The translations under genes were made by a program, and so were the position numbers. DNA of 63,978 nucleotides, filler included, from a bacterium (lineage in GTDB: Bacteria > UBA9089 > CG2-30-40-21 > SBAY01): the NCBI GenBank assembly GCA_040757115.1. It is 7 parts of 7 records of this genome, joined end to end, with 100 filler letters (N's around TTAATTAATTAA, not from the genome) between each part and the next. Parts side by side here need not be neighbours in the genome. Positions count along the whole stretch, not along the records: positions 23,505 to 52,701 come from JBFLYA010000024.1; 6 more parts are not named here. One strand, written 5' to 3'. This document shows, piece after piece, positions 1 through 63,978 of the stretch. The notes below the pieces were generated by a model. It made no database searches. It was not told the origin of the DNA and saw only the letters and a list, made by a program, of their open reading frames with translations. Positions within the stretch are counted from its first letter, which is position 1, and each line of letters starts with the position of its first letter.

Positions 1-1
1 T

Positions 2-1326
2 AATATATATTTAGCCATAGGGATATCAGAGTTTTACGGGCAAGATATAGAAGAGATTGGAAGTCCTGCTATTCCTATCGTAGTAAGAGAATTTGCTAAT
101 AGGAGAAATTGGAAGACAAGATTCTATTTAGGAAGCTTACTTGAAAGGTTGGTAGAAATCAGGGATAAAGAAGGATATTTTCTTAGACACAATACTCATA
201 CTGAATACAGTAACAATGTAGCTCAAGTTTTAGGGAAGATATTAGAGAATAAGAGGGAAAATATGTGGATAAGATGTGGAGCAGCAAAGGGGTTAATTGC
301 AGGAGGAGATAAGGCTATTGAACCTCTGGTAAGGGTATTAAGAACTATTCCTTTAGTAGATGATGAAAAGTCTAATCAAAAAGATAAGATGAGAAAGAAT
401 TTCTGTGGTAGGGAGCATTTCTGTCGTAGTGTATTGTATTCATTAGGAAATTTATTAGAAAACTCAGAGGATAAAAGATTAATAGAAGAGGCAATAGATG
501 CAATAAAGGATAAATTATATGATAAGAGCTTGAACTCGATGATGGGAATAAGTGTTATAGGTGCGTTGGGAGGGGGGTATTTAGTAAAAGAGCAAGAGAT
601 ATATTAATAGATGCGTTAAAGAATCATGAATATGGACATATCAAAACACAAGTTCCAGGAGCTTTGGGATTTGTATATAATCGTATTACAGACGAGGATG
701 AAAAAGAGAGAATAGTGGATGCATTAATAGAGGCAGCCACAGGAGGTTCATTAGAGGTTGAAGGATTTAGTGGTATAATACCAGGTCATAGGAATATATT
801 TGCTATTGAGATCTTAGGTAAGATAAAGGCGAAAAAGGCGGTTGAACCATTGATAGAGGCGTTGAAGGATGAAAATGAACAGGTTCGAAGGGATACAGCA
901 AGAGCATTAGCTAATATAGGTGATAAAAGAGTAGTGGAACCACTAATAGAATCTTTTAGAAGAGAAGAAAGTTGGGGTTGTAAAAGAATTATCGCATGGC
1001 AATTAGCTAAATTAGATGATAAAAGAGTAATTGAACCATTAGAAGAAGCTTTATCTGACCCAAAGAATGAAAAGATTAAAGGAGACTTAGCACTTGCATT
1101 AGGCAACATTGGAGATAAAAAGACGGTTGATTTGTTAATAGAGGTATTGGATGATGCAATAAAGGATAAGGATGAAATGGTAACATATGGTTGTTCTTTT
1201 GCACTATGTAAAATAGGGGATGAAAAGGCAATTCCATATGTAGAAAAGGCATTAAGGGAAGGAACATGGGATTATCACAAGGATTGGGTAGCAAAAGAAT
1301 TAAAAAAATTAAAAGGCAAAGATTAA
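2..1326 (+). pseudogene. HEAT/PBS-lyase repeat protein, 5'-truncated by the window edge and split by a frameshift in a G6 run (572-577)
   Basis: The frame of ORF 149..607 is open from base 2. The frame of ORF 664..1326 is open back to the G-run and reads GVFSKRARDILIDALKNHEYGHIKTQVPGALG, a continuous HEAT repeat. Repeats of the ALGNIGDKxAVEPLIEAL type. Confidence 0.7.
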
Positions 1327-1366
1327 TAAATATTAATCCTTGCCTAAAAAGAGGAGGATATCAAAA

Positions 1367-2647
1367 ATGGTTAAAAAAGTATCTTTATTAGGGTTGATTG
1401 GGTTATTGTTAGTAGTAGGAACTTCTGGCTATGCAGAGGTAAAACCAACATGGGAAATAGGGGATGCGGTATTTAGGCCCTTGCGTTTACCTCTTGTTGG
1501 GGGCTTTGGACATACTGGAATATACTGTTGTAGTCAGTCGGATAACAATAAGGTTAGTATTGGCACTGAATCCCCTTATCCCATTCAGATTACGGATAGT
1601 GATCTTAAGCATTCAATGATTCAAGGAAATGAAAAGGAGCCACCTCCTCCTTATAAGCCAGTGGATTTTGTTCCTTTAGAGTATGTCCTCCATGGAATGA
1701 TGCCCTATGGTGCGTATAATAACGGGGGTTTAAGTGCTTACCAGCGGAGAAAGATTGTTGCAACCGCTTATTTACAAGCAGTGAAGGGAGATTGTGTGTA
1801 TGAAGAGAAGAATCCAAATAGAATAAAATATCCTGCAACTAATGAAAATGGATGGAGAGGTTCTTTTAGATGTGATGGGTTTGTAGAATATTGCTATGAG
1901 CAGGTTAAACCAGGAGGGTTCTTTACTGATAGTGATGAGAAAGAGTGTTGGTCGAAGTTGTTGGATTTAAAATATGCTTACGGGATATGGCCTAAATTTT
2001 ATCCAACCGCATTAATGAAAAAGATGAAGAAAGCAGAAGCCAACCTCCCTGAGATAAAGAAGACGGAACTGTATAAAGATGGAAAGCCCCTTCTAGAGAT
2101 ATTTCCTTGGAGTAAAGTCACAGGAGCAATTGAGATTAAAGTGAAGGTAATGGATGGAGCAAGTGGCTCTGGAATTGATCGAGTAGAATTCTATTATACT
2201 GACCAAATATTAATTAACTTAATTGATAAAAAAGATGAAGATAAAGATGATGAAGGGATAATGGAAGAATATAGTTGTAATTGGGATGTCAGTAGTATTT
2301 CTCAATATCCTATGTGGCGGGCCTACGCTCGAGTATATGATCGTGCAGGAAATATGAGTGAAGGGGAAAAATTTGTAATTGGTAATTCTTATGATATTAC
2401 TGATGGCTTTTTTGTTATCATCGACCATACACCACCCCAGGTAGCCAGTACCACTCCTTCAAATGGGGATACGAAGATATATCTTGGTAAAAAGATCAGA
2501 GTTACCTTCTCTGAAGAGATGGCGACGGAAACGATTAATTCGGATACAATCCTGGTTAATAATGGTGCTATTGTTGGCTCGGTAACTTATGCTGAAGATT
2601 TAAGGACGGCTTTTTTTGTGCCTGATGAGGCTTTAGAAACAGTGTAA
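1367..2647 (+). CDS. Secreted permuted papain-like (NlpC/P60, YiiX/YebB/LRAT-type) enzyme with Ig-like domains, C-terminally truncated
   Basis: GAGGAGG SD before ATG 1367; signal peptide; His motif GHTGIY precedes Cys motif FRCDGFVEYCYE; Ig-like segments (GSGIDRVEFY..YDRAGN; DHTPPQVASTTPSNG..VTFSEEM); stops within the last Ig domain. Confidence 0.65.
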   Translation: MVKKVSLLGLIGLLLVVGTSGYAEVKPTWEIGDAVFRPLRLPLVGGFGHTGIYCCSQSDNNKVSIGTESPYPIQITDSDLKHSMIQGNEKEPPPPYKPVDFVPLEYVLHGMMPYGAYNNGGLSAYQRRKIVATAYLQAVKGDCVYEEKNPNRIKYPATNENGWRGSFRCDGFVEYCYEQVKPGGFFTDSDEKECWSKLLDLKYAYGIWPKFYPTALMKKMKKAEANLPEIKKTELYKDGKPLLEIFPWSKVTGAIEIKVKVMDGASGSGIDRVEFYYTDQILINLIDKKDEDKDDEGIMEEYSCNWDVSSISQYPMWRAYARVYDRAGNMSEGEKFVIGNSYDITDGFFVIIDHTPPQVASTTPSNGDTKIYLGKKIRVTFSEEMATETINSDTILVNNGAIVGSVTYAEDLRTAFFVPDEALETV

Positions 2648-2671
2648 GTAAGGGAAAATGGGAAATTTTTG

Positions 2672-2701
2672 TTGACTTGATTGATGATTAAGGAGTATAA
2701 T
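2672..2701 (+). promoter_or_regulatory. sigma70-type promoter TTGACT-N18-TATAAT
   Basis: Direct match to consensus; same architecture recurs at 5716-5744. Confidence 0.6.
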
Positions 2702-2710
2702 ATTTGTAAT

Positions 2711-4426
2711 ATGAAAAAAAGAGAATGGTTAGGGGTTAGTTTAATACTGGTAATTAGTTCTCTGATGCTTGGGTGTATCCAAGGAAGTAAGAAGTTAGAA
2801 GTTGGAAGTAGAGAGGTAAAGGAAGAAAAAGTAGTCCAATCTCAGGTAAAATTAGATACAAAAACACCAGCATCTAACAAAGAACAAATAAAGGTAGAGT
2901 CAGAAAAAACAGCTCAATATGTTGAGTCTGGATTATCAAAAGAAGAGAGAAAAAAGATTAGGAAGAGAATATTGGGAATTGTTGATAAATTTGAGAAACT
3001 TTCTACAAGTGAAATAATAGAAGAGCGGTTAAAGAAAGGTGTGCCAATACCAGAAGAAAAAGCAGAGAAAGAAGCAGTAGAAATAGAGCAAATGTTGAAC
3101 GAGCTGATAAGTCTTGGGAAAACAAATATCTCCCCTTTGATAGAAGTAATCAAAGATAAAAAGAGAAATGCAACATTTCGAGCGGGCTTAATACAAATAG
3201 TCGCCAGTCAGATAAAAGATAAAAGGATGATTAACCCTTTGATAGATATTGCTAAAGATATGAAAGAGGATATAGAGGTTCGCAATACAGCAGCCTCTGC
3301 GTTGAAAGAATGGTTTGGCGAAGAAGCACCTGAGGTTAAAGTTAGCGAAAAGGAGATAAAAAAGATTGAGCAGAAGGTGAGGAAGATAATTGATAGTATA
3401 GATAGGAAGTGTAAAATGATAGAGGAAGTGGGGAAGAAGAGGGACTATGATGATCCATTCTGTGACACAATGATATTGGATTTGATGATAGCAAGAGATA
3501 TAGAGAGCCTGACGACAATAAGTAGAGAAGGAGCACCATTCATGATAGAAGCAATGAAGGATAAAAATAGACATTGGTATTGTAGAATGCAGGTGTTTAT
3601 GATACTAATAATAGATAGTAAGGATAAGAGGGCAACTAAGCCAGCAATGGAGATATTAAGGGATAGAGGTGAAAATAGTAGGTTTCGAGGTGCGATAGTG
3701 TGTACATTATCTAGTAATGGTTTTGTTAAAACTGAAGATATACTGGGAGTATTAAAGGATGAGAGAGATGGTTGGGTTCGAACTGAAATAATAAGAGGGT
3801 TAGGGTTTCTAGGAGATGAAAAAGCGATAGAGTCATTAGTAGAGGCATTAGATGATAAGGATGAGTTAGTGGCAGTAACCGCTGTTCGGGGATTAGGAGA
3901 GATAGGTGGAGAAAAGGTAGTAGAGCCGTTAATAAATGCTTTAAAGAACAATAGACATGCGTTAGTTCGAGCAAATGCATCTAATGCTTTAGCTAATACG
4001 AAGAGTAAGCGGGTAATTAAGCCGTTGATAGAGAACTTAAAAAAAGGTGATATGTTTGCCGCTAAAGCTTTAGGGGAGTTAGGGAAAGAGATAACAGGTG
4101 AGGATAAAGATAGGATAGTGGAGGCGCTGATTAATAATGGATTAGAAATATACAAAAAGTATCCTGATTGGTTGACATGGAGTGCTGCTACCAATGCTTT
4201 GGGCGAGATAGGAGATAAAAGAGCAGTTGAGCCATTATTGGAAGCACTTCAAAGTGAAGCAGTAATTAAGAGGCATCCTGAGTGTATAATAGAAGCATTA
4301 GGTAAAATAGGTGATGAAAGAGCAATTGAACCTTTAGAAAAGGCATTAAAAGATGAAAGATATAAAAATGCAAAGAATAATTTAATTTATGTACTACAGA
4401 AACTTACAGGTAAAAAATACAAGTAA
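2711..4426 (+). CDS. HEAT-repeat lipoprotein
   Basis: MKKREWLGVSLILVISSLMLGC lipobox when started at ATG 2711; many ALGEIGDxRAVEPL repeats. Confidence 0.8.
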   Translation: MKKREWLGVSLILVISSLMLGCIQGSKKLEVGSREVKEEKVVQSQVKLDTKTPASNKEQIKVESEKTAQYVESGLSKEERKKIRKRILGIVDKFEKLSTSEIIEERLKKGVPIPEEKAEKEAVEIEQMLNELISLGKTNISPLIEVIKDKKRNATFRAGLIQIVASQIKDKRMINPLIDIAKDMKEDIEVRNTAASALKEWFGEEAPEVKVSEKEIKKIEQKVRKIIDSIDRKCKMIEEVGKKRDYDDPFCDTMILDLMIARDIESLTTISREGAPFMIEAMKDKNRHWYCRMQVFMILIIDSKDKRATKPAMEILRDRGENSRFRGAIVCTLSSNGFVKTEDILGVLKDERDGWVRTEIIRGLGFLGDEKAIESLVEALDDKDELVAVTAVRGLGEIGGEKVVEPLINALKNNRHALVRANASNALANTKSKRVIKPLIENLKKGDMFAAKALGELGKEITGEDKDRIVEALINNGLEIYKKYPDWLTWSAATNALGEIGDKRAVEPLLEALQSEAVIKRHPECIIEALGKIGDERAIEPLEKALKDERYKNAKNNLIYVLQKLTGKKYK

Positions 4427-4462
4427 TTAATTTCTAATACTTTTGCAAAATGAAGGTTAGTC

Positions 4463-4544
4463 GTCATTGCGGGGAGCGAAACGACAGAGTAATCTTGCTG
4501 TCTTCTAACTACTGAGAGATTGCTTCACTATCGCTCGCAATGAT
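4463..4544. repeat. Palindromic intergenic repeat (GTCATTGCG...GAGATTGCTTC...CGCAATGA type)
   Basis: Terminal inverted arms TCATTGCG/CGCAATGA; resembles the widespread 'VIASEAKQS/DCFASLAMT' repeat. Confidence 0.6.
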
Positions 4545-4598
4545 AAATTATCCTATTTTGCATAAATCTAATAATTTCTTTAAAAGGAGGTAAAAGAT

Positions 4599-5681
4599 AT
4601 GTATAAGTTAAGTAAAAGCAAGGTATTAGGATTAACCATCTTTGTAATATTAATAGCCAGAGGGGATTTGTTTGCCAAGACAATTCCAGATTGTGAGATA
4701 GGAGATGCTGTATTCAGATATAAGCAATACGAAGATATCTTAGGAGTAGGATTCCACCATGCCGGGATTTACTTTTGCTCACATTCTAAAGGTGATGAGG
4801 TCTATGTTCAAACAGAAGATCCATATTACATCAAAATTACAGGTTCTGACCTTCAACATAGTGTAATTGAGGCAGTTGGATATGGTGGTCCAATAAGTTG
4901 CCAACCATTTGTTGAAAGGTATATTATCTACCCCGGTGGGTATAAAGGGGCATATAATAGTGGTACTTTGGATGCTTACAAACGCAGGAAGATCATTGCC
5001 GCTGCATGGGAGCAGAAAGGGAAAAAATATGCTACTGGAAATCCAAGACATCCGTTCAATGAGAAACCAACAGACATTAAGTCTCCTGGCAACTCCTTTA
5101 GATGTGATGGCTTGGTAGAGTATTGTTATGAGGTAATACAATATCGAGGTATAGATAGTGGAGGGAATCCCTGTGATAATTATGGTTTCTTCTCATCATG
5201 GGAGGAGAAGAATTGTTGGTTTTTTGGAATACCGGGGATAATCCACGCTGTATCAGCTGCTTTCTTCGTTAAAAAAGATGCATTTTACCCTAAGGCATTA
5301 TTGGCAAGGATGAAAAAGGCATCAGGAAAGCAACTTAGTACTTCCCCTCAAATCTTTAGTTTTGATTTGTATAAAGATGGAAAAGAGATTGCAGAAGGTG
5401 GGTTGCTTAAAAAGAATGATGTCGTGACTGTCAAAACTTTTGTTACTGATGGAGATAAAGGCTCTGGTATCGATCGAGTAGAGCTTTATTATCAGGAAGT
5501 CTATGGACAATTACTTGGTAAAGGGACTCTTACTTTAATTACTACTTTAGATGATGATGAAGATATTGGAAAAGAATCCAGCTATGATTGGACTGTACCT
5601 TCAACTACTATTACATTTTTAGATTGTGAAGTATCTGCTGTGGCTTATGATAGAACAGGAAACACAATCAGAACGGTGTAA
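4599..5681 (+). CDS. Second secreted permuted papain-like enzyme, paralogue of 1367..2647, truncated after the first Ig-like domain
   Basis: AGGAGG SD; signal peptide; EIGDAVFR, HHAGIY, FRCDGLVEYCYE, FYPKAL and GSGIDRVE motifs shared with the first copy. Confidence 0.65.
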   Translation: MYKLSKSKVLGLTIFVILIARGDLFAKTIPDCEIGDAVFRYKQYEDILGVGFHHAGIYFCSHSKGDEVYVQTEDPYYIKITGSDLQHSVIEAVGYGGPISCQPFVERYIIYPGGYKGAYNSGTLDAYKRRKIIAAAWEQKGKKYATGNPRHPFNEKPTDIKSPGNSFRCDGLVEYCYEVIQYRGIDSGGNPCDNYGFFSSWEEKNCWFFGIPGIIHAVSAAFFVKKDAFYPKALLARMKKASGKQLSTSPQIFSFDLYKDGKEIAEGGLLKKNDVVTVKTFVTDGDKGSGIDRVELYYQEVYGQLLGKGTLTLITTLDDDEDIGKESSYDWTVPSTTITFLDCEVSAVAYDRTGNTIRTV

Positions 5682-5715
5682 GTAAGGGAAAATGGGAAAA
5701 AGGGAAATTTTTTTG

Positions 5716-5744
5716 TTGACTTGTCTAAAATAAAAGAGTATAAT
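5716..5744 (+). promoter_or_regulatory. sigma70-type promoter TTGACT-N17-TATAAT
   Basis: Direct match to consensus. Confidence 0.65.
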
Positions 5745-5753
5745 GGTAATATC

Positions 5754-5815
5754 ATGGAATTAGTAATCAGTAAGCGGTTGTATTTAGTCTTTAGTGGATT
5801 ATTGATACTGTTGGT
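5754..5815 (+). CDS. Start of a probable third exported protein, cut by the contig end
   Basis: MELVISKRLYLVFSGLLILL is signal-peptide-like and lies at the same distance from the promoter as ATG 2711. Confidence 0.4.
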
Positions 5816-5915
5816 NNNNNNNNNNNNNNNNNNNNNNNNNNNNNNNNNNNNNNNNNNNNTTAATTAATTAANNNNNNNNNNNNNNNNNNNNNNNNNNNNN
5901 NNNNNNNNNNNNNNN
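5816..5915. other. Artificial contig linker
   Basis: 100 nt of N with central TTAATTAATTAA (stops in all six frames). Confidence 0.97.
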
Positions 5916-6037
5916 TGTGGAAAACAACAAATTTCCATAAATTTCTATTAGTTTCTATTAATTTCAATTTTTTTAATAATATCTCCCTATCTCCTTAATC
6001 TCCACATCTCCTTTTGTTACACCACCTGAACGCTTAC
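5916..6037. mobile_element. Half of the 225-bp GTAA-ended MITE
   Basis: Matches the reverse complement of the start of 59993..60217; ends CCTGAACGCTTAC. Confidence 0.8.
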
Positions 6038-6193
6038 AAAAATCTGCGTCATACGAACTTTGGAACTTGGAATTTGGAATTTATTTGGTATTTGGTGCTT
6101 GTAATTTGGAATTTCTGCTTGGATGCTTACAATCCGTCCAGTAAAAGATATGGGTAAAGATTAAATATTTTGCTGGGGATGTATTCTTGTGGT

Positions 6194-6946
6194 TTATATT
6201 TCCCAAAATTTCCATTTCTTAAATTCGGGCATAACCGCATAATTAGTCATATCCAGATGAAGTGGGGTAATCGAGATTTTACCTTCTTTAATTGCTCTAA
6301 CATCTGTTCCTTCCGCCCCTTCTTCATCCATAACACATTTACTGCCAATCCAGTAATAAACCTTTCCTCTTGGGTCAGTTCTTTTAATTAATTCTTCCTG
6401 ATATGTGCGTTTTCCCAGATGGGTAATAGATACACCTTTAATTTCTTCTTCAGATAAATTAGGCACATTGATATTTAAGAAAGTATGAGATGGTAGCCCG
6501 TGTTTTAAGATAAGGTTAGCAATTTTGCAAGCAAATTTTCCTGCAAAATCAAATTTTAGGTCTTTATAATCGCCCATTGAAATAGAAAAAGAAGGTATAT
6601 TTAAAAGTGTTCCTTCCATAGCCGCAGAAATCGTGCCTGAGTAGGTTACATCCTCACCTAAATTAGGACCTGGGTTAATGCCAGAGACGATTAAATCGGG
6701 TCTTTTGGGTAAAATACCTAAAACACTGATATTGATACAATCCGCGGGTGTTCCATCCGTTACAAAGGTATCTTCATCAATCTCGTCAACACGGATAGGA
6801 TGCGTTAAGGTCAATGAATGTCCTGATGCACTCCTTTCACGGTCAGGGGCAATAATCGTTACTTTACCCACCTTGCTTAAACTCTCTCGTAAAATATGTA
6901 ATCCTTGTGCCTTTATCCCATCATCATTAGTCAGTAATATGTTCAT
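6194..6946 (-). CDS. surE: 5'/3'-nucleotidase SurE
   Basis: ILLTNDDG, GTPADC, SGINPGPNLG, YSGT motifs. Confidence 0.97.
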   Translation of the reverse strand: MNILLTNDDGIKAQGLHILRESLSKVGKVTIIAPDRERSASGHSLTLTHPIRVDEIDEDTFVTDGTPADCINISVLGILPKRPDLIVSGINPGPNLGEDVTYSGTISAAMEGTLLNIPSFSISMGDYKDLKFDFAGKFACKIANLILKHGLPSHTFLNINVPNLSEEEIKGVSITHLGKRTYQEELIKRTDPRGKVYYWIGSKCVMDEEGAEGTDVRAIKEGKISITPLHLDMTNYAVMPEFKKWKFWEI

Positions 6947-7128
6947 CTAATCTTTAAATATACCATATTGAACTTCCTATGTCAATAAATTTTCTCTTGA
7001 CGAAGTAATAATTTTGTGATATAGTTATAATCAATAATTATTTAACCAATTACTATATGGCTTCACGAAATTAAAAACAAGTAACTAACTACCATTCACC
7101 AGTTACCAATTGCCAAAAATAAGGAGAG

Positions 7129-8724
7129 ATGATGAAATTTAAAAATGGAATTTATCCAAAATTAACTGATTTAATTGACCGTTCTACACTTAAAGAAATT
7201 CAAGATAGTTTAGCTCAAACATTTGAAACAGGTGTAGTAATTATAGATAGAAAAGATAAACTGCATATTCCATTGGGTAGCGTGAATAAATTTTGTATGT
7301 GTATTAAAGGAACTAAAGAAGGCAAAAAAAGATGCAGTGAATTTTTAGATAAAATAAAAGAGATAGATAAACCCAAAGAATTAATTTGTCCAATGGGCTT
7401 ATCGTGTCTGGTTACCCCAATAATCACTGATGAAGTCTTGATAGGATGGATAGTTGTAGAAGGATTACTTACTTCTCGTTCAAAGGTTTCATCTCTGGTT
7501 AAAAAATTACCTTCTGAATTTGATATTGCCAGACTAACTTCTGTTTTAAAAAGAATGAGTGTTCTTTCTAAAAAGAATATTGAGGCACGAAAGACACATC
7601 TTTTTTCCATTATTCATCTAATATCTACCTTGTGTCACCGAAAGTATCAACTGGATAAAAGAAACATAGAACTTTCAGGATTATTTGAGATAAACAAAAC
7701 TATTATTTCAACGATGGATTTAAGAAAGGTGCTTATGTCCATAGTCAATGCCGCGGCTACAACTATGGGTTTGAAAAAATGTGCCGTTAGATTGTTAGAT
7801 GAAAAAGGTAAAGCACTTGTTATGACCACTTCTTGTGGATTAAGTAAGGAGTATCTTAAAAAAACAGAGGTTCTGGTAGGAAAGAGTATTGTAGGAAGGG
7901 TTGTTAAGGAGAAAAAACCTATATTTGTCAGCAATACTCAGGAAGATAAACGACTTGAAGACCCATCTAGAACACGGAAAGAAAATATTGCCTCATTACT
8001 TTCTGTGCCGTTAATCTTTCAAAATAGAGTGTTAGGAACAATCACTGTTTATTCCAGCCAAATACATAAATTTACAGATGATGAAATTGATGTTCTCTCT
8101 AACTTAGCCGACCAGGCGGCGATTGCTATTGAAAATATACGATTATTTGTGTTGAGAAGTGAAGGAATAATTAGTATCACCCAGTCATTAGGAGAAACGA
8201 TTGAGGCAAAGGATACCTATACAAAAGGGCATTGTGAAAATGTGGCAAATTATGCCGTAGCTATTGCCAATAATTTAGGATTACCTGAAGACCACTTAAA
8301 TGATATTTACCTGGCGGGATTGTTTCATGATATAGGCAAAATTGGTGTAAGCGAAAAGATACTTTTGAAACCAGGTCCATTAACATTAGAAGAATTTAAT
8401 GATATGAAAAAACATCCAACGATTAGTGTCAATATTTTATCTCCAATAGACTTTAATAAAGAAATCCTTTCTGTTGTTCATCAACATCATGAACGAGTAG
8501 ATGGTAAAGGGTATCCATATGGTATTTTTGATATTACTTTAGGTGCTCGAATAATAGAAATAGCCGATGCCTATGATGCAATGACATCTGATAGACCATA
8601 CCGTAAAGCATTATCTAAATCTGATGCAATAATGGAATTGAAAAGATGTGCCGGAATGCAATTTGACCCGAAAATAGTTGAGGTATTTATAAAAATATTG
8701 GAGGAGGAAAAAGAAAGTCAATAG
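7129..8724 (+). CDS. PocR-sensor + GAF + HD-GYP c-di-GMP phosphodiesterase
   Basis: N-terminal PocR-like Cys pattern (FC..C..CPMGL); GAF (LLSVPL..LADQAAIAIEN); HDIGKIG, HHERVDGKGYPYG, ADAYDAMTSDRPYR. Confidence 0.88.
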   Translation: MMKFKNGIYPKLTDLIDRSTLKEIQDSLAQTFETGVVIIDRKDKLHIPLGSVNKFCMCIKGTKEGKKRCSEFLDKIKEIDKPKELICPMGLSCLVTPIITDEVLIGWIVVEGLLTSRSKVSSLVKKLPSEFDIARLTSVLKRMSVLSKKNIEARKTHLFSIIHLISTLCHRKYQLDKRNIELSGLFEINKTIISTMDLRKVLMSIVNAAATTMGLKKCAVRLLDEKGKALVMTTSCGLSKEYLKKTEVLVGKSIVGRVVKEKKPIFVSNTQEDKRLEDPSRTRKENIASLLSVPLIFQNRVLGTITVYSSQIHKFTDDEIDVLSNLADQAAIAIENIRLFVLRSEGIISITQSLGETIEAKDTYTKGHCENVANYAVAIANNLGLPEDHLNDIYLAGLFHDIGKIGVSEKILLKPGPLTLEEFNDMKKHPTISVNILSPIDFNKEILSVVHQHHERVDGKGYPYGIFDITLGARIIEIADAYDAMTSDRPYRKALSKSDAIMELKRCAGMQFDPKIVEVFIKILEEEKESQ

Positions 8725-8737
8725 TGATACCCTATCT

Positions 8738-9154
8738 TTACACTAATTCCTTACCCATAGTTGCCAGACTTAAGGAGCTATATTTTACACCTCTTGTTGA
8801 TTTTAACTGATGTGCCAAATTTTCAATTTCATCAGATTTTCCTTTGACAACGACTATCTCCAGACAATTATCATGGTCAAGATGGATATGCTGGGTAGAA
8901 ATAATCAGATGGTGAAAATTATGTTGGATGTCCATTAAGGTATTCACCAGCTCTCGCTGGTGATGGTCATAAACAAGGGTAATTGTTCCTGCAATTTCTT
9001 TTCCTGCTACCCATTCCTTTTTTACCAAACTTTCCCGAATCAAATCACGAATAGCCTCAGAACGATTGGTGTAATTTTGGGAATGGATAAGTTTATCAAA
9101 CCTTTCCAGAAGTTTTTTATCCAGAGAAACTCCAAACCGAATTAATTCACTCAT
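8738..9154 (-). CDS. nikR: Nickel-responsive regulator NikR
   Basis: RFGVSL ribbon, NRSEAIRDLIR, YDHH, HIHLDHDNCLE. Confidence 0.95.
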   Translation of the reverse strand: MSELIRFGVSLDKKLLERFDKLIHSQNYTNRSEAIRDLIRESLVKKEWVAGKEIAGTITLVYDHHQRELVNTLMDIQHNFHHLIISTQHIHLDHDNCLEIVVVKGKSDEIENLAHQLKSTRGVKYSSLSLATMGKELV

Positions 9155-9174
9155 TGAATACCCTCCTTTTTTTT

Positions 9175-9243
9175 CACCGCAGAGACGCAGAGAACGCAGA
9201 GAGAGAGATTATATTTTTCTGTGACCTCCGCGCCTCTGCGGTG
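9175..9243. repeat. CACCGCAGAG...CTCTGCGGTG palindromic repeat
   Basis: Inverted arms; the same motif occurs inside the elements at 10494 and 55289. Confidence 0.7.
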
Positions 9244-9279
9244 CATTACCCCTTAATCTGGAAATGTGCCAGGTTCAAT

Positions 9280-10287
9280 TCACAATTGAAGATATCCTCC
9301 CTTTTTAAGATGTGTGTAGGCTAAGGCAGTGGCTTTTCTGCCTCGTGGTGTGCGGTTGAGGAAACCAATCTGGATTAGAAATGGCTCATAAATATCTTCA
9401 ATCGTAGAAACATCCTCGCTTACCGCCACGGTTAAGGTATTAAGTCCAACAGGACCTCCACCGAATTTATCAATCAATGTCTCCATAATTTTGCGGTCCA
9501 TATTATCCAGACCTATTTCATCTATTTCAAATGCAGATAGGGCTATATCTGCTATTTGTTTGGTAATTTTACCTTCGCCTTTTACCTCTGCATAGTCTCG
9601 TATTCTTTTCAGGAGTCGATTAGCCACCCTTGGCGTTCTCCGACTGCGTTTGGCAATTTCCCAGCTGGCTTCTTCCTCTATTTCAATCCCTAAAATCTTT
9701 GAAGAACGATTGATTATCTTAAACATATCTTCTTCTTCATAAAATTCTAAGCGATTAACCACGCCAAATCTATCCCGAAGTGGTGAGGTTAGTTGTCCTG
9801 CCTTTGTTGTGGCACCGACTAAGGTAAATCTGGGTAAATCAAGTTTTATTGACCTGGCAGAAGGTCCTTTGCCAATCATAATATCTAATTTAAAATCTTC
9901 CATAGCTAAATATAGCAATTCTTCTACGGTTCGATTTATTCGATGAATCTCATCAATAAACAATACATCTTGTTCTGCAAGGTTAGTCAAGATAGCGGCA
10001 AGGTCACCGGGTCTTTCTAAAATAGGTCCTGAGGTCGTTTTGATATTTGTGCCCAGTTCGTGAGCAATAATATATGCCAATGTCGTCTTCCCCAATCCTG
10101 GCGGACCATAGAGCAAGATATGGTCAAGAGATTCCTTTCTCTTTAAAGCCGCTTGAATAAAAATAGACAAATTCTCTTTAATCTTATCCTGCCCAACAAA
10201 TTCAGCCATCTCCGCTGGACGAAGACTTTGTTCAATCTCTTTATCTTCAAAAGTTAATGTTGGAATAGTTAATCGTTCTTCGGTCAT
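9280..10287 (-). CDS. ruvB: Holliday junction helicase RuvB
   Basis: [37 protein letters not shown]. Confidence 0.97.
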
Positions 10288-10493
10288 ATTAATCTCCTGT
10301 ATTTGTTATTTGGAATGCGGAATTAATTTTTTTAGTTCGGTATTCCTACTTCTCACTTCCGCATTCATTAATTGGCATAAATGATTTTATCAGGAATTTC
10401 ATTTTATGTCAACAAAATTTCTATCCGCTTACCCCTTAGTAAAAAATGTCTTGACTTTTTAATGTTTTTCATGGTATATTTTAAACTAATTTT

Positions 10494-10633
10494 GTAACCG
10501 TTTAGATAGTAATTCACCGCAGAGACGCAAGAGTTTACAGAGAAGACATAGAAATAAATCAATTTTTCCCTCTTGAGAGGGGGTAGAAGTCTGTTTTTCT
10601 CTGCGTCTCTGTATCTGTGCGGTGAACGGTTAC
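10494..10633. mobile_element. GTAA-ended MITE
   Basis: Ends GTAACCGTTTAG / GTGAACGGTTAC; interior related to 55289..55535; no target duplication seen. Confidence 0.7.
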
Positions 10634-10685
10634 GACGAAAACACTAAATACATACAATCGTCCTCTTACCTTTTTTGAGGTATTT

Positions 10686-11261
10686 ATGAAAACTATTGGA
10701 CTTCATATTTGCTGTGGAATATGTGGAGGTGGGGTTGTAGAAAGATTAAGAGAAGAAAGGTTTAAAGTAATCGGATTTTTTTATAACCCGAACATTTATC
10801 CAGAACAAGAGTATAAAAGGCGTCTTGAAGTCGCCCAACAAGTCTCCCAAATCCTTGATTTTGAATTGATAGAAGGCGAGTATGATAAGGATAATTGGGT
10901 TAAACTTACTGAAAACTTAAAGGATGAACCTGAAGGGGGAAAAAGATGTGAGGTATGTTTCTGGATAAGGCTAAATGCAACTTTTAAAAAATTTAGAGAA
11001 TTAAACATTCCATATTTCGCAACAACCTTAACTGTAAGTCCACATAAAAATAGTGTGCTGATAAATAAAATAGGACGGGATTTGGGTGGTGAAGCCTTTC
11101 TTGAGCGTGATTTCAAGAAAAAGGAAGGGAGTAAATTAGCGATGAATTTTGCTAAACAACATAATCTCTATCGCCAGAATTACTGTGGCTGTATGTATAG
11201 TATAAAGGAGGTAAGCGTTCAGCAGTCAGCCATCAGTTGTCAGCATGTAGCCATCTTTTAG
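10686..11261 (+). CDS. queH: Epoxyqueuosine reductase QueH (DUF208)
   Basis: LHICCGIC, FYNPNIYP, EGGKRCEVC, SPHKN, YRQNYCGC. Confidence 0.9.
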   Translation: MKTIGLHICCGICGGGVVERLREERFKVIGFFYNPNIYPEQEYKRRLEVAQQVSQILDFELIEGEYDKDNWVKLTENLKDEPEGGKRCEVCFWIRLNATFKKFRELNIPYFATTLTVSPHKNSVLINKIGRDLGGEAFLERDFKKKEGSKLAMNFAKQHNLYRQNYCGCMYSIKEVSVQQSAISCQHVAIF

Positions 11262-11282
11262 CTAAAAAAGCAAACTAATTAT

Positions 11283-11400
11283 CGGGGCTCGGGACTCGGG
11301 ACTCGGGGCTCGGGGCTCGGGACTCGGGGCTCGGGACTCGGGGCTCGGGACTCGGGAATAAAAGAATTCCTTAACCCTTAAATCCGAACCCCGAACCCCG
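11283..11400. repeat. Heptamer tandem repeat (CGGGRCT)n with inverted (CCCGAAC) partner
   Basis: About 10 heptamers; related block at 58246-58313. Confidence 0.85.
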
Positions 11401-11607
11401 ATTTTCAGGGGAAACGGACATGAGCCAGGGCTCACAAAGGGCAATGAAAATGGGAGAAGGACAACCCCCTAACCCCCTTTATTAAGGGGGAATATGTGTT
11501 CTAAACCAGAGGATACGAGTCTGTGGATACTATACTAATTCGCTAATCTCTAATTCACTAATTCGCTATTTTCAGGGGAAACGCTCATGAGTCTGCGACT
11601 CACAAAG
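11401..11607 (+). mobile_element. AGG(A/G)GAA-core mini-element units (family A)
   Basis: Near-identical inverted copy of about 42990..43196. Confidence 0.8.
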
Positions 11608-11704
11608 TCTTATGGTGAAATGTCAAGTAAAAAATTAAGTTTTTTTAAAAATATTTTTCTTGACTTATATCCCTAAAAAGGCACAAAAATAGTATGTTCG
11701 GATA
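11601..11704 (+). mobile_element. End of an unidentified multicopy element
   Basis: Identical to sequence starting at 58392; both copies run into a contig break. Confidence 0.65.
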
Positions 11705-11804
11705 NNNNNNNNNNNNNNNNNNNNNNNNNNNNNNNNNNNNNNNNNNNNTTAATTAATTAANNNNNNNNNNNNNNNNNNNNNNNNNNNNNNNNNNNNNNNN
11801 NNNN
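11705..11804. other. Artificial contig linker
   Basis: N-run with TTAATTAATTAA. Confidence 0.97.
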
Positions 11805-11930
11805 TAGTTTATGGTTTATAGTTTATAGTTTATGGTGTATAGTTTATAGTTTATGGTTTATAGTTTATGGTTTATAGTTTATAGTCTATAGTCCTTCAAC
11901 TATAAACTATCAACTATAAACTATCAACTA
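11805..11930. repeat. Heptamer hairpin (TRGTTTA)n/(TMAACTA)n
   Basis: Tandem 7-mers followed by their inverse; related block at about 17177-17281. Confidence 0.85.
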
Positions 11931-12041
11931 TCTACTACCTTTCAGCGTTAAAATACTTGAAGCAAAGATATTACCAAATTCCTCCAACTTTTTGAGAAAC
12001 CAAACTACTTCCTTTTTGAAATTTGATTTGTAATTTTGCAT
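11928..12041 (-). pseudogene. 37-codon internally deleted four-helix-bundle gene
   Basis: MQNYKSNFKKEVVWFLKKLEEFGNIFASSILTLKGSR*; first 10 codons equal the gene start at 63864. Confidence 0.65.
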
Positions 12042-12128
12042 TTTGATATTTATATTTGATATTTAATATTTGATATTTATTTGTTGTCTCCCCCAAATCC
12101 TATTTTGCAGAACCCTATTCTTGTTCCT

Positions 12129-12722
12129 TTATTTTTTTTCCTTCCTTGTTACCATAACTTCATCTATTATTCCGTATTCTTTTGCCTGTTCGGCAGACAT
12201 AAAGAAATCGCGGTCAGTATCTCTTTCTATTCTTTCTAAAGGTTGATGTGTATGTTTTTCTAATATTTTATTTAATATTTCCCGCATTCTAATAATCTCG
12301 CGAGCTTGAATATCAATATCCGTTGCCTGTCCTTGAACACCACCCAGTGGTTGATGAATCATAATTCTGGCATGAGGTAAAGCATAGCGTTTACCTTTTG
12401 TGCCTGCGGCTAAAAGTAAGGCGCCCATACTTGCCGCCTGTCCAATACATATCGTGGCAATATCTGATTTAATATACTGCATCGTATCATAAATTGCCAG
12501 TCCTGCAGTGACTACTCCTCCTGGATTATTAACATATAAGTTTATTTCCTTGTCAGGATTATCCGCTTCAAGGAAAAGAAGTTGGGCAATGATTAGATTA
12601 GCCACATCATCATCAATTAATGAGCCAATAAAAATTATTCGTTCTTTTAAAAGTCGCGAAAATATATCATACCCTCGCTCTCCTCGATTACTTTGTTCTA
12701 CCACCATTGGAACTAAAGCCAT
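12129..12722 (-). CDS. clpP: ATP-dependent Clp protease proteolytic subunit
   Basis: [31 protein letters not shown]. Confidence 0.98.
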
Positions 12723-12725
12723 TGT

Positions 12726-14027
12726 TTATTTCCTCCTTTTTTCCTCACATTTTTTAATATCGGCAATTTCGAGTAAAAAATTAAGTGTTTTTTGCATTCT
12801 CAATTCTTCCATCAGAATTGCCTTTTGTTGGTTATCTTCAAGATATTCTTTTATCTTTTGTGGTTGTGTTCTAAAATTATCTTTTACCAGGATTTCATAT
12901 TCTTCATTTTCTATTTTAATATTTTCCTTTTGTGCGATTGCATCTAAAATCAAATATTTCTTTACCCGCTCCATCGCCTGGGGCCTGAATTCATCCCGAC
13001 AATCCTCAATAGTCATATTTTTCTTTTTAAGATAATCATTAAGTTCAAATCCTTGTGATTGTAAATTATTATGGAGGTTAACCACCAGATAATCAATTTC
13101 TCTTTCTACTAATACCTTAGGTAGAGGGAAAGAGTGTTGTGAAATTAAAAGTGTTGTAAGTTCGTCTTTTAATTTTTCTGTTGACTCAAGTTCTGCGGCT
13201 TCAATAAGGTCTTTTTTAAATGCCTCTTTTAATTCTTTAATCGTATCAAATTGACCCAAATCTTTAGCAAATTCATCATCTAAAACTGGTAATTTTCTTT
13301 CTTTGACTTCATTAATTTTTACCTTAAATGTTACCTTTTGTCCCGCCATATTAGGGTCAGAGTATTCTTTTGATAACTTAATTTTAAAGGTTTTTTCCTT
13401 ACCTTTTTTGAGACCAAATAATTGTTGTTCAAACTCTTGAGGGAAGATTTTTTTACCCACCTCTAATAAAAAATCTTTGTGACTTCCATCAGGCAGTGGT
13501 TTGTTATCCTTGAAACTCTCAAAATCAAAAATAACAATGCTCTTTTTCCCAATAGGTTTTTCCACTACCTCTATTGGTGCATATTTTTCCTGGAGTCTGT
13601 GGAGTCCATCATCCACATCTTTATCCGTAATATTGGTCACCTTTTTGGTAAGTGGAATTCCATGGTAAGTTGTAAGTTCAATTTCAGGTAATACTTCTAC
13701 TTTCGCTACAAAAGAAAACGGTTCATCTTTCTTGATATAATTGACCTCTTCTATCTTTGCCTGGGAAATTATCCGGATATTTTTTTCTTTTATTGCTTGT
13801 AGATAGCGATTAGAAATAAGGTTTCCTATAACTTCTTTTTCTACCGCTGGGCCGTATCGTGTTTCTAAAACCTGACGAGGCACTTTACCTTTTCTAAAAC
13901 CTTGAAGTTTAGCCGTTTGAGTTAATTTCTGATATTTTTTATCAAATTCTTGCTCAAGTTCTTCCTTAGAAACTGTAATTTTTAATGTTAATTCACATTC
14001 ATTGTGGTCAATTGTTTCTAGTTCCAT
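12726..14027 (-). CDS. tig: Trigger factor
   Basis: GFRKGKVP ribosome-binding motif, LDDEFAK, directly upstream of clpP. Confidence 0.95.
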   Translation of the reverse strand: MELETIDHNECELTLKITVSKEELEQEFDKKYQKLTQTAKLQGFRKGKVPRQVLETRYGPAVEKEVIGNLISNRYLQAIKEKNIRIISQAKIEEVNYIKKDEPFSFVAKVEVLPEIELTTYHGIPLTKKVTNITDKDVDDGLHRLQEKYAPIEVVEKPIGKKSIVIFDFESFKDNKPLPDGSHKDFLLEVGKKIFPQEFEQQLFGLKKGKEKTFKIKLSKEYSDPNMAGQKVTFKVKINEVKERKLPVLDDEFAKDLGQFDTIKELKEAFKKDLIEAAELESTEKLKDELTTLLISQHSFPLPKVLVEREIDYLVVNLHNNLQSQGFELNDYLKKKNMTIEDCRDEFRPQAMERVKKYLILDAIAQKENIKIENEEYEILVKDNFRTQPQKIKEYLEDNQQKAILMEELRMQKTLNFLLEIADIKKCEEKRRK

Positions 14028-14771
14028 TTATCCTATCATCCCTAATTCATATAATATGATACTTTCTGTAACAATACTTGCGGATTCACATCTCAGAATA
14101 TTTGCCCCAAGTGATACAGGAATAATTCCTTTAATTTGGACTGCGGTTATTTCCTCCTCAGTAAATCCTCCTTCTGGACCAACAAAAACAGCAATCTTTT
14201 TTAGTAAGGTAACATCCCTATTGAGAAAAACTTCTCGTAAGGGTGTTTTTGCATTCTCATATAAAATTAACCCTAAATCAACTTCTTTTATTAACTCTAA
14301 TGAGGTTTTGAGATTAGTTACAGGATAAATTATAGGGATTATACATCGTTGACATTGAGATGAGGAGGCTTTAGCTATTTTTTGCCACCGTGTGAGTTTT
14401 GTCGATTCGTTTTTTAAATTTATCAATGACCTTTGTGTTTTAACTGGAATTATTCTTGTTACACCCAATTCAGTGGATTTACTTATTATCAAATCCATCC
14501 TGGCTATTCTGGGTAGTGCCTGAAGTAATGTTAATTCTACTTTTTGCGGTGGATGGATAATTTTTTCAACAATGTTAGTTTTAACTTTATCCGCGGCAAT
14601 CGAAGTAATCGTTGCGTGATATTCATTTCCCAAACCATCTAACGCAATAATCTTATCTTTTTCTTTTAGCCGAAGGACATTTTTGAGATGATGAATATCA
14701 TCTTTATCCACAATATCAACATTATTTTTAACTATACTTTCAGGATTGACAAAAAACCTGCGATGCATCAT
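14028..14771 (-). CDS. rsmE: 16S rRNA m3U1498 methyltransferase RsmE
   Basis: HHLKNVLR, KSTELGV, VGPEGGF, SLGANILRCES. Confidence 0.95.
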   Translation of the reverse strand: MMHRRFFVNPESIVKNNVDIVDKDDIHHLKNVLRLKEKDKIIALDGLGNEYHATITSIAADKVKTNIVEKIIHPPQKVELTLLQALPRIARMDLIISKSTELGVTRIIPVKTQRSLINLKNESTKLTRWQKIAKASSSQCQRCIIPIIYPVTNLKTSLELIKEVDLGLILYENAKTPLREVFLNRDVTLLKKIAVFVGPEGGFTEEEITAVQIKGIIPVSLGANILRCESASIVTESIILYELGMIG

Positions 14772-15121
14772 TCTACTAATTCAATTAAAGACATCTCTGC
14801 TCCATCACCGATTCTTTTGCCAACTTTCAGTATTCTCGTGTATCCTCCATTTCGATTCTGGAATCTTGGTCCAATAACTTCAAATAATTTTTTCCCTACA
14901 TCTTTACTTTTAACATAAGTCAGTACTTGTCTTCTTGAATGTAGGTCGCCGATTTTTGTCAGAGAGATTAATTTATCTGCTAACCCGGTTAATTCCTTTG
15001 TTTTGGCTGAAGTTGTTGCAATCTTCCCATGTCGAAATAATTCGGTGACAAGATTATTTAACAGAGCCTTTTTATGGCTTATGGTGCGATTAAGTTTTCT
15101 ACCTTTTTTTAAATGACGCAA
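14768..15121 (-). CDS. rplQ: 50S ribosomal protein L17
   Basis: MRHLKKGRKLNR, RNGGYTRI; TTG start. Confidence 0.97.
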   Translation of the reverse strand: MRHLKKGRKLNRTISHKKALLNNLVTELFRHGKIATTSAKTKELTGLADKLISLTKIGDLHSRRQVLTYVKSKDVGKKLFEVIGPRFQNRNGGYTRILKVGKRIGDGAEMSLIELVE

Positions 15122-15162
15122 TTGTATTTCACACTCCTTATCTTTGGTAGGCTAAATAGTTA

Positions 15163-16161
15163 CTATTTCTTATTATTTTCTAATAAATGGTCTATATCTT
15201 TCATTCCTAATGAAACTCCATAAGTGGCTAATTTATTTTTTATTTCTGTGAGTGATTTTTTACCGAAATTTCGAGTTTTTAACATATCATTTTCGGTTTT
15301 TTTAACCAATTCACCTAATATTTTAATATTAGCGGCTTTAAGGCAATTAGACGACCTGACTGATAATTCTAATTCTTCGATGTTCATTTTTAAAATATTC
15401 TTTAATCTTTCAGTTTCTTTATCCACTATTGGTTCTTCAGATTTGTCTTCTTCCTCCTTAATATCAATAAAAGCCGCGATTTGGTCTTTGATAAGTCTGG
15501 CGGCCTGGGCTACGGCTTGATGAGGTTGTAGAACTCCATTTGTCCACACTTCTAATATCAACCGTTCATAATCGGTCATTTGTCCTACGCGGACACCTTC
15601 TACTGAATAGGCAACGCGAACTACTGGAGAAAAAAAGGAATCTATGCATATAACTCCGATTGATTCCTGTCCTGTTTTATTCTGTTCAGCTGATACATAA
15701 CCGTATCCTTTCGCTATTTCTAATTCCATATTTAATTTTCCATCAGTATCCATTGTGGCAATATGGAGATTTTTGTTAAGTATTTCTACTTGTGGTGGAC
15801 ATTGAAAATCCTCTCCCGTTACTTCTCCTTCTCCTTCTTTGTTTAAGTAAATTTTTACTGCTTCAGAATCATGTAATTTTAAAATCAATTTTTTCAGATT
15901 TAAAATTATCTCCGGAACATCTTCAACTACCCCTGGAATAGTAGAGAATTCATGAAGAACACCCTCTATTTTTACCGAGGTAATCGCCGCACCTTCTATT
16001 GCGGTTAATAACATTCTTCGCAGGCTATTGCCAATAGTTGTTCCTCTACCTGGTTCAAATGGTTCTGCAATTAATTTACCGTAGCTATCAGTTAAAGTTT
16101 CTTTTTCCCATTCTATTTTTTTAATCCTTTTTAAGGCACTTATTCCGCCCTTACTACCCAT
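15163..16161 (-). CDS. rpoA: RNA polymerase alpha subunit
   Basis: [39 protein letters not shown]. Confidence 0.98.
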
Positions 16162-16186
16162 AATTTTTTCATAACCTCCTTAATTT

Positions 16187-16247
16187 TGGTAATTGGTAAC
16201 TGGTAACTGGTAATTGGTAACTGGTGAATGGTAATTAGTTACCAATT
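16187..16247. repeat. (TGGTAAY)n heptamer hairpin between rpsD and rpoA
   Basis: Tandem 7-mers then AGTTACCAATT; related blocks at about 7081-7115 and 63745-63805. Confidence 0.8.
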
Positions 16248-16276
16248 ATCTGCTTTTAATTTTATGAAACCATATT

Positions 16277-16900
16277 CTATTTTGAATATAACGCCACGAT
16301 TAACGATTCATTAACTGGCTGGTCAATATCCTGTCTATTTGGCAATGAAACTACATTGGCTAATAATTTATCTTCATCCATTGCTAACCAACTCGGTATC
16401 CCTTTAGGTGAGGCGATTGTCTTTAATATTTCTTTAATTCTATCCTGGCTTTTGGGTTTTACGGTAATGGTATCATTTGCCTTGACTAAAAATGAAGGAA
16501 TATTAACCTTTCTGCCATTAACGATTATGTGGCTATGTCTAACTAATTGTCGTGCCTGTGCCCTTGATTCTGCCCACCCTAAGCGATAGACAATATTATC
16601 TAATCGTCGCTCTAACAAGATTAACAAATTTTCGCCAGTAATGCCTTTTTGAGTAACAGCTTTGGTGTAATAATTTCTAAATTGTTGTTCAAGGATTCCA
16701 TAGATATGGCGAACCTTTTGTTTCTCTCGCAATTGAAGGGCATAATCGGATACTTTTTTCCGTTCCTGACCTTTTAATCCTGGTGCATAGTTGCGTTTGT
16801 TAAGTGAACATTTTTCTGAGATACAACGCGTTCCTTTTAAAAAAAGTTTCTCTCCACTTCGTCGGCAAACCTTACATTTTGATTCAGTATATCGTGCCAT
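16277..16900 (-). CDS. rpsD: 30S ribosomal protein S4 (Zn-ribbon form)
   Basis: MARY..CKVCRR..KLFLKG.RC..KC, LREKQK, LERRLDN. Confidence 0.98.
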
Positions 16901-16941
16901 TTACTTAATCATCCTCCTGATTTTTATGAGATAATTATATT

Positions 16942-16970
16942 ATATTATCACATATTTATAAATTTGTCAA
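16942..16970 (-). promoter_or_regulatory. Promoter upstream of rpsD, TTGACA-N17-TAATAT with TG extension
   Basis: Read on the minus strand. Confidence 0.55.
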
Positions 16971-17018
16971 CATTTTTTGAATAAAATTTTTCAACCTGTG
17001 CAGTTAGGTTTAAAATTA

Positions 17019-17081
17019 GTAACTATTCACCACGAAGAGCACGAAGGACACGAAGATGTTACAGAACAGATCTCTTTATGC
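17019..17081 (-). mobile_element. Right end of the GxxExxY-carrying GTAA-ended element
   Basis: Reverse complement of about 63387..63449. Confidence 0.75.
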
Positions 17082-17301
17082 TTTTTTGGTGGTGTCTGAA
17101 AATAACTCTAATAGTGAAATCTATGCAGATTTGGTGTCCAAAAGGGATTTCCTCCAAAGAGCAAAATGCAAAACTCGTTTATAGTTTAGAGTTTATAGTT
17201 TATAGTGTATAGTGTATAGTGTATAGTCCTTCAACTATCAACTATCAACTATCAACTATAAACTATCAACTATAAACTATCTTTGCCAAAGTTCAGTAAA
17301 A

Positions 17302-17415
17302 TTATCTCTTTCCTTTCAGCGTTAAAATACCTGAAGCAAAAATATTACCAAATTCCTCCAACTCTTTGAGAAACCCTGCTACTTCCTCTTTGAAATTTGA
17401 TTTGTAATTTTGCAT
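17302..17415 (-). pseudogene. Second 37-codon internally deleted four-helix-bundle gene
   Basis: MQNYKSNFKEEVAGFLKELEEFGNIFASGILTLKGKR*. Confidence 0.65.
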
Positions 17416-17586
17416 TTTGATATTTATATTTGATATTTATATTTGATATTTGATATTTGATATTTAACCTGCAATCGGCAAGTGAGCTAACCAGAATAGC
17501 GTTAACCCCTTGATATATCAGTAGTTAATCTGTTAAAAAATCTGTAGATTTTTTAACAAAAATGATTGACATTGGCCTCCTTCTAT

Positions 17587-17686
17587 NNNNNNNNNNNNNN
17601 NNNNNNNNNNNNNNNNNNNNNNNNNNNNNNTTAATTAATTAANNNNNNNNNNNNNNNNNNNNNNNNNNNNNNNNNNNNNNNNNNNN
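17587..17686. other. Artificial contig linker
   Basis: N-run with TTAATTAATTAA. Confidence 0.97.
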
Positions 17687-17810
17687 TTTTCCACAATCAA
17701 TTTCTACCTATTTCTATAAATTTCAATCTATTTCTATTATCTTATCTCCATATCACTCTTATCTCCTTATCCCCTTTCTTACACTTTTGATATATAGCCT
17801 GAACGGTTAC
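17687..17810. mobile_element. Half of the 225-bp GTAA-ended MITE
   Basis: Inverted copy of 23281..23404; ends CCTGAACGGTTAC. Confidence 0.8.
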
Positions 17811-17850
17811 GCCACAAATGGACACGAATTAACCTGTGACATTCGATAAA

Positions 17851-17915
17851 TGTAGTGCGAACCTTTAGGTTCGCTTTCCTGCTTGCCAGAAGCGAGGCTA
17901 AAGTCTCGCACTACA
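17851..17915. repeat. GTAG-type REP-like palindrome
   Basis: TGTAGTGCGA...TCGCACTACA arms. Confidence 0.6.
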
Positions 17916-17923
17916 AATCTTTT

Positions 17924-18093
17924 CGACCTGTGCGATTAGACTAATTCATCGCAGAGACGCAAAGGAAAAATAAATGTAAAATGTAAAATAGGAAATGAAA
18001 AATGGGAAATTTTAGTACTTCGCAAGACTCATTACCTTTCAGTTATACATTTTCATTGGACATTATCCATTTTACATTTAACCGCACAGGTGG
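17924..18093. mobile_element. MITE with C(G/C)ACCTGTGCG(A/G)TTA terminal repeats
   Basis: Inverted ends; flanks AAATCTTTT/AAATATTTT match 8 of 9; a further end lies at about 56476-56500. Confidence 0.6.
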
Positions 18094-18114
18094 AAATATT
18101 TTGGAGGTTATCAG

Positions 18115-19854
18115 ATGTTAACACGAATTAAGGTGAGGAATTTTAAGAAGCTTGGTGATATTGATATTGAGCTTGGGAATACTGTTGTCTTAATAGGACC
18201 AAACAACAGTGGCAAAACTTCTGCTTTGCAAGCAGTTGCATTGTGGGATATGGGAATAAAACAATGGAATGCAAAAAGAAAGGGAAAGTCATCCCCTGAA
18301 AAAAGACCTGGAGTAACTATCAACAGGCTCGAAATGATATCTATCCCAGTTCCAAGCATTAATCTATTATGGTCAGATTTGCATACAAGGGATGTAAAAC
18401 AAGTAATAGGAAAGACCTCTGTAAAAAATGTAAGAATAGATGTTATTGTTGAAGGGATTTCAAATGACAAACCCTGGTCGTGTGGGATGGAATTTGATTA
18501 TATCAATGAAGAATCACTTGTTTGTAGACCTGTTCGCAAAGCTGGATTTGAAGATAAATTGGTTAAAGATGCAAGGTTCACTGAAATCCCAGACGAAATA
18601 AGTGATGTTAAAATTGCATTTCTTCAACCTATGTCAGGATTGGCGGCAGTAGAGGCAAAATTAGAATCAGGGAGAATCAATGTGCTTATGGGTGAAGGCC
18701 AGACTGCACAGGTGTTAAGGAATTTATGTTACCAGGTATATGAGAAATCAATATCAGACTGGAACAAACTTACTGCTCAAATAAAGATACTTTTTGGTAT
18801 AGACCTTTTACCTCCTCAATATATAAAAGAACGAGGAGAAATAAAGATGTCTTATAAAGAACGCAAAGGAACGAAATTTGATATATCCTCTTCTGGAAGG
18901 GGACTTCAACAAACACTGCTTTTGCTTGCTCATCTATATGCAAATCCAAAAACAATATTGCTCCTTGATGAACCTGATGCACATCTTGAAATTCTAAGAC
19001 AGAGGGAAACATATCAGTTGATTACAGAAATAGCTGAAAAAAAAGGGTGTCAGATTATTGCTGCCAGTCATTCAGAGGTCGTGCTTAATGAAGCTGCTAA
19101 TCGTGATGTTGTTATAACTTTTGTAGGTAAACCTCATAGAATTAACGATAGGGGGAGTCAAGTTTTAAAATCGCTTAAGGAGATTGGATATGAACATTAC
19201 TATTTAGCAGAAGAAACAGGATGGGTATTATACCTTGAAGGTGCAACCGACCTGGCAATTTTACGGAAGTTTGCAGAGATTTTAGGGCATAAAGAGGCAA
19301 AAGAGATTCTTGCAACCCCTTTTGTTCATTATGTTGGAAACAAACCAAATGAGGTAAAAAGGCATTTTTGGGGATTAAAATATGCAAAAAAAGACCTAAC
19401 CGCAATTGCAATCTTTGATCGTCTGGAAAAGAATTTGCCTAATGATATGGGCGTTAAAGTGCTCCAATGGAGAAAAAGAGAGATAGAGAATTACTTGTGT
19501 ATGGAAAAGGTACTTCTATCATATGCAAAATATGATCTACCCGATGATCTTTTTGGAAACGCTGAGGCTCATCGAAGAGTTAGTGCTATGAAAGAGGCTA
19601 TTTTAGAATTAACCTCTGCATTAAAAACCCTAAATAAGCCAGCGCCATGGTCGCCGGATATAAAAGCAACAGATGATTTTCTTGATCTTTTATTTGATAA
19701 CTATTTTAAAAAGTTAGGATTACCAAATCTTTTAAAAAAGTCAGATTATCATATTCTTGTTCAGTTTGTGCCAAAAAATGAGATAGATTCAGAAATCACA
19801 GAAAAACTTGATGCTATTGTTGAGATTGCTAAAAGAGCAATACCAATGGTTTAA
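18115..19854 (+). CDS. OLD-like ABC ATPase with C-terminal TOPRIM-like region
   Basis: GPNNSGKT Walker A, SSGRG, LLLDEPDAHL, ASHS; LYLEGATD..IFDR..REIENY. Confidence 0.75.
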   Translation: MLTRIKVRNFKKLGDIDIELGNTVVLIGPNNSGKTSALQAVALWDMGIKQWNAKRKGKSSPEKRPGVTINRLEMISIPVPSINLLWSDLHTRDVKQVIGKTSVKNVRIDVIVEGISNDKPWSCGMEFDYINEESLVCRPVRKAGFEDKLVKDARFTEIPDEISDVKIAFLQPMSGLAAVEAKLESGRINVLMGEGQTAQVLRNLCYQVYEKSISDWNKLTAQIKILFGIDLLPPQYIKERGEIKMSYKERKGTKFDISSSGRGLQQTLLLLAHLYANPKTILLLDEPDAHLEILRQRETYQLITEIAEKKGCQIIAASHSEVVLNEAANRDVVITFVGKPHRINDRGSQVLKSLKEIGYEHYYLAEETGWVLYLEGATDLAILRKFAEILGHKEAKEILATPFVHYVGNKPNEVKRHFWGLKYAKKDLTAIAIFDRLEKNLPNDMGVKVLQWRKREIENYLCMEKVLLSYAKYDLPDDLFGNAEAHRRVSAMKEAILELTSALKTLNKPAPWSPDIKATDDFLDLLFDNYFKKLGLPNLLKKSDYHILVQFVPKNEIDSEITEKLDAIVEIAKRAIPMV

Positions 19855-19949
19855 TTTTATGCAAAAAACAATACTCCCTATGAAGAGCCAAAATGGTTAG
19901 CCTGGGATTACCGGCATTACAAAACGGCTTCTTGAGCAGAGGTTTTATA

Positions 19950-22106
19950 ATGTTCACCCTATTTTTTAAAATCAGGAAAATCTCGGTTAAAGAAATCTTA
20001 TTCAGAACTAAAAAATTAATTGGACAAAGATTAGAAATATGGGGACATACCCCATATTTAAAGCGGGAATATGGGATGTGTCCCCATATTCATCTTATAG
20101 AAAAAGATGAGATATTTAATACCTATTTGCCTCAAACAAGGTATATTCAGGAGGCAGATAAAATATGTGAACATAAGTTCGCATTATTAGGTATAAATGT
20201 CGAGTATAAAGATACGATTGAATGGCATAAACATCCGCTAACCAAACAGGAGTATCCACTAAAATTATATTCAAACATCTATAAATTCTTAAGCCATGGG
20301 GATGTAAAATATGTCTGGGAAATCAGCCGACATGAGCACTTTGTTTCCCTCGGATTAGCCTGGTGCCTGAGCGGGGATGAAAAATATCGCCGGGAATTTT
20401 GTGCTCAGATAACTGATTGGATAGATTCTAACCCTTATTTACTTGGTGTCAATTGGTCGAGTGGTTTAGAGGTAGCGCTACGGGCAATAAATTGGGTAAT
20501 GGCTTATAACCTCTTCTTAACATCTATAGATGCAGAGGTCCATTATAAGATTTTAAATAGCCTTTACCAGCACGGAAGATACCTTATCCGTAATCTGTCC
20601 TTTTTTTCAAGTCCGTATAACCATTTAATTGGAGAGGCAACGGCGCTTTTTATCTTAGGGTTTTTATTCCCGGGACTCAAAGAGGTAAATCAATGGAAAA
20701 AAACAGGCTGGCAAATACTTAAATCAGAACTTAAAAACCAGTTTTATGAAGATGGTGGCAATGTCGAACAGGCAGTATCCTATCACCATTACACATTAGG
20801 GTTTTATCTACTGGCGATTATCCTTCAGATGAAAAATGATATTGAGGTTGAGCCAGAGATTCTAAAGGCTATTGAGCGAGTGATGGAATTTTCTATGTAT
20901 CTAACAAAACCTGATAGTCGAATGCCAATGATTGGGGATGGGGATGGTGCTCGGTCAATTAAATTTGGTGTCGTAGATGACCATTGGGATTTTAGAACCT
21001 TTCTTTCAATCGGAGCAATTTTATTCAATCGTGGAGATTTTAAAAAGATAAGTGGTAAAATCAGTCAAGAGACAATATGGCTACTGGGTAGTGCTGGGCT
21101 AAAAAGATATGAGGCGATTTGCGAAAAAGCCGCAGAGCAAACCTCAATGGCGTTTTCTGCAAGTGGTTATTTTATTATGCGTAGTCACTGGGACAAAGAT
21201 GGGGATTATTTATGTTTTGATTGTGGCCAACAAGCCGCAGGACTTCATAAAGATGCAACACCATCCGTTGCCCATGGTCATGCTGATGCCCTTTCTCTGG
21301 AACTTGTAGTTAATGGGCAACCACTCATTATTGACCCGGGGATGTATTCATATTTTGATGAGCACTTTCAAAATTACTTTCGAGCCACACCCGCTCATAA
21401 TACGATTGTAATTGACCGTAAGTCTCAAGCCACATTAGTCGGCAAACTTGGCTGGAGTAATACCTATTCCACAAAATGTCAGAAATGGTTTACCTCTGAA
21501 CTTGCCGATTATGTGGAGGGGGAACACGATGGCTATGCCCCGATTATCCATAAAAGAATAATCTTTTTTAATAAATTGACTAAATACTGGCTTATTTTTG
21601 ATTACTTAGACGGAAAAGAAAAACATCTGATTGAACAATATTTCCACTTTGCACCGACCGCGATGGAAGTTAACAAAGAATCAATTGTTACTCAACATGC
21701 TTTACTTATGCCAATTAATCCAGATTTAGTCAATCTTGAAGTCGAAGAAGGCTGGGTAGCTAAAAATTATGGGGTGAAAATTAAAGCCCCGGTGGTAAAA
21801 TACTCCACAACATCAATATTACCCGCATCTCTGGGTGTGATAATCTATCCAACAGGGCTAAATCGTCCTAAGATAGAACAATTAAATAAACGGGCGTTTA
21901 AATTAATTACCCCTCATTGGATAGACTATCATTTACTCAGTAGAGATTGTGAAGGGATTGAAACAGATGCGAGATTTAGCCACATCCGATTCGATAATAA
22001 AGGAGATATTAAAGGATTTACCATCATTCAAGGCTCATTTTTAATGATTAATCAAAAGGAAATTTTTAGAACGACTCAATTAACAGATATGGTGAAAATA
22101 TTATGA
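19950..22106 (+). CDS. Heparinase II/III family protein
   Basis: KYVWEISR, NHLIGE, EQAVSYH, HGHADALS, IDPGMYSY, AHNTI; start moved to ATG 19950 (AGAGG SD). Confidence 0.88.
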   Translation: MFTLFFKIRKISVKEILFRTKKLIGQRLEIWGHTPYLKREYGMCPHIHLIEKDEIFNTYLPQTRYIQEADKICEHKFALLGINVEYKDTIEWHKHPLTKQEYPLKLYSNIYKFLSHGDVKYVWEISRHEHFVSLGLAWCLSGDEKYRREFCAQITDWIDSNPYLLGVNWSSGLEVALRAINWVMAYNLFLTSIDAEVHYKILNSLYQHGRYLIRNLSFFSSPYNHLIGEATALFILGFLFPGLKEVNQWKKTGWQILKSELKNQFYEDGGNVEQAVSYHHYTLGFYLLAIILQMKNDIEVEPEILKAIERVMEFSMYLTKPDSRMPMIGDGDGARSIKFGVVDDHWDFRTFLSIGAILFNRGDFKKISGKISQETIWLLGSAGLKRYEAICEKAAEQTSMAFSASGYFIMRSHWDKDGDYLCFDCGQQAAGLHKDATPSVAHGHADALSLELVVNGQPLIIDPGMYSYFDEHFQNYFRATPAHNTIVIDRKSQATLVGKLGWSNTYSTKCQKWFTSELADYVEGEHDGYAPIIHKRIIFFNKLTKYWLIFDYLDGKEKHLIEQYFHFAPTAMEVNKESIVTQHALLMPINPDLVNLEVEEGWVAKNYGVKIKAPVVKYSTTSILPASLGVIIYPTGLNRPKIEQLNKRAFKLITPHWIDYHLLSRDCEGIETDARFSHIRFDNKGDIKGFTIIQGSFLMINQKEIFRTTQLTDMVKIL

Positions 22107-23224
22107 TAACTACCATTTTATTCTTAATATCATTTATATGTCTTGGACACACTTACATCTTTTATCCGCTTATCCTCATACTATTATCTCTGGTAGCCAA
22201 AAAGGGTGTAGTTAGAGATGAGAATTTTTTACCAGCAGTTAGTTTGTTAGTCGCGGCTTATAATGAGGAAAGGATAATCAGAGAAAAGGTAGAAAATTCA
22301 CTTTCAATAGATTATCCAAAGGACAGATTAGAGATTATAATTGCCTCAGATGGTTCTACGGATAAAACTAACGAGATTGTGGCTGAGTATAAAGACATAA
22401 TATTAAAAGAGTTACCTCGAGCCGGGAAGATAACCGCCGTAAATAAAACCCTCCCACAGGCTACTGGTGAAATTATAGTTTTATCGGATGCTAACACAAT
22501 GTATGAAAAAGATGCCATAAAAAAGTTAATTCGTAATTTTAAAGATGAAACTGTAGGTGGGGTAACGGGTAAGGTCCTATTAATAAGTGAAAAAGCGACT
22601 TATGGCCAGGGAGAAAGTCTTTATGGTAAATATGAAAGATATATTCAGAAAAAAGAAAGTCAAATTTCTTCTATCATCGGCGTTGATGGGGCAATGTATG
22701 CTATCCGTAAAAATCTATTTAAACTAATTCCTCCGGAAATAATTTTAGATGATTTAGTTAATGGAATGAACATTGTCAAACAAGGATACCGCGTGATTTA
22801 TGATGAGTCTGCCGTTGGTTATGAAGATACCGCCGCGAGTAGTAAAGGTGAATTTATCCGGCGGGTCAGGGTATCTGGAGGTGGATTTCAGATGATAGTT
22901 AAAAATCAAGGTGTCCCGTCGATTAAACAGCCATTTTTCCTCTTCCAATTTATCTCTCATAAGTTATTTCGCTGGCTGACTCCATTTTCCCTCATTATCC
23001 TTTTTACAACTAATTTATTTTTAATAAATATAAATCTTTTTTATAAAATTTGTTTTGTTTGCCAGTCACTTTTTTATCTTCTGGCATTGATGGGTGGATT
23101 CTTCAAATTAAAGGCATTGGGAACACCATTTTATTTTTGTCTAATTCAGCTGGCATCGCTTATCGGTGTTTATCGACTCATCACGGGTAAATTAAGGGTT
23201 ACCTGGACCAAAGGGAGAGAATAA
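22103..23224 (+). CDS. Glycosyltransferase family 2 (IcaA/PgaC-like membrane GT)
   Basis: AAYNEE, SDGSTD, SDAN, LDD, SHKLFRW; ATGA overlap with the upstream gene. Confidence 0.9.
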   Translation: MITTILFLISFICLGHTYIFYPLILILLSLVAKKGVVRDENFLPAVSLLVAAYNEERIIREKVENSLSIDYPKDRLEIIIASDGSTDKTNEIVAEYKDIILKELPRAGKITAVNKTLPQATGEIIVLSDANTMYEKDAIKKLIRNFKDETVGGVTGKVLLISEKATYGQGESLYGKYERYIQKKESQISSIIGVDGAMYAIRKNLFKLIPPEIILDDLVNGMNIVKQGYRVIYDESAVGYEDTAASSKGEFIRRVRVSGGGFQMIVKNQGVPSIKQPFFLFQFISHKLFRWLTPFSLIILFTTNLFLININLFYKICFVCQSLFYLLALMGGFFKLKALGTPFYFCLIQLASLIGVYRLITGKLRVTWTKGRE

Positions 23225-23231
23225 TAAATAC

Positions 23232-23278
23232 AGGGGAAACCAGGCATGAACCTGCGGTTCACAAACGAGGATGAAAAT
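23232..23278 (+). mobile_element. Family A left end
   Basis: AGGGGAA..CATGAACC-TGC-GGTTCACAAACGAGGATGAAAAT. Confidence 0.7.
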
Positions 23279-23280
23279 TG

Positions 23281-23404
23281 GTAACCGTTCAGGCTATATA
23301 TCAAAAGTGTAAGAAAGGGGATAAGGAGATAAGGGTGATATGGAGATAAGATAATAGAAATAGATTGAAATTTATAGAAATAGGTAGAAATTGATTGTGG
23401 AAAA
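23281..23404. mobile_element. Half of the 225-bp GTAA-ended MITE
   Basis: Starts GTAACCGTTCAGG and runs into the contig break. Confidence 0.8.
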
Positions 23405-23504
23405 NNNNNNNNNNNNNNNNNNNNNNNNNNNNNNNNNNNNNNNNNNNNTTAATTAATTAANNNNNNNNNNNNNNNNNNNNNNNNNNNNNNNNNNNNNNNN
23501 NNNN
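23405..23504. other. Artificial contig linker
   Basis: N-run with TTAATTAATTAA. Confidence 0.97.
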
Positions 23505-24016
23505 CGCTCTAATCTATATTCGGTATTGTAAGGCTCTATTTTAATCCCCTGGATTACTACTGAACGATATCCTTTATGCCGTGCATCATCAGGCAAATCT
23601 CCTTTATACCTTACTACTTGCTGGTTATGAACCAAAATCTTGCCCAGCTTCTTTTCCTTTACAGATGGCTTCCTTTCCTTTGGTTCTATCCCGCTTTGAA
23701 AGTTGCTATTGCCTTGTTGATCCTCTGAAGGATTGTTCGGCTTAATCTTTGGTTTCGGATTACACCCTTTTAACCTTGCTATCTCATCCCTTAATCGTTG
23801 AATCGTATCTTTTAGTTCCCTATTCTCTTTCACCAAATATTCTATCTGGCTCATCAATCGATAGATTAACTTCTTGAAATCGTAATCAGACGAGATCTTA
23901 TCTACATCAATTTCAAAAAGAGTGTCATCTCTGTTTTCCATTCCACTCTATATATCGGCATTTTTTCAAAAAATCTTCACTTTTTTATACTATTCCACAA
24001 ATTTATGAGTAGTTAC
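23505..24016 (-). mobile_element. IS66-like element: left end plus N-terminal transposase (CDS starts 23941), cut by the contig end
   Basis: Coiled coil LRDEIARLKG..KPKIKP then LPDDARHKGYRSVVIQ; terminus GTAACTACTCA at 24016. Confidence 0.7.
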
Positions 24017-24062
24017 CATTTTCTGTCCATACTTGCTCATGCCACTGGCTCATGAGCAAGTA

Positions 24063-24095
24063 CTGCACATCCAATCCACAGCCTCTTTTTACCAT
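24063..24095 (-). pseudogene. Possible IS110-family transposase N-terminal remnant
   Basis: MVKRGCGLDV resembles the CGLDVHK first catalytic motif; interrupted by the hairpin at 24030-24062. Only about 10 codons. Confidence 0.4.
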
Positions 24096-24223
24096 TATAT
24101 CCCTTTTTTTAAACCTCCTTAAGTTTATTTTTGGCTAGTCATCTAGCCTTATTTCTCTATCTTGCTTATGCAACCGATAGATTGGATATAATGATAACAC
24201 AACGAAGGCCGGAATTCAACATA

Positions 24224-24483
24224 ATTTTCATCTTCCTTTGTGCCCACTCCTTGTGGGCATGAGTGTTTCCCCTGAAAATAGGCTGAAGGCTGAAGGGTAT
24301 AGGCTGAAGTTTTGAACGCTGTTTCCTTCAGCCTTCAGCCTTTATTTTCATTGTCATTTGTGAGTCGCAGACTCATGAGCGTTTCCCCTGAAAATGTCTG
24401 TAAGTTATTGTAATTGCTTGATTTACAAAACTACATTTTCATCGTCATTTGTGCCCTGCAAGGGCATGAGCGTTTCTCCTCCT
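24224..24483 (-). mobile_element. Tandem array of three family A units
   Basis: Three hairpin ends separated by different 40-65 nt inserts; starts at AAAAGGAGGAGAA. Confidence 0.8.
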
Positions 24484-24653
24484 TTTGTCGATATTATGTT
24501 TAGATATTTTCATCTGAGACCTCCTTTGTCGATTAGTTAAATTTATCTACTTTACTTAATCGACATCTGGAGGTCTTTTATTTAATTTTTTCTTAAGTCA
24601 GTGCCATTCGGGTAAACCCCAGTTTGTTTTATAGTGGAGCATCTGTTTAAATT

Positions 24654-25874
24654 CTAAAATCCATATTTTATCCCTCCAAAAAAGGTTGTATTATCCTTAA
24701 GTAAACCGAAAAAACTATCCTCTTTCCCTTTGTATATATCAGTACCTATTATAGATGATAAATTATCTGTAAGGGTATAAATAATCTTTGGTCTAATGAG
24801 GTAATCTCTTCTTGTAAGATTATAAATTCCAGAAATCTCAGTACTTAATGTTTCATAAAACATCTTATCTACAATCTTCAATGATACAATATTTGTTACT
24901 TTATCAAGTTGGTTATTGATAATAGCCCCTTTGACAGCAATATCTCTTAAGATAGAATCTTGAATATTCAATGGGTCTTTATAATTAGTAACAATCCTTT
25001 GCATAAACTGAAGATTCAAATACATATCTTCCCAAAGTGTTTTGTCTACTCCAAAAATATAGAAGAAATAAGGATTCTTCTTCCATGGGCTATCTCCATC
25101 CATATCTTCTGTAAAAAAATAAGCCATCTCTCCCCTAACTCCGAACTCTCTCAATATCGTAGCAAAATCTCCACCAATAACTTTGATCCTTTGATATCTT
25201 TCTATGATCCCTTGGGTTGATAAACCAAGGTCTGGCATAGGATCAACGCCATCAAAATAGCTTAATGACCAGTCTAAAACACCACCCGTAGAATCTATCT
25301 TAAAGGCATATTGACCATTTTGAAAAGACTTTGATGGTAGTTCTTCAATAACAGGATAATTTAGTGGAAACTTATTGGATTCAAAGAAAGGGAGATATAT
25401 TCCAGTAAATGCAGTATTTCCATAATAATAATTTATCTTAAGTGCCATAATACCACTTCTTAAATCTCCATCCTCTGGAAAAAGCAATGTATAGTCCCAA
25501 GGAGTAAGGTTATCTGTTGGATTTACACCATCTGCTCTTCCCCATTGGATGATCTGTTTTCCAACCCGTAGGTTGAATGGATGTAAATAGATATCACTAT
25601 AGATTTCTCTCATAGAAGAATGAATACTTTCCCGCTGATTCTCTGCAATGATTCTTGCCTCACTATAAAGGGATAGATAAGAACCAAATTTTGTGGTTAT
25701 TTGTGGATGGAATGAGATACTGAAGATGTTCCTTTTTTGGTCAAGGTTTCTAGTGGAACTAAAATAGTATCCCTGTAAGATTCCATTTAAACTTATATCT
25801 TCTGCATAAACAAGGATGGGAATAAAAAGACAAGAAAAAATAGTATACAGAACTTTATTCTTGAAAAATGACAT
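24654..25874 (-). CDS. Outer-membrane beta-barrel (DUF1302-like)
   Basis: Signal peptide, RVGKQIIQWGRAD.NPTD, C-terminal KYGF. Confidence 0.75.
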   Translation of the reverse strand: MSFFKNKVLYTIFSCLFIPILVYAEDISLNGILQGYYFSSTRNLDQKRNIFSISFHPQITTKFGSYLSLYSEARIIAENQRESIHSSMREIYSDIYLHPFNLRVGKQIIQWGRADGVNPTDNLTPWDYTLLFPEDGDLRSGIMALKINYYYGNTAFTGIYLPFFESNKFPLNYPVIEELPSKSFQNGQYAFKIDSTGGVLDWSLSYFDGVDPMPDLGLSTQGIIERYQRIKVIGGDFATILREFGVRGEMAYFFTEDMDGDSPWKKNPYFFYIFGVDKTLWEDMYLNLQFMQRIVTNYKDPLNIQDSILRDIAVKGAIINNQLDKVTNIVSLKIVDKMFYETLSTEISGIYNLTRRDYLIRPKIIYTLTDNLSSIIGTDIYKGKEDSFFGLLKDNTTFFGGIKYGF

Positions 25875-25877
25875 AGT

Positions 25878-26663
25878 CTATTCAATCCTTTCCAAATACC
25901 CTGTTGTAAAAACATCGTCTCTTATACCTTTGTCGATTTCAATGTTTTCAAATGTAATAATTGTTCTATGGCCAGTTTTATGGTTTATAATCTCTCTCTT
26001 TGTAGCAAGCCATCTTTTCTTACCCAAATCTGATAAATAGAGGTCAGATATAAATTGTGTCTTGAGGAGTTCATTCTCTTCATCATAATATTCTATTTTC
26101 ATCTCTACAAAATTATCTTTTCTTATCCATAACACCTTTTTACTATAACCTGTATCCCTTTTAATTCTATCATCTTTTGAAGTGGACTCAACTATAAAGC
26201 AGTCTATCCCTTTAATCTTTTCTTCTCCTTTTAGGATATGAATAAAATCATCAATCTTTGGAGAAGCAATATCACCATAAGAAAAGTCAGAATTCATAAA
26301 GCTATCCCTTGTATTTCTTGAAATTATTCTCCTCGTTTTTTTTAAGGCAGGAAGATATATCCACATATCATGGTCACTTTCAGAATGTTCAATTGTCAAT
26401 ATACCGGTTCCTCGTATATCTTGTGGAGAATAAAATCTATATAATCTCTTGTAGTCTACCGAATTTTTTTGAAGTTTATTGATCACCTTGCCAACCCTAA
26501 TCCTCTCTCCACCTTTTTTATCTATTAATACCATCTTGCTTTGTGCTTGCCAGCCTAATACCTTCCCGGCATAATCATTATTCACCATAATCTCTCTGGC
26601 ATCCATGGCAAAAATAGAATTAACCCACATAAAAACTGAAATAATCCCTAATATTTTTCCCAT
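25878..26663 (-). CDS. Outer membrane lipoprotein-sorting (LolA-like) protein
   Basis: SPQDIRGTG, WIYLPALKKTRRI, SFMNSDFSYGD. Confidence 0.85.
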   Translation of the reverse strand: MGKILGIISVFMWVNSIFAMDAREIMVNNDYAGKVLGWQAQSKMVLIDKKGGERIRVGKVINKLQKNSVDYKRLYRFYSPQDIRGTGILTIEHSESDHDMWIYLPALKKTRRIISRNTRDSFMNSDFSYGDIASPKIDDFIHILKGEEKIKGIDCFIVESTSKDDRIKRDTGYSKKVLWIRKDNFVEMKIEYYDEENELLKTQFISDLYLSDLGKKRWLATKREIINHKTGHRTIITFENIEIDKGIRDDVFTTGYLERIE

Positions 26664-26972
26664 TTTATTCCCTCCTCTTATATCTTGAACGCTCTCAGAT
26701 AAAATGAGCGTTGATTTTATTAGCCTTCACACACCTCAAACTTTTCCTTCACCCCCATGTGTGGAGTAAAAAGGTTAGGGTTTAAGAAATTAGTTTTGTT
26801 TAGGGGTTAGGAGGTTAGTCTTATTTCCCTTCCTTGAAACCTCTCTGGTGCTGAACTTGATTCAGAACAGGTCAGGGATTTGCCCAAAATACTGTCCGAA
26901 CTTCTTCCCTATGGTTTTACCAACATCTTAACCCAACTTCCATACGGGCTTCCTAACCGTAACCTTTACCTT

Positions 26973-29297
26973 TTATCCGAGAGGCTTCATCTTTTCATAG
27001 AGAAACTTAGGTTTAAATATAGTAATCATTGCTGGAAGTAAGGTCACTGTTCCTAAAGAACTATTAATCATGTTCAATGCCACAAGTCCCCCCAGATGTT
27101 TATGATATATAAGTCCCGAAAATAGTAAGATAACAAAGCCTGCAGCTATAGCAGAGGAAACAAAGAATATGGCTTTCCCCGCGGTAAGCATGGTCTCTCT
27201 AATAGCCAAATTGTGATCTTTTAATTTCCTTATCTCTTCTTTATAACGAAAAATGAAGTAAAAAGCATAATCACTACCAATACTGATGGTTAGGGCAGAA
27301 ACTGCGGCAGTACTTAGAGAAAGCCATATCCCTGTGATCCCCATCAAACCGAAGTTGATAACTATAGCCACTAATGAAGGAGTAATAACATAGATACCTC
27401 CTACAAAAGATCTCAGGGCAAGAGATGCTATAAGAAATATAACAGTAGTAACTTGCCATATATTTTGTATCTTTTCATGGACGACATTATCATTTAATGC
27501 TCTCAAGGTACCCAATGAACCACCTGCAACTTCTACTGTTACATCAGTATTTCTAAAAAGGGTTGATGCTATATCTTTTGCTTCAGCAAAGATTTCATTT
27601 GAGAATGTTGCAGTGTCTATTTTTGTAAAGATTCTTATGACCCCATGTCGGTATTCTTGATCCACTATAAAATTCAAATCTTCAGAACTCAGAAGAAATA
27701 GGTATTGGCTAATAAGATTCTTATCTTTAGGGATACTATAGTAGTTTTTCTCATCACCATTCATTGCCATATTCATACGTTTGATGAAGTTAGCAAGGCT
27801 TATCGTTTTTCCAACTTCAGATCTTTTTTCTAAGTTTCTTTGAAGCCTGCTCATAGCATCCAAAACCTCAGGAGATTTAAGACTATCTGTTTTTTCCCCT
27901 TCAATAAGAATATTCATTATTGAAGTTCCAGCAAAGTGTTTATTGATAAAATCATCATCAAGCCTAACTTTCTCCTTTTTGCTAAATGCTCCGATAAAAC
28001 TATTATTCACTTTTATTTTTGTTGCGCCAAGAAGAGATATAGAGAGTATTAAAAAAAATGTTACTATTATTATTATAGGCTTGCCCAAAATCAATCTTAT
28101 TCCATTTTCTAAACACTTTTCTAATATTCCTTTCTTCTTTTTCTTTAAGATAAAGATATTTTTAGATGGAGGAAGAATAAAACGGATAGCAGGGATAAAG
28201 GTCATTTCCAATATTAAAGCGCTCAGTATCCCCACTGCTGTAAAAAGTCCAAATACCCTAATAGTTTTAATATCAAAAACTATGAGCGAAAGGAATCCAA
28301 TCACAGTTATTATCCCTGTAAGTAGCATTACTGAGCCTACACTCGAAACAGATTCAATTATTGCCAACCTATTATTACCTAAACGATCATATTCTTCATA
28401 ATACCTCTTTAAAATTTGGACAGCATGTCCGGCAGCCACGGATAGTATCAAGATAGGGGTCATAGAATTCCATACATCTATAGGAATCTTGAAAAAGCCC
28501 AGAATTCCTATCCCCCATATAACACTTAGGATACCAGTCAAAAGGGGGAAGATAATGGCCTGGATAGTTCTAAACGCCTCATAATGTATAAGCCCAATTA
28601 TAATTATGACAAAGATGAAAAGTATAGCCATTTTCCTGGAATAGACTTCTAAAAAATGGACAATACTTACAGGACCACCTAAATAGATATTGTGTTTTTT
28701 ATCCTTTACTTTCTCTACAATTTTTTCTACATTCTGGTAATAAGTGGAATAATTCCTATCTATCTCAAAGTCAATAATAATATTGGCTACTCTCCCATCT
28801 TTAGAAACTAAGAAAAAAGGAGCTAACTCATTTGTATATATCCTTCTTCTTAGTTCTTCCATCTCTTCGTGTGTTGTTGGTATGTTCTTTAATAAAGGAT
28901 TGATTTCTATACTACCTTCAACCCCTTTTATATCTCTGACATTTGGGGCAGTAATACTCAAACAATTGCTTTTTATAATACTCTTTAATTTCATAACCTC
29001 ATCTGTAATCTTCTTAATCTTCGTTAAGGTGTTAACATTAAATATATCTCCTTCTCTGTGTTCTATGCTGACAATTAAAATATTTACTCCCCCAAATATA
29101 TCTGCAATTTTATTATCTAGCATGACAAGAGGATGGTTTTGGGGGAGTTGATTTTTTCTTTCTATCTCTATTTTAAGAGAAAGTGCATGGAAGCCTAAAA
29201 AGACAGTAATAAATAAAATAATCACTATCACAAAAAATCTATACTTTATTATAAATTCCCCAAACCTTTTAAACATTTTACTTCTCATAGCACTCAT
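26973..29297 (-). CDS. MMPL/RND family transporter
   Basis: Two repeats of TM + periplasmic domain + 5 TM; SIGSDYA, GKAIFF. True start may be a few codons downstream. Confidence 0.88.
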   Translation of the reverse strand: MSAMRSKMFKRFGEFIIKYRFFVIVIILFITVFLGFHALSLKIEIERKNQLPQNHPLVMLDNKIADIFGGVNILIVSIEHREGDIFNVNTLTKIKKITDEVMKLKSIIKSNCLSITAPNVRDIKGVEGSIEINPLLKNIPTTHEEMEELRRRIYTNELAPFFLVSKDGRVANIIIDFEIDRNYSTYYQNVEKIVEKVKDKKHNIYLGGPVSIVHFLEVYSRKMAILFIFVIIIIGLIHYEAFRTIQAIIFPLLTGILSVIWGIGILGFFKIPIDVWNSMTPILILSVAAGHAVQILKRYYEEYDRLGNNRLAIIESVSSVGSVMLLTGIITVIGFLSLIVFDIKTIRVFGLFTAVGILSALILEMTFIPAIRFILPPSKNIFILKKKKKGILEKCLENGIRLILGKPIIIIVTFFLILSISLLGATKIKVNNSFIGAFSKKEKVRLDDDFINKHFAGTSIMNILIEGEKTDSLKSPEVLDAMSRLQRNLEKRSEVGKTISLANFIKRMNMAMNGDEKNYYSIPKDKNLISQYLFLLSSEDLNFIVDQEYRHGVIRIFTKIDTATFSNEIFAEAKDIASTLFRNTDVTVEVAGGSLGTLRALNDNVVHEKIQNIWQVTTVIFLIASLALRSFVGGIYVITPSLVAIVINFGLMGITGIWLSLSTAAVSALTISIGSDYAFYFIFRYKEEIRKLKDHNLAIRETMLTAGKAIFFVSSAIAAGFVILLFSGLIYHKHLGGLVALNMINSSLGTVTLLPAMITIFKPKFLYEKMKPLG

Positions 29298-29513
29298 ACC
29301 ATATTTTGGTTCTTTTGGTTGAACTCTTAAAGTGTGTCTTAAATCATCTCAACTGTAGGGACTCCACTTTATTGTATGTGTTTAGATAGATATACTATTC
29401 AAGAGACGATTACTTGCGAACCATATGACCTTATCATCTTGCATCCTGTATCATGTATCATATTGTAAAACAGCCCGTTATGTTAAAGCTCATAATATTT
29501 AGCTAATCACATA

Positions 29514-29763
29514 GTAACTATTCAGCCATAGATGGACACGGATGAAACACTGAAAATTCGTAATCCGTGTCCGTAATTAGGTTGAAGGTTGAAGGGTTCT
29601 TCTCCTCCTAACTTTTATTTTCTCTCCTTCTTGATTCTCTGCGAGTGGAAGAAATTTCCATCCCAAAACCCCCGCCAGCGGGGGACAACCCGCCTCTGAC
29701 CTCTGTCTTCTGACCTCTGTATTTATCCATGCTAATCCGTGTTAATCAGTGGCTGAATAGTTC
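29514..29763. mobile_element. GTAA-ended MITE inside the biosynthetic operon
   Basis: GTAACTATTCAGCC / GGCTGAATAGTT-C ends; flanks ATCACATA/ATCGCATA match 7 of 8. Confidence 0.7.
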
Positions 29764-29817
29764 ATCGCATACAAAATAATTAATTATGCAATAAGTCTCC
29801 TGTATATTTTCATAACC

Positions 29818-30615
29818 TCATTTACTCATCTGGTATTTGACTATTTTAGCCACTACTTTTCTTGGAGTAAACCTGGTTAAAAAAATCTGGGCTTTGTTAT
29901 AGAAACCACAAACAACTACTCTTTTCCCTCTCATCAATGCACGATAGCCAGTTTTAGCGACTGTCGAAACTTCCATTACTGGTCCTCGAAATAAGTTTAT
30001 GCCTTCTATCTGTGCTCTCTTAGGAAACTCTGTGCGAGTTGGACCCGGACACAAAGTGGTCACTGTAACACCGCTACCTTCAAGTTCCTCTGCAAGGGCT
30101 TCTGACAAGCTTAAGATATAAGATTTAGCAGCACAATAAACTGCATTAAGTGGGCCAGGTACAAATGAACCAGTAGAACCAATATTTAATATCCTTCCGT
30201 ACCCATGTTTTAACATTTCAGGCAAAAATAATTTTATCAGTTGAGTAGACGACACAATGCTTACCTGAATCATCTGAAGTTCTTTTTTTATATCTGTTTC
30301 GGAGAAAGGTCCGTATACATTAAATCCCGCATTGTTAACTAAGATATCAATTTGAATAGACTCTTGCTGAAGTTCATCAAAAATCTCTTTAGCCGATGTT
30401 AAAGTAGACAAATCTTTTGGGAGAACTTTTATTAATACCCCAAAAGTCTTTCTTAATTCATTTGCTCGCTGATTGAGTCTTTGTTCGTCCCTTGCCACCA
30501 ATACGAGATTATAACCCTCCTGAGCAAACAATCTACTCAGTTCACAACCAATTCCACTGGATGCTCCAGTAATTAAAGCAGTTTTTTTGTTATCAAAATG
30601 GTCTAATTTTTCCAT
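29818..30615 (-). CDS. Short-chain dehydrogenase/reductase
   Basis: TGASSGIG, NNAG, YCAAK. Confidence 0.92.
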   Translation of the reverse strand: MEKLDHFDNKKTALITGASSGIGCELSRLFAQEGYNLVLVARDEQRLNQRANELRKTFGVLIKVLPKDLSTLTSAKEIFDELQQESIQIDILVNNAGFNVYGPFSETDIKKELQMIQVSIVSSTQLIKLFLPEMLKHGYGRILNIGSTGSFVPGPLNAVYCAAKSYILSLSEALAEELEGSGVTVTTLCPGPTRTEFPKRAQIEGINLFRGPVMEVSTVAKTGYRALMRGKRVVVCGFYNKAQIFLTRFTPRKVVAKIVKYQMSK

Positions 30616-30635
30616 ATTATCCTTCCTTCTTAATC

Positions 30636-31049
30636 TTAATGTAAATTTCTTATCTTAGATAAATTAATAATACTCAAAACAATTCCAATTAAACCTATTA
30701 GAGATAGAATTAAAGAATCTGGCCAATATAGCCACTTCGTAAAAATACTTAGTGTAGTAACCGCTCCCCAATAGAATATTACCAGGAAGAAAAAAATTGT
30801 CCACAATAACAGTTGGAATATTAATAAAACTCTCCTTTGAGCATTACTACCTATAAATAACCCTAATGAGGAATAAAGAAATACAAAGCCGATTAGTAGA
30901 TTTTCTATTAACAAGAATTCACGATATATACCTGTTGATTTAATAAGATAAAATTGAAAAATGATGTGCATAATTCCTGTGACAAAATTCAAAATTACAA
31001 GAGATAATAATAACTTTGATAAACACCGAATTGAATTAATTTTGTTCAT
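30636..31049 (-). CDS. Small four-TM membrane protein
   Basis: Four hydrophobic segments; ATGA coupling with the upstream gene. Confidence 0.7.
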   Translation of the reverse strand: MNKINSIRCLSKLLLSLVILNFVTGIMHIIFQFYLIKSTGIYREFLLIENLLIGFVFLYSSLGLFIGSNAQRRVLLIFQLLLWTIFFFLVIFYWGAVTTLSIFTKWLYWPDSLILSLIGLIGIVLSIINLSKIRNLH

Positions 31050-34000
31050 TGCATCTTTAATGAGTTAGAGTTTTTCTTATTCTTAAAAGCCCATGCTTGT
31101 TCCATAAATGCTTCAAGCCTTGTCTTAATATTAGTCTGTTGCAACCCGTCATCAACGAATGTGAGCATAGGAATATTTTGATTGAAGATTCTTAGTCTAT
31201 TAAAACACACCGTTGCTAACTTCCCTAAGGCGCAATTAAATCCAAAGGCATTTACCAAACCATCAACTTGTCTTTTTTCAACAAAATCAACGCATTTGCC
31301 AACAAACATCGAAGGAATAACAGGTGCTACCTTTGGATTAACATATTTTTCTGCATTTATCGTTAACCATTTGTTATTCTGATCAGGAAACATCTCAGAA
31401 TACCTTGCTGATATTTTTTCAATCCGTTCTTTGTATAATTTTAAAGTAGCACTCACTATCCAAGCAAAGGCTGATGTGCCATATTTTCTCCTCTCCCATA
31501 ATGTTGTAACTAATCTATCTGCACCGTAACTTATAAAATCGTGCCATGAAGGTGGAAGAATGATAACACCTCCCATCGCTTCAATACCTGCAAATATTTC
31601 AGCCATTCCATAATCATGGACTCTTGTATACGCATCGCCAACAATACCAATACGGACCAGATCTCTATCTACAACTTCAACACTTTTTAAGTGATCCATT
31701 GCTTCACCAAAATGTTTTACTAACTGATCTTTTCGAATACCAAGAGCCAAAATATACTTTGCCTTTTCATATACTTCGTCCGTGTTTCCTTTTACTTTTT
31801 CATAAGGTCTGATTTGATATTTATATCGTGATAAATAGTCGTAACAGATAAAAGATTCCCACAATTCTAGAGCAACTTTCATTCCAAAATGCTTTCTCCA
31901 GTCCAAAGGATTGTCAACTACAGGTCCAAATACCCATATTCCGTCAAATCCTTGTTTTATCAGCATTCTTTTATAAAGATCTTTAAATAGCGAAAATCGA
32001 CAGGCTTCTTCATATCCGAATAACAAAAATGCCGCTTTTTCAGGATAGAAATCTTCATTAGCAGCAGTTGCAAGTAAATCACCCAATATAACCTGATAGG
32101 TGCGGCACTGTTTTTCATTTGAAAACTTACGGCCTATGGTGTTTGAATACAATGTTGTCTTAGGAATTATCTTACATTTAATACTGTGCTTTTCGAATAC
32201 TTCTTTGGCACCGATCATTGATTCACAAACCGGCAATATATATACTATCCTATCCTCTCTCTTAATATCCCTTATTGTGATATTGACTGACGAAGATTTA
32301 TCTATATTGAAAGTAGATTTCACCTTTTTATTCACATCCATACTTTCCCAGAATGCTTCACACCTTGTCAAAATACCCGTCAAAGAATTGTGTTCATCAA
32401 ATTCTATTTCTAACCACTGATTATCTTTCAATGCTTCAGTAACGTAGGGTGTTAACATTGAATCCGCAGGACATCCAAATGTCGTTGCCACAATAGGAAG
32501 TAACCTATTGTTATTGTGTTTATTATAGGTATGAATGAATTCGAGCACATTCATTGTTCTATTACTGGTCTTCCATATAAGATCGATATTTCTAACATTA
32601 GAGTTAGATTCTTCTAAAGGCAAAATATCTCCTGGAATCATTGGCATTTCCAACCCCGCTAATCGTGAAACCAAATTCAAATTGAAGAACTTGTCATGGA
32701 TTATGTAAGGATGACCAATAAGTACAAAAAGTTTCTCAACAGATTTTGCATAATCCAAAGATTCTCTTCCAATATCTTTACACTTTGCAATAAACTCCCT
32801 TTGTGCAGCTATAGCTTTTTTGATAGCGATGAGCGTATCTTTCTCTGAAATATCCAATCTCATTCCTAACTCCACAAAGGCCTTCTCAATATTATTGATC
32901 TCCTCCTTCATTTTAATGGTATGAGTAAGTATATCAATATCCATTGATGCTTTTATAAAATCAGGTACTTGTTGCACATATTGGCAATTATGTGCAAATT
33001 TAGTTTTATAGCCTTCATCCGCCATGTTTAAAATGTACGGTAAGAATATTCTTTGTATTCCTCGCTCATACAAGTCAACAATGGCACCATAGACGGCTTT
33101 TATAGGATAGCAAGTATCAATCAAAATATTCGATAACCCTTTTTCATATATCTGTTTTGAATACTCATTTGAAATTTCTATATTATAACCAATTGCATTA
33201 AAAAATGTAGCCCACATAGGAAAGAGTTCGTAAAATAACAATATGCGAGGAATTCCAATAACTTCTTTTCCTTCGATTTTGTCACCTTTATACGATAACA
33301 GAATTTCATTTCTCTTTTTGAAATAGTCTGGATATCTTTTTGATATTGCAATCTTTTCTTTATCAAATTTACCACAAATGCTCCCATGAACTGACTCTTG
33401 GCCATCATTATACTTGAAACGAGTTAACATACAGAGATTTGCACATCCCTTACATTGCCTCCTCTCACTATTTACCAGTCGGTTTTTAAGCTCAAACCCA
33501 ACAAAAGAAGACCTATCTCTTATTTCTTTGGATGTAATGTAGGCAATCCCCAATGCTCCTGATATTTCATGGTGAGGTGGAATTATAATTTCTTTCTTCA
33601 AAATCTGCCCAAATGCTGCCGCAACACTTTTATTAAATGCTACACCACCCTGGAAGACTACTTTGTCTCCAATCGGTCGATTTCCAACCACTTTTTCAAG
33701 GTAATTCTTCGCAATTGAATAACTCAAACCAGCCACTATATCCTGTTTAGGTGTATTATTCTGCTGATAATGAATACAATCGGATTCCATGAAAACCGTG
33801 CATCTATTTCCCATATCAACTGGATTATTCGCTGCGATTGCTAAGTCAGAATATTCTTGATTCAAATCTATCTGAAGCCGATCTGCCTGTTCTGATAAGA
33901 AGGACCCTGTGCCGGCTGCACAGGTTTTATTCATCACAAAATCTACTATAGTACCCTTATTTATCCTGATATACTTTGAATCCTGTCCCCCTATTTCTAT

Positions 34001-35275
34001 GATGGTATCAACATCCTGAACCATTATAACTGTTGCAGTAGCCTGTGCAGTTATTTCATTCTTAACAATATCAGCACCAATAAAGTTAGCAATGAAACTT
34101 CTGCCTGAACCAGTAACCCCTACTCCTTTAACTTTAACATTTCCATTACAATATTCACGGAAATCATTTAAACATATTTTCACCGCCTCAAGCGGTTTTC
34201 CATGTGTAGAGGTATAATGTTTATATATTAAGTTCTTATCTTCATCTATAACAGCAATTTTTGTACTCACCGATCCCACATCGATTCCGATATATACCTC
34301 ATTTACAGAGCAGTTATTATATTTGCTTAGTCGGTTAACTTTTGAATCTACTTGCTTTACATACTTAAACGACAAACGTGGTAAACTTAATTTTTCCCTT
34401 TTTACTTCTGCAATGCTACACAATTTTTCCCGCAGACTTTCTTTTGTTAGTCTCCTCGCGATAATGCCTTTTTTAATTACATACAATGCACATCCAATTG
34501 CCCCCATTATATCAAAGTTGGGAGGAACAATAATGTCGCCCTTATTTAAATTAAGTACTTCGGTAAATGCCTTTTTCATTCCAATATTTGCTGCAACACC
34601 ACCTTGAAATAAAATAGGTGGTTTCAATTTTCTGCCTTTAATAAAGATCTCCAGATATGTTCTTGCCAGCGCATAACATAGTCCTGCTGATAAATCATTA
34701 ATAGGAACACCTTCTTGCTGGAGATGAATCATATCTGTTTTTGCAAATACACTACACCTTCCCGCAATTTTTGCTGGATTTACTGACCTGTATGCTCCCT
34801 CTGATAATTCTTCAATAGATATTCCCATCCTGAATGCTTGTTGCTCCAGAAATGAACCCGTACCAGCGGCACATATATCATTCATAGCACTATCGACAAT
34901 GATTGTCTCCCCTTTAGTATTTTTATCCAAAAAGATCAATTTTGAATCTTGACCACCAATTTCAATAATACTTTTAGCGTCGGGATAGAAAAAAGCTCCT
35001 GCTAAACCATGTGCTGTTATTTCGTTAATTGATTCACTATCTACAATTCCAACTATTAGTTGTCTTGCACTACCAGTGACTGTGATGCCTTCAAATTCTT
35101 CTATATCTACTTCAGAAAATAACCTATCCATACTACGCTTGAGTACATTTAATGGATCACCATGCGTCCTCTGGTAATTACGCCAAATGAGGCGCTTAGT
35201 ATCATCTAATATAGCAAGGTTTAAACTTATTGCCCCACAGTCTATTCCTAAATAATATTTGGGGTTATTTATCAC
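31046..35275 (-). CDS. 2-hydroxyacyl-CoA dehydratase activator fusion (two BadF/BcrAD-type ATPase domains + DUF2229 + dehydratase-like C-terminus)
   Basis: Twice GIDxGxxS, TGS, NEITA, EIGGQDSK, CAAGTGSFL, RCxVF; then GIPR..CYPIK, FGCPADS, DEH, TRLEAF. Confidence 0.88.
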   Translation of the reverse strand: MINNPKYYLGIDCGAISLNLAILDDTKRLIWRNYQRTHGDPLNVLKRSMDRLFSEVDIEEFEGITVTGSARQLIVGIVDSESINEITAHGLAGAFFYPDAKSIIEIGGQDSKLIFLDKNTKGETIIVDSAMNDICAAGTGSFLEQQAFRMGISIEELSEGAYRSVNPAKIAGRCSVFAKTDMIHLQQEGVPINDLSAGLCYALARTYLEIFIKGRKLKPPILFQGGVAANIGMKKAFTEVLNLNKGDIIVPPNFDIMGAIGCALYVIKKGIIARRLTKESLREKLCSIAEVKREKLSLPRLSFKYVKQVDSKVNRLSKYNNCSVNEVYIGIDVGSVSTKIAVIDEDKNLIYKHYTSTHGKPLEAVKICLNDFREYCNGNVKVKGVGVTGSGRSFIANFIGADIVKNEITAQATATVIMVQDVDTIIEIGGQDSKYIRINKGTIVDFVMNKTCAAGTGSFLSEQADRLQIDLNQEYSDLAIAANNPVDMGNRCTVFMESDCIHYQQNNTPKQDIVAGLSYSIAKNYLEKVVGNRPIGDKVVFQGGVAFNKSVAAAFGQILKKEIIIPPHHEISGALGIAYITSKEIRDRSSFVGFELKNRLVNSERRQCKGCANLCMLTRFKYNDGQESVHGSICGKFDKEKIAISKRYPDYFKKRNEILLSYKGDKIEGKEVIGIPRILLFYELFPMWATFFNAIGYNIEISNEYSKQIYEKGLSNILIDTCYPIKAVYGAIVDLYERGIQRIFLPYILNMADEGYKTKFAHNCQYVQQVPDFIKASMDIDILTHTIKMKEEINNIEKAFVELGMRLDISEKDTLIAIKKAIAAQREFIAKCKDIGRESLDYAKSVEKLFVLIGHPYIIHDKFFNLNLVSRLAGLEMPMIPGDILPLEESNSNVRNIDLIWKTSNRTMNVLEFIHTYNKHNNNRLLPIVATTFGCPADSMLTPYVTEALKDNQWLEIEFDEHNSLTGILTRCEAFWESMDVNKKVKSTFNIDKSSSVNITIRDIKREDRIVYILPVCESMIGAKEVFEKHSIKCKIIPKTTLYSNTIGRKFSNEKQCRTYQVILGDLLATAANEDFYPEKAAFLLFGYEEACRFSLFKDLYKRMLIKQGFDGIWVFGPVVDNPLDWRKHFGMKVALELWESFICYDYLSRYKYQIRPYEKVKGNTDEVYEKAKYILALGIRKDQLVKHFGEAMDHLKSVEVVDRDLVRIGIVGDAYTRVHDYGMAEIFAGIEAMGGVIILPPSWHDFISYGADRLVTTLWERRKYGTSAFAWIVSATLKLYKERIEKISARYSEMFPDQNNKWLTINAEKYVNPKVAPVIPSMFVGKCVDFVEKRQVDGLVNAFGFNCALGKLATVCFNRLRIFNQNIPMLTFVDDGLQQTNIKTRLEAFMEQAWAFKNKKNSNSLKMQ

Positions 35276-35411
35276 TTTCCCTCATCCTTTGCACTAATAT
35301 CATGCTCGCAGGAAAAATAAAGAAATCTCCCCTAAGAGCACAGAATGGAATCTGTTCTTCCACCCACTTACATCTTCCATCCTATTTAAAAATAATAAAA
35401 TTTCAAATACA

Positions 35412-36299
35412 TTATTCTCCAATTCTTTTCAGCATCTCTTTTGCAACCTCTTTGTACTTTTTTGTTTCAGGAATCCATCTTAAATCTGGGATTATACTTA
35501 TTAATTCTTTAAGGCTCTTTATAGCTAAATTTTTATCCTTTAAGGCTAAATAAGTGTCGGCAAGATAGATATAAGTCCAGGGTGCAGTCGGGCATATCTC
35601 TTTTGCTTTCAAAAGATACTCCAAACTCCTCTTTTTAGAACCGCCAGCAAATTCTGGCAGTTTGTACTCCATTCTCCCTAAAACTCTATAAGCACCTCCT
35701 CCTTCTACAGTTGGATCTATTGCTAAAGATTTATTAAGTGCCTCTCTTATGTCATCAACTAAAAAAAGACTTTGCAAAATGCCTTTGGTTTCGCCATAAA
35801 GTCCATACATAACACCTAACCAAAAATATCCCTCTGCTCGATCAGAAGCAATTTCAACTGCCCTTTTCGCTATTTCAATTCCTTTCTTATACATAAATAT
35901 TTTCTCATCTCTTTTCTTCGGAGGAGAAAAATCGCCGAGATACCAAATATTTCTTGCTAATTTCCAATGGGAATCAAAGTTTTTTGGAATAATCTTTGTA
36001 ATCTCTTCATATTTAAGATATGATTCTTCAGCATTAGAGAGAGCATTCCTTTGGGAGTATAATTCATCAGCCCGCATCATCAAATTCTCAATATTATGAG
36101 AATCAGCAAAGGCCTTCCCTATGACTATAAGTAAGAAAGTCACTGCAAATCCTACTCTTTTTACCCTTAAAATTATATTTAATTTTACCAGATACATAAT
36201 ATACCTAATCATTTTACTCTGTTGTGTCTTCCTTTCCACAACCTTATTAGATAAATTAGATAAATTTTTTCCTCTTCCTTCTTTTCTTTCTTTCCACAT
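35412..36299 (-). CDS. Exported TPR protein (TatT-like)
   Basis: Hydrophobic leader, EGYFWLG, GGAYRVLGR..LP.FAGGS. True start probably downstream of 36299. Confidence 0.65.
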   Translation of the reverse strand: MWKERKEGRGKNLSNLSNKVVERKTQQSKMIRYIMYLVKLNIILRVKRVGFAVTFLLIVIGKAFADSHNIENLMMRADELYSQRNALSNAEESYLKYEEITKIIPKNFDSHWKLARNIWYLGDFSPPKKRDEKIFMYKKGIEIAKRAVEIASDRAEGYFWLGVMYGLYGETKGILQSLFLVDDIREALNKSLAIDPTVEGGGAYRVLGRMEYKLPEFAGGSKKRSLEYLLKAKEICPTAPWTYIYLADTYLALKDKNLAIKSLKELISIIPDLRWIPETKKYKEVAKEMLKRIGE

Positions 36300-36308
36300 C
36301 TTTTCCTT

Positions 36309-37643
36309 TCATTGGAATTCAGAAAATATTAATCCTGCATTATGACCGCCAAAAGCGAAAGAATGTGAAAGAGCTACTTTAATAGGATAAAACTTAACTT
36401 CTTGCACAAAATTAAGATCTCTAAGAGGATATTCAAGGTTTCGACAAATATGTGTCTTTTTGTGGAACACACTTAAAGCACTTACCACGGCTTCAATTGC
36501 TCCACTGGCGCCGATAGAATGGCCAATAAGAGATTTTGTAGAATTCACAAGGGGCTTTTTCTTAAATAAATGATCTATTACACGCGATTCAACTTCATCA
36601 TTTAACTGAGTACCTGTTCCATGGGCATTAATATAATCAATATCTTTGGGTTGAAGACCAGCATACGAAAGCATGTTGCGAATCATCCGACAAATTTCTT
36701 GTCCATTAGGCTCTATCATTAAAATACTGTAGGCATCAAATGTTTCCGCATAAGATAATATTTCTGCATATATTCTCGCATTATCTCCCATTCGTCTAAG
36801 TGCTATTCTCTCTTCTTCTAAGATTAATATAGCACATCCCCCTTCACTAAAAAGAAAACCAGAACGATAACAATCAAAAGGACGATTAATTTTATCAGGC
36901 ACTATATCTCCGTGCACTAAAGTATGCGCAACATCAAATCCGCGAAAAACACCACCATATGTATCTCCCATATATTCTACGCCGCCAGCCACAGCAATAT
37001 CAACCTCACCTGATTTTATCGCCTGATAAGCATGGCCTATAGCTACTGTTCCTGAAGCACAGGCCATTGAATATACACGATTTGGTCCCTTTAAACTGTA
37101 CCGTAATCCGATTCGGGCAGCACAGGCATTAGCCATGCCCATAGAAATAGCAAATGGATTGAAGCGTGCAGGAGCGGTTTCGAGATATTTCTGAATATTC
37201 TCATTCACCGCTTTCTTTAAAGGCTGGTATAATAAATAGGCTGTATTCTGAATTATAGACTTAATCCCGCCAATACCAGTACCTAAAAATACACCTACGC
37301 TGTCGGGCATGTTTTTAATCTGAAACACTCTTTTCCTTTCATTGGAAAAAGAGACAGAAAACCCTGCATCTTCCAATGCTTGATGGCAGGCAACCAGTGA
37401 AAGTTTTTGGGAAGTATCAAGTTGCATCTCATCAATCTTATTGATTTGATAATTCTCCCAACATATTTTTGGCAAAGGAGACCAAAATTGTGAATTTGTT
37501 ATCCCATATTCTCGCCACATTTCAGGTATTTCACAAATTACACTTTTCCCCTCAAGGCATTTCTCCCAAAAATCATTTACACCCCATCCTATGGAAGTAA
37601 CAATTCCTATGCCAGTAATCACCACTTTCCTCTTGCTACTCAT
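36309..37643 (-). CDS. fabF: Beta-ketoacyl-ACP synthase II-like
   Basis: VVITGIG, ACASG (Cys), NAHGTGT and GHSIGASG (His-His), SFAFGGHN. Confidence 0.9.
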   Translation of the reverse strand: MSSKRKVVITGIGIVTSIGWGVNDFWEKCLEGKSVICEIPEMWREYGITNSQFWSPLPKICWENYQINKIDEMQLDTSQKLSLVACHQALEDAGFSVSFSNERKRVFQIKNMPDSVGVFLGTGIGGIKSIIQNTAYLLYQPLKKAVNENIQKYLETAPARFNPFAISMGMANACAARIGLRYSLKGPNRVYSMACASGTVAIGHAYQAIKSGEVDIAVAGGVEYMGDTYGGVFRGFDVAHTLVHGDIVPDKINRPFDCYRSGFLFSEGGCAILILEEERIALRRMGDNARIYAEILSYAETFDAYSILMIEPNGQEICRMIRNMLSYAGLQPKDIDYINAHGTGTQLNDEVESRVIDHLFKKKPLVNSTKSLIGHSIGASGAIEAVVSALSVFHKKTHICRNLEYPLRDLNFVQEVKFYPIKVALSHSFAFGGHNAGLIFSEFQ

Positions 37644-37903
37644 AATTCATCCCTCAGAATATTTGTCTTGATATAGTGGAAAGTATCACCAATTGTTTTG
37701 AGTTTACGAAATTCATTTTCTGAAATAGTACACTTACATTCTGTTTCAAAACCTACCAGTAATGTAATCATTTCAACCGAATCGACTCCCAGATCATTTT
37801 GATAATGCGTTTCAAAAGTTAGGTTTTCTGTTTTAACATTTAACACATCTGATACGATTTTTTTTATTTTAGCAATTATTTCCTCATCATTAAGCATTTT
37901 CAT
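37640..37903 (-). CDS. Acyl carrier protein
   Basis: DLGVDSVE phosphopantetheine site; start at ATG 37903 or 37897 after AAGGA. Confidence 0.88.
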   Translation of the reverse strand: MKMLNDEEIIAKIKKIVSDVLNVKTENLTFETHYQNDLGVDSVEMITLLVGFETECKCTISENEFRKLKTIGDTFHYIKTNILRDEL

Positions 37904-38145
37904 GCTTCCTTTGAAAATAGGAATTGGTTCTTCTCTCCCTAAAAGGTTTGAATTCTTGTTTCTCTTAAAATATTTTGAGATTCTTGAGATTTTGTGCAGA
38001 CTCATTGAGATTTATTCTAACAATCAATCTCCATACGTCTCTATCAATCTTAATTTAGATATGAACCTAATGCGCTAACAAAAACAACAATACCAAGAGA
38101 GCAAAACCTCTCACAATAACCTTTCTCATAATGTATCCTGTTTTT

Positions 38146-39093
38146 TTAATAGCCATTTAAAGTCCTTTTTAAACCCTCTTCAATAGAAACTTCTGCCCTC
38201 CATCCAAGATCATTTGAAAATCTCGTCCTGGGAAAATCTGCATTAATAGAAACTATATCAATTGCACGCTTTGAAAGAAAGGGAGATTGTTTATTTCCAA
38301 AAAGATAATAAATCGCCTCAACAATAATTGCAAGTCCCATAAGAGGAATCTTTGGAAGTATCAAGGACGGTAATCTGTAACCTGCGTTTGTAGCAAGCAG
38401 ACGGATAAAATCATGTATTCCTATCTCTCCTTCCTGAATTCCCAAATAGTGTTTTCCTACTGATCTTTCGTCGGTTGCAACCTTCATAAATAATCGGCAA
38501 AGGTCATCTATATAAATCAACGGTGCCGATTTCTCTCCACCTCGTACTAAAAATACCCTATTCTTTCCTAAATAGTGTATAAGAGTAGGCAAAAACTGTT
38601 TATCACCAGGACCATATATCAATCCCGGATAGACAAAGGTTACCTGTAATCCATATCTCTCAATATATTTTTGCACTATTCGATCTGCTGCCCATTTACT
38701 CAGCGCATAATCTGTTGCAAGAAACTTATACCTGGGGTTTACACGAAGTGCGGCAATTGAAGAACAATGCACAAGACGGCACCAAGGAGCATATTGTATA
38801 ATAGTTTGACATATGTTCTCCGTACCATCAACATTAACCTGGCGGAAGCTCTGATGGGAACCATTGTGTACATGGGCGGCAAGATGTACACATACACCAG
38901 CATTTTGCATAAGAGACGATAATACTTCTTTATTACGAATATCTCCATACACAATCTCTGCTCCATTTTTAATAAGGTCCGTAGCCTTCTGAGGTGTATG
39001 TACCAGACAAATAATCTTATTTCCTTCCCGAATAGCCCATTGCGCAAACCGTTTGCCCAGAAATCCTGTTGCTCCTGTTATAGCAATATTCAT
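38146..39093 (-). CDS. NAD-dependent epimerase/dehydratase (extended SDR)
   Basis: TGATGFLG, HLAA, YALSK, IYGPGD. Confidence 0.9.
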   Translation of the reverse strand: MNIAITGATGFLGKRFAQWAIREGNKIICLVHTPQKATDLIKNGAEIVYGDIRNKEVLSSLMQNAGVCVHLAAHVHNGSHQSFRQVNVDGTENICQTIIQYAPWCRLVHCSSIAALRVNPRYKFLATDYALSKWAADRIVQKYIERYGLQVTFVYPGLIYGPGDKQFLPTLIHYLGKNRVFLVRGGEKSAPLIYIDDLCRLFMKVATDERSVGKHYLGIQEGEIGIHDFIRLLATNAGYRLPSLILPKIPLMGLAIIVEAIYYLFGNKQSPFLSKRAIDIVSINADFPRTRFSNDLGWRAEVSIEEGLKRTLNGY

Positions 39094-40160
39094 AACTGTA
39101 TTTCCCTTCCGTCTTTCTGATACTTCCCACGGATAATACCAGTAAGTAACCGTGCATAATATACCGTTTTACCGTACAGTCCTATTGTACACTTTCTATA
39201 CCAGTAAGATTGTCTAATTTGTTCCCAATATGCTTTGGGCAATCCTTGTTTTAAATACGCCATAATAGGTTTTTCAGCTTTATTTGGAATCGGAGAACGT
39301 ACTATTAACACCTTTCGGAATACATTTTTATAATACTTCTCGTACCGCAATAATTCTTTTAAACTTGTAATTGTTTTCACTTTCAAACCGCGATTCTCAA
39401 GTACATCAAATAGGGAAACCAACGATTTATTGGTGGATCCTGGTGTGGTAATTACCAGTGCTTCATCTATTTCTTTCACCAGAGATTGATCAAGTTCTTC
39501 AATTTCTCTTATGGGGCTGGACGAACTCTTAACCCACATACAATAAGTTTCTTTCATCCTATGTTCACGATAGGGGAATATCGTCTTAATATAGTCAAAT
39601 ATTTTCAGTGCGTGCACAGGAAGAAATGTAACATACGGTATTAAGTACATTGGTTTTCCACAGGACTGTTCCGCAATACGTTCCCGGTAATTAGCCATTT
39701 GCACAAGAATCATATCCTTTGGAAACAATGAAGCATAATTTTTAATGAGAAGATGATTGGACTCACATAAGAATACATATTGATACTTCTCGTCGGCTGA
39801 CTCAAAAATCCTGCGAACAGCACGAATAAAAGGACATGGAAGATCAATGATTTCAATACCGCGCTCCCGTAATTGTTTTTCTTCATGGACGATGGAATCA
39901 TAGCCAGTGTTCACAACTATATAATCCATACCTTCCGATAGGTCCTGTAGAGTATCTACGACAGGAACACCCAAACTTTTGAGCCATTGCAGGTCAACAC
40001 CAACTCTGCCACCATCGTTCGTCAACCAATCGCGAATCACATATATTTTCTTCCCAAAGGGATCCCATGATTTTTTGAGCAAAGTAGGCATGTAGCCTTT
40101 AAGTATCTTATTTTCCAGCCATTTACAACGTCCATCATGTTTCAGAAAGACATATTCCAT
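39090..40160 (-). CDS. Diverged IspH/LytB-fold putative [4Fe-4S] protein
   Basis: Three spaced Cys in IspH-like contexts (GRCKW, IIDLPCPFI, ETYC) plus GSTN; start at ATG 40160 with GAGGA SD. Confidence 0.6.
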   Translation of the reverse strand: MEYVFLKHDGRCKWLENKILKGYMPTLLKKSWDPFGKKIYVIRDWLTNDGGRVGVDLQWLKSLGVPVVDTLQDLSEGMDYIVVNTGYDSIVHEEKQLRERGIEIIDLPCPFIRAVRRIFESADEKYQYVFLCESNHLLIKNYASLFPKDMILVQMANYRERIAEQSCGKPMYLIPYVTFLPVHALKIFDYIKTIFPYREHRMKETYCMWVKSSSSPIREIEELDQSLVKEIDEALVITTPGSTNKSLVSLFDVLENRGLKVKTITSLKELLRYEKYYKNVFRKVLIVRSPIPNKAEKPIMAYLKQGLPKAYWEQIRQSYWYRKCTIGLYGKTVYYARLLTGIIRGKYQKDGREIQL

Positions 40161-40926
40161 AGGAGTATCCTCGAACAAAATTTCTGTAGGCCACCAATGC
40201 CTGTCGCCCCTCAAACGACTCCAGCATCTCAGCCGGATAACCAAATCCTTTGCAGGTAACTTTGCTACCTAAAGTCCTCATCTGATAAGACTCAATTAAT
40301 GCTGAAGCATTGAATATCGTTCCACGTTTATTCACCATTACTTCCTGCAGAGTAAGAATGATATCAACATGAAGCGGGAATAAAAATGAATGAAATGATA
40401 CATTCATTTCATTGAGCACAAAGCGATACTTGCTACAGTGATGATTATTTGTATCCTTTAAATATTTCTTTTCCAAAAAGATTTCACTAACTGCTGTATA
40501 CATCTGCCGGCTAGCTTCAATCAAAATGGTTCCTTGAATATGAACTCCAGTAATATGGTCAGATAAATCTTCACAACCTCCATCTATAACTAATGAAGAC
40601 TGAAATACTCCATTTTTTGTTTCTACTGGAAAAGTGATAAGTACATTATTAGGCTTTGTCTTATGAACCAGGTGGTGAGAAATACGATGAGAAAAATTTT
40701 CTTCTATAAAAATATCTTTTGATTGAAAAATACCGTCTATCTTCTCACGAAGGTAGTCCAATATTTCTTTATCACACCCTTGTCCGATAATAAAACGCTT
40801 TGCAGGAATAACTCCTCTCTCAATCTCCTTCAATAATTGAGAGCACGTAACGACACCTTCCCACCTGCAAAAATTATTATATCGGTCACCCACAATAAAA
40901 TAGACTTTCTCTTGTTGCATAGACAT
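40135..40926 (-). CDS. AfsA/ScbA-related hotdog-domain protein (butyrolactone/butenolide synthase-like)
   Basis: HLVHK..NVLIT, DHITGVHIQGTILIEASRQ match the AfsA LVH..DH.PGM.L.EAARQ signature. Confidence 0.8.
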   Translation of the reverse strand: MSMQQEKVYFIVGDRYNNFCRWEGVVTCSQLLKEIERGVIPAKRFIIGQGCDKEILDYLREKIDGIFQSKDIFIEENFSHRISHHLVHKTKPNNVLITFPVETKNGVFQSSLVIDGGCEDLSDHITGVHIQGTILIEASRQMYTAVSEIFLEKKYLKDTNNHHCSKYRFVLNEMNVSFHSFLFPLHVDIILTLQEVMVNKRGTIFNASALIESYQMRTLGSKVTCKGFGYPAEMLESFEGRQALVAYRNFVRGYSYGICLSET

Positions 40927-41315
40927 CTCCTCTAACCTTTTTCTCTTTCTTTATCTTTCCTTTCTTGATCATTTATCATTTCTTTGATTTATTTCTTCTA
41001 ATACTTCCTTCCCTCTATCAAGCATAGATTCTAATACTCTTCAGTCCCTTTTCTTTCTATGTTCTCTGAACTGCAAAGCACATAGTTACACTTTCTCCCC
41101 CCTGATTTTTCTGAGATCTCTCAATAATTCAGAATTTAGATTTAACCGCAGTTTGCGTCTAAATATTTTACTATCTTCCCTCCATTTTTTACCCATAATT
41201 TCACAATCTGGAAGCATTATTCCTTTTATCGAAACAATACGCAAGTATAACAGTATGAATAGTTTTTTCACTACGATACATCCTAATTGATTTATTGATA
41301 AATCTCTACTATTTA

Positions 41316-41344
41316 ATTCTACTACAATATTTCTCATCTGTCAA
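41316..41344 (-). promoter_or_regulatory. Promoter for the afsA operon, TTGACA-N17-TAGAAT
   Basis: Perfect -35 abutting the lux box. Confidence 0.75.
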
Positions 41345-41363
41345 CCTGTAAATTTTTACAGGT
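41344..41363. promoter_or_regulatory. lux box ACCTGTAAATTTTTACAGGT
   Basis: 15 of 20 identical to the Vibrio fischeri lux box ACCTGTAGGATCGTACAGGT; within a 13-bp perfect inverted repeat (41340-41367) upstream of luxI. Confidence 0.88.
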
Positions 41364-41391
41364 TGACTTTTGAAAAATTATTTTTTAAAAT
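41363..41391 (+). promoter_or_regulatory. Promoter for luxI, TTGACT-N17-TAAAAT
   Basis: Mirror image of the minus-strand promoter. Confidence 0.75.
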
Positions 41392-41424
41392 CTATTCAAA
41401 GGGAGGGAAAAAGGAAGAAATGTA

Positions 41425-42183
41425 GTGAGTCAAGAGAAACTCAAAAATAACTCTCAAATGGACATAAACCCTCCTATTTCCTTCCAAGAAGGTCCTCTAA
41501 TTGTAAAAGAGATAAGAAATTGGGAGGAAAAGTTGTGTGTTTATCGTTTAAGACATAAGGTCTTTTGTGAAGAATTGAAATGGGTTCCCTGCACAAAAGA
41601 TAAACTGGAAATAGATGAGTATGACCAAAAATCTGTCCTCTTCGGTGTCTTTGATACGACGACCTTAAAGCCGAATAAGAAACTCCTCGCGTGCTTGAGA
41701 CTTATTCTCCCAGAAAGCGATTTTATGTTAGAGAGAGAATTCTCCTGCCTCATTGAGCCAGGGTATCATATAAGGAAGGAAAATGATACCGTAGAAATTT
41801 CAAGATTATCCGTAGCACCTGAGGCAAGAGGTAAAATATTATCCCATAATTTTAACTTTTACTATGTCTCTTTTCTCCTCTATAAAGGAATCTATCTCTG
41901 GAGTATTATACATAATATAAAGTATTTTTACATAGTGGTGGAATTAAAATTTTATCGGCTATTGCGCATCATGGGATTTTCTTGTAGAGCGATAGGAAAG
42001 CCTGAAGTAATGGAGGATAGGGTTATCGCCATAGCAGCAATATTATCTCGGAGAGATTTTGAGGTATTAAATGAAAGTAGAAATCCGGCGATGATAAGAT
42101 GGTTTAGTCAATATCAATCAAACCCTGCTCAAGAGCAATGGCAACACACTGAGCCCTATTTACTGCATCAAGCTTTTGCATAA
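41425..42183 (+). CDS. luxI: LuxI-family acyl-homoserine-lactone synthase
   Basis: YRLRHKVFCEELKW, LEIDEYD, CLRL, VEISRLSV conserved residues; start GTG 41425 or ATG 41458. Confidence 0.88.
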   Translation: MSQEKLKNNSQMDINPPISFQEGPLIVKEIRNWEEKLCVYRLRHKVFCEELKWVPCTKDKLEIDEYDQKSVLFGVFDTTTLKPNKKLLACLRLILPESDFMLEREFSCLIEPGYHIRKENDTVEISRLSVAPEARGKILSHNFNFYYVSFLLYKGIYLWSIIHNIKYFYIVVELKFYRLLRIMGFSCRAIGKPEVMEDRVIAIAAILSRRDFEVLNESRNPAMIRWFSQYQSNPAQEQWQHTEPYLLHQAFA

Positions 42184-42859
42184 TATTTTGCAGATGAAAG
42201 ATTACAGTCCGTTCACTAATCTCCAAAATCATTGATATTTCCCAGGAAGTCTTCCCTTCTTTTATCCAATTAATTACCTCTTTTTCTCGAGGGGAGAGAT
42301 GAATTTCTCTTTTCTTTCCCAAGGAGATTACCCGAGTGAGTGCGTGGTGAAAATGCGGAATAATTTGGCAAAGGATAATTTCGGTACGCTCATTATGCTC
42401 TACAGATTTTCCCCCGATAGAAAATAGACTCCCTTTGTGTGAAGAAAAATCTCGTAATCCATATGTATAACCTTCTCCCAGATTAAAAGACTCTGCTGTA
42501 TATAGAAAATCTTTCGGCGGAGGGTTTCTTTTATAAGTTTCTATCCAATACTGTAGTCTGTAGTTTAAAAAATTTTCTTTAAAGATCGGGTCAACTTTAT
42601 AATATTTTCTTTCCAGATAAATTTTTAACCACTCCTCAGGATAGCTTATATTTATAAGTTTAGAAGAAGGGATCCACAAGTCTATCGTTGTGTTTTTCTT
42701 AAGAGTGCATAATAAAGAAATGGCATGGTCGTAAGGCAGTATTAGATTTAACTTCTGAATTAACTTTTTTAAGTCCTCTTCATTATTACAGGAAAGACTT
42801 TCCTCAATTAATTCTAAAAGACAGATAGTATCTTGTTTGGATAATAAATTCTTCAACAT
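42104..42859 (-). CDS. luxR: LuxR-family AHL-binding regulator
   Basis: YPEEW..Y, VDP, W and G autoinducer-binding residues; LSPREKEV.W..EGKTSWEI HTH. ATG 42859 preferred because 42886 lies within a repeat. Confidence 0.93.
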   Translation of the reverse strand: MLKNLLSKQDTICLLELIEESLSCNNEEDLKKLIQKLNLILPYDHAISLLCTLKKNTTIDLWIPSSKLINISYPEEWLKIYLERKYYKVDPIFKENFLNYRLQYWIETYKRNPPPKDFLYTAESFNLGEGYTYGLRDFSSHKGSLFSIGGKSVEHNERTEIILCQIIPHFHHALTRVISLGKKREIHLSPREKEVINWIKEGKTSWEISMILEISERTVIFHLQNIMQKLDAVNRAQCVAIALEQGLIDID

Positions 42860-42860
42860 A

Positions 42861-43363
42861 TTCCCCTGAAAATGTTCGTAACTCATTGTAATTCCTTGAT
42901 TTACAAAACTACATTTTCATCGTCCTTCTCCTGAAAATGTGTGTAAGTTATTGTAATTGCTTGAGTTACAAAATTACATTTTCATCGTCCTTTGTGAGTC
43001 GCAGACTCATGAGCGTTTCCCCTGAAAATAGCGAATTAGTGAATTAGAGATTAGCGAATTAGTATAGTATCCACAGACTCGTATCCTCTGGTTTAGAACA
43101 CATATTCCCCCTTAATAAAGGGAGTTAGGGGGTTGTCCTTCTCCCATTTTCATTGCCCTTTGTGAGCCCTGGCTCATGTCCGTTTCCCCTGAAAATAGCG
43201 AATTAGTGAATTAGAGATTAGCGAATTAGTATAGTATCCACAGACTCGTATCCTCTGGTTTAGAACACATATTCCCCCTTAATAAAGGGAGTTAGGGGGT
43301 TGTCCTTCTCCCATTTTCATTGCCCTTTGTGAGCCCTGGCTCATGTCCGTTTCTCCTGAAGAT
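42861..43363 (-). mobile_element. Tandem array of four family A units, including a 167-bp duplication (43014-43180, 43181-43347)
   Basis: Five AGG(A/G)GAA cores, the last directly before the luxR ATG. Confidence 0.85.
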
Positions 43364-43441
43364 ATTTATGTGCCATAATAACCCATTCTTTAGCATCCTC
43401 TTCTGAAAATTCTACAGTAGAATCATAATCACCTCTTCCCT

Positions 43442-44065
43442 TTACCATGTGACCAAATCCTCATCAAAATCCAGATGGCAGGTATCATTAAAGACTAAAA
43501 CGCAAGGAAATTCTTTATAAAAACTTATGATTGTTACCGCACTATTCTTAAGTGAGATAGACCATACCTTGTTTAAATTCATCTCTAATAAATGGGCTAA
43601 ATAAGTAGTAATCACGCCGCCATGTGTGACGACAAGAACCTGTTGGTCAGGATGTTTTGTCCTGATTTCATCGAATACTCGGACGACCCGCTCTTTAAAT
43701 TCTAAAAGTGTCTCTGCACCGGGGATTCTTACTTCTAATGGTTTTTGATACCATTCCTTATATAGTTCTTTGTTTTCTTTTCGGACTTGATTTATAGTTT
43801 TTCCTTCCCAGATACCCAGTTTGATTTCATGCAAGTCTTGATGGATAAGAATATCGTTTTTAGAATTAGTTAAAATCTTAGCGGTCTGGTAGGCACGACT
43901 TAAATGACTGCTATAAACCGCATCAAATTTCGTTCCATTAAACCGCTGAGCCAGGAGTTGCGATTGTCTATATCCTTTTTCACTTAATTTAGGATTTCTT
44001 ATTCCTTGCACTCGGTTTAATTTATTCCATGTAGATTCACTATGTCGGACCAAGATTAATTTCAT
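43442..44065 (-). CDS. Histidine phosphatase (GpmB/CobC/PspA-like)
   Basis: MKLILVRHSE, SSHLSRAYQTA, VVTHGG, FNDTCHL. Confidence 0.9.
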   Translation of the reverse strand: MKLILVRHSESTWNKLNRVQGIRNPKLSEKGYRQSQLLAQRFNGTKFDAVYSSHLSRAYQTAKILTNSKNDILIHQDLHEIKLGIWEGKTINQVRKENKELYKEWYQKPLEVRIPGAETLLEFKERVVRVFDEIRTKHPDQQVLVVTHGGVITTYLAHLLEMNLNKVWSISLKNSAVTIISFYKEFPCVLVFNDTCHLDFDEDLVTW

Positions 44066-44069
44066 GTTA

Positions 44070-44228
44070 TTTTCCTGAAAATAGACTACAGACCATAGAC
44101 CAAAGAAAATCGGAACTTGGGGAAGGCTGGTAGCCGCAGGCTTCAGCCTGATTTCACCTGAACCATCAAACTCATTTTCATCTTCGTTTGTGCCTACTCC
44201 CTGTGGGCATGACCGTTCTCCTGAAAAT
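44070..44228 (-). mobile_element. Single family A unit at the phosphatase ribosome-binding site
   Basis: AGGAGAA-hairpin-ATGAAAAT-insert-ATTTTC-AGGAAAA-TAAC-ATG. Confidence 0.75.
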
Positions 44229-44243
44229 AGAAGTGATACTTCG

Positions 44244-46442
44244 TTATTCTTCAAGTCTGATTTTATCAAATTCCTCCAGATTCTCTTCTTCAGCAGGCGT
44301 GATTGAAGAAGAAACCGTTTCTGTTCCTTGTTCCAGAATACCTTCTTCTGTATGGAGATGACAATATTCAGTTGGGGAATTGCCTTCAATAAATATCTCT
44401 GACCTGGTTTTGGGACAATATTTCGTTGCCAATAAACCGGTAGTTGGGTCAACTGTTGCAAAGGTAACCCCGGTGGGAACCGTGAAATCCTGTATTTCCA
44501 ACAAATGCTGGATTTTTTCCATAAAAGTTGTCCAGATAGGTGCGGCAACGACTCCGCCTGCCTGACCATAACCTAATGTTCGCTGGCCACGGTCATATCC
44601 AATCCAGACACTTGCTACTAATTCTGGTGTAAAACCAATAAACCAGGCATCAACATAATCATTAGTTGTGCCAGTTTTACCAGCAACAACTCTATTTATA
44701 TGGTTTCCAACCGAATATTTTGCCGTGCCTCGTGTTACTACCCCTTCCAGCAAATTGGTAATTATGTAGGCTGTTTGCGGTGAAAGCACCCTTTCCTCAT
44801 CAGGTGTTCTTTCTTCTAATATATTTTGATTATGGTCTTTGAGACATTTTATAGCAATCGGGTCAACCTTAATTCCCTGGTTAGCAAAGATACCAAAAGC
44901 CATTGTCATTTCTAATGGGGTGACCACCTTTGTTCCCAGTGCCAGTGATAAATCCTGCTCAAATTTACCTTTAATCCCCATCCGACGGGCATATTCAATT
45001 ACCTTTCGGACACCTACCTTTTCCAACAAATCAATCGTGGCTAAATTAAGCGAATATTCCAGAGCAGACCTTAATGTCACCTTACCATGATAATTACCTT
45101 CATAATTACTTGGTTCCCAAACCTGTCCTTCTTTAACCCCTTGATAGGTTCTGGGAGAATCATCTAAAATACTTATTGGTGTAAATCCCTCGTCAATAGC
45201 CGCGGCATAAATAAATGGTTTAAATGCAGACCCTGCTTGCCTTCTGGCATATATTCGATTTAACTGATTCTCGTAGGAAAAACCACTTCCGCCAACCATT
45301 GCCTTGATATAGCCATTTCTGGGGTCAATGGCTAAAAGTGCTCCTTCTATTTGTGGTTCACCTGATTTCTTCGCTTGATTTAATTGCCTTAATCCATCCT
45401 GAAGAACCTGGGATGCCGCTTCTTGCATCTCTAAATCTAAAGTCGTATAAACATTTAAACCAGCGGTATAAAGTGCATTACTCCCATATTCTTCCTCGAG
45501 TATTTGTCGGATATACTCCGTAAAATAAGGGGCTTTATTAATACTTGTTTTTGTTTTGGCAAATTTTTTTTTAGATATAATCTCTACCTGAGTGGCAAAT
45601 GCCTTTTGTGCCATCTCCCTTTGTTCAGAATTAATAAATCCTTCTTCTTCCATTCGTTTTAAGACAAATGCCTGGCGATTGATTGCTCTTTTGGGATAAA
45701 CAAGGGGTGAATAACGGACAGGTGAACCTGGCAGACCAGCAAGCATAGCAATTTCAGGTAATTTTAACTCCTTGACCCGCTTATCAAAATAATACATTGC
45801 CCCAGCCTGAACTCCATAGTTACCATGGCCATAATATATTTTATTAAAATATCTCTCTAAAATTTCATCTTTAGTTAATTTCTGCTCAATCAAAAGAGCG
45901 ATTAATATCTCTTGTATTTTTCGACGATAAGTTCGTTCCTGGGTTAAAAACAGATTTTTTGCCAATTGTTGGGTAATCGTGCTGCCACCCTGGGTTATTT
46001 TACGGTGACGAATATTAGCCACAAACGCCCTTAAAACACCAAAGATATCTACCCCTTTATGTTTATAAAATTGATTATCTTCGACAGCAATCACGGCATC
46101 TTTTAATGTTTGAGGGATGCTTTCGAGACTGACTAATTCTCTTTTTTCTTCGGCAAATTCCGCAATTACTTCATTATTTAAAGAATAAAGTTTAGTTGGA
46201 ATTTTCCAGACTTCTATACCTTCATATTTTAAAATAGGCTCTAAATTAGGTAGATGTGTTAGAAAGGAGACAATTATTCCTCCTCCCATTCCAGCAATGA
46301 TAAATATACTTAATAAACACCCAATCAAGATAAATTTTGGGATAGGTCCTAATTGTCGTTTTGACTTTTTAGTCTTAACCACTGAAGGGTAAATAGTTGT
46401 TGGCATTGTTCTGTAATATTTATGTCTTCGTCGTTTAAACAT
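44244..46442 (-). CDS. Class A penicillin-binding protein (PBP1A)
   Basis: EDNQFY.H.G, GGSTITQQL, SAFK, SLN, KTG; start ATG 46442. Confidence 0.93.
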   Translation of the reverse strand: MFKRRRHKYYRTMPTTIYPSVVKTKKSKRQLGPIPKFILIGCLLSIFIIAGMGGGIIVSFLTHLPNLEPILKYEGIEVWKIPTKLYSLNNEVIAEFAEEKRELVSLESIPQTLKDAVIAVEDNQFYKHKGVDIFGVLRAFVANIRHRKITQGGSTITQQLAKNLFLTQERTYRRKIQEILIALLIEQKLTKDEILERYFNKIYYGHGNYGVQAGAMYYFDKRVKELKLPEIAMLAGLPGSPVRYSPLVYPKRAINRQAFVLKRMEEEGFINSEQREMAQKAFATQVEIISKKKFAKTKTSINKAPYFTEYIRQILEEEYGSNALYTAGLNVYTTLDLEMQEAASQVLQDGLRQLNQAKKSGEPQIEGALLAIDPRNGYIKAMVGGSGFSYENQLNRIYARRQAGSAFKPFIYAAAIDEGFTPISILDDSPRTYQGVKEGQVWEPSNYEGNYHGKVTLRSALEYSLNLATIDLLEKVGVRKVIEYARRMGIKGKFEQDLSLALGTKVVTPLEMTMAFGIFANQGIKVDPIAIKCLKDHNQNILEERTPDEERVLSPQTAYIITNLLEGVVTRGTAKYSVGNHINRVVAGKTGTTNDYVDAWFIGFTPELVASVWIGYDRGQRTLGYGQAGGVVAAPIWTTFMEKIQHLLEIQDFTVPTGVTFATVDPTTGLLATKYCPKTRSEIFIEGNSPTEYCHLHTEEGILEQGTETVSSSITPAEEENLEEFDKIRLEE

Positions 46443-46444
46443 AG

Positions 46445-46586
46445 TTCTCCTGAAAATAGGAAGTAGAGAGTAGAAAGTAAAGAAAACATCACTCCTCACG
46501 CCTATCTCCTTACCTCCCACCTCCTATCTCCTACCACTATTTTCATCCTCCTTTGTGTCCACCCTGTGGACATAAGCGTTTCTCCT
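46445..46586 (-). mobile_element. Single family A unit at the PBP1A ribosome-binding site
   Basis: AGGAGAA directly repeated at both ends, 2 nt before the ATG. Confidence 0.8.
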
Positions 46587-46592
46587 TCGTTT

Positions 46593-47519
46593 TTACAAAT
46601 TCCGAAAATAAACCCTTGTCGTTATCGTAATTCCATTAAAATAATCTTCATCTATCTTACCATCCAGATCATTATCCATCCCATCTATTACATCTTCTTG
46701 TATTGCCCCATCTCTATCATCATCACTATCCACTTTTAAAGTAATCATTATCAGTTCAATCTGCCTTATTTTACTAAGTCCAGTTGGAATTCCTGCCGGA
46801 AGTTCTTCATCTGAAGTAAAATACCTGAATTCTAATTGACTAATATCTCTTGAAATTAATGTTGCACTACCTTGTTGATTCCAGGAGCCCGCTGAATTTT
46901 TATGATAGATAGTTTTGTATAATTCACCCTGCTGATAGATTCTACCATTTCTTAGTTCGTTAATTTGTTTAAATTCATACCTAACAGCCAAACCATAATC
47001 ATCGCCCAGAGGATTATTCGCTAAAAGGAGAGAAGTCGTGCCTTCTGGATTATCGGAGTCATAGGGCGAGATAACCGTAATCGTTGGAATCCCTTTTTTT
47101 AAATCGGTAGTAGTAGGAGACCCTTGATTAATTATTGCAAAATCTGTGTGGATAGTATTAGTGCTTTCACAAAATCCATTCTGGCTATCAACAATCCCAT
47201 AACCTATAATAATAGAATTTGTTCCTAAGGTAATTGGTTGCTCCACATCAAATTGTGGTCCATAAATAGAATATCCTCCTCTTAAAGTAGATAATACTCC
47301 TTGTTTTTCAAAATCTGTTCTACCCTCTTCTCCTTCTAAAATCAATTTTACTATTTCTTGAGGTTCAGTAGGAACGCCTTTTACCATAAAATCCATCCCC
47401 TGCCTCATAAATAAAATAACAACCATCGCTATTACTGCCAGGATACCTGCTCCGACAATAAATTCTAAGAGGGTAGTTCCTTGTTCTTTATTTTTTAGAA
47501 ATACAAGTGGATACTTCAC
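46593..47519 (-). CDS. Minor pilin/pseudopilin (PilW-like)
   Basis: G|TTLLE prepilin motif; C-terminal DxDxDG acidic motifs. Confidence 0.7.
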   Translation of the reverse strand: MKYPLVFLKNKEQGTTLLEFIVGAGILAVIAMVVILFMRQGMDFMVKGVPTEPQEIVKLILEGEEGRTDFEKQGVLSTLRGGYSIYGPQFDVEQPITLGTNSIIIGYGIVDSQNGFCESTNTIHTDFAIINQGSPTTTDLKKGIPTITVISPYDSDNPEGTTSLLLANNPLGDDYGLAVRYEFKQINELRNGRIYQQGELYKTIYHKNSAGSWNQQGSATLISRDISQLEFRYFTSDEELPAGIPTGLSKIRQIELIMITLKVDSDDDRDGAIQEDVIDGMDNDLDGKIDEDYFNGITITTRVYFRNL

Positions 47520-48039
47520 GTTTGCGGATAATTCCTCCTTCTATCCATTCTATAAGAACCTTTATTCCTTTATAATCCTGTGTAGTCCAGGTAGTTTCGT
47601 TATCATCGACCCAGTAAGTAAATACAGTCTTTGTTCCATTGGTAGTTTGTGTTCCTACACCTATAGTCACCAATAAATCTTTATGGTCATGGAGTAAAGT
47701 TGTTGAGGTGCACATAGTTGGGTTGCTATTTGTGCAAGTAGTATAAGTAGCAAGATAAAGAGTTGGTGGGAAATTTCCTGCTGGATACCCTGAATAATAT
47801 GTCGCTCCTTTTTCATACCAGGTTGGAGTAAAAGTAGCAGGGCAGGGAACGCTATCATAAGAAACCTTTTTTATGCTCTCCATTGTTTCCTGACATAGGT
47901 TGATGGCTACTTCTGCGTTTCTTGAAGTAATTACATTTTTGTAGGAATAATTGATGCAGTTAAAAATAGCTAAGGCAAAAATTGTAAAAATGAGTGCCGC
48001 TATTAATATCTCTACTAAACTAAATCCTTCCTCCCTCAT
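47488..48039 (-). CDS. Minor pilin/pseudopilin (PilV-like)
   Basis: G|FSLVEILIA motif. Confidence 0.8.
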   Translation of the reverse strand: MREEGFSLVEILIAALIFTIFALAIFNCINYSYKNVITSRNAEVAINLCQETMESIKKVSYDSVPCPATFTPTWYEKGATYYSGYPAGNFPPTLYLATYTTCTNSNPTMCTSTTLLHDHKDLLVTIGVGTQTTNGTKTVFTYWVDDNETTWTTQDYKGIKVLIEWIEGGIIRKREVSTCISKK

Positions 48040-50810
48040 AAACTAACCTCACGCCAACTAATAACATCACCCGTCATACTTTCTTCTGGCCACCAAAGAG
48101 TATTTTTTAATTGCTCATCATAAATTACCTTACCATTACCAGTAATATCTACCTCATTCCCCACTAACTGACCATAGACATTACCATTTCCTGTAACAGA
48201 AATTTCAGCCGCAGGAGCATAAACAGTCCCAAAGAATCTATCGTTTCCTGTCAGGGAAATAGAATTAACAGCATTTGTGCAATAAATATGGAAATTAGTC
48301 GTAACCCCATTTGAATTGTTTTCATAATTGGCACCACCCTGGCCAGTAATATCTATGTTGCCCGTGCAATAGAGTTTTACCTTACCCACAATAATCAATT
48401 GTGCCTGCCCGCTTATCTTTATGCCATTACAAGTATATGTTCCTTCAGTCAGAGTTAATTCATTACTACCTGTAATATTTATAGTTGTTGAAATGGCATC
48501 TGCTGGAACAGTAACCGCAGGTAATGAAATATCAGTGCCCTGTGAATCTTTTTTCCCTGTAACACTGGCATTTCCAGTAAGATTAACCGTTTCTTCAAGA
48601 CCAGAAAAGGCATTTCCATCTACACAGGCGTTACCGGTTAGAGAAACATTTCCATTAGAAAAGACATTTCCACCATGGAGGGCATTTTCTGATCCATACT
48701 TACCGTTATCAGAGTTATAACTATCTGTTCGAGCATTTCCGGTTAAAGCTATATCGGATTTACAAATTATCGCTCCATCAAACCCATTTGCTCCGGTCAT
48801 TGGGGTTATGGCTACTATCGCCTCAATCCTGCGATGAACTGTTTTGCCAAATAGTTGTTGTTCTCTTGAAGTAACGACAATTTTGTATGTTCCTCCACCT
48901 CCTTCAGTAGCCTCTTTCTCTCTAACATAAAATTCAGCTACGGATAGATACATAGCGTTAACATAACTTTTAGAGATACGTCCATAGTAGGTATCGTCTC
49001 CTTCTACTACATACGGATTAAGATATACTCTGTTTGGGTCTCTAAAATGGTGAGCAGTACCCCCAAGCATGTAGAACCTATTCTCCACATTGGCTAATAC
49101 CTGATTAGTAATTCCTACTCCATCCATTCCACCATTAGTGTCCATATCCATAGTTGGTGCATTCTCTAATTTTACCCACGATGTCCCATCAAAGACATAT
49201 AGTTCTTTATTCCACCGATAATAAGAACCTGACATTTGTCCTTGCCAATCACGATAGCTGTCATAACTTCCATAAGGACTTCCATCCTTATAATCATAGA
49301 ATAAATCCCTTTGAGCTACCTGTTCATGAGTCGTTCCACTGGTTATTATTTTATCTGGATTTTTATCATCAGGAATATAAGTTCCATACCATATTCCATC
49401 CTTTCTATAACCAGGTCCATCAAAGTAAGTTCTCAGAAGACCATTATTTCCCCCCGTAACATAAATTTTATTATCTACCACTATTGCTTGATGGTCAGCT
49501 AATCCTGGTCGGTTAGAAAAACTTAATCCATGGTCTACACCATATCCTTCATCCTTCCAATATTTTGAGTATTCTGGGTCGCGCACATGGAGTTTGATAC
49601 CAGATACCGATTTACTAAATCCTTCTATTTTATCTCCTTCACCCCAGGGTGCAAGATCTTCAGGACAGACAGTATTGGAGTCGTCTGACAACCAGGGCAT
49701 ATGTGCGGCTGGTGTAGAGCTACCTGTAGTTGGATTATACTCCCATACAGTTCGACTATGACAACCCGATTGTGTAGTTACTTGCCCTCCAGTATCAGGG
49801 TCAGGACCCATTGACATACCTGTTTTAGGTATTCCTCCCACATAATATATTTTATTACCAATTACCCCTGCCGCTCCATAATATCTACCATCAGGTAAAG
49901 GGGTTAATTTCGTAACCTGATTAGTTGTCGGGTTAAATTCTACGACCAAACCATATTCTGCCCCACCATTATATTGCCCTCCAACAATATAGATTTTATC
50001 ACCCAGAACTACGGCTGAATGATAATTAACATCAGTTATGCCTATACTTGTCATATTTGCTACCTGCTCCCATTTATCATCAGCAGAATTTAGTAAGTCA
50101 TTACCTGGATTATAGGTAATTACAGCCGGGTCTGGACCAAACATATACATCTTATTATTATAATTCACCGCGGCAAATTTACTTTTATTTCCATAAGGAT
50201 TTGTTCCTAATTCTTTCCAGGTATCGCTTCTGGGGTCATATGCCAACATAACATTGTCACTATATAACTTTGCCCGATAACCCCAATAGTTAATCTCATC
50301 TTTATACGAGCTGTTACCTCCATGCTGTGTAGATTTTTCAGGTTGGCCATAACCACCAAACATAAATACTACACCATTAATGGTGACAGCGGCAGAATTT
50401 CCTTTAGGACGAGGGATATTAGCAGCGGCAGGATGGATATACCATCTATTTTCCTGTTCCCGGGGTGGCAAGGGAGTGTATCCTTCTCCACCTCCAGTAA
50501 TAAGATATATCTCTGCCTCGTAGGACTTTTGGGAGTTATTATCTACATTTCCAGTGATAGTTACTTTTGGATTTGCTGATGTAGGCCCTTGCCAATTAGG
50601 TAGTTTATCATCATTGATTAAATACCAGACAGCCCGCTCAAGCCCTGCTTCAGCAGTAGAAAGGGCAGTAGTGAAGCGTTCTTCTTTATAAGATTTGTTA
50701 AGTTGTGTTCGTGAGACAAGTAAATAACTAATGCTTATCATACTTAAAACGAAGATTACAATTAACACCACTACCAGGGCAATACCTTTTTCATTATTTA
50801 CCTTTTTCAT
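48036..50810 (-). CDS. PilX-like pilin fused to Kelch repeats and a C-terminal beta-helix
   Basis: G|IALVVVL (no Glu5), AEAGL; IYxVGG Kelch repeats; (I/L)TGN repeats; ends ISWRE. Confidence 0.78.
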   Translation of the reverse strand: MKKVNNEKGIALVVVLIVIFVLSMISISYLLVSRTQLNKSYKEERFTTALSTAEAGLERAVWYLINDDKLPNWQGPTSANPKVTITGNVDNNSQKSYEAEIYLITGGGEGYTPLPPREQENRWYIHPAAANIPRPKGNSAAVTINGVVFMFGGYGQPEKSTQHGGNSSYKDEINYWGYRAKLYSDNVMLAYDPRSDTWKELGTNPYGNKSKFAAVNYNNKMYMFGPDPAVITYNPGNDLLNSADDKWEQVANMTSIGITDVNYHSAVVLGDKIYIVGGQYNGGAEYGLVVEFNPTTNQVTKLTPLPDGRYYGAAGVIGNKIYYVGGIPKTGMSMGPDPDTGGQVTTQSGCHSRTVWEYNPTTGSSTPAAHMPWLSDDSNTVCPEDLAPWGEGDKIEGFSKSVSGIKLHVRDPEYSKYWKDEGYGVDHGLSFSNRPGLADHQAIVVDNKIYVTGGNNGLLRTYFDGPGYRKDGIWYGTYIPDDKNPDKIITSGTTHEQVAQRDLFYDYKDGSPYGSYDSYRDWQGQMSGSYYRWNKELYVFDGTSWVKLENAPTMDMDTNGGMDGVGITNQVLANVENRFYMLGGTAHHFRDPNRVYLNPYVVEGDDTYYGRISKSYVNAMYLSVAEFYVREKEATEGGGGTYKIVVTSREQQLFGKTVHRRIEAIVAITPMTGANGFDGAIICKSDIALTGNARTDSYNSDNGKYGSENALHGGNVFSNGNVSLTGNACVDGNAFSGLEETVNLTGNASVTGKKDSQGTDISLPAVTVPADAISTTINITGSNELTLTEGTYTCNGIKISGQAQLIIVGKVKLYCTGNIDITGQGGANYENNSNGVTTNFHIYCTNAVNSISLTGNDRFFGTVYAPAAEISVTGNGNVYGQLVGNEVDITGNGKVIYDEQLKNTLWWPEESMTGDVISWREVSL

Positions 50811-50978
50811 TTTAACTTACCTCCTTTTCTCCCTTTCCCTCTCATTTAGTATAATACCATATAAAATATGAAAAGTCAAGCGAAAAAAAATTCAACCTGT
50901 GAAATAGGAATATTTTGAGCGTGGTTAGTATAAGAAGGGGGATAAGGGGATAAAGGAGATATGGAGATTATAAATTCT

Positions 50979-51412
50979 GTAACCGTTCAGCCTTGCCCAT
51001 CAAACTGTCCAATATTAACTCAAAACTTAAAACTATAGCGGTTATTAACTGGAAGTTTACATAGGATAATACCCATAAATAAGGCATGAGAATAATCGTT
51101 CCGTTAGGAACATAATATCGGTAGGAATAGATAGACAAATCAATCAGTTCCGTAGGAACGATATATTGGTAGAAAATTTAATTCTAAGTAAAGTTTTGAA
51201 TAATAACTGCTATAATGTCCTCCATTCAGCCACTGATTATCACGGATTAATACAAATAGAATAGAATGAGTTAAAATATGAAAGATAACAGAGGATATTA
51301 TTTATACAAGTATTGGTGCAAAATAGTTTTGAGTTTTAAGTTGTAGTTTTGAGTTTTGCGTTTTGAGATTTGAGTTATAGGGACATATTTTTATCTATAC
51401 CTGAACGGTTAC
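50979..51412. mobile_element. Nested MITE mosaic
   Basis: GTAACCGTTCAG/CTGAACGGTTAC outer ends; inner TATAGCGGTTATT/AATAACTGCTATA element (51034-51214). Confidence 0.65.
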
Positions 51413-52258
51413 TTAGCTCTTTGGTTCAAAGATCAAATCCTCTGGTTTATGTGAAAACTTTATGTTTCTTCCATTTATGGTAAGCAAATCAATTAGATTT
51501 ACTTTCTTCCCAGTGCTTCTAATTTTTACTTTATCCTTTTTCTCTTTAAGGTATCCAGCAAGTTGAGAGAAATCACTACACTCCTGAAAAAATGTCGTCA
51601 ATCGCCTGAATAGTTTAGGGAGAATTACAATATCATCACTAATTGTAGAGGTATTCCAGAGAGTAAAGTTACTTGTTTTATCTAATGTCCAAAGTCCAAC
51701 TAAGTTATCCCGGCAAGTTTTTGTAATATCTGTAAATAACTTCAGTAACTTATCCTCCATTGTGCTGTAAAAGGTAGGATAAACAAGTCCCATCTTTGCC
51801 ATTTTTACATTGATGCACTTATCCAGAGGTAGTTTTGATAAAGGGATTTCATCGCCGTCATTAAGGTTGACATCCTTAGGAAAAACTAAGGAGACTGGAC
51901 GGTCGTATGTATCTAATGTTTGGCTTGCTATAAAACCTTCTGTGCCGTCTTTAGCAGAATAAATTTTCGTTAGACTTAGATTATAAACTACATTCTGAAT
52001 TTCAATCAGCCCAAGAAGAACTTCAAGAGCGGCTATACCCAAAACGCGGGGTTGATGTGATTCTTCATAATGTGTTTCAAGGGCGTCAATAGCTTCGAAG
52101 CGTAACTGCTTTTTTTTACCTTTCTTCTTTTTTCCATCCTTCCAACTAAAAAAATTCCAATTGCTCTGTGTAATTGCCTCAAATCTAATAGAGTCTCCAT
52201 CTGGAGAATACCCCGTAACATAGAATTTTCCCTTAATAACTTTGTATAAACTACTCAT
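51413..52258 (-). CDS. Thermonuclease (SNase)-like nuclease
   Basis: PDGDSIRF, LRFEAIDALETHY, DTYDR motifs. Confidence 0.7.
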   Translation of the reverse strand: MSSLYKVIKGKFYVTGYSPDGDSIRFEAITQSNWNFFSWKDGKKKKGKKKQLRFEAIDALETHYEESHQPRVLGIAALEVLLGLIEIQNVVYNLSLTKIYSAKDGTEGFIASQTLDTYDRPVSLVFPKDVNLNDGDEIPLSKLPLDKCINVKMAKMGLVYPTFYSTMEDKLLKLFTDITKTCRDNLVGLWTLDKTSNFTLWNTSTISDDIVILPKLFRRLTTFFQECSDFSQLAGYLKEKKDKVKIRSTGKKVNLIDLLTINGRNIKFSHKPEDLIFEPKS

Positions 52259-52701
52259 TTTTTACCTCCTTATCTGTGGCTAAAATATATCTTGAATGGT
52301 TAACCACAATTTAAAACTCCTCCTCCTCACTTTTCTTAACAAGTATAACAAAAAATTATTCTAATGTCAAATGTTTTTTTATCCGTAAAAAAATCTCGGT
52401 CAATGGACTGGACAGGGTACAAATATGAAATTTTCGTTGACAAATTAGTTTATTTATATTACATTATAATGTGGTCGAGGGTCCAATTCGGGGCAGACCT
52501 CGAGTGAGTGTTGACAGGGTGACCGAGAATTACAGAAAAGCAAAATTCTTTATCTAAATTTACTTAATAAACTACTGATTATTTCAGATTAAATTGATTG
52601 TCAATGAAATTGTAGAATTGGTGTTAAAAAATCATCTTAACCTCTTGATTTTCCTTGCCGTTAGGGCTAATTGAGTAGAAGATATTTTTAAAAAATTTCG
52701 G

Positions 52702-52801
52702 NNNNNNNNNNNNNNNNNNNNNNNNNNNNNNNNNNNNNNNNNNNNTTAATTAATTAANNNNNNNNNNNNNNNNNNNNNNNNNNNNNNNNNNNNNNNNNNN
52801 N
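52702..52801. other. Artificial contig linker
   Basis: N-run with TTAATTAATTAA. Confidence 0.97.
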
Positions 52802-52922
52802 GAAATTGATTGTGGAAAACAACAAATTTCCATAAATTTCTATTAATTTCAATTTTTTTAATAATATCTCCCTATCTCCTTAATCTCCACATCTCCTTTT
52901 GTTACACCACCTGAACGCTTAC
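52802..52922. mobile_element. Half of the 225-bp GTAA-ended MITE
   Basis: Near-identical to 5916..6037. Confidence 0.8.
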
Positions 52923-52939
52923 TAAAAATCAGAGGGAAA

Positions 52940-55234
52940 ATGAATAAATCACTTATAATCCTTACAATAATATTACTTTCCAGTTTCACCTGGGCTAAAG
53001 AGATTGAGCAACAAAGAACGAGTTTCGACCCATTAGAAGTAATGGCTAATGAATACCTGAAACAGGCATTTACCCTGTATAACCAATTAGAGTTTGAAAA
53101 GGCAATTACCTTGTATAAAAAGGCATTAGATTTGACCCCTGATTCTGCTCAAGTCTGGTATTGGTTGGGCAGAAGCTATTATCGGACAGGGCAAATGCCT
53201 CAATTTTTCTCTGCCTGGGAGAGGTTTTTAAAATTAAGCAAAGAAGATACCTCAGAAATAAAACGAAAAATGCTGGTCTATTCAGAAAACCATATTAAGT
53301 CAAATACATACAGATATTTTGACACCATTAAAGGAAAAGATGATTTTGCTATTTATAATCCTGCGGGAATAGTTATAGATTCCGAAGATAATTTTTACAT
53401 CAGTAGTTTTGGGAATAATGCTATTTTAAAATTTTCACCAATTGGGAAACCTTTATTACGATTTGGGCAAAAGGGTAAAGATAAAGGAAAACTAAATAAA
53501 CCTGCGGGTATTGTCCTTGATAAAGAAGGGAATGTTTATGTAACTGATTTTGGTAACCATCGCATTCAAAAATTTACCTCTGAAGGCAAATTTTTAATGG
53601 CGTTTGGCAAAGAGGGTAAAAAATCAGGTGAATTTATCAACCCGGAAGGGATAGCATTAGATAGTAAAGAATATATTTATGTTGTGGATAACGGTAATCA
53701 CAGGATTCAAATCTTTTCCCCGGAAGGTAAATTCGTAGGGAAAATTGATGAAATGCTTTTATCTCCGATAGGAGTAGTTGTGGATAAAAGGGAAAGAATT
53801 TGGGTAATTGAGCGAGGCGGTAACTATCTTAAACAATTTGCTACCTCAGGCAGACTTCAAAACAATTTTCCATTTCCACAAAAAGGATTAATTCCCAAAG
53901 GTATAACTTATGCCCTGGATGGAAAACTATATCTTAGTTTTTCACAAGGCAGTATCTTTAAATTTGATATAGAAAATCAAAAGTGGGAAAGGTTAAATCT
54001 ACCTTCAAAATTTCCTGCTCCTTTGACACTGGCTGTCAACAAATATGGATTGCTGTATGTTATTGGTTTTGAGAATAATTCCATATTGGTGTTTATTCCA
54101 GAGGAGGCTAAAGATACACAATTTGATGTTCTGGTCAATCGTATAGATACAAGTGGTTATCCAACAATTATAATGCCCGTGATGGTGACATCTAAACACA
54201 AAACCCCGATTTTAGGTTTAACTTCTAATAATTTTAAAGTAGAAGAAAACGGTCGACAGATGCAACCTATAGCACTGGGCACACCGGTATATGAAAATGA
54301 GTATTTAGTTACAACCTTTATCATTGATACATCTAAAAAGATGGTCAAATATCGAAATGATGTCCAAGAACTATTAAACAAATTTGTTTCGGAGATTAAA
54401 GGAGGAATTCAAGGGGTATCAATAATTGGTTTTTCTGAAAAGGCAGAATATATCCAGTCAATTACTCGAAATAAAACAGCCTTGCGAGATAAAATTGAGA
54501 GATTAATGCCGGGTAAAAATTCCAGAGACAAAGATGCTATCTTTTCGGCAATTAAACTTGGAGTTAGCGAGATGAATTATTTAATCTGTAAAAAGGCGAT
54601 TTGTTTAATTACCTATGGTGATGAGGTGGAAGAAGAAACATTATTTAGAGAATGCAGTGATTATGCTAAAAATAATCATATTCCGATATTTGTGGTTGAT
54701 TTTCGGGGACAGGGCGAAACTAAATCACTAAAAAATTTAGCCGCAAATTATTTCCTGGCATATCAATCCCAAAAGGCTCAAAAACTCTACGAAACCATTT
54801 CAACTCAAATCAAAAACCAAAATATCTACCTTATTTCTTACCAGACACCTCAAGAGCAATGGGCTTTAAAATGGGTAGATGTTAGTGTTTCTGCCGGGCA
54901 TAGGCATCTTTGTGCTTATGATAAAATAAATTATGTTGTGCCACCAGGTAAAGGAATAGATAAGGAGATTATTGCAAAAATAGAGAAACGTATCCAGAAG
55001 AAAAGAAAAGAACTATATGAAGAAAAGATGAAGAAATTGGAAGAAAAGAAGAAAGGGAAAGCGGGTCATAAAGCTGAAGGAGGACATGGCGAAAAGGGCA
55101 AACCAGAAGGATTTCCTCCCCCAAAAACATGGGAAGAAGATATTCAACCAGATATTGGTAGCCCTGTTCGTGAAAAATTTGTTCCAGATGAAAAAACTAA
55201 GCCTGGCGGTGGAGGACATGGAGGAGGACATTGA
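52940..55234 (+). CDS. Exported TPR + NHL-repeat + VWA-domain protein
   Basis: Signal peptide, TPRs, PxGIxxD..YVxDxGNHRIQ repeats, IIDTSKKM VWA start, Gly/His tail. Confidence 0.82.
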   Translation: MNKSLIILTIILLSSFTWAKEIEQQRTSFDPLEVMANEYLKQAFTLYNQLEFEKAITLYKKALDLTPDSAQVWYWLGRSYYRTGQMPQFFSAWERFLKLSKEDTSEIKRKMLVYSENHIKSNTYRYFDTIKGKDDFAIYNPAGIVIDSEDNFYISSFGNNAILKFSPIGKPLLRFGQKGKDKGKLNKPAGIVLDKEGNVYVTDFGNHRIQKFTSEGKFLMAFGKEGKKSGEFINPEGIALDSKEYIYVVDNGNHRIQIFSPEGKFVGKIDEMLLSPIGVVVDKRERIWVIERGGNYLKQFATSGRLQNNFPFPQKGLIPKGITYALDGKLYLSFSQGSIFKFDIENQKWERLNLPSKFPAPLTLAVNKYGLLYVIGFENNSILVFIPEEAKDTQFDVLVNRIDTSGYPTIIMPVMVTSKHKTPILGLTSNNFKVEENGRQMQPIALGTPVYENEYLVTTFIIDTSKKMVKYRNDVQELLNKFVSEIKGGIQGVSIIGFSEKAEYIQSITRNKTALRDKIERLMPGKNSRDKDAIFSAIKLGVSEMNYLICKKAICLITYGDEVEEETLFRECSDYAKNNHIPIFVVDFRGQGETKSLKNLAANYFLAYQSQKAQKLYETISTQIKNQNIYLISYQTPQEQWALKWVDVSVSAGHRHLCAYDKINYVVPPGKGIDKEIIAKIEKRIQKKRKELYEEKMKKLEEKKKGKAGHKAEGGHGEKGKPEGFPPPKTWEEDIQPDIGSPVREKFVPDEKTKPGGGGHGGGH

Positions 55235-55288
55235 GATAGGATAAGGGTAACTGTTCAGCCACTGATTTCATCTGTGGCTAAATATGTG

Positions 55289-55535
55289 GTAACCGTTCAC
55301 CGCACAGATACAGAGACGCAGAGAAAAACAGACCCCTAATCCCTCTCAAGAGGGGAAAATCAAAAATTAAATATTAAAATGCAAAATGACATATCAAATA
55401 TCAAAAATCTTGACTTCGTGTTTAATTTATTGCCTTACAAGTACTTTTGCATTTTACTTTGTCATTTTGCTTTTTACATTTTGATATTTGCATTAAACTC
55501 TGCGTCTCTGCGGAAATTACCACCTGAACGGTTAC
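55289..55535. mobile_element. GTAA-ended MITE with exact 8-bp target duplication
   Basis: GTAACCGTTCA/TGAACGGTTAC ends flanked by AATATGTG on both sides. Confidence 0.9.
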
Positions 55536-55567
55536 AATATGTGGATTAAATTTTGGAGGGGGAGACA

Positions 55568-56227
55568 TTGAATCAACGATATGATATTGAAAGAAGAAAA
55601 ATGGTTGATGAACAAATTATAAGACGGGGAATTGTGGATGAAAGAGTGGTAGAGGCAATGCTGAAAATTCCACGAGAGCTATTTGTCGAAGAGGCACTTC
55701 GGGAAAAGGCTTACGGTGACCATCCCCTTCCAATTGGTTGTGGACAGACTATCTCACAGCCATTTATGGTTGCTTTAATGAGTCAATCTTTACAACTATC
55801 TGGCTCAGAAAAGGTTCTGGAAATAGGAACAGGTTCAGGCTATCAAGCGGCTGTTTTAGCTGAATTAGCTCAAAAGGTTTATACTGTTGAACGGGTAAAA
55901 ATCTTATACGAAAAGGCACAAAGGATACTTTTAACCGAATTAAAATATAAAAACATTGCAACCATTTTAGCCGATGGTAGTTTGGGATTACCTAATCTTG
56001 CTCCTTTTGACCGTATTATTGTGACGGCAGCCGCACCGGATATCCCGAAACCATTAATCGACCAACTGACAGATAACGGTATTCTGGTCATCCCAAAAGG
56101 AGATAAATTCTTTCAATCATTGATAATCGTAACAAAGAAAAATGGTGAATTATTCACTAAAGATATAGGTGGGTGTGTCTTTGTGCCATTAATTGGCAGG
56201 TATGGCTGGAAAAATAATGGGGCGTAA
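55568..56227 (+). CDS. pcm: Protein-L-isoaspartate O-methyltransferase
   Basis: GQTISQP, VLEIGTGSGY, FDRIIVTAA, FVPL; TTG start after a G-rich SD. Confidence 0.96.
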   Translation: MNQRYDIERRKMVDEQIIRRGIVDERVVEAMLKIPRELFVEEALREKAYGDHPLPIGCGQTISQPFMVALMSQSLQLSGSEKVLEIGTGSGYQAAVLAELAQKVYTVERVKILYEKAQRILLTELKYKNIATILADGSLGLPNLAPFDRIIVTAAAPDIPKPLIDQLTDNGILVIPKGDKFFQSLIIVTKKNGELFTKDIGGCVFVPLIGRYGWKNNGA

Positions 56228-56280
56228 TTAGAGATTGAGATTAGAGATTGAACTTTTACTAATTCACTAATTCACTACAA

Positions 56281-56358
56281 CGGGGCATAGCTCAGCTTGG
56301 TTAGAGCGCCTGGTTCGGGACCAGGAGGTCGGAGGTTCAAATCCTCTTGCCCCGACCA
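56281..56358 (+). tRNA. tRNA-Pro(CGG)
   Basis: CGGGGCA/TGCCCCG acceptor stem, CCTGG-TTCGGGA-CCAGG anticodon arm, GGTTCAAATCC, encoded CCA. Confidence 0.97.
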
Positions 56359-56591
56359 AAAATTGGCGTCACTGTTCAGCCACTAAAATATAGCAGTTAT
56401 TAGTCAAAATTTTACTCAGGGTGGATAAGTAAAAAATCCCAAATCCCAAGCACCAAATCCCAAATAAGCACCAAGATGAATTAGTCTAATCGCACAGGTG
56501 GAAAAAATTGTGAATTGTGAATTGTGAATGAATGCATAGTTAATAAAGTCCCCGTCGGGGGAACAAGGTTAAATGAAGGACAAACAGGAAA

Positions 56592-58238
56592 ATGACCATA
56601 AATAATGAGATAGTAGATATAATTGATAAGGCGATTGGGCGAGCAATGACAAATGGCAGAATCCCTGGAGTCGAGTTGGAATCTATTCAACTTGAGTCTC
56701 CTAAAAGACCTGAATATGGTCAATTAGCAACTAATATTGCCTTTGTCCTCGCTAAAAAGGCTAATCTTTCTCCGTATCCGATAGCTCAAACAATCGTTGA
56801 ATTTATGGAAAAACCAGAGGAGTTAATTTCGCAGGTAGAAATTGCTGGAGGTGGATTTATTAATTTCTGGATTGCAAAAGATAGATTATATAAGGTTTTG
56901 AAAGAGATTGAAGATAAAAATGAACGCTACGGAATGTCAGACATTGGTCAGGGGAAAAAGGTTTTAATTGACTTTGTTAGTGCAAATCCAACCGGGCCAC
57001 TTCATATTGGTCATGGTCGGGGCGCCGCTTATGGAGATATTCTGGGTAATATTTTATCTTTTTGCGGCTATGAAGTAACTAAAGAATATTATATCAATGA
57101 TGTTGGCACACAAATGGAAACACTGGGAAAATCTTTAAAAGCACGATACTTACAACTATCAGGACAACCTGCACAACTCCCTGAAAATGGCTATCAGGGT
57201 CAATATTTAATAGAAATAGCCAGCACACTTTATCATCAAGAAAAAGATACTTATCAAAACAAAGATGTTGATTTTTTTACACAATTTGCCAAAGATGAGA
57301 TATTGAAGGATATTAAAAAGACATTAATCGATTTTGGCGTCGAATATGATAATTGGTTTTCAGAGGGTAGGTTATATGAGTCTAATGAAGTAGAAGATGT
57401 GCTTAATACTCTACGAAAACTTGGGTTTGCTTACGAAACTGATGGAGCACTCTGGCTAAAGACGACCTCTTTTGGTGATGAAAAAGACCGTGTTTTAATT
57501 CGGCAAGATGGTAAACCAACATATTTTGCAGGTGATATTGCATATCATAAGAATAAATACACACGCGGATATGACCTGTTAATTGATGCCTGGGGCACTG
57601 ACCATCATGGTTATGTCAAACGGCTACAATCAGCAATGGAGGCTCTAAGTTATCCTGATGTCGTTGTTTTACTTTATCAATTGGTTAGTTTAGTCAAGGA
57701 TAAACAACCTGTTTCTATGTCAACCAGGTCAGGTGAATTCATTACCTTATCGGAGTTAATCAAAGAGGTTGGTAAGGATGTAGCGCGATTCTTTTTTATT
57801 ATGCGTAAGGCAAATAGCCATCTCGAATTTGACTTAAATCTGGCAAAACAATCCTCGAATGAAAATCCTGTTTATTACATTCAATATGTTCACGCCCGCA
57901 CCTGTAGTATTCTGGCTAAGGCAAAAAAAGAAGGCTTTCAAGAACCTTTCCAGGCAGACTTGAATTTATTAAAACTTTATGAAGAGAGGGCAATACTTTT
58001 CAAATTAGCCTCTTTGCCTGTGGAAATAATTAGTTGTGCAAAATTTTACGAGCCACAAAGTTTAACAACATATCTTATTGAACTGGCGGGGTTATTTCAT
58101 AATTATTATCAGCATCATCGAGTTATCTCGGCAAATAGAGACCTTTCAACTGCTCGTCTTGTCTTAGTTAATGCCATCCGTATAGTTATTCGTAATACTC
58201 TGCTTTTATTAGGCTTACAAGCCCCAGAGCGGATGTAA
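56592..58238 (+). CDS. argS: Arginine--tRNA ligase
   Basis: SANPTGPLHIGH, MSTRSG, YYIQYVHAR, APERM. Confidence 0.98.
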   Translation: MTINNEIVDIIDKAIGRAMTNGRIPGVELESIQLESPKRPEYGQLATNIAFVLAKKANLSPYPIAQTIVEFMEKPEELISQVEIAGGGFINFWIAKDRLYKVLKEIEDKNERYGMSDIGQGKKVLIDFVSANPTGPLHIGHGRGAAYGDILGNILSFCGYEVTKEYYINDVGTQMETLGKSLKARYLQLSGQPAQLPENGYQGQYLIEIASTLYHQEKDTYQNKDVDFFTQFAKDEILKDIKKTLIDFGVEYDNWFSEGRLYESNEVEDVLNTLRKLGFAYETDGALWLKTTSFGDEKDRVLIRQDGKPTYFAGDIAYHKNKYTRGYDLLIDAWGTDHHGYVKRLQSAMEALSYPDVVVLLYQLVSLVKDKQPVSMSTRSGEFITLSELIKEVGKDVARFFFIMRKANSHLEFDLNLAKQSSNENPVYYIQYVHARTCSILAKAKKEGFQEPFQADLNLLKLYEERAILFKLASLPVEIISCAKFYEPQSLTTYLIELAGLFHNYYQHHRVISANRDLSTARLVLVNAIRIVIRNTLLLLGLQAPERM

Positions 58239-58391
58239 AAATAAAGGGACTCGGGACTCGGGATTCGGGACTCGGGAATAAAGGAATCCCCTAATCCCGA
58301 ACCCCGAACCCCGATTTTCAGGAGAAAGGAAGTTTCACGCCAAGCACGCAAAGAACGCAAAGGAAAATAAGGGAAAAAACTACCTTTAGGG

Positions 58392-58513
58392 CACAAAGTC
58401 TTATGGTGAAATGTCAAGTAAAAAATTAAGTTTTTTTAAAAATATTTTTCTTGACTTATATCCCTAAAAAGGCACAAAAATAGTATGTTCGGATACAAGT
58501 GAATTTTTTAAAT
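58392..58513 (+). mobile_element. End of an unidentified multicopy element
   Basis: Same sequence as 11601..11704. Confidence 0.65.
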
Positions 58514-58613
58514 NNNNNNNNNNNNNNNNNNNNNNNNNNNNNNNNNNNNNNNNNNNNTTAATTAATTAANNNNNNNNNNNNNNNNNNNNNNNNNNNNNNN
58601 NNNNNNNNNNNNN
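58514..58613. other. Artificial contig linker
   Basis: N-run with TTAATTAATTAA. Confidence 0.97.
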
Positions 58614-58734
58614 CGGTGTCAAGCAAACCTGGCCCAAGAGTTCGATGCACCGCTATAGCGCATCCAATGACTCTATTCGATAATTCATCAAATTTCACTT
58701 CGTGCTCTCCGTACCCTTCGTGGTGAATAGTTAC
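58614..58734 (-). mobile_element. Left end of a GTAA-ended element with the 5' part of a GxxExxY gene
   Basis: GTAACTATTCACC end then VKFDELSNRVIGCAIAVHRTLGPGLL. Confidence 0.75.
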
Positions 58735-58746
58735 AAAAATAGAAAC

Positions 58747-59053
58747 TAATAGAAATTTATGGAAATTTGTTGTTTTCCCCAATCAATTTCTACCTATTTC
58801 TATAAATTTCAATCTATTTCTATTATCTTATCTCCATATCACTCTTATCTCCTTATCCCCTTTCTTACACTTTTGATATATAGCCTGAACGGTTACTTAG
58901 TTTTAAGGTTTTGAGATAAGGTTTTGAGTTATGACATTTGAGTTTTGAGTTAATATTGTCCCATTTGATGGACACGGCTGAACGGTTACAAAAAAAGATA
59001 TTTTCCTCTCTGTTTCTCTGCGTCTCTGCGGTAAAGGATTACCTGAATGATTA
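58747..59053 (+). repeat. ~307-bp direct repeat, copy 1
   Basis: Nearly identical to 60068..60374. Confidence 0.9.
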
Positions 59054-59233
59054 TCCTATTCGTAATGGTCTTTGGGGTCAGACTTCAAAAGCAGAATTAA
59101 TCAAGTTAATTCTGTTCGAGGTCTGACCCCACCATCTTTTCCCTTTTCTTCTTAATCAATGTCCGACCATAACTCACTCCCTTTTATATGTGTTAAGTAA
59201 AATGTCTTCGCTACTTTTCTCTACCTACTCTAT

Positions 59234-59503
59234 CTATTTCCTCTCTATCTGTGGGTGGGTTCCAACCCATTTAAGAAAGTAGGTGTTGCTTTCGATAGAA
59301 AACAAGCATCGATAATAATCATCTACATAAAATTCCCACAATCCTTTGATACTTTCGAATCGATGAATCTTTAGCGATGGATGTTTTGGGTCATTTAACA
59401 AAAACCTTACTTGTTTTTCAAACTTCCTTTTGATATATTCGGGTAGGGCTGCATAATATTTATCGAAATTATCATCTTTGGCAATTTTTCTTTCACCTGG
59501 CAT
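59234..59503 (-). CDS. RelE/ParE-superfamily toxin
   Basis: 89 aa, PKHPSLKIH..LWEFYVDDYYR..VGTH; overlaps the upstream small gene. Confidence 0.75.
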   Translation of the reverse strand: MPGERKIAKDDNFDKYYAALPEYIKRKFEKQVRFLLNDPKHPSLKIHRFESIKGLWEFYVDDYYRCLFSIESNTYFLKWVGTHPQIERK

Positions 59504-59741
59504 TATTCAAATCCTTCAGCAAGTCCTCAGCATCTGTATATTCTTTGAACTTACCTGCTTTATAGTTTACCTCTGCTTTTGCTAATGCTTTTTGGACCTC
59601 GGGAGTGTGAACATAGAGTTCTCTCTTTGGGATTTTTTTAGTAAATGTAATCAAGACTTGCATATCCGAATTGTACGGCACATCTTCCTGGGGAATGACA
59701 ATCCCATTATGATATACCCCTTCCATTGTCAATTGTGACAT
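59493..59741 (-). CDS. Antitoxin (AF2212/DUF104-like N-terminus)
   Basis: EGVYHNGIVIP motif, acidic tail, GAGGAGG SD. Confidence 0.7.
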   Translation of the reverse strand: MSQLTMEGVYHNGIVIPQEDVPYNSDMQVLITFTKKIPKRELYVHTPEVQKALAKAEVNYKAGKFKEYTDAEDLLKDLNNAR

Positions 59742-59992
59742 TAACGATCACCTCCTCATTTTGTCTTTTTGCGGAATTAGTGTACCTGTTTAGCGTGGTC
59801 AGAGAGCACAAATGAATGGTACTGACTTAGTGCGAAACCACTTCAAACACAACAAGTTGTGTAATACAAAATCAAAAATTAAATATTAAAATGCAAAATG
59901 ACATATCAAATATCATATCAAAAATCAAAGAGCAAATATCAAAATTAAGGAATTCTTTTATTCTTATTTTTGATTTTTAATATTTGATTTTT

Positions 59993-60217
59993 GTAAGCGT
60001 TCAGGTGGTGTAACAAAAGGAGATGTGGAGATTAAGGAGATAGGGAGATATTATAAAAAATTGAAATTAATAGAAATTTATGGAAATTTGTTGTTTTCCC
60101 CAATCAATTTCTACCTATTTCTATAAATTTCAATCTATTTCTATTATCTTATCTCCATATCACTCTTATCTCCTTATCCCCTTTCTTACACTTTTGATAT
60201 ATAGCCTGAACGGTTAC
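59993..60217. mobile_element. Complete 225-bp GTAA-ended MITE
   Basis: GTAAGCGTTCAGG/CCTGAACGGTTAC ends; halves at four contig ends. Confidence 0.85.
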
Positions 60218-60374
60218 TTAGTTTTAAGGTTTTGAGATAAGGTTTTGAGTTATGACATTTGAGTTTTGAGTTAATATTGTCCCATTTGATGGACATGGCT
60301 GAACGGTTACAAAAAAAGATATTTTCCTCTCTGTTTCTCTGCGTCTCTGCGGTAAAGGATTACCTGAACGATTA
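60068..60374 (+). repeat. ~307-bp direct repeat, copy 2
   Basis: Nearly identical to 58747..59053. Confidence 0.9.
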
Positions 60375-60382
60375 CCTTTTTT

Positions 60383-61804
60383 TCACGCCACAGCTACATG
60401 TAGAAAATTGGTTGTATCATGATGTCCACCGGCAATACCACCAGTAATAATAACTTTGTTTCCAGACCGAAATATACCGGTGGATTTTGCGGTTTCAATC
60501 CCCTTTCTTATCATATCATCCGTATTATCAAATTCATCTGATTTAACGGGATAAATTCCCCAATACAGGGTCAATTGCCGAACTGTTTCCATAGATGGGC
60601 TGACCGCGATAACTGGCACAAATGGTCTATATTTAGCAATCATCCTTGCGGTCAGACCTGAATATGTACAGGCAATAATCGCCGCTACCTTTAAGTCCAT
60701 CGCGATTTGCGCTGTGGCATAGCCAATTGCCTCTGTAGTATTTATACCTCGCAGGTCTATTTTATCTTTTAATATTGCCTCATATTCTAATGCCTTCTCT
60801 GCTTCTAAAGTAATTTCTACCATTTCTTTAACACATTCTACCGGATATTTACCGATAGCAGTTTCTTCGGATAGCATCAAGGCATCCGTTGAGTCAAAAA
60901 TAGCATTGGCAATATCTGTTACCTCTGCTCGTGTGGGAATATCTTCATTTACCATAGACTCTAATATTTGCGTGGCGGTAATAACTGGTTTGCCAAATAG
61001 ATTTGTCTCCAAAATTACTTTTTTTTGCACCAGAGGGATTTTAGCCAGGGCTGTTTCAATGCCTAAATCTCCTCTTGCCACCATTATGCCATCTGCAGAT
61101 TTAATTATCTCACTTATATTTTCAATTGCCTCTTTTTTCTCAATCTTGGCAATAATTGGGATAGAGACATCTTTTTCTTTTAATATCTTACGCAACTGCA
61201 TAATATCATCTGGATTTTTTACAAAAGATAAACTTATAAAATCTACTCCTTCCTCAATCCCAAGGTTTAAATCCTCAATATCCTTTGGAGTAAGTGAAGG
61301 AATTGAGAGTTTAGTCTCCGGGAAATTTACCCTTTTGTCTGATTTTAACTCACCACCTTTGACCACCTGGCAAATAATATTCCCCATATCATGTCTAATC
61401 ACCTTTAACCTTATTCTGCCGTCATCAATGAATATTGGCTCACCTGATTTTACTTCCTTCGGTAGATGTTTATAGGAAACAGAGACTATATTTTCATCCC
61501 CTTCAATCTCTTTAGTGGTTAAGGTGAATACAAAATCCTCCTTTAATACCACCCCTTTTTTTACTTTTCCTATTCTAATTTTGGGTCCGGCTAAATCTTG
61601 CATAATCCCTATGGGTTTATTGATTTCTGCAGATATTCTACGAACACTTCTTATAACTTCAAGATGGTCTTTATGTGTCCCCTGGGAAAAATTCAATCGA
61701 ACAACATCCATCCCCGCCTCAGCTAATTCCTTTAATATTTTATGGGAATTACTTGCCGTCCCAATAGTGCATACAATTTTTGTTCTTTTCATAATATTAA
61801 ACAT
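60383..61804 (-). CDS. pyk: Pyruvate kinase
   Basis: RTKIVCTIG, RLNFS, IIAKIE, MVARGDLG, PTRAEVTD. Confidence 0.97.
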   Translation of the reverse strand: MFNIMKRTKIVCTIGTASNSHKILKELAEAGMDVVRLNFSQGTHKDHLEVIRSVRRISAEINKPIGIMQDLAGPKIRIGKVKKGVVLKEDFVFTLTTKEIEGDENIVSVSYKHLPKEVKSGEPIFIDDGRIRLKVIRHDMGNIICQVVKGGELKSDKRVNFPETKLSIPSLTPKDIEDLNLGIEEGVDFISLSFVKNPDDIMQLRKILKEKDVSIPIIAKIEKKEAIENISEIIKSADGIMVARGDLGIETALAKIPLVQKKVILETNLFGKPVITATQILESMVNEDIPTRAEVTDIANAIFDSTDALMLSEETAIGKYPVECVKEMVEITLEAEKALEYEAILKDKIDLRGINTTEAIGYATAQIAMDLKVAAIIACTYSGLTARMIAKYRPFVPVIAVSPSMETVRQLTLYWGIYPVKSDEFDNTDDMIRKGIETAKSTGIFRSGNKVIITGGIAGGHHDTTNFLHVAVA

Positions 61805-61900
61805 ATCTTAAATTTTACAACATTACTTTTAAAATGTCAAATAAAATTTATTCTAAATTTTTAGTTGCATTTTTTCTTTATCTATGCTATACTTTCAAAA

Positions 61901-62116
61901 GTGGTTAAAAATCTTGAGACCATAAAGAAAGTAGCGTATGCAAGTAGTATTGGAATTGTGCTCGTTACTTCAACTTTTATTGGCTTAGGAATAGGTTATT
62001 TTTTAGATTCACGATTTGGCACAACACCATGGTTGACTATCGCTGGATTATTACTGGGTATCATCGCGGGCTTTTACAATGGTTATGAAATGATAATGAA
62101 AATTATGAAAGAATGA
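61901..62116 (+). CDS. AtpZ/AtpI-family (gene 1) small membrane protein
   Basis: GYFLDSRFGTTPW..G motif; first gene of the atp operon; GTG start. Confidence 0.85.
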   Translation: MVKNLETIKKVAYASSIGIVLVTSTFIGLGIGYFLDSRFGTTPWLTIAGLLLGIIAGFYNGYEMIMKIMKE

Positions 62117-62466
62117 AAGAAATTACTTTACCCCAAATTACTAAAACAACCTGGATACTAATCGGCATTGTTTTTCTAATCTCTTTATTAACCCAAAATA
62201 TATCAATAATATCAGGTATAGTCATTGGTTCCTTACTTGGATTATTAAACTTTAAGGCACTGATTTTAACGACGCAAAGAGCCTTTAAATCTGAGCGGAC
62301 AAAGTCATATATCTTGATGAGTTACCTGGTTAGATTAAGCCTATTGGGATTAATATTAACCCTCATATTACAGGTAAAAGCAATAAATTTTATTGCCGTG
62401 ATAGGTGGATTATCCATCGTGATTATGGCGATTTGTGTCCAAGGAACGATTAATCTCATTAAATAG
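62113..62466 (+). CDS. atpI: ATP synthase protein I
   Basis: Four TM segments, position before atpB. Confidence 0.8.
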   Translation: MKEITLPQITKTTWILIGIVFLISLLTQNISIISGIVIGSLLGLLNFKALILTTQRAFKSERTKSYILMSYLVRLSLLGLILTLILQVKAINFIAVIGGLSIVIMAICVQGTINLIK

Positions 62467-62485
62467 ATTAGGTGAAAGGGAAAAG

Positions 62486-63235
62486 ATGGAAGCAGAGGCA
62501 CCCTTTTTATTTCAATTTTTAGTCAACTGGCTAAATCAATATTTAGGAAACTACATTCCCATAAATGCTACGATTGTTATGACCTGGTTGATTTCACTTG
62601 GGTTAATAGGTTTTGCCCTGGCGGCATGTTCTTCTTTAAAAATGGTTCCCAGGGGACTACAAAATCTATTAGAACTCTTAGTTGAACAGGTTCTTCAACT
62701 CTTAGAGGGCATTATGGGACATAAGAAGGCAAAGTTCTTTCTACCTTTAATGGGCACACTGACCCTGTTTATTTTAATTTCAAACCTGATTGGACTCATT
62801 CCGGGATTGAAAGCACCAACAAGTGATTGGAACACAACTATTGCCTTAGCTATGATTGTATTTATCCTGACACACTTTTTTGGAATAAAACAAAAAGGAT
62901 TAATTGGTTATTTTAAGCATTTTGTAGGTCCTATCTGGTGGTTAGCTCCATTGATGGTGCCCATACATCTGATCGGAGAAATAGCGAAACCTTTTTCCTT
63001 ATCTATCCGACTATTTGCTAATATGATGGCAAAACATATGACCTTAGGTTGCCTGGCACTATTGCTTGTTCTGTTTTCAAAGAAGGCAATTCTATTTGTC
63101 CAAACTTTATTTATTCCTGTATTTTTACCACCAATAGTTATGCTTTTAGGGGTGCTTACTTGCCTTATTCAGACATTTGTTTTTGTCTTTTTAGCCATAG
63201 TCTATATTTCCATTGCTATGGAAGAAGAACATTAA
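62486..63235 (+). CDS. atpB: F0 subunit a
   Basis: PRGLQN, NLIGLIP, SLSIRLFANM, IQTFVF. Confidence 0.95.
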   Translation: MEAEAPFLFQFLVNWLNQYLGNYIPINATIVMTWLISLGLIGFALAACSSLKMVPRGLQNLLELLVEQVLQLLEGIMGHKKAKFFLPLMGTLTLFILISNLIGLIPGLKAPTSDWNTTIALAMIVFILTHFFGIKQKGLIGYFKHFVGPIWWLAPLMVPIHLIGEIAKPFSLSIRLFANMMAKHMTLGCLALLLVLFSKKAILFVQTLFIPVFLPPIVMLLGVLTCLIQTFVFVFLAIVYISIAMEEEH

Positions 63236-63237
63236 AA

Positions 63238-63449
63238 GTAACTATTCACCACGAAGGACACGGAGAGCACGAAGTGAAATTTGATGAATTATCGAATTCA
63301 TGAAGCTCAAATATTGACATATATGAAATTGGCAAATATCAAGGTTGGTCTATTGATAAATTTCAATGTGGAAAGATTGAAAGAAGGCATAAAGAGATTT
63401 GTTCTGTAACATCTTCGTGTCCTTCGTGCTCTTCGTGGTGAATAGTTAC
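63238..63449 (+). mobile_element. GTAA-ended element carrying an internally deleted GxxExxY gene, between atpB and atpE
   Basis: GTAACTATTCACCACGAAG terminal repeats; VKFDELSN joined to HEAQILTYMKLANIKVGLLINFNVERLKEGIKRFVL*. Confidence 0.85.
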
Positions 63450-63472
63450 ATAAAAAGAAAGGGGGATGTTAA

Positions 63473-63745
<273 letters not shown>

Positions 63746-63863
63746 TGAATGGTGATTGGTAAATGGTAACTGGTAATTAGTTACCAGTTACCATTTAACC
63801 AATTATCATAGGGTTCTGCAAAATAGGATTTGGGGAATTAGAGATAAAAATTCAAATATCAAA

Positions 63864-63978
63864 ATGCAAAATTACAAATCAAATTTCAAAAAGGATTTCA
63901 AGAAAAGACTGTATAACTTTACTCTGCGACTTATAGAATTCATCGATAAGTTACCAAAGGATAGTGTTTCTCAAAGAA
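63864..63978 (+). CDS. Four-helix-bundle protein (23S rRNA IVP-like), 5' part
   Basis: MQNYKSNFKKDFKKRLYNFTLRLIEFIDKLPKDSVSQR; upstream flank matches 12086-12117 inverted. Confidence 0.7.
   Translation, partial: MQNYKSNFKKDFKKRLYNFTLRLIEFIDKLPKDSVSQR

Follow-up and report, generated by a model that had tools for sequence, protein, structure and literature searches.

A LuxI/LuxR-type gene pair divergent from an AfsA-like, IspH-like and SDR gene cluster on a strain-specific segment of a groundwater anaerobe

The window analysed here is the whole stretch of 63,978 nucleotides, filler included, in which 7 contigs are joined by N44-TTAATTAATTAA-N44 linkers. The whole gene cluster lies on a single 29.2-kb contig (23505-52701). 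Twelve minus-strand genes, a luxI-like gene, a luxR-like gene and a palindrome holding a lux box are all present at the coordinates in Table 1, where Pfam bits are judged against curated cut-offs; NCBIfam was also searched. The domain calls of an earlier sequence-only reading were each right. The AfsA-like and IspH-like genes overlap by 26 nt with the 356-aa IspH-like start, and 4-nt overlaps join the IspH-like (LytB) and extended SDR genes, the ACP and KS genes, and the PlsA-like and membrane protein genes. The remaining gaps are 3-20 nt, save those of 136-140 nt (SDR-ACP and TPR-PlsA-like), 309 nt (MMPL-LolA-like) and 520 nt (SDR-MMPL). The 83-aa ORF at 41086-41337 is unlikely to be a real gene.

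Table 1. Genes, sites and repeats of the cluster (window coordinates)
Feature	Position	Strand	Evidence or remark
Dispersed-repeat copies	24216..24486	.	Direct-repeat families D2-D4; match many G001 contigs
Outer-membrane beta-barrel-like protein (predicted)	24654..25874	-	Marginal DUF1302, 23.7 vs 23.2 bits
LolA-like periplasmic lipid/lipoprotein carrier	25878..26663	-	Pfam LolA_like E 1.2e-58; N-terminal hydrophobic segment
MMPL / HAE3-type RND inner-membrane exporter	26973..29297	-	Pfam MMPL E 2.5e-47
Dispersed repeat copy in SDR-MMPL gap (520 nt)	29514..29762	.	83-90% identical copies, several G001 contigs
Classical SDR (ketoreductase type)	29818..30615	-	Pfam adh_short E 2e-47
Small membrane protein, four hydrophobic segments	30636..31049	-	Hydropathy script
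1409-aa fusion, two activase ATPase domains + DUF2229/HGD-D dehydratase-like part	31046..35275	-	PlsA-like architecture
TPR protein with signal/anchor segment	35412..36299	-	Weak Pfam TPR and TAtT matches; hydrophobic segment 40-61
FabF-like elongating ketosynthase (KS)	36309..37643	-	Pfam ketoacyl-synt N and C domains
Acyl carrier protein (ACP)	37640..38005	-	Pfam PP-binding; DSV serine motif
Extended SDR (NAD-dependent epimerase/dehydratase family)	38146..39093	-	Pfam Epimerase E 3.7e-28
IspH/LytB-fold Fe-S protein, distinct compact family, 356 aa	39090..40160	-	Pfam LYTB 41.4 vs 24.5 bits
AfsA-family single-hotdog protein with small N-terminal alpha/beta domain	40135..40926	-	PF03756
Promoter-like site towards biosynthetic operon	41316..41344	-	TTGACA, 17 nt, TAGAAT; 11/12
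28-bp near-perfect palindrome holding lux-type box	41340..41367	.	GTCAACCTGTAAAT/TTTTACAGGTTGAC
lux box	41344-41363		ACCTGTAAATTTTTACAGGT, 20 bp
Promoter-like site towards luxI	41363..41391	+	TTGACT, 17 nt, TAAAAT; 10/12
LuxI-family acyl-homoserine-lactone synthase-like protein	41425..42183	+	Autoind_synth 56.6 vs 24 bits
LuxR-family receptor/regulator	42104..42886	-	Pfam Autoind_bind + GerE
Dispersed and tandem (2 x 167 nt) repeats, island's right edge	42861..43339	.	

The export set shows weak likeness to HpnN, MmpL3 and BstC, and the MMPL protein scores 234.7 bits against the NCBIfam HAE3 model, under its cut-off of 351.9. No single DUF1302 stretch of the barrel-like protein (24654..25874) passes alone; its N-terminus is signal-like and its C-terminus ends in ...KYGF. 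The small membrane protein (30636..31049) has no Pfam or NCBIfam match. The twelve genes were proposed to form one unit that shares a lux box. The genes are present and co-directional, but the export block stands behind the 520-nt gap with its repeat and its own promoter-like site, and no second lux box was found before the export genes.

The host is a groundwater anaerobe of a small candidate phylum. COX1 was found in 0/5 and PFOR in 5/5 genomes of its family, and the cluster codes for oxygen-sensitive enzyme types, which fits the probable anaerobe of the sequence-only reading. Compared with a genome of the same species (G001, a 770-contig assembly), the flanks are 96-99% identical and the ~20-kb segment 23505-43313 is strain-specific, with identity resuming at 43314. 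This segment was not found in G001, save for repeats and a 67% identical luxIR paralogue; because that assembly is in 770 contigs, we report the cluster's absence there as "not found". Among 24 genomes of the phylum, the AfsA family was found in none (a positive control was found in 2/2 genomes), the IspH-like protein at E 1e-25 in none, and the LuxI family in one. The segment is probably a horizontally acquired island. A His_Phos_1 gene at 43442-44569 lies outside the island, in the shared core. The junction at 43314 sits in repeats, and mis-assembly is possible there. It is very improbable that the cluster's linkage to this species is an artefact of assembly or binning, with a chimeric join at repeats. 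Identity with G001 does begin within the repeat block at 43314, repeats directly downstream of the last gene adjoin the contig's other end (start 23505), and the stretch occurs in one DNA run only, which is probably its own source. However, the G+C of the island equals that of the flanks (34-38%), the species' own dispersed repeats lie inside the cluster (29514-29762 and 24216-24486), and the island luxIR pair has, in the species' own pair, a paralogue that is 57-58% identical and carries a similar box.

The IspH-like gene has a longer ORF (39090-40244, minus strand), and the 356-aa start is backed by the database gene call and by homologues. The protein falls far under the NCBIfam IspH equivalog cut-off. 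It has 108 homologues (46-57% identity), and in the profile search a gap separates this family from canonical IspH-sized proteins. The ten best PDB folds for its AF2 model (pLDDT 90.5) are all IspH. In the family C109, C132 and C207 are invariant and C12 is near-invariant; only the Cys and Asn-His segment was aligned by sequence with a solved IspH. IspH has a catalytic Glu, and this residue is unaligned in the family in the same alignment. Among the 108 homologues, 6 are fusions with the extended SDR.

With the IspH-like profile, 33 metagenome loci were found, 13 of which have at least 3 kb on either side. An SDR gene is next to the IspH-like gene in 26/33 loci (13/13 well-flanked) and an AfsA-type gene is present in 28/33 (12/13 well-flanked). 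Among the well-flanked loci, a PlsA-like activase/dehydratase fusion occurs in 3/13 and a radical SAM enzyme in 7/13, never both. Homologues of the small membrane protein occur in 12/33 loci. In three loci (L036, L044, L045) the trio stands among FabD, acetyl-CoA carboxylase and FabH genes. The export and regulator genes vary by lineage (RND/MFP/OEP pumps, FtsX permease, TetR, HxlR, two-component systems), a pattern typical of a secreted specialised metabolite. The AfsA-hotdog/IspH-like/extended-SDR trio is the core of a widespread, so far undescribed anaerobe cluster family. No cluster of this composition was described in the full-text literature searched, in agreement with the earlier remark that the gene combination matched no described cluster. 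As for uniqueness, the core trio is widespread, and what is particular to the window is its LuxIR wiring and its MMPL/LolA-like/barrel export set, which were found in 0/33 related loci.

The protein encoded by 40135..40926 had been assigned to the AfsA family, and it matches PF03756 above the cut-off (E 2.5e-8, 34.4 vs 24 bits) over residues 86-151 only, profile positions 1-65 of 133. The motif VHK...SDH..G.H..G..LIEA.RQ is common to this protein and 21 relatives. Against PF03756, relatives reach E 2.4e-21, and no FabA/FabZ family was reported for the hotdog. Judged by its sequence, it is an AfsA-family protein. The nearest solved folds of its AF2 model (pLDDT 86.4) are FabZ dehydratases and thioesterases, the top match being FabZ 7qv0 (E 5.5e-8, target-normalised TM-score 0.77). 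No AfsA structure is among the fold matches, so the fold cannot separate acyl transfer from dehydration. AfsA and ScbA consist of two tandem hotdog repeats, whereas the window's protein contains a single hotdog. In the motif DH..G..LIEA.RQ, the conserved His and Glu occupy the positions of the FabZ catalytic pair. A homodimer model scored 0.77 vs 0.00 for the best of 3 controls; its interface contains the conserved motif, runs share at least 84% of their contacts, and partner pLDDT is at least 81. The mark was reached by 20/30 proteins solved as pairs and 1/23 solved as single chains; since hotdog dimers are common among solved structures, this pass may reflect likeness.

Among genome homologues of the AfsA-like protein, the nearest two (30-34% identity) stand after a KS-AT-DH-KR-ACP polyketide synthase and are followed by a HAD phosphatase and an SDR; a class I FBP aldolase is also nearby in L001. 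This order fits the published logic by which an AfsA domain releases a chain using DHAP together with a phosphatase (excerpts of PMC7756420) and that of A-factor synthesis (excerpts of PMC11877004). The sequence-only reading had the AfsA enzyme join a beta-ketoacyl-ACP to DHAP. The family assignment stood, but with one hotdog domain and FabZ-like nearest folds, we infer rather than observe the condensation itself.

The ketosynthase scores 316.8 vs 493.75 bits against TIGR03150, and its Cys-His-His triad (C195, H341, H375) lies in the expected motifs. NCBIfam ACP models match residues 41-115, and only residues ~40-115 of the protein are ACP-like, so the true ACP start is probably later. The operon has no enoyl reductase or acyltransferase, which fits a supply of beta-ketoacyl-ACP. 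The best NCBIfam match of the classical SDR is a mycolate reductase (193 bits, under the 380 cut-off), and this type of SDR adjoins a PlsA-like gene in 3/33 related loci. The 1409-aa fusion has two BcrAD_BadFG matches (E 7.2e-74), DUF2229 (E 3e-53) and a sub-threshold HGD-D match (20.3 vs 28.4 bits), and scores 330.9 vs 125.4 bits against TIGR00241. Homologues that are 50-58% identical lie beside the trio in L020, L033, L042 and L046. Excerpts of PMC9702350 describe this enzyme type as acting on membrane phospholipids, which favours a membrane lipid.

These findings bear on a somewhat unlikely alternative, a modified fatty acid or ether-type envelope lipid made without DHAP condensation. The AfsA-family hotdog would be a FabZ-like dehydratase (or thioesterase) working with the KS, ACP and SDRs, the IspH-like and PlsA-like enzymes would carry out oxygen-independent reductive dehydroxylation or vinyl-ether formation, and the MMPL/LolA-like/barrel set would put the lipid into the outer membrane. 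The ACP-dependent FabZ enzymes among the best fold matches, the placement of the conserved His and Glu, the presence of KS, ACP and ketoreductase-type SDRs, the plasmalogen synthase layout of the fusion in excerpts of PMC12838417, the fatty acid synthesis genes around the trio in the three loci named above, and the lipid-trafficking type of the export set all agree with it. Against it, the hotdog belongs to PF03756 rather than to FabA/FabZ, and its nearest homologues come after a polyketide synthase that already includes a DH domain and before a HAD phosphatase. The cluster is also accessory, absent from G001 and from 24/24 phylum genomes, with lineage-specific regulators and efflux pumps that are unusual for a core membrane lipid, and the trio occurs without a PlsA-like gene in 10/13 well-flanked loci. 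Additionally, according to published abstracts, the plasmalogen synthase genes (plsA/plsR, or the single plsA of facultative anaerobes) sufficed to make plasmalogens in recombinant E. coli, which leaves the constant trio unexplained.

The LuxI-like protein matches TofI and RpaI weakly in the PDB and has 56 homologues, some named AHL synthase at source (for example a Geotalea uraniireducens protein, 43% identity). The LuxR-like protein matches CviR 3qp6 over its full length (E 2.8e-34), and the two genes are convergent with an 80-nt overlap. The lux box has a single site in the window; across 100 shuffles the match count averaged 0.03 and never reached that of the window. Its centre is ~44 nt upstream of each inferred transcription start, and a 383-nt leader runs from the inferred operon start to the first gene. 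The divergent arrangement about a lux-type palindrome, noted earlier, is real; the paralogous G001 pair shares this layout, has a similar palindrome and adjoins another, unrelated operon. The palindrome includes the near-consensus -35 hexamers of both promoter-like sites, so the regulator might act as a repressor, not an activator, or the promoter likeness may be incidental.

The pair and the operon could instead be mere neighbours, the palindrome serving luxI autoinduction and the operon being density-independent, which we regard as unlikely. The distance to the first gene and the export genes without a second box are in keeping with this, and promoter-like sites are not in excess over shuffles in a 19.6-kb scan (72 vs mean 76.1), so that position, not number, carries the argument. 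LuxI or LuxR homologues were found in 0/33 related loci, and the trio is thus independent of LuxIR. On the other side, two mirror-image promoter-like sites flank the palindrome, whose centre is exactly midway between them, the operon-facing site ties for the top score (11/12) in the scan, and the interval from palindrome to first gene has just one other listed minus-strand site, a weak 9/12 at 41271-41244. The layout of the G001 pair and the separate linkage of the trio to an agr system (below) also argue against chance proximity. A role for the operon in supplying or exporting an unusual acyl chain for LuxI, with the whole locus as a signal factory for a non-standard acyl-homoserine lactone, is improbable. 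The dedicated KS and ACP could give 3-oxoacyl-ACP to the adjacent LuxI, whose relatives include unusual-acyl-donor enzymes (weak match to RpaI 6wn0), but the trio and PlsA-like block is conserved in 33 loci without LuxI, and the G001 LuxI paralogue is beside an unrelated operon.

Our tentative preference is for a pathway, gained by horizontal transfer and controlled by cell density, whose product would be a butenolide-type lipid that undergoes reductive tailoring and export. The single 28-bp palindrome, symmetric between the divergent promoter-like sites, would serve both luxI and the operon. The dedicated FabF-like ketosynthase and ACP would make a beta-ketoacyl-ACP, and the AfsA-like homodimer would off-load the chain onto a glycolytic C3 unit (DHAP) to give a butenolide-type head group. 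The IspH-like enzyme may then reductively remove an allylic oxygen function, the SDRs may reduce keto groups, and the PlsA-like ATP-driven radical enzyme may further reduce or dehydrate an ester or hydroxyl function. The MMPL pump, LolA-like carrier, TPR protein and outer-membrane barrel would carry the hydrophobic product across the envelope. The single hotdog and the half-matched Pfam profile of the window's copy count against this pathway, as do the lack of a phosphatase in the island and the unaligned IspH catalytic Glu. A cascade from AHL to butyrolactone signal had also been suggested; with neither a phosphatase nor a TetR receptor within the island, it is speculation.

The TPR protein is weakly like the sterol-transport protein BstC (NCBIfam 27.7 vs 350 bits) and TAtT, and the 1409-aa protein has the Act1-Act2-Red1-Red2 order of the single-gene plasmalogen synthases in excerpts of PMC12838417. 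In two Firmicutes-like loci the trio lies directly downstream of AgrC-like, AgrB, AgrD-like and LytTR genes, an agr peptide quorum-sensing system.

Six linkers of the form N44-TTAATTAATTAA-N44 join the seven contigs concatenated in the window, and gene neighbourhoods that span a linker position are artificial. An ORF that runs across one of these linkers was rejected as a concatenation artefact. The whole finding described here sits on a single contig of 29,197 bp, and it is very improbable that the linkage of the cluster is an artefact of assembly. The sequence-only reading had described twelve co-directional genes, several of them coupled by overlaps, that run away from luxI in a luxI/luxR pair. 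The ORF calls bear out the twelve minus-strand genes as well as the pair beyond them, and every domain that had been named was recovered by Pfam. In the operon these include the AfsA hotdog, LYTB, an Epimerase-type extended SDR, an acyl carrier protein (ACP), a two-domain ketosynthase (KS), a weak TPR, a classical SDR, MMPL, LolA_like and a marginal DUF1302 match; Autoind_synth and Autoind_bind plus GerE were found in the regulatory pair. The packing is tight, with four overlaps and remaining gaps mostly of 3-20 nt; the larger gaps are of about 140 nt, 309 nt (before the LolA-like gene) and 520 nt (before the MMPL gene). A 137-aa protein has no family match and contains four hydrophobic segments according to a hydropathy script, and an Atlas search with this small membrane protein returned unnamed clusters only (scores 0.88-0.91). 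None of the biosynthetic proteins reaches an NCBIfam equivalog (bits versus cut-off: IspH, 41 vs 188; FabF, 317 vs 494; OleD, 84 vs 580; mycolate reductase, 193 vs 380; TraI-type AHL synthase, 59 vs 292), and the sole NCBIfam model that they pass is the generic 'acyl-CoA dehydratase activase' domain.

Coordinates of the features discussed (positions in the window, or on the named locus where one is given)
Feature	Position	Strand	Detail
Linkers	5816-5915, 11705-11804, 17587-17686, 23405-23504, 52702-52801, 58514-58613		two 44-N runs around TTAATTAATTAA each
Contig carrying the cluster	23505-52701		
Strain-specific island	23505-43313		
Rejected ORF	23453-23941		spans N linker
Twelve-gene putative operon	40926 down to 24654	minus	
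AfsA-like hotdog gene	40135-40926	minus	
IspH-like gene	39090-40160	minus	
Extended SDR gene	38146-39093	minus	
PlsA-like gene	31046-35275	minus	1409 aa
luxI-like gene	41425-42183	plus	
luxR-like gene	42104-42886	minus	
lux box	41344-41363		20 bp, ACCTGTAAATTTTTACAGGT
Palindrome	41340-41367		28 bp
Promoter-like site facing operon		minus	TTGACA, 17 nt, TAGAAT; 11/12
Promoter-like site facing luxI		plus	TTGACT, 17 nt, TAAAAT; 10/12
Rejected box-like site	42775-42792		inside luxR, one mismatch
Rejected small ORF	41086-41337		83 aa
Dispersed repeats	24216-24486, 29514-29762, 42861-43339		~130-290 nt, common to G001
Further repeats (about)	11401-11607, 17811-18100, 52800-52930, 59985-60227		
Tandem repeat	43006-43339		2 x 167 nt
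His_Phos_1 ORF	43442-44569		375 aa
PBP1-type gene ORF	44244-46520		
L001, polyketide cluster	649-15243		type I PKS, AfsA-like, HAD phosphatase, SDR, flavin monooxygenase; MFS transporters
L002, polyketide cluster	2445-13583		as L001
L018 (G001:C120), luxI/luxR locus	194-6287		palindrome, divergent DUF362/methyltransferase/U32 operon
L033, DUF772 transposase gene	1551-2978		same gene in L046
L044, agr-type genes	548-3443		Firmicutes-like metagenome contig
L036, agr-type genes	268-1755		Firmicutes-like metagenome contig

The HMM search that had been proposed as a check on the hotdog gene confirmed that its product belongs to the AfsA family (PF03756, 34.4 bits against a cut-off of 24); the match spans residues 86-151 only, corresponding to profile positions 1-65 of 133. 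The signature VHK...DH..DH..G...EA.RQ is conserved in 22 aligned relatives, and a representative of a sister AfsA subtype matches PF03756 with an E-value of 2.4e-21. AfsA and ScbA contain two tandem AfsA repeats per polypeptide. A second repeat was not found in the AfsA-like protein, which has one Pfam stretch and, in its AF2 model (pLDDT 86.4), a small alpha/beta domain (residues 8-75), a single hotdog (~100-231) and a C-terminal helix. When modelled as a homodimer the protein scored 0.77 compared to 0.00 for the best of three controls, with contact agreement between runs of at least 84% and a partner pLDDT of at least 81, and the conserved motif lies at the interface. Of proteins solved as pairs of one chain, 20 of 30 came up to the mark used, as did 1 of 23 of those solved as single chains; since hotdog dimers are abundant in solved structures, the pass may reflect likeness only. 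The modelled homodimer could stand in for the double hotdog.

The best solved-fold matches are the anammox FabZ (7qv0, E 5.5e-8), further FabZ enzymes and thioesterases, and a PDB-chain sequence search gave no meaningful match. Because no AfsA structure was among these fold matches, the fold cannot separate acyl transfer from dehydration. Dehydration is the function that the main rival explanation gives to this protein: the locus would encode an accessory pathway to fatty acids or ether lipids, with the hotdog protein acting as a dehydratase and the PlsA-like enzyme forming a vinyl ether. This is regarded as possible, if somewhat unlikely. AfsA-type chemistry is favoured by the family membership, by the supply line of the operon (an unreduced KS/ACP) and by the context of the homologues. 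The two nearest genome homologues (30-34% identity) are free-standing proteins in Gammaproteobacteria MAGs (L001 and L002). In both, the AfsA-like gene comes after a KS-AT-DH-KR-ACP synthase, and genes for a HAD phosphatase, an SDR and a flavin monooxygenase come after it in the same order. The synthase upstream carries its own dehydratase (DH), and a class I aldolase and a phosphopantetheinyl transferase are encoded nearby in one of the records. The matching passages of PMC7756420 describe chain release by AfsA domains in polyketide synthases of the gladiofungin/gladiostatin type, which uses DHAP and is followed by dephosphorylation, and those of PMC11877004 describe an A-factor route with AfsA, BprA and a phosphatase. 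The gene context of L001 and L002 matches both, which favours AfsA-type chemistry, and the two loci likely encode a butenolide pathway with AfsA off-loading in trans. According to the matching text of PMC8209734, AfsA-domain proteins are known from 12 phyla and have diverse neighbourhoods.

The IspH-like protein contains a Pfam LYTB domain (41.4 bits versus 24.5) and lies below the IspH equivalog TIGR00216 (41.4 bits versus 187.85). The ten best PDB fold matches of its AF2 model (pLDDT 90.5) are all IspH, with target-normalised TM-scores of up to 0.71 and 13-16% identity; a match over the whole fold has a score of 0.70 and an E-value of 1.1e-11. IspH has three cluster-ligand cysteines and a catalytic His/Glu pair. 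In the IspH-like family C109, C132 and C207 are invariant and C12 is near-invariant, and the conserved cysteines are spaced like what we take to be the three cluster ligands of IspH. The sequence alignment to a solved IspH (3dnf) covers only the second-cysteine and Asn-His segment, with no Glu after the His. A database search gave 108 homologues (46-57% identity), and the records named by their sources include Nitrospirota, Desulfobacterales, Candidatus Thiodiazotropha, Dysgonomonas, Lachnospiraceae, Clostridia, Pseudomonadota and Bacteroidota. Six of the 108 are fused to an extended SDR, which suggests that the two proteins act together. These fusions (P0070, P0073, P0075, P0079, P0089 and P0108) are 632-639 aa long, and one is a Clostridia bacterium record. 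A 36-member profile run against 1.84 billion representative proteins retrieved 35 at an E-value of 1e-10 or better; the E-value then jumps from 1.3e-13 to 2e-7, and the weaker matches are ~280 aa long, the size of canonical IspH. Judged by sequence, the IspH-like proteins are a compact family separate from IspH.

The ketosynthase retains its Cys-His-His triad and the ACP its serine. Export sets that combine an MMPL/RND pump with a LolA-like carrier occur in aryl-polyene clusters and with the hopanoid protein HpnN and the sterol proteins BstABC. Aryl-polyene clusters have as hallmarks a chain-length-factor KS, an adenylating starter enzyme, a thioesterase and acyltransferases beside KS/ACP/KR/DH and LolA/MMPL genes. 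No hallmark domain is among the Pfam matches of the twelve genes, and a reading of the operon as an aryl-polyene cluster was rejected. The 1409-aa PlsA-like protein contains two BcrAD_BadFG domains, DUF2229 and a sub-threshold HGD-D match. Its domain order fits the Act1-Act2-Red1-Red2 layout of single-gene plasmalogen synthases as given in the Fig. 8 legend of PMC12838417, and this match in layout (see also the matching text of PMC9702350) speaks for the ether-lipid explanation. A family search that was positive in four control genomes found no DUF2229 protein in G001, a genome of the same species.

The LuxR-like protein passes the Pfam models Autoind_bind (69.6 bits) and GerE (70.8 bits), and its residues 21-253 align to CviR (3qp6, residues 22-254) with an E-value of 2.8e-34 and with the ligand-pocket segment Y..W...Y........DP conserved. 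The LuxI-like protein matches Autoind_synth with 56.6 bits (cut-off 24) and aligns weakly to the solved AHL synthases TofI (3p2f, E 0.0015) and RpaI (6wn0, E 0.0026); in these alignments it retains R..F.....W, D..D, R and E.SR, which we take to be the hallmarks of the family. It stays below the equivalogs, with 57-59 bits against 250-292 for the TraI models, and its best NCBIfam model is an exosortase-associated acyltransferase (69.9 vs 111.95 bits). Some of its 56 database homologues are named AHL synthase by their sources, including records from Geotalea uraniireducens (43% identity), Thermodesulfovibrionia and Nitrospiraceae. That the locus as a whole makes an unusual AHL is very unlikely.

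The lux box that had been proposed to be shared by luxI and the operon was found as a single site in the window, and 0 of 100 shuffles gave as many. It forms the core of the palindrome, which is flanked by two promoter-like sites that are mirror images of each other; the box centre lies ~44 nt upstream of either inferred start. The scan for promoters gave no excess overall (72 sites compared to 76.1 in shuffles), and the argument for these promoters is therefore the symmetry and rank of the two sites, not the site count. Both -35-like hexamers lie within the palindrome, so that activation and repression are indistinguishable. The 383-nt leader has no credible Rfam match and its fold is not clearly better than that of shuffles (z -1.88), and no RNA run was listed with the stretch. 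A second box-like site inside luxR is within chance expectation and was rejected. The small ORF in front of the operon is probably spurious, as it has no family; it was not counted as a gene because its start codon falls between the -35 and -10 of the operon-facing promoter-like site and because it is unrelated to the small ORF at the paralogous locus of G001.

That paralogous locus (L018) encodes LuxI and LuxR proteins with 58% and 57% identity to those of the window; the two genes have the same convergent overlap and adjoin a similar palindrome, GTCAACCTGTCATTTCTGACAGGTTGC. This palindrome separates luxI from an unrelated operon that runs divergently and encodes a DUF362 Fe-S protein, two methyltransferases and a U32-family protein, and that may be another density-controlled anaerobic modification pathway. 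For the cluster in the window, an explanation that bears on regulation alone, namely that the adjacency of the quorum-sensing pair is incidental, is rather unlikely.

G001 is 96-99% identical to the window on the other contigs and on 43314-52701. Its share of the island is confined to dispersed repeat copies and the 67% identical stretch with the paralogous luxI/luxR, and its contig with the shared flank runs on into a different gene. In G+C content the island does not differ from its flanks, and it contains the species' own repeats; it is thus an accessory segment that has been resident in the species for some time. It was very probably acquired by transfer. The repeats have hairpin cores such as GTGAGTCGCAGACTCATGAG and occur over the G001 contigs, often at contig ends, in dozens of copies that are 83-99% identical; they seem to be a family of MITE- or REP-like elements at which the assemblies of this species break up. 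Just beyond the island, the His_Phos_1 ORF is probably over-extended (the G001 orthologue has 258 aa) and overlaps the 3' end of the PBP1-type gene ORF.

The phylum is represented in the collection by 24 species genomes, all drafts, so a count of zero is to be read as not found. A search of 40 relatives did not find the AfsA-like protein. Among the phylum genomes, 0 of 24 gave a match to the AfsA family (the positive control did so in 2 of 2 genomes with a known homologue), 0 of 24 matched the IspH-like protein at E 1e-25, and a single one, G001, matched the LuxI family. The guess that the host is an anaerobe fits the genomes of its family, where COX1 is found in 0 of 5 and pyruvate:ferredoxin oxidoreductase in 5 of 5, as well as the sole DNA run containing the stretch (probably its source), which is labelled a groundwater metagenome.

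Metagenome contigs were scanned with the IspH-like profile, the ORFs of the 33 loci obtained were clustered and representatives were annotated. Thirteen of the loci are well flanked, with at least 3 kb on either side of the IspH-like gene. The loci that have no SDR or AfsA-type gene are mostly short contigs.

Occurrence of genes around the IspH-like gene in metagenome loci
Gene	All loci	Well-flanked loci
Extended SDR	26/33	13/13
AfsA-type hotdog gene	28/33 (5 window subtype, 23 sister subtype)	12/13
Small membrane protein	12/33	8/13
Radical SAM enzyme	10/33	7/13
1409-aa PlsA-like protein	4/33	3/13
Radical SAM and PlsA-like in one locus	0/33	0/13
Neither radical SAM nor PlsA-like		3/13

Recurrent neighbours include FabH-like KS III, ACP, FabD, acetyl-CoA carboxylase subunits and SAM synthetase, as well as TetR and HxlR regulators, two-component systems, RND/MFP/OEP pumps and an FtsX permease. 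Homologues of the MMPL, LolA-like, barrel, LuxI and LuxR proteins of the window were found in 0 of the 33 loci at E 1e-8. The trio of AfsA-like, IspH-like and extended SDR genes is the core of a conserved, widespread and hitherto undescribed cluster family. In two loci (L033 and L046) a DUF772 transposase gene adjoins the AfsA/SDR/IspH-like/PlsA-like cluster, which is consistent with a mobile cluster family. A TetR-family gene is present in 4 of the 13 well-flanked loci. In L026, L034 and L049 a TetR-family gene is divergent and lies beside or near the AfsA-type gene, on its upstream side. This placement recalls the synthase/receptor pairs of Streptomyces, although RND pumps that the regulator might control instead are encoded in two of the four loci with TetR.

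Agr-type genes stand beside the trio in two of the loci. The cluster of L044 starts straight after genes for an AgrC-like histidine kinase, AgrB (E 1.3e-38), a 61-aa peptide and a response regulator that falls in the same protein cluster as the LytTR regulator of L036. The AgrB, peptide and LytTR regulator genes recur in L036, and the peptides of both loci contain the motif P.CT.IIHQP.IPE..L, which presumably marks an AgrD precursor. L045 is like L044, and its contig begins past the agr genes. Downstream of the agr genes of L044 and L036 are FabD, acetyl-CoA carboxylase, the trio, FabH, SAM synthetase and the radical SAM enzyme. The agr linkage is found in 2 of the 13 well-flanked loci, which probably represent two related lineages, and it is a pattern, not a statistic. 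As a pattern to test, it would be a second, independent tie of the trio to quorum sensing.

The following pathway is proposed tentatively, with a likelihood that we place somewhat below even. The KS and ACP would produce a beta-ketoacyl-ACP, which the AfsA-like dimer would join to a C3 unit to give a butenolide-type head group. The IspH-like enzyme may then carry out the reductive loss of an allylic oxygen function, by analogy to the chemistry of IspH, and the SDRs would reduce keto groups. A further difficult reduction or dehydration would fall to the PlsA-like enzyme (or, in other lineages, to the radical SAM enzyme). The MMPL, LolA-like, TPR and barrel proteins would move the lipid outward, and the palindrome would mediate the response of expression to the LuxI signal.

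Taken jointly, the observations permit a broader reading that is speculative and improbable as a whole. The trio would define a new way of making butenolide- or furan-type lipid signals or antibiotics without oxygen; it would have been transferred among anaerobes of at least five phyla and have repeatedly come under density control (LuxI/LuxR here, agr in Firmicutes). An AHL would switch on a second, AfsA-derived exported lipid, a two-tier cascade outside the actinomycetes, and with the IspH-like protein the IspH family would gain its first enzyme outside isoprenoid synthesis, one that takes an allylic oxygen function off the butenolide head group. To our knowledge, butyrolactone and butenolide signals come almost exclusively from aerobic actinomycetes, and we know of IspH solely as the final enzyme of the MEP pathway (HMBPP reductase). 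The conserved pairing of an AfsA-family protein with a distinct IspH-fold Fe-S enzyme suggests that anaerobes make a class of lipid metabolites that is still unexplored, and that the IspH fold has a further, new reaction. The recurrent quorum-sensing neighbours give an experimental handle, as the signal could be used for induction in a search for the product, and a candidate phylum with LuxI in 1 of 24 genomes would be added to the range of AHL-type regulation. If the ether-lipid explanation is true instead, the cluster would make ether-type or otherwise modified envelope lipids by a new, accessory pathway, with relevance to bacterial ether-lipid biomarkers.

The full-text matches listed contain no account of an AfsA-type and IspH-like gene pair or of such a cluster, and no description of an IspH-like or LytB-like family of this kind is among them. 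What is new is the combination of an AfsA-type cluster with a new family of Fe-S partner proteins and with wiring of the LuxR type; the superfamily of each part is known.

Each part resembles a known system and departs from it. As in the Streptomyces A-factor pathway, a PF03756 hotdog protein adjoins NAD(P)-dependent reductases, and a beta-ketoacyl-ACP donor is plausible because the operon contains a KS and an ACP (for the donor, see the matching text of PMC11877004). Such a pathway would also include a butenolide-phosphate reductase, a phosphatase and a TetR-type receptor; the island has two SDRs as candidate reductases, and neither a phosphatase nor a TetR gene was found in it. Unlike the A-factor pathway, the island also has a single-hotdog AfsA-like protein, adds an IspH-fold Fe-S protein and a PlsA-like radical enzyme, has a LuxR-type regulator and is found in a probable anaerobe of a candidate phylum. 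The L001 and L002 homologues share the logic of DHAP off-loading and a phosphatase with gladiofungin/gladiostatin-type release as it appears in the matching passages of PMC7756420, whereas the island has a discrete type II KS and ACP, no phosphatase and other tailoring enzymes.

The IspH-like protein is like IspH in its whole fold, a LYTB domain above cut-off and the spacing of its conserved cysteines. It differs in its low identity, in a score far under the equivalog cut-off, in its place beside an AfsA-type gene and an SDR, to the latter of which it is sometimes fused, and in an aligned catalytic segment that retains Asn-His but not Glu. Among the anaerobic plasmalogen synthases (PlsA/PlsR) and other radical enzymes of the BCR/HAD family, the PlsA-like protein recalls the single-gene plasmalogen synthases, as one polypeptide carries both activase ATPase domains and, after them, the DUF2229/HGD-D-like part. 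The likeness is one of domain layout, and unlike plsA/plsR its gene lies within a specialised cluster, where a radical SAM enzyme can take its place in related loci. MMPL, LolA_like, TPR (with a weak likeness to BstC) and outer-membrane barrel genes downstream of KS/ACP/SDR/hotdog genes recall the lipid export sets, although the export matches of the operon are all below family cut-offs. Finally, the regulatory pair resembles LuxI/LuxR circuits in families above the Pfam cut-off, a CviR-like pocket and a 20-bp dyad with CTG...CAG arms, and it differs from them in missing all NCBIfam equivalog cut-offs and in a palindrome that extends to 28 bp and encloses both -35-like hexamers.

Follow-up and report, generated by a model that had tools for sequence, protein, structure and literature searches.

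A lux-box-type palindrome predicted to serve two divergent promoters at a luxI-luxR locus of an uncultured bacterium

Introduction

The genome of an uncultured, low-GC, groundwater-type bacterium (GenBank assembly GCA_040757115.1) contains an intergenic region in which a luxI-like gene and an AfsA-like gene diverge from a long palindrome. This arrangement raises the question of whether one LuxR-type regulator, bound to one site, could control both the synthesis of its signal and a biosynthetic operon. The original prediction for this locus proposed a lux box shared symmetrically by two back-to-back sigma70 promoters, with joint control of the signal synthase and of the operon, and added the caveat that the near-consensus -35 boxes could point to repression of the EsaR type rather than to activation.

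Here, we analyze this site by comparative genomics. The window, i.e. the whole stretch of DNA that was analysed, has a length of 63,978 nucleotides, of which positions 23505-52701 alone lie on the luxI contig. The genome itself comprises 462 contigs and 4.3 Mb, with approximately 37% G+C according to base counts.

Results

Genes of the luxI-luxR locus

The luxI-like gene for an acyl-signal synthase (41425-42183, plus strand) has a GTG start codon with the ribosome-binding site AAGGAAG 7 nt upstream, and its product matches PF00765 with 56.6 bits against a cut-off of 24. The same protein scores 57-59 bits with the NCBIfam models of AHL synthases, below their cut-offs of 250-292, and its best NCBIfam match, TIGR03694 (exosortase-associated acyltransferase), is likewise below threshold (69.9 versus a cut-off of 111.95). 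TofI and RpaI, two AHL synthases of solved structure, gave only weak matches (E ~1e-3). Since the protein falls below the NCBIfam cut-offs for AHL synthases, the signal that it makes may not be a canonical AHL.

The luxR-type gene (42104-42886, minus strand) is convergent with luxI and overlaps it by 80 nt at the 3' ends. Its product contains an autoinducer-binding domain (PF03472, 69.6 bits) and a GerE-type HTH domain (PF00196, 70.8 bits). The closest solved structure is CviR (E 2.8e-34, residues 21-253); the AF2 model of the regulator has a pLDDT of 87.7 and places the recognition helix at residues 225-239, and its top Foldseek matches are CviR (rank 1), RhlR and TraR. The genome encodes one PF03472 LuxR and one PF00765 LuxI, and it has one perfect box. 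The gene identities that had been proposed for the flanks of the palindrome (luxI, luxR and the AfsA-like gene) were all confirmed by Pfam.

The palindrome and its lux-box-type core

The perfect palindrome spans 28 bp (41340-41367, no strand assigned). As read directly and as reported by the repeat finder, it consists of GTCAACCTGTAAA-TT-TTTACAGGTTGAC, with two perfect 13-nt arms and a 2-nt spacer, just as originally described; the dyad falls between 41353 and 41354, and all 28 bp are symmetrical except the central TT. Within it lies a 20-bp core of the lux-box type (41344-41363, no strand assigned), ACCTGTAAATTTTTACAGGT, which conforms to the motif ACCTGT-N8-ACAGGT, i.e. a CTG-N10-CAG dyad, with nine of ten core pairs palindromic. 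The match of this core to the Vibrio fischeri lux box, given as 15 of 20 positions, holds in a hand count against the 20-mer given as promoter core in an excerpt of PMC4444344.

Several estimates show that such a site is rare. For the 20-mer core, with at most three mismatches allowed, the expected number of matches in the window is 0.03, and none of 100 shuffled sequences contained two or more matches. When the window was simulated 30 times with a first-order Markov model, the longest perfect arms (spacer of 0-8 nt) measured 9-12 nt, compared with the 13 nt observed. The 12 fixed positions ACCTGT/ACAGGT have a single perfect occurrence in the 4.3-Mb genome, where approximately 0.16 would be expected from base composition.

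The search for additional boxes in the same genome gave no further perfect site. The whole-genome scan yielded two boxes with one mismatch (approximately 6.5 expected by the base-composition estimate), and the three best near-matches of the full scan are all within ORFs; a pattern search found one additional site with two mismatches, within a coding sequence. In the relatives G001 and G045, the site linked to luxI is again the only perfect or near-perfect one, and the counts of the box pattern and of the reversed-pattern control are 8 versus 9 and 2 versus 1, respectively.

A terminator reading of the palindrome was considered and rejected. Its role as a terminator is implausible because the genes diverge from it, and no terminator-like site was predicted in the region 40800-41600.

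Two back-to-back predicted promoters

A consensus scan independently found both promoters that had been proposed at the edges of the palindrome, with the outer part of each arm running into a -35 hexamer. The rightward promoter (41363-41391, plus strand; 10 of 12 consensus positions) consists of TTGACT (41363-41368) and TAAAAT (41386-41391) separated by 17 bp, and would read into luxI. The leftward promoter (41344-41316, minus strand; 11 of 12) consists of TTGACA (41344-41339) and TAGAAT (41321-41316), also with a 17-bp spacer. The predicted starts are at approximately 41398 (plus) and 41309 (minus), 7 nt past each -10 hexamer, and if transcription does begin there, the dyad is located at about -44.5 from both. 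At a larger scale, the repeat finder detected an inverted repeat with 37-nt arms (41316-41352 and 41355-41391; 73% complementarity) that extends from one -10 element to the other.

The operator and promoter elements are tightly interlocked. Each -35 hexamer begins at the final base pair of the 20-bp core, so that the overlap amounts to 1 bp per side, and the outermost 4 bp of either arm fall within these hexamers. The perfect 13-nt arms can thus be attributed to the overlay of a lux box on a pair of TTGAC -35 elements in mirror image. The core itself lies entirely upstream of both spacers and both -10 elements, and TTGAC is covered by the extended palindrome alone. The locus has the layout of a bidirectional quorum-sensing promoter, in which one operator is flanked by promoter elements on both strands and the genes on its two sides diverge.

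Promoter-like sequences are frequent in this DNA. The 800-nt region 40800-41600 contains five promoter-like sites compared with 2.4 +/- 1.6 in shuffled sequences, and 46 sites with at least 10 of 12 matches were found in the whole window, including two other back-to-back pairs in divergent intergenic regions. We consider it likely that both divergent promoters are functional.

Conservation of the box upstream of related luxI genes

Relatives of the luxI gene were collected from kin genomes, from named genome records (17 loci, the close ones among them being MAGs named 'Nitrospirae bacterium') and from metagenome contigs (22 loci). Seven of the 61 kin genomes have a luxI relative, including one of the five genomes from the same family, and three strong matches are in other phyla.

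Of the 25 assessable loci, a number that includes the window, 20 have a box upstream of luxI. Fourteen of these boxes were identified by a criterion combining the palindrome with the core, four have a CTA/TAG variant (L012, L031, L032 and L017), and weaker boxes were found in L015 and L049. The five assessable loci where no box was found upstream of luxI are L018, L042, L044, L046 and L047. Three loci with less than 70 nt of upstream sequence (L037, L040 and L043) are outside the 25, and L013, which has 35% LuxI identity and the opposite strand, is outside the consensus scan. The distance from the box to the luxI start codon, 61 nt in the window, is mostly 37-64 nt; the exceptions are L010 (342 nt), L035 (270 nt) and L041 (182 nt).

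One of the loci, L010, is from the same genus. It has a rightward promoter TTGCTT-17-TATAAT with the same geometry as in the window, and over the block bounded by the two -10 elements, box included, it shares 71% identity with the window (65 of 92 columns), compared with 30-41% on either side of this block. The genes to the left differ between the two loci despite the common promoter block.

Phasing of the -10 elements

To characterize the leftward promoter, 17 loci were anchored on the box and scanned for -10-like hexamers with T at position 1, A at position 2 and at least four of six matches to TATAAT. All 17 contain such a hexamer 19-23 nt to the left of the box, most often at a distance of 21 nt (nine loci) or 22 nt (four loci), against a background of approximately 0.74 loci per offset. 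L036 and L038 share the same flank and count once, which leaves one fewer independent locus. When three weaker boxes are added, a leftward -10 is found in 18 of 20 loci: L015 fits (20 nt), and L017 and L049 have no -10 at 19-23 nt. The -10 is preceded by TGn at eight of the 17 loci.

The position of the -10 varies together with that of the -35. In the window and L010 the box is flanked by T followed by TGAC, and the gap to the -10 is 22 nt; in most other loci GT is followed by GAC(A), which thus adjoins the box, and the gap measures 21 nt. This concerted shift argues that these sequences are promoter elements rather than a component of the site read by the regulator. In every locus with sufficient sequence except L049, the box has a minus-strand ORF on its left side, the identity of which varies by locus. 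The leftward genes encode a response regulator and an HD-GYP protein (L012, L034 and L039), CheR and a sensor kinase (L050), methyltransferases (L010 and L011), an HGD-D protein (L041) and LeuRS (L031), and, in further loci, unknown proteins and a Fe-S/DUF362 protein. A functional coupling of the leftward -10 to the operator is suggested, as the fixed phasing would otherwise be hard to explain.

The rightward -10 elements of the relatives are scattered, at 19-28 nt from the box, so the two-sided symmetry seen in the window is not general. Most relatives have no recognisable -35 on the luxI side, as would be expected for a promoter that depends on an activator.

Activation or repression

An excerpt of PMC3907764 on the tra boxes of Agrobacterium places class II boxes approximately 45 nt upstream of the start, partially overlapping the -35 element. 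Because the predicted geometry of the palindrome matches that of class II TraR promoters, activation is favoured over EsaR-like repression, and we regard it as the probable mode of control.

The closeness of both promoters to the consensus nevertheless makes repression a rival to be taken seriously. LuxR would then act as a repressor at the same operator and promoters, and the signal would either release it, as for EsaR, or be required for its binding in a negative feedback. Two promoters with 10 and 11 of 12 consensus positions and the optimal 17-bp spacing could work without an activator, which fits repression or a modest modulation, and a protein spanning the full 28 bp would occlude both -35 elements. 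Convergent, overlapping luxI/luxR pairs are, moreover, typical of the EsaR group. The promoter library in an excerpt of PMC4444344 indicates that LuxR is able to act as a repressor from a box that overlaps with the core promoter.

Against this, the 20-bp core covers neither a -10, nor a spacer, nor a start, where an operator of the EsaR type would be expected; it lies upstream of each -35 with a 1-bp overlap, which is the TraR class II position. The closest solved homologue, CviR, is an activator. On the luxI side, the lack of a recognisable -35 in most relatives agrees with dependence on an activator, and good -35 elements are not per se a sign of repression, because near-consensus promoters are common in the window. 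We therefore consider repression unlikely. The original caveat stands insofar as it names a rival, but the quality of the -35 boxes, on which it was based, does not in itself favour that rival, and the predicted geometry agrees with class II activation.

Co-variation of the regulator and the box

To relate the box to its putative regulator, 16 LuxR-type proteins were aligned, and residue 226 of the LuxR from the window (in ISERTV) was compared with box position 5. Arg is found at this residue in all 12 loci with G at position 5 (24 of 24 half-sites), whereas the four loci with A at this position have Cys, Asp, Asn and Asn (8 of 8 half-sites). A looser pattern was observed for residue 229, where Asn mostly accompanies CTGTCA, Ile or Val accompanies CTGTAA, and Lys accompanies C at position 8.

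In the AF2 model, the recognition helix (225-239) has residue 226 at its second position. Arg226 aligns with an Arg of CviR, and we take it to correspond to position 203 of TraR, on the basis of a hand alignment with the TraR sequence. Position 203 of TraR is a DNA contact, and it is Arg in CviR and QscR, according to an excerpt of PMC9654057. The site is thus conserved at orthologous promoters and matches the DNA-reading residue of the regulator.

The LuxR tree is poorly resolved, with seven of 11 inner branches open, so the four loci without Arg may represent as few as two independent changes. The pairing of L012 with L033, which is supported at 92/89 and joins L012 to an Arg-type locus, suggests that there were at least two independent switches of specificity.

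These data bear on the possibility that the palindrome is not a LuxR site, but belongs to a different dimeric regulator or is simply a hairpin, either fortuitous or structural. AT-rich intergenic DNA readily forms imperfect inverted repeats, and 14 such pairs occur in 600 nt of it here. However, the motif accompanies luxI across 20 loci and co-varies with the recognition helix of LuxR, its perfect arms are longer than those in any of the simulations, and it lies between diverging genes with no predicted terminator. We consider this disfavoured explanation extremely improbable; the 20-bp core is very probably the operator of the adjacent LuxR-type regulator.

The leader and the AfsA-like operon

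The putative target operon (36309-40926, minus strand) begins with a gene for an AfsA-like hotdog protein (40135-40926), followed on the same strand by genes for a LytB/IspH-like protein (39090-40244), an NAD-dependent SDR/epimerase-type reductase (38146-39093), an ACP (37640-38005) and a FabF-like ketosynthase (36309-37643), as assigned by Pfam and NCBIfam. The AfsA-like protein matches PF03756 with 34.4 bits against a cut-off of 24, in one stretch (residues 86-151); in Atlas, its feature score is 0.96 and its structural TM values to AfsA clusters are 0.83 and 0.88. Family domain and fold both assign the protein to AfsA; its enzyme activity is a prediction. Beyond 36309, genes on the same strand continue to approximately 25878 and encode a TPR protein, a 1409-aa activase of the BcrAD/HGD type, an SDR, an MMPL exporter and a LolA-like protein.

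A leader of approximately 380 nt (40927-41309, minus strand) separates the AfsA-like gene from the left promoter. Part of it is a repeat (41113-41306) with a 93% identical copy on contig C3. Similarity to the C3 copy is lost at approximately 41306-41309, within a few base pairs of the predicted left start, and the homology with L010 ends at approximately 41310-41315, between the left -10 and the predicted start (41309), from which it is only a few base pairs away. On C3, the repeat precedes a gene for a 61-aa HTH-like protein, of which the window retains only a decayed remnant. Since the homology with L010 stops at the left -10 and the repeat has a copy on C3, the leader is a patchwork. It contains a promoter-like site of its own (41271-41244, minus strand), GTGAAA-16-TATACT with TGn before the -10, which is kept in the C3 copy.

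The AfsA-like operon may therefore be LuxR-independent. In such a case the box would control luxI alone, the leftward hexamers would be LuxR-independent or unused, and the operon would be driven by the promoter in the leader repeat. The extended -10 of that site and its preservation on C3 agree with this, as does the length of the leader; the TGn motif at nearly half of the leftward -10s in relatives can also make a promoter activator-independent. On the other hand, in 18 of 20 loci the spacing between the leftward -10 and the box is maintained despite differing flanks and leftward genes, and the block of homology between the window and L010 takes in the left -10. Control of luxI alone is thus rather improbable.

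A short product of the leader, either an sRNA or a 43-codon ORF (from 41217), could alternatively be the main output of the leftward promoter, forming a feedback element similar to RsaL, the small regulator encoded divergently from lasI in Pseudomonas aeruginosa. The 43-codon ORF has the ribosome-binding site AAGGAA and is open in both copies of the repeat. Between these copies, however, it has accumulated four nonsynonymous and two synonymous substitutions. Neither this ORF nor an 83-codon ORF (41086-41337, minus strand), which overlaps the left promoter, matches a Pfam or NCBIfam family. An Rfam search over 40700-41600 found no riboswitch or sRNA family in the leader, the sole match being SNORA61 (E 0.36), a chance match inside luxI. 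In addition, no terminator-like site precedes the AfsA-like gene, and the leader is not conserved in L010. A short product as the main output is less probable still than control of luxI alone.

The RsaL-like candidates in the leader were rejected, as neither the 83-codon nor the 43-codon ORF had a Pfam or NCBIfam match.

We consider it reasonably probable that the left transcript reads through into the AfsA-like gene. Of the proposed joint control of signal synthesis and the biosynthetic operon, the shared operator is well supported, and the link from the box to the operon is the weaker part, because the patchwork leader with its own promoter-like site intervenes.

Discussion

A probable shared operator and its possible function

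The central claim of the original prediction, a single LuxR-type operator symmetrically common to two divergent sigma70-type promoters, has gained support from the conservation of the box and of the -10 elements, from the block of homology with L010, from the co-variation of the box with its regulator, and from the presence of only one LuxR, one LuxI and one perfect box in the genome. From these comparisons of sequences, we assign a probability of about 55% to an explanation that combines the shared LuxR operator, the two outward promoters, autoregulation of luxI and a leftward AfsA-like operon, with activation as the likelier mode.

According to this explanation, one LuxR dimer, encoded 0.7 kb away, would sit on the dyad of 41344-41363, and two sigma70-type promoters would fire outwards from the edges of the operator. 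The rightward one would drive the luxI-like synthase gene and so bring about autoregulation, and the leftward transcript would pass through the leader of approximately 380 nt into the AfsA-like biosynthetic operon. Both promoters would be activated in a signal-dependent manner, as at class II TraR promoters, while their good -35 and -10 elements would give some basal expression. If this is true, one regulator dimer couples signal amplification to a cluster of approximately 5-15 kb for biosynthesis and export of a lipid or butenolide-type product, in a group of bacteria where quorum sensing is essentially unstudied.

The set of compared loci also offers a testable rule of operator specificity, according to which box position 5 is G where the regulator has Arg and A where it has Cys, Asp or Asn. 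With approximately 76 bp from -10 to -10, the site would be a compact natural promoter with two outputs that can be tested directly.

A possible mobile cassette

We tentatively propose that luxR, luxI and the two-faced promoter of approximately 76 bp form a horizontally mobile quorum-sensing cassette, whose left edge is an outward-firing promoter phased with LuxR; this reading is possible, and less probable than the shared operator on which it builds. Because of such an edge, any operon located beyond it would come under density control; in the bacterium studied here, an AHL-like signal would thereby be linked to the synthesis of a second lipid signal, a butenolide-like one.

Four observations are in line with a cassette. 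Two boundaries of homology fall within a few base pairs near 41306-41315, and the leftward cargo differs in nearly every locus. Close relatives of luxI occur in other phyla, but in only one of the five same-family genomes. Finally, the operator appears to have been re-tuned at least twice, with Arg226 changed to Cys, Asp or Asn as CTG/CAG changed to CTA/TAG.

Comparison with known systems

The architecture itself is established, both for tra box I of TraR and for the rsaL-lasI promoter, in the excerpts cited below. New aspects are the lineage, the conservation of a two-faced promoter within a luxR-luxI cassette whose neighbouring cargo changes, the paired switch of Arg and G, and the AfsA-type target. 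Narrow literature searches, covering bidirectional lux-box promoters and LuxI, LuxR and AHL in Nitrospirae, found no earlier description of this promoter.

The EsaR-type repressors of Pantoea, Erwinia and Serratia share with this locus the convergent, overlapping pair of luxI and luxR genes. The esa boxes are located over elements of the core promoter, and EsaR is not known to control esaI; here, in contrast, the box lies upstream of both -35 elements and at the promoter of the synthase gene. CviR of Chromobacterium violaceum is an activator, with which the regulator described here has approximately 30% identity and the same Arg at the co-varying position in ISERTV.

With the V. fischeri lux box, the identical positions of the core include all 14 outer ones, ACCTGTA/TACAGGT (hand count against the 20-mer in the excerpt of PMC4444344). 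Both boxes are located upstream of luxI; here, luxR is convergent with luxI and a divergent promoter abuts the box. In V. fischeri, the box is centred at -42.5 of a promoter without a -35 element, and luxR is divergent, approximately 150 bp away, with its own promoter.

The bidirectional rsaL-lasI promoter of P. aeruginosa also has a single lux box between a synthase gene and a divergent gene, and LasR triggers both genes (excerpt of PMC10746200). There, the divergent gene codes for RsaL, a small repressor with a separate operator beside the lux box. The locus described here yielded no RsaL-like gene in the Pfam and NCBIfam searches, and its divergent genes form a biosynthetic operon that a long leader precedes.

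On Agrobacterium Ti plasmids, tra box I is common to the divergent traCDG and traAFB (traAFBH) operons, as stated in the excerpt of PMC3907764. The arrangement predicted here is the same, with one dyad-symmetric operator of the LuxR family for two divergent operons, at a similar distance from the starts (approximately -45, compared with approximately -44.5 from the predicted starts here). The tra box has 18 bp and the box described here 20 bp, and the latter comes from an uncultured lineage, where it is known from the genome sequence. Moreover, one of its two predicted targets is the synthase gene itself, and its near-consensus -35 elements form part of the perfect palindrome.

Operator variants and the LuxR recognition helix

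The putative LuxR operator upstream of the luxI-like synthase gene, a 20-bp lux-box-type core (window 41344-41363), was compared between loci that hold relatives of this synthase. A CTA...TAG variant of the operator is confined to loci whose LuxR recognition helix does not have Arg at the ISERTV position (LuxR residue 226). These four loci, L012, L017, L031 and L032, were set against the other 12; between them they have Cys once, Asp once and Asn twice at this position. Judged from the sequences, the pairing of the ISERTV residue with the operator bases is a candidate specificity code.

Organization of the luxI-luxR cassette

In 11 of the 15 loci with both ORFs, the convergent luxI and luxR share exactly 80 nt at the 3' ends of their coding regions (window 42104-42183, and L011, L015, L017, L031, L033, L034, L038, L039, L045 and L049). 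The remaining overlaps are 116 nt (L016), 68 nt (L032), 49 nt (L010) and 32 nt (L012). The strict conservation of the 80-nt antisense overlap, about 26 codons long, suggests coupled expression or transcriptional interference of the two genes.

A phage-type integrase adjoins luxR in L011 (5717-6757), and an integrase and a Y2-type transposase lie immediately left of a degenerate box in L049 (786-2391), which hints that the luxR-luxI cassette travels with mobile elements. Directly upstream of luxR, within window 42861-43364, there are tandem repeats of a 65-nt unit (2.0 copies), which takes in the luxR start region, and of a 167-nt unit (2.3 copies). Copies of the 167-nt unit are dispersed through the genome: blastn yields 177 HSPs, spread over many contigs and frequently arranged in tandem. 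In L010, the locus from a genome of the same genus, about 340 nt of unrelated sequence (4450-4767) separate the conserved rightward promoter from luxI, compared to 61 nt in the window; no repeat matching this sequence was found in the window's genome.

Leftward leader and promoters

A 194-nt segment of the leader between the leftward promoter and the AfsA-like gene (window 41113-41306) is 93% identical to a copy on another contig of the same genome (G000:C3:12646-12838, or 1647-1839 of locus L060), located upstream of a 61-aa HTH_7-like gene. The similarity stops at the predicted leftward start. The duplicated segment contains a promoter-like site conserved between the copies and an ORF of 40-43 codons with an RBS.

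Two other divergent intergenic regions, at window 6985/6997 and 10412/10451, each contain a back-to-back promoter pair close to consensus (10-11 of 12 positions), and the window scan yielded several 11/12 sites just 5' of ORFs. Given these locations, promoters in this organism appear to follow the E. coli-like -35/-10 pattern. Only window 23505-52701 represents a single contig (C156, 29197 bases); the remainder is off this contig or N, and thus features should not be linked across these borders.

Downstream genes and family placement

The minus-strand genes downstream of AfsA/ACP/KS (window 25878-36299) encode a TPR protein, an activase, an SDR, an MMPL/RND-type exporter and a LolA-like protein. 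The 1409-aa activase, of a double BcrAD/HgdC type, is a fusion that also contains DUF2229 and an HGD-D-like end; the leftward cargo of locus L041 is likewise an HGD-D gene. By gene content, this region and AfsA/ACP/KS appear to make up an unusual cluster for the biosynthesis and export of lipids.

Within the region 41425-42886, the top NCBIfam matches are TIGR03694 (PEP-CTERM/exosortase-associated acyltransferase) for the luxI-like synthase and TIGR03020 (EpsA regulator) for the LuxR-type regulator. These best matches, both below the cut-off, suggest that the synthase and regulator form a sister group to classical LuxI/LuxR.

Follow-up and report, generated by a model that had tools for sequence, protein, structure and literature searches.

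What are the short hairpin units that lie stacked in front of start codons in the genome of an uncultivated groundwater bacterium, and how do they come to be there? The question is raised by a stretch of 63,978 nt (the window) that was put together from several MAG contigs with N spacers in between, and for which a first-pass annotation had proposed a site-specific element that targets ribosome-binding sites, regenerates them, and recombines in the manner of the IS110 family. In the sense of the adjacent genes, a unit starts with a Shine-Dalgarno-like core (AGGRGAA), followed by a conserved leader of ca. 40 nt with a hairpin of 6 to 7 bp and by a purine-rich linker that ends in GAUGAAAAU (together the junction, or J, unit). 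It finishes with a long hairpin module, which consists of 7-nt repeats and is closed by UGAAAAU/AUUUUCA; GAAAAT with ATTTTC forms the closing helix of each module. Units are 65 to 190 nt long, and no ORF was found inside them. The anatomy and unit boundaries drawn in the first-pass annotation are correct, and its head-to-tail stacking is borne out in the arrays of the window; its "variable inserts" are themselves recurrent families of long hairpins made of 7-nt repeats, which had gone unseen. The unit as a whole lacks terminal inverted repeats, with TGAAAAT/ATTTTCA flanking the module only. Flanking cores are often unlike each other (AGGAGAA/AGGAAAA or AGAAGAA/AGGGGAA), and those at the 5' ends of arrays are often degenerate (AGAAGAA, AGCAGAA, or TGGAAAA), which argues against strict target-site duplication.

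Upstream of the PBP1A gene (ORF 44244–46442), a J unit on the minus strand (46539–46592; covariance model 58.4 bits, E 1.2e-10) begins 6 nt past the stop codon of the upstream ORF (46593–47519) and is composed of core AGGAGAA, spacer ACGCTTA, hairpin TGTCCAC/GTGGACA, which also forms a small hairpin in the RNA fold, and a linker with CAAAGGAGG and ATGAAAAT. It is followed on the same strand by module M1 (46458–46538), a long imperfect hairpin (MFE -46.6 kcal/mol, z -3.6) with a purine-rich 5' arm (GGTAGGAGATAGG...) and a 3' arm of CTCTACT/CTTTACT heptamers closed by UGAAAAU/AUUUUCA, and by the 3' junction (46445–46457, minus strand), i.e., ATTTTC and core AGGAGAA, after which CT leads to the ATG at 46442. 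This core, 2 nt from the start codon, likely acts as the Shine-Dalgarno sequence of PBP1A, and GGAGAA is left unpaired in the predicted fold of the leader. Removing the unit in silico leaves stop-AAACGA-AGGAGAA-CT-ATG, just as had been claimed. Past the PBP1A stop codon, a small minus-strand hairpin, GAAGT-ATC-ACTTC, followed by ATTTTC (44229–44241), looks like a terminator; its counterpart in the nearest genome, G001, has a 7-bp stem. The gap to the next gene then holds, all on the minus strand, a J unit (44174–44228, 54.8 bits) with hairpin TGCCCAC/GTAGGCA (one mismatch), a module of the GAGTTTGATGG...GGTCTAT-heptamer family (44083–44173) that we compared with the G001 site, and a 3' junction (44070–44082) of ATTTTC and core AGGAAAA, from which TAAC leads to the ATG (44065) of a histidine phosphatase gene (43442–44065; PF00300, E 3.7e-58), 4 nt away.

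The third array, again on the minus strand, opens with unit A copy 1 (43197–43363), made up of J 43313–43363 (TGAGCC/GGCTCA) and module M2 (43197–43312), and its tandem duplicate, copy 2 (43030–43196; covariance model and alignment). The two are identical at 165 of 167 positions, and copy 2 matches a dispersed plus-strand copy at 11401–11567 at 166 of 167. Unit B (42939–43029, minus strand; 74.4 bits) joins J 42978–43029 (TGAGTC/GACTCA) to the short module M3 (GTAATTTTGTAA...TTACACAC), and a truncated, hairpin-less minus-strand unit (42861–42938; weak partial match at 42913–42938) carries core AGGAGAA, GGACGATGAAAAT, and a second M3. It ends in the last junction, ATTTTCAGGGGAA, whose core (42861–42873) lies 1 nt before the ATG at 42859, with T in between, of luxR (42104–42859; Autoind_bind and GerE). 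The gene neighbour across one array differs between genomes, with luxR in the window and a UDPGP-like gene in G001. Elsewhere in the window, a minus-strand array (24224–24486) contains three J units (24435–24486, 24344–24395, and 24224–24279) along with M3 and GGCTGAA/TTCAGCC modules; its last J runs into a non-coding module of ~210 nt that is interrupted by an IS66-family element whose ends are unrelated to the unit. On the plus strand, the array downstream of queH (11284–11608; covariance model) comprises a heptamer hairpin (CGGGACT/CCCGAAC arms), J 11401–11451, module M2, and a cut J at 11568–11608, while J 23226–23278 (TGAACC/GGTTCA; covariance model) lies directly after the stop codon of a glycosyltransferase ORF (22103–23224, plus strand) with an GTAACCGTTCAGG-type module next. 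After argS lies a plus-strand heptamer hairpin (58243–58326) that ends in ATTTTCAGGAGAA, and the module that comes next lacks a J hairpin.

All eleven hairpin ends of the first-pass annotation were recovered by our junction covariance model (11 copies in the window, E <= 1.4e-6; at 11401, 11568, 23226, 24224, 24344, 24435, 42978, 43146, 43313, 44174, and 46539), though the eight window copies that were part of the training alignment match by construction. The compensatory changes that it had reported in the stems are real. Across 86 distinct junctions, 93.3% of cells pair compared with 69.7 ± 1.3% in shuffles and 24% to 49% in slid controls, and double-change cells number 111 versus 38.8 in shuffles; 58 of the 86 stems have standard pairs only, 23 have one mismatch, and five have two or more. 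Differences in loop length among J units shift the reading frame, so a conserved peptide is impossible. The 99 unique modules are purine-rich in their 5' halves and pyrimidine-rich in their 3' halves and fold with a mean MFE of -30.4 in sense, -26.0 in antisense, and -19.2 when shuffled; the bias of sense over antisense is modest (63/99 modules), and copies are not independent. Of the three leaders that were folded, one was no more stable than its shuffles (z -0.42), though the stretch used for it began inside its J hairpin. Sequence identity within modules reaches 0.383 at lag 7 (0.449 in the last 40 nt) and 0.347 at lag 14, compared with 0.24 to 0.32 at the other lags between 1 and 15 (0.27 to 0.31 at the neighbours of lag 7), and 65 of the 99 carry a tandem heptamer pair. 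The modules thereby show the tandem 7-nt periodicity in intergenic DNA that characterizes heptameric simple-sequence (STRR-like) repeats.

With up to one mismatch, the 13-mer ATTTTCAGGRGAA occurs 13 times in the window, compared with a mean of 0.69 in 100 shuffles, none of which reaches 13. Exact copies number 198 in G001 (reversed control: 0), 34 in G003 from one sister genus, and 0 to 7 in each of the remaining 58 relatives. A scan with the covariance model, as the first-pass annotation had suggested, matched the junction in 11 of 40 relatives including all five genomes of the family, and in nine of the 24 genomes of the phylum; the central 40 nt are conserved in other families of the phylum, and the position of the core reads ATGAA or AAGAA in distant relatives, which is no Shine-Dalgarno sequence. 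Rfam returned only a tRNA above gathering thresholds in the window and no match at E <= 1 in 42800–44300. In a source-like run, the summed unitig depth of module bins is 29 to 170 times that of flanking genes, and M1, the commonest module family in G001, sums to a Logan depth of ~52,000 versus 305 for its flanking genes. MAG contigs often break at these repeats. All genomes are short-read MAGs with such breaks, so the order of sequence over long distances, from one side of an array to the other, may be chimeric.

The placement of the last core before the three start codons described above extends genome-wide, as it lies at Shine-Dalgarno distance in G001 and G003 as well. Among 123 matches of the 13-mer, in stretches chosen for containing it, 56 run into a next unit, 36 have an ORF (60 aa or longer) beginning 0 to 15 nt further on (36 of the 67 without a next hairpin unit), and 31 precede something else; two of the 36 look spurious, and the spacing is 1 to 9 nt in most. 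Judging from sequence, the family usually provides the ribosome-binding site of the next gene, and window genes without arrays have GGAGG-type Shine-Dalgarno sequences 5 to 10 nt upstream. The 81 arrays found in 60 repeat-containing stretches plus the window sit between co-directional genes. Downstream, 48 arrays share their strand with the coding sequence and two oppose it (31 undetermined); upstream, 42 share it and two oppose it (37 undetermined).

Comparison of the window strain with G001 reveals how these sites turn over. Different modules occupy the same sites between genes that are about 97% to 99% identical, and intergenic content is unrelated even between genes of 98% to 99% identity. 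At the PBP1A-phosphatase site, G001 has another hairpin and another module between genes of 97% to 98% identity, with the flanks ATTTTCAGGAGAACGGTCATG and ATTTTCAGGAAAATAACATG kept, and downstream of queH the first arm in the window is 56 nt (8 heptamers) longer than in G001, with divergence right after the core. The cassette-like exchange that had been postulated is thus seen, the two strains diverging within ~8 nt after the core at all three strain-polymorphic sites. The upstream module, the type of hairpin, the linker, and the downstream module occur in different combinations, and some hairpins are chimeric. A single crossover point found no support: breakpoints spread along the whole junction, its hairpin loop and linker included, a pattern in better agreement with homology-driven exchange. 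However, at only ~13 nt, the homology to the right of a swap is short by the standards of RecA-type recombination and leaves room for a dedicated enzyme. An empty allele close enough to define the insertion point was not found, relatives with unoccupied orthologous sites being too diverged, and clean joints indicative of precise excision or a circle were not seen among Logan contigs.

With moderate confidence, we favour the view that these units are lineage-restricted, high-copy, non-autonomous modular repeat cassettes between genes that are reshuffled by recombination and slippage and probably act in mRNA. The repeat family itself is new, and the kind of bacterial repeat is already known. Such cassettes would spread and be reshuffled mainly via events in the conserved junction, either recombination or template switching, in addition to replication slippage, and presumably without any recombinase of their own. 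The core, left unpaired immediately 3' of the stem, would function as ribosome-binding site, and the long stems are similar to those that RNase III cuts in 23S rRNA intervening sequences (IVS) and, by this analogy, may separate or stabilise cistrons, possibly upon cutting by RNase III. A function in the sense mRNA may explain why the family persists.

The best-surviving alternative, which we nonetheless regard as unlikely, is a site-specific mobile element (IS110/IS1111-like with a bridge RNA, or integron-like) that is served by an enzyme in trans, integrates at AGGRGAA cores, and regenerates the core on both sides, so that ATTTTC-core-ACG would represent joined ends. The core indeed bounds every unit, internal junctions resemble joined right and left ends, and divergence just after the core at three of three polymorphic sites is what a site-specific model predicts. 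IS110/IS1111 elements encode a DEDD transposase and a guide RNA (bridge RNA) of roughly 150 to 200 nt and prefer repeated or structured targets, as the units may do, and the units share with them a short core repeated at both ends and the absence of long terminal inverted repeats. G001 encodes two DEDD (IS110) transposases (PF01548) and nine matches to Y1 transposases (PF01797). However, the fetched flanks of both IS110 loci lack the junction motif, a sequence comparison that allowed 5 mismatches to the 22-nt junction having found nothing there, and neither the motif nor a J hairpin is present at the six of nine Y1 loci that we examined. The IS110-family recombination inferred in the first-pass annotation therefore found no backing, and an IS110/IS1111 element is unlikely given that no unit encodes a DEDD transposase (PF01548 with PF02371) and that neither such a gene nor, by sequence match, a guide RNA was found associated with units at the G001 loci examined. 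The ORF-less units, the breakpoints in hairpin loop and linker, the degenerate array 5'-end cores unlike the 3' core, the ATGAA or AAGAA of distant relatives, and the dispersal over more than 80 array loci rather than one platform also speak against a mobile element. Among more specific assignments, a classical MITE does not fit units that lack terminal inverted repeats, often have differing flanking cores, and have no parent IS that we could find; REP/BIME elements mobilised by a RAYT do not fit the six G001 Y1 loci; and an integron cassette array does not fit 81 separate arrays, each between housekeeping genes, with no single platform.

Still less likely, in our view, are gene-less derivatives of 23S-IVS-type cassettes, i.e., heptamer-armed stems around an S23p/Avd-like four-helix-bundle gene that would be mobilised via an RNA intermediate by a reverse transcriptase and an Avd-like protein. 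The Avd protein of diversity-generating retroelements belongs, we take it, to the PF05635 family, which has 39 matches in G001, 14 in G003, and 11 to 39 across the family. At the 12 loci that we examined (nine in G001 and three in G003), the PF05635 gene lies between other genes and mostly inside module-like inverted heptamer arms, and RVT_1 genes are present in all five genomes of the family. However, none of these 12 loci has a junction unit or ATTTTCAGG, retro-mobility is without support, and the counts of PF05635 (11 to 39) and reverse transcriptase genes (1 to 5) do not track those of the junction (198, 34, and <=3). In an account of the Coxiella 23S rRNA IVS with its S23p ORF, variable heptamer repeats lie at the RNase III site, the element ends form a long stem at which heptamer number varies, and RNase III excises the IVS stem (PMC4990558). 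The parallel extends to the S23p-family genes of the same genomes here (14 to 39), but the modules contain no ORF, lie in mRNA spacers rather than rRNA, and come with the extra junction unit, so that we did not assign them to the 23S-IVS/S23p cassettes.

A cis-regulatory leader RNA that arose in situ at each gene and is not mobile, whether an attenuator, a thermosensor, or a protein-binding site, would account for the orientation lock, the conserved hairpin with its compensatory changes, and the central 40 nt kept in other families of the phylum. It is even more improbable, considering copies identical at 165 to 166 of 167 positions before unrelated genes, a 50-fold difference in counts between sister genera, the same-site swap of modules between strains, the missing Rfam match, and the many units that lie mid-array and far from start codons. 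The strain differences point towards recent copy gain at new loci instead. That the repeats were collapsed or chimerically joined in short-read MAGs is barely credible, despite repeats at the ends of the window contigs and many G001 contigs and the differing luxR/UDPGP-like neighbour, as unique genes anchor single units on both sides in two assemblies, the same architecture recurs in a third genome from another genus, and the junctions also appear in unitigs of an independent contig set.

As non-autonomous modular cassettes, the units join several known kinds of repeat. Mycobacterial MIRUs are tandem units of 40 to 100 bp between operon genes that are oriented with transcription, join up at their ends with the stop and start signals of the genes on either side, and are read as small ORFs in coupling with these genes; our units resemble them in all but this last respect, since the frame shifts described above leave no conserved peptide possible. 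BIMEs (REP mosaics of enterobacteria) and BOX elements of Streptococcus pneumoniae are modular mosaics of few blocks that form stable hairpins. Like these, the units are modular, mosaic, hairpin-forming, intergenic, often within operons, and variable in copy number between strains. Unlike them, they supply a Shine-Dalgarno sequence, their junctions are direct where BIME orientation alternates, and we found no tie to a Y1 transposase of the kind that links REPs to RAYTs. BIMEs and BOX elements are also named in Delihas 2011 (PMC3184786), which describes Neisseria REP2 and Borrelia plasmid IR-A/IR-B as dispersed intergenic repeats of 120 to 150 bp. Like our units, these lack terminal inverted repeats, and their origin and means of spread are described as unknown; REP2 is present in ~26 single copies and carries a promoter (PMC3184786). 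The present family has 150 to 200 copies, which are stacked in arrays, have heptamer-hairpin modules that can be exchanged, and lie for the most part between genes of one direction; it resembles REP2 as a ribosome-binding-site-bearing leader repeat by function only, with no sequence homology. The heptanucleotide repeats TAACTGA of Beggiatoaceae and STRR of cyanobacteria are, according to MacGregor 2015 (PMC4679880), tandem, intergenic, mostly a few nt upstream of start codons, and patchy in phyletic distribution, with a suggested post-transcriptional role. The tandem 7-nt repeats close upstream of start codons are common to both, but those repeats are described as direct copies of one heptamer, whereas here many heptamers form inverted hairpin arms between a conserved structured junction.

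We see an outside chance that the junction (core, compensated hairpin, and GAUGAAAAU ... AUUUUCAG) is what a dedicated recombination system recognises, whose enzyme could be hairpin-recognising or RNA-guided and by which non-coding hairpin cassettes would be inserted and swapped precisely at ribosome-binding sites. If so, translation-initiation regions would be shuffled across the whole genome in an integron-like manner, and far more than a hundred genes could have their 5' leaders rewired between strains.

The intergenic repeats of the window are cassettes stacked in arrays, each made of a junction unit (an AGGRGAA core resembling a Shine-Dalgarno (SD) sequence, a spacer, a hairpin of 6 to 7 bp and a purine-rich linker) and a module, a longer hairpin built of 7-nt repeats. 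They are modular intergenic repeats bearing ribosome-binding sites, a class that is known already. The genes of the flagged region lie on the minus strand, and its units read out on this strand with the anatomy described in the first-pass annotation. The 13-mer ATTTTCAGGRGAA occurs 13 times in the window at no more than one mismatch versus 0.69 times expected, a count reached by none of 100 shuffles, and a covariance model of the junction (R1), built on the 86 distinct junctions of alignment A1, places 11 strong copies exactly at the eleven hairpin ends listed in that annotation, 8 of them being training sequences. Across the 86 junctions, 93.3% of stem cells are paired compared to 69.7 +/- 1.3% in shuffles and 24% to 49% in slid controls, with 111 double-change cells against 38.8 in shuffles and fully paired stems in 58 cases, and the compensation previously noted in these 6- to 7-bp stems is thus real. 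A conserved mini-ORF starting from the hairpin ATG is ruled out because loop lengths of 3 to 5 nt shift the frame. No Rfam family matches the repeat at gathering thresholds or at E <= 1, and the 52-nt junction motif with its compensated stems is a candidate for a new family entry.

The "variable inserts" of the first-pass annotation are not unique and belong to about a dozen module families that recur at many loci of the nearest genome, G001. Each module forms a long imperfect hairpin with the invariant TGAAAAT/ATTTTCA as closing helix, a purine-rich 5' half and a pyrimidine-rich 3' half. Over 99 unique modules (mean length 110 nt), the mean minimum free energy amounts to -30.4 kcal/mol for the gene strand, compared to -26.0 for the opposite one and -19.2 for shuffles, and the sense strand is the more stable of the two in 63 of 99. 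The arms consist of 7-nt repeats, with an identity of 0.383 at lag 7 and 0.347 at lag 14 compared to 0.24 to 0.32 elsewhere, and 65 of 99 modules contain a tandem heptamer pair. The leader of PBP1A is predicted to fold into the small hairpin and a long stem, with GGAGAA left single-stranded immediately 3' of the latter (z -3.6), while two further leader folds gave z -2.9 and z -0.4, the latter for a leader that had been cut inside its hairpin. At five G001 loci and, in diverged form, in the window, one junction type invariably precedes a long non-coding module (TTTGCTTGAATTTCC...); we dismissed this combination as a "full-length" element. Each of its copies reaches a contig end. An intron-like reading (...AAAAU / ... 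UUUUCAG /) was rejected because the modules lack conserved 5' ends and are too small.

The location of cassettes at ribosome-binding sites, as initially proposed, proved an apt description. We analyzed 40 stretches of G001 and 20 of the sister genus G003 that contain the 13-mer and, since they were chosen for it, the proportions reported here describe the arrays and not the genome. Among the 123 13-mers of the G001 stretches and the window, 56 lead into the next hairpin unit, and for 36 (about 29%) an ORF of 60 aa or more begins within 0 to 15 nt, two of these ORFs looking spurious, while the remaining 31 mostly precede one more module or a second SD at some distance. The last core lies 2 nt from the ATG of PBP1A, 4 nt from that of a histidine phosphatase (PF00300) and 1 nt from that of a LuxR-type regulator, in agreement with the earlier estimate of 1 to 4 nt. 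Using an open-frame test to score array orientation, we found the 300 nt downstream of 81 arrays to be open only on the array strand in 48 cases and only on the opposite strand in 2 (31 undetermined), with 42, 2 and 37 cases, respectively, upstream. Genes of the window without arrays have GGAGG-type SDs 5 to 10 nt upstream, and by this measure AGGRGAA at a spacing of 1 to 9 nt would make a plausible SD, albeit a weaker one. The longest luxR ORF starts at 42886 inside the array (260 aa), but the start after the last core at 42859 (251 aa) fits the domain layout better and is likely the correct one, so gene callers may set start codons wrongly inside arrays. This LuxR-type receptor gene (42104-42859, minus strand) is convergent and overlapping with a gene for a LuxI-type autoinducer synthase (41425-42183, plus strand).

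What had been seen in the window holds genome-wide. G001 (4.7 Mb in 770 contigs, with 39% of sampled words in common with the window) contains 198 exact 13-mers versus none for the reversed control, and among 60 relatives G003, of another genus in the same family, has 34 and the rest 0 to 7 (controls 0 to 2). The more sensitive R1 model detects junctions in 11 of 40 relatives and none in 29 at E <= 0.001, with 42 matches in G004, 36 in G003, 4 in G005 and 2 or 1 in six genomes; the 147 matches in G001 equal all candidates scored and are thus a ceiling. At E <= 1e-4, 9 of 24 genomes of the phylum were matched. G002 and G005, two other genomes of the family, have 2 to 4 junctions. Low-copy genomes keep the central part GAAAC-N3-CATG-stem-CACAAAGG-NGGATGAAAAT with new compensated stems, usually with ATTTTCAG downstream and with ATGAA or AAGAA, which is no SD, in place of the core. 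In the distant relative G026 (L221, about 1788-1800), the ATG of a radical-SAM-like ORF of 343 aa comes right after the 3' junction ATTTTCAG, without an intervening SD. The PBP1A protein is 70% to 71% identical to proteins of unclassified MAGs and 54% to 56% to those of Candidatus Desantisbacteria. The stretch is present in Logan contigs from a groundwater metagenome, and in the run best matching the window the summed unitig depth of module bins is 8,900 to 52,000 versus 305 for flanking genes. Logan contigs of three runs are broken at repeats, and the joints seen are repeat-to-repeat, yielding no usable sign of excision or of circles. The window (63,978 bases, G+C content 35%) is made up of MAG contigs separated by N...TTAATTAATTAA...N spacers. 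Breaks lie near 5816, 11705, 23500, 52702 and 58514, several of them inside the studied repeats, and the cassettes are a main cause of MAG fragmentation here, many of the 770 G001 contigs having repeat ends.

Genes of G001 and the window are 96% to 99% identical, yet their intergenic cassettes differ. In the gap between PBP1A and the phosphatase gene, both strains retain ATTTTCAGGAGAACGGTCATG as the left and ATTTTCAGGAAAATAACATG as the right flank, with hairpin and module of different families in between. On the downstream side of the phosphatase gene, the two sequences part after AGGRGAAACGG, the window continuing with 3.5 units and luxR and G001 with one unit and a different gene, though this change of neighbor may stem from the assembly. 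Downstream of queH, both strains share the first module, with 56 nt (8 heptamers) more in the window, and then diverge right after AGGGGAAAC; two more intergenic regions show no relation between the strains. At one orthologous gene junction, the heptamer hairpins of G003 (L227), G004 (L226) and G005 (L225) all differ from each other, and G002 (L215) has about 560 nt there, junction unit included, with CACAGAA, CAGTAGA and TAGGACC as heptamer types across these loci, indicating that hairpins at gene junctions turn over across the whole family.

All three strain-level differences begin just after the core, in line with a possible site-specific component, and we give a small chance to a dedicated recombination system. 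In 45 tabulated internal junctions, the upstream module, core R, spacer, hairpin type, linker and downstream module re-assort, and chimeric hairpins such as TGCCCC-tgc-GGCTCA occur, so breakpoints are spread along the junction where a single enzymatic crossover would give one point. This is as expected for a spread via homology-driven exchange or template switching among the about 200 similar copies. Near-identical copies are found both dispersed (166/167) and as a tandem pair (165/167). The IS110-type mechanism suggested in the first-pass annotation is unsupported, as junction motifs are absent from both IS110-type loci of G001 and also from six fetched loci of its nine Y1-type transposase matches. 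An IS66-family element was rejected as parent of the junction units, its ends being unrelated to them and the element sitting inside a long module. Neither reverse transcriptases (1 to 5) nor PF05635 proteins (11 to 39 in the family) track junction copy number.

The IS66-family transposase gene (23542-24017, minus strand; PF03050 in homologs of 82% to 86% identity) is cut by a contig end. The left end of the element, GTAACTACTCAT, is located some 210 nt downstream from a junction unit (array at 24224) and no ATTTTCAGG follows its right end (...GAGCAGTTAC), and the element therefore appears to be an insertion into the long non-coding module. The N-terminal part of the ORF was not found in G001 or G003, and a metagenome scan with a full-length homolog gave no relative. 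A second junction motif, GTAACCGTTCAGG, with 16 matches in the window, delimits a further set of hairpin modules between inverted GTAAC(C/G)GTTCAGG ends (50978-51400, 55246-55523 and 58884-60363, among others). The GTAAC... ends of the IS66-family element resemble this motif, and judging from these termini the second family probably represents MITEs derived from that element. Compared to window positions 55235-55552, an additional hairpin element is present in G001 (C135); it has the inverted ends CTGTGATTCAGAC..., lies between copies of the direct repeat ATAAGGGT and resembles a MITE insertion with a target duplication of 8 bp. Other high-copy repeats, each with 97% to 100% identity to more than 10 G001 loci, are found at 51031-51181 and, as one element at two contig starts, at 5916-6043 and 52802-52930. 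The sequence after the hairpin common to two contig ends of the window (TCTTATGGTG...) is another dispersed intergenic repeat and not part of a larger element.

Heptamer-armed hairpins also surround genes of the S23p/23S intervening sequence (IVS) protein family PF05635, which has 39 matches in G001, 14 in G003 and 11 to 22 in sister genera. At the 12 loci examined in G001 and G003 (L193-L212), the gene is wedged between housekeeping genes and mostly enclosed by inverted arms of a copy-specific heptamer; the junction unit is absent from all 12. In Coxiella, the IVS stem is described as having a variable number of heptamers at the RNase III site (PMC4990558). By analogy only, these parallels support a view of the modules as RNase III-type stems in mRNA.

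BIMEs and BOX elements share the modular, mosaic build of the cassettes. The closest functional parallel are Neisseria REP2 and Borrelia IR repeats, which, according to PMC3184786, sit directly upstream of ORFs with a ribosome-binding site and two stem-loops, lack terminal inverted repeats and spread by means not known. The heptamers resemble STRR and TAACTGA repeats, the latter being located just upstream of start codons according to PMC4679880. None of these families is related to the cassettes in sequence, and the combination of a structured, SD-bearing junction with exchangeable heptamer hairpins in arrays is absent from all of those compared. Among the papers listed for Desantisbacteria and repeats, none deals with this subject, and we found no description of such repeats in this phylum.

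In this lineage, well over a hundred genes receive their leaders, and probably also their ribosome-binding sites, from one repeat family. The co-occurrence of heptamer-armed hairpins with multi-copy S23p/IVS-protein genes bears on why intergenic 7-nt repeats are so common in bacteria. The non-coding content preceding genes varies between strains whose genes are 98% to 99% identical, and any effect of the cassettes on mRNA stability, processing or translation would make them a fast-evolving layer of gene-expression variation in an uncultivated phylum.
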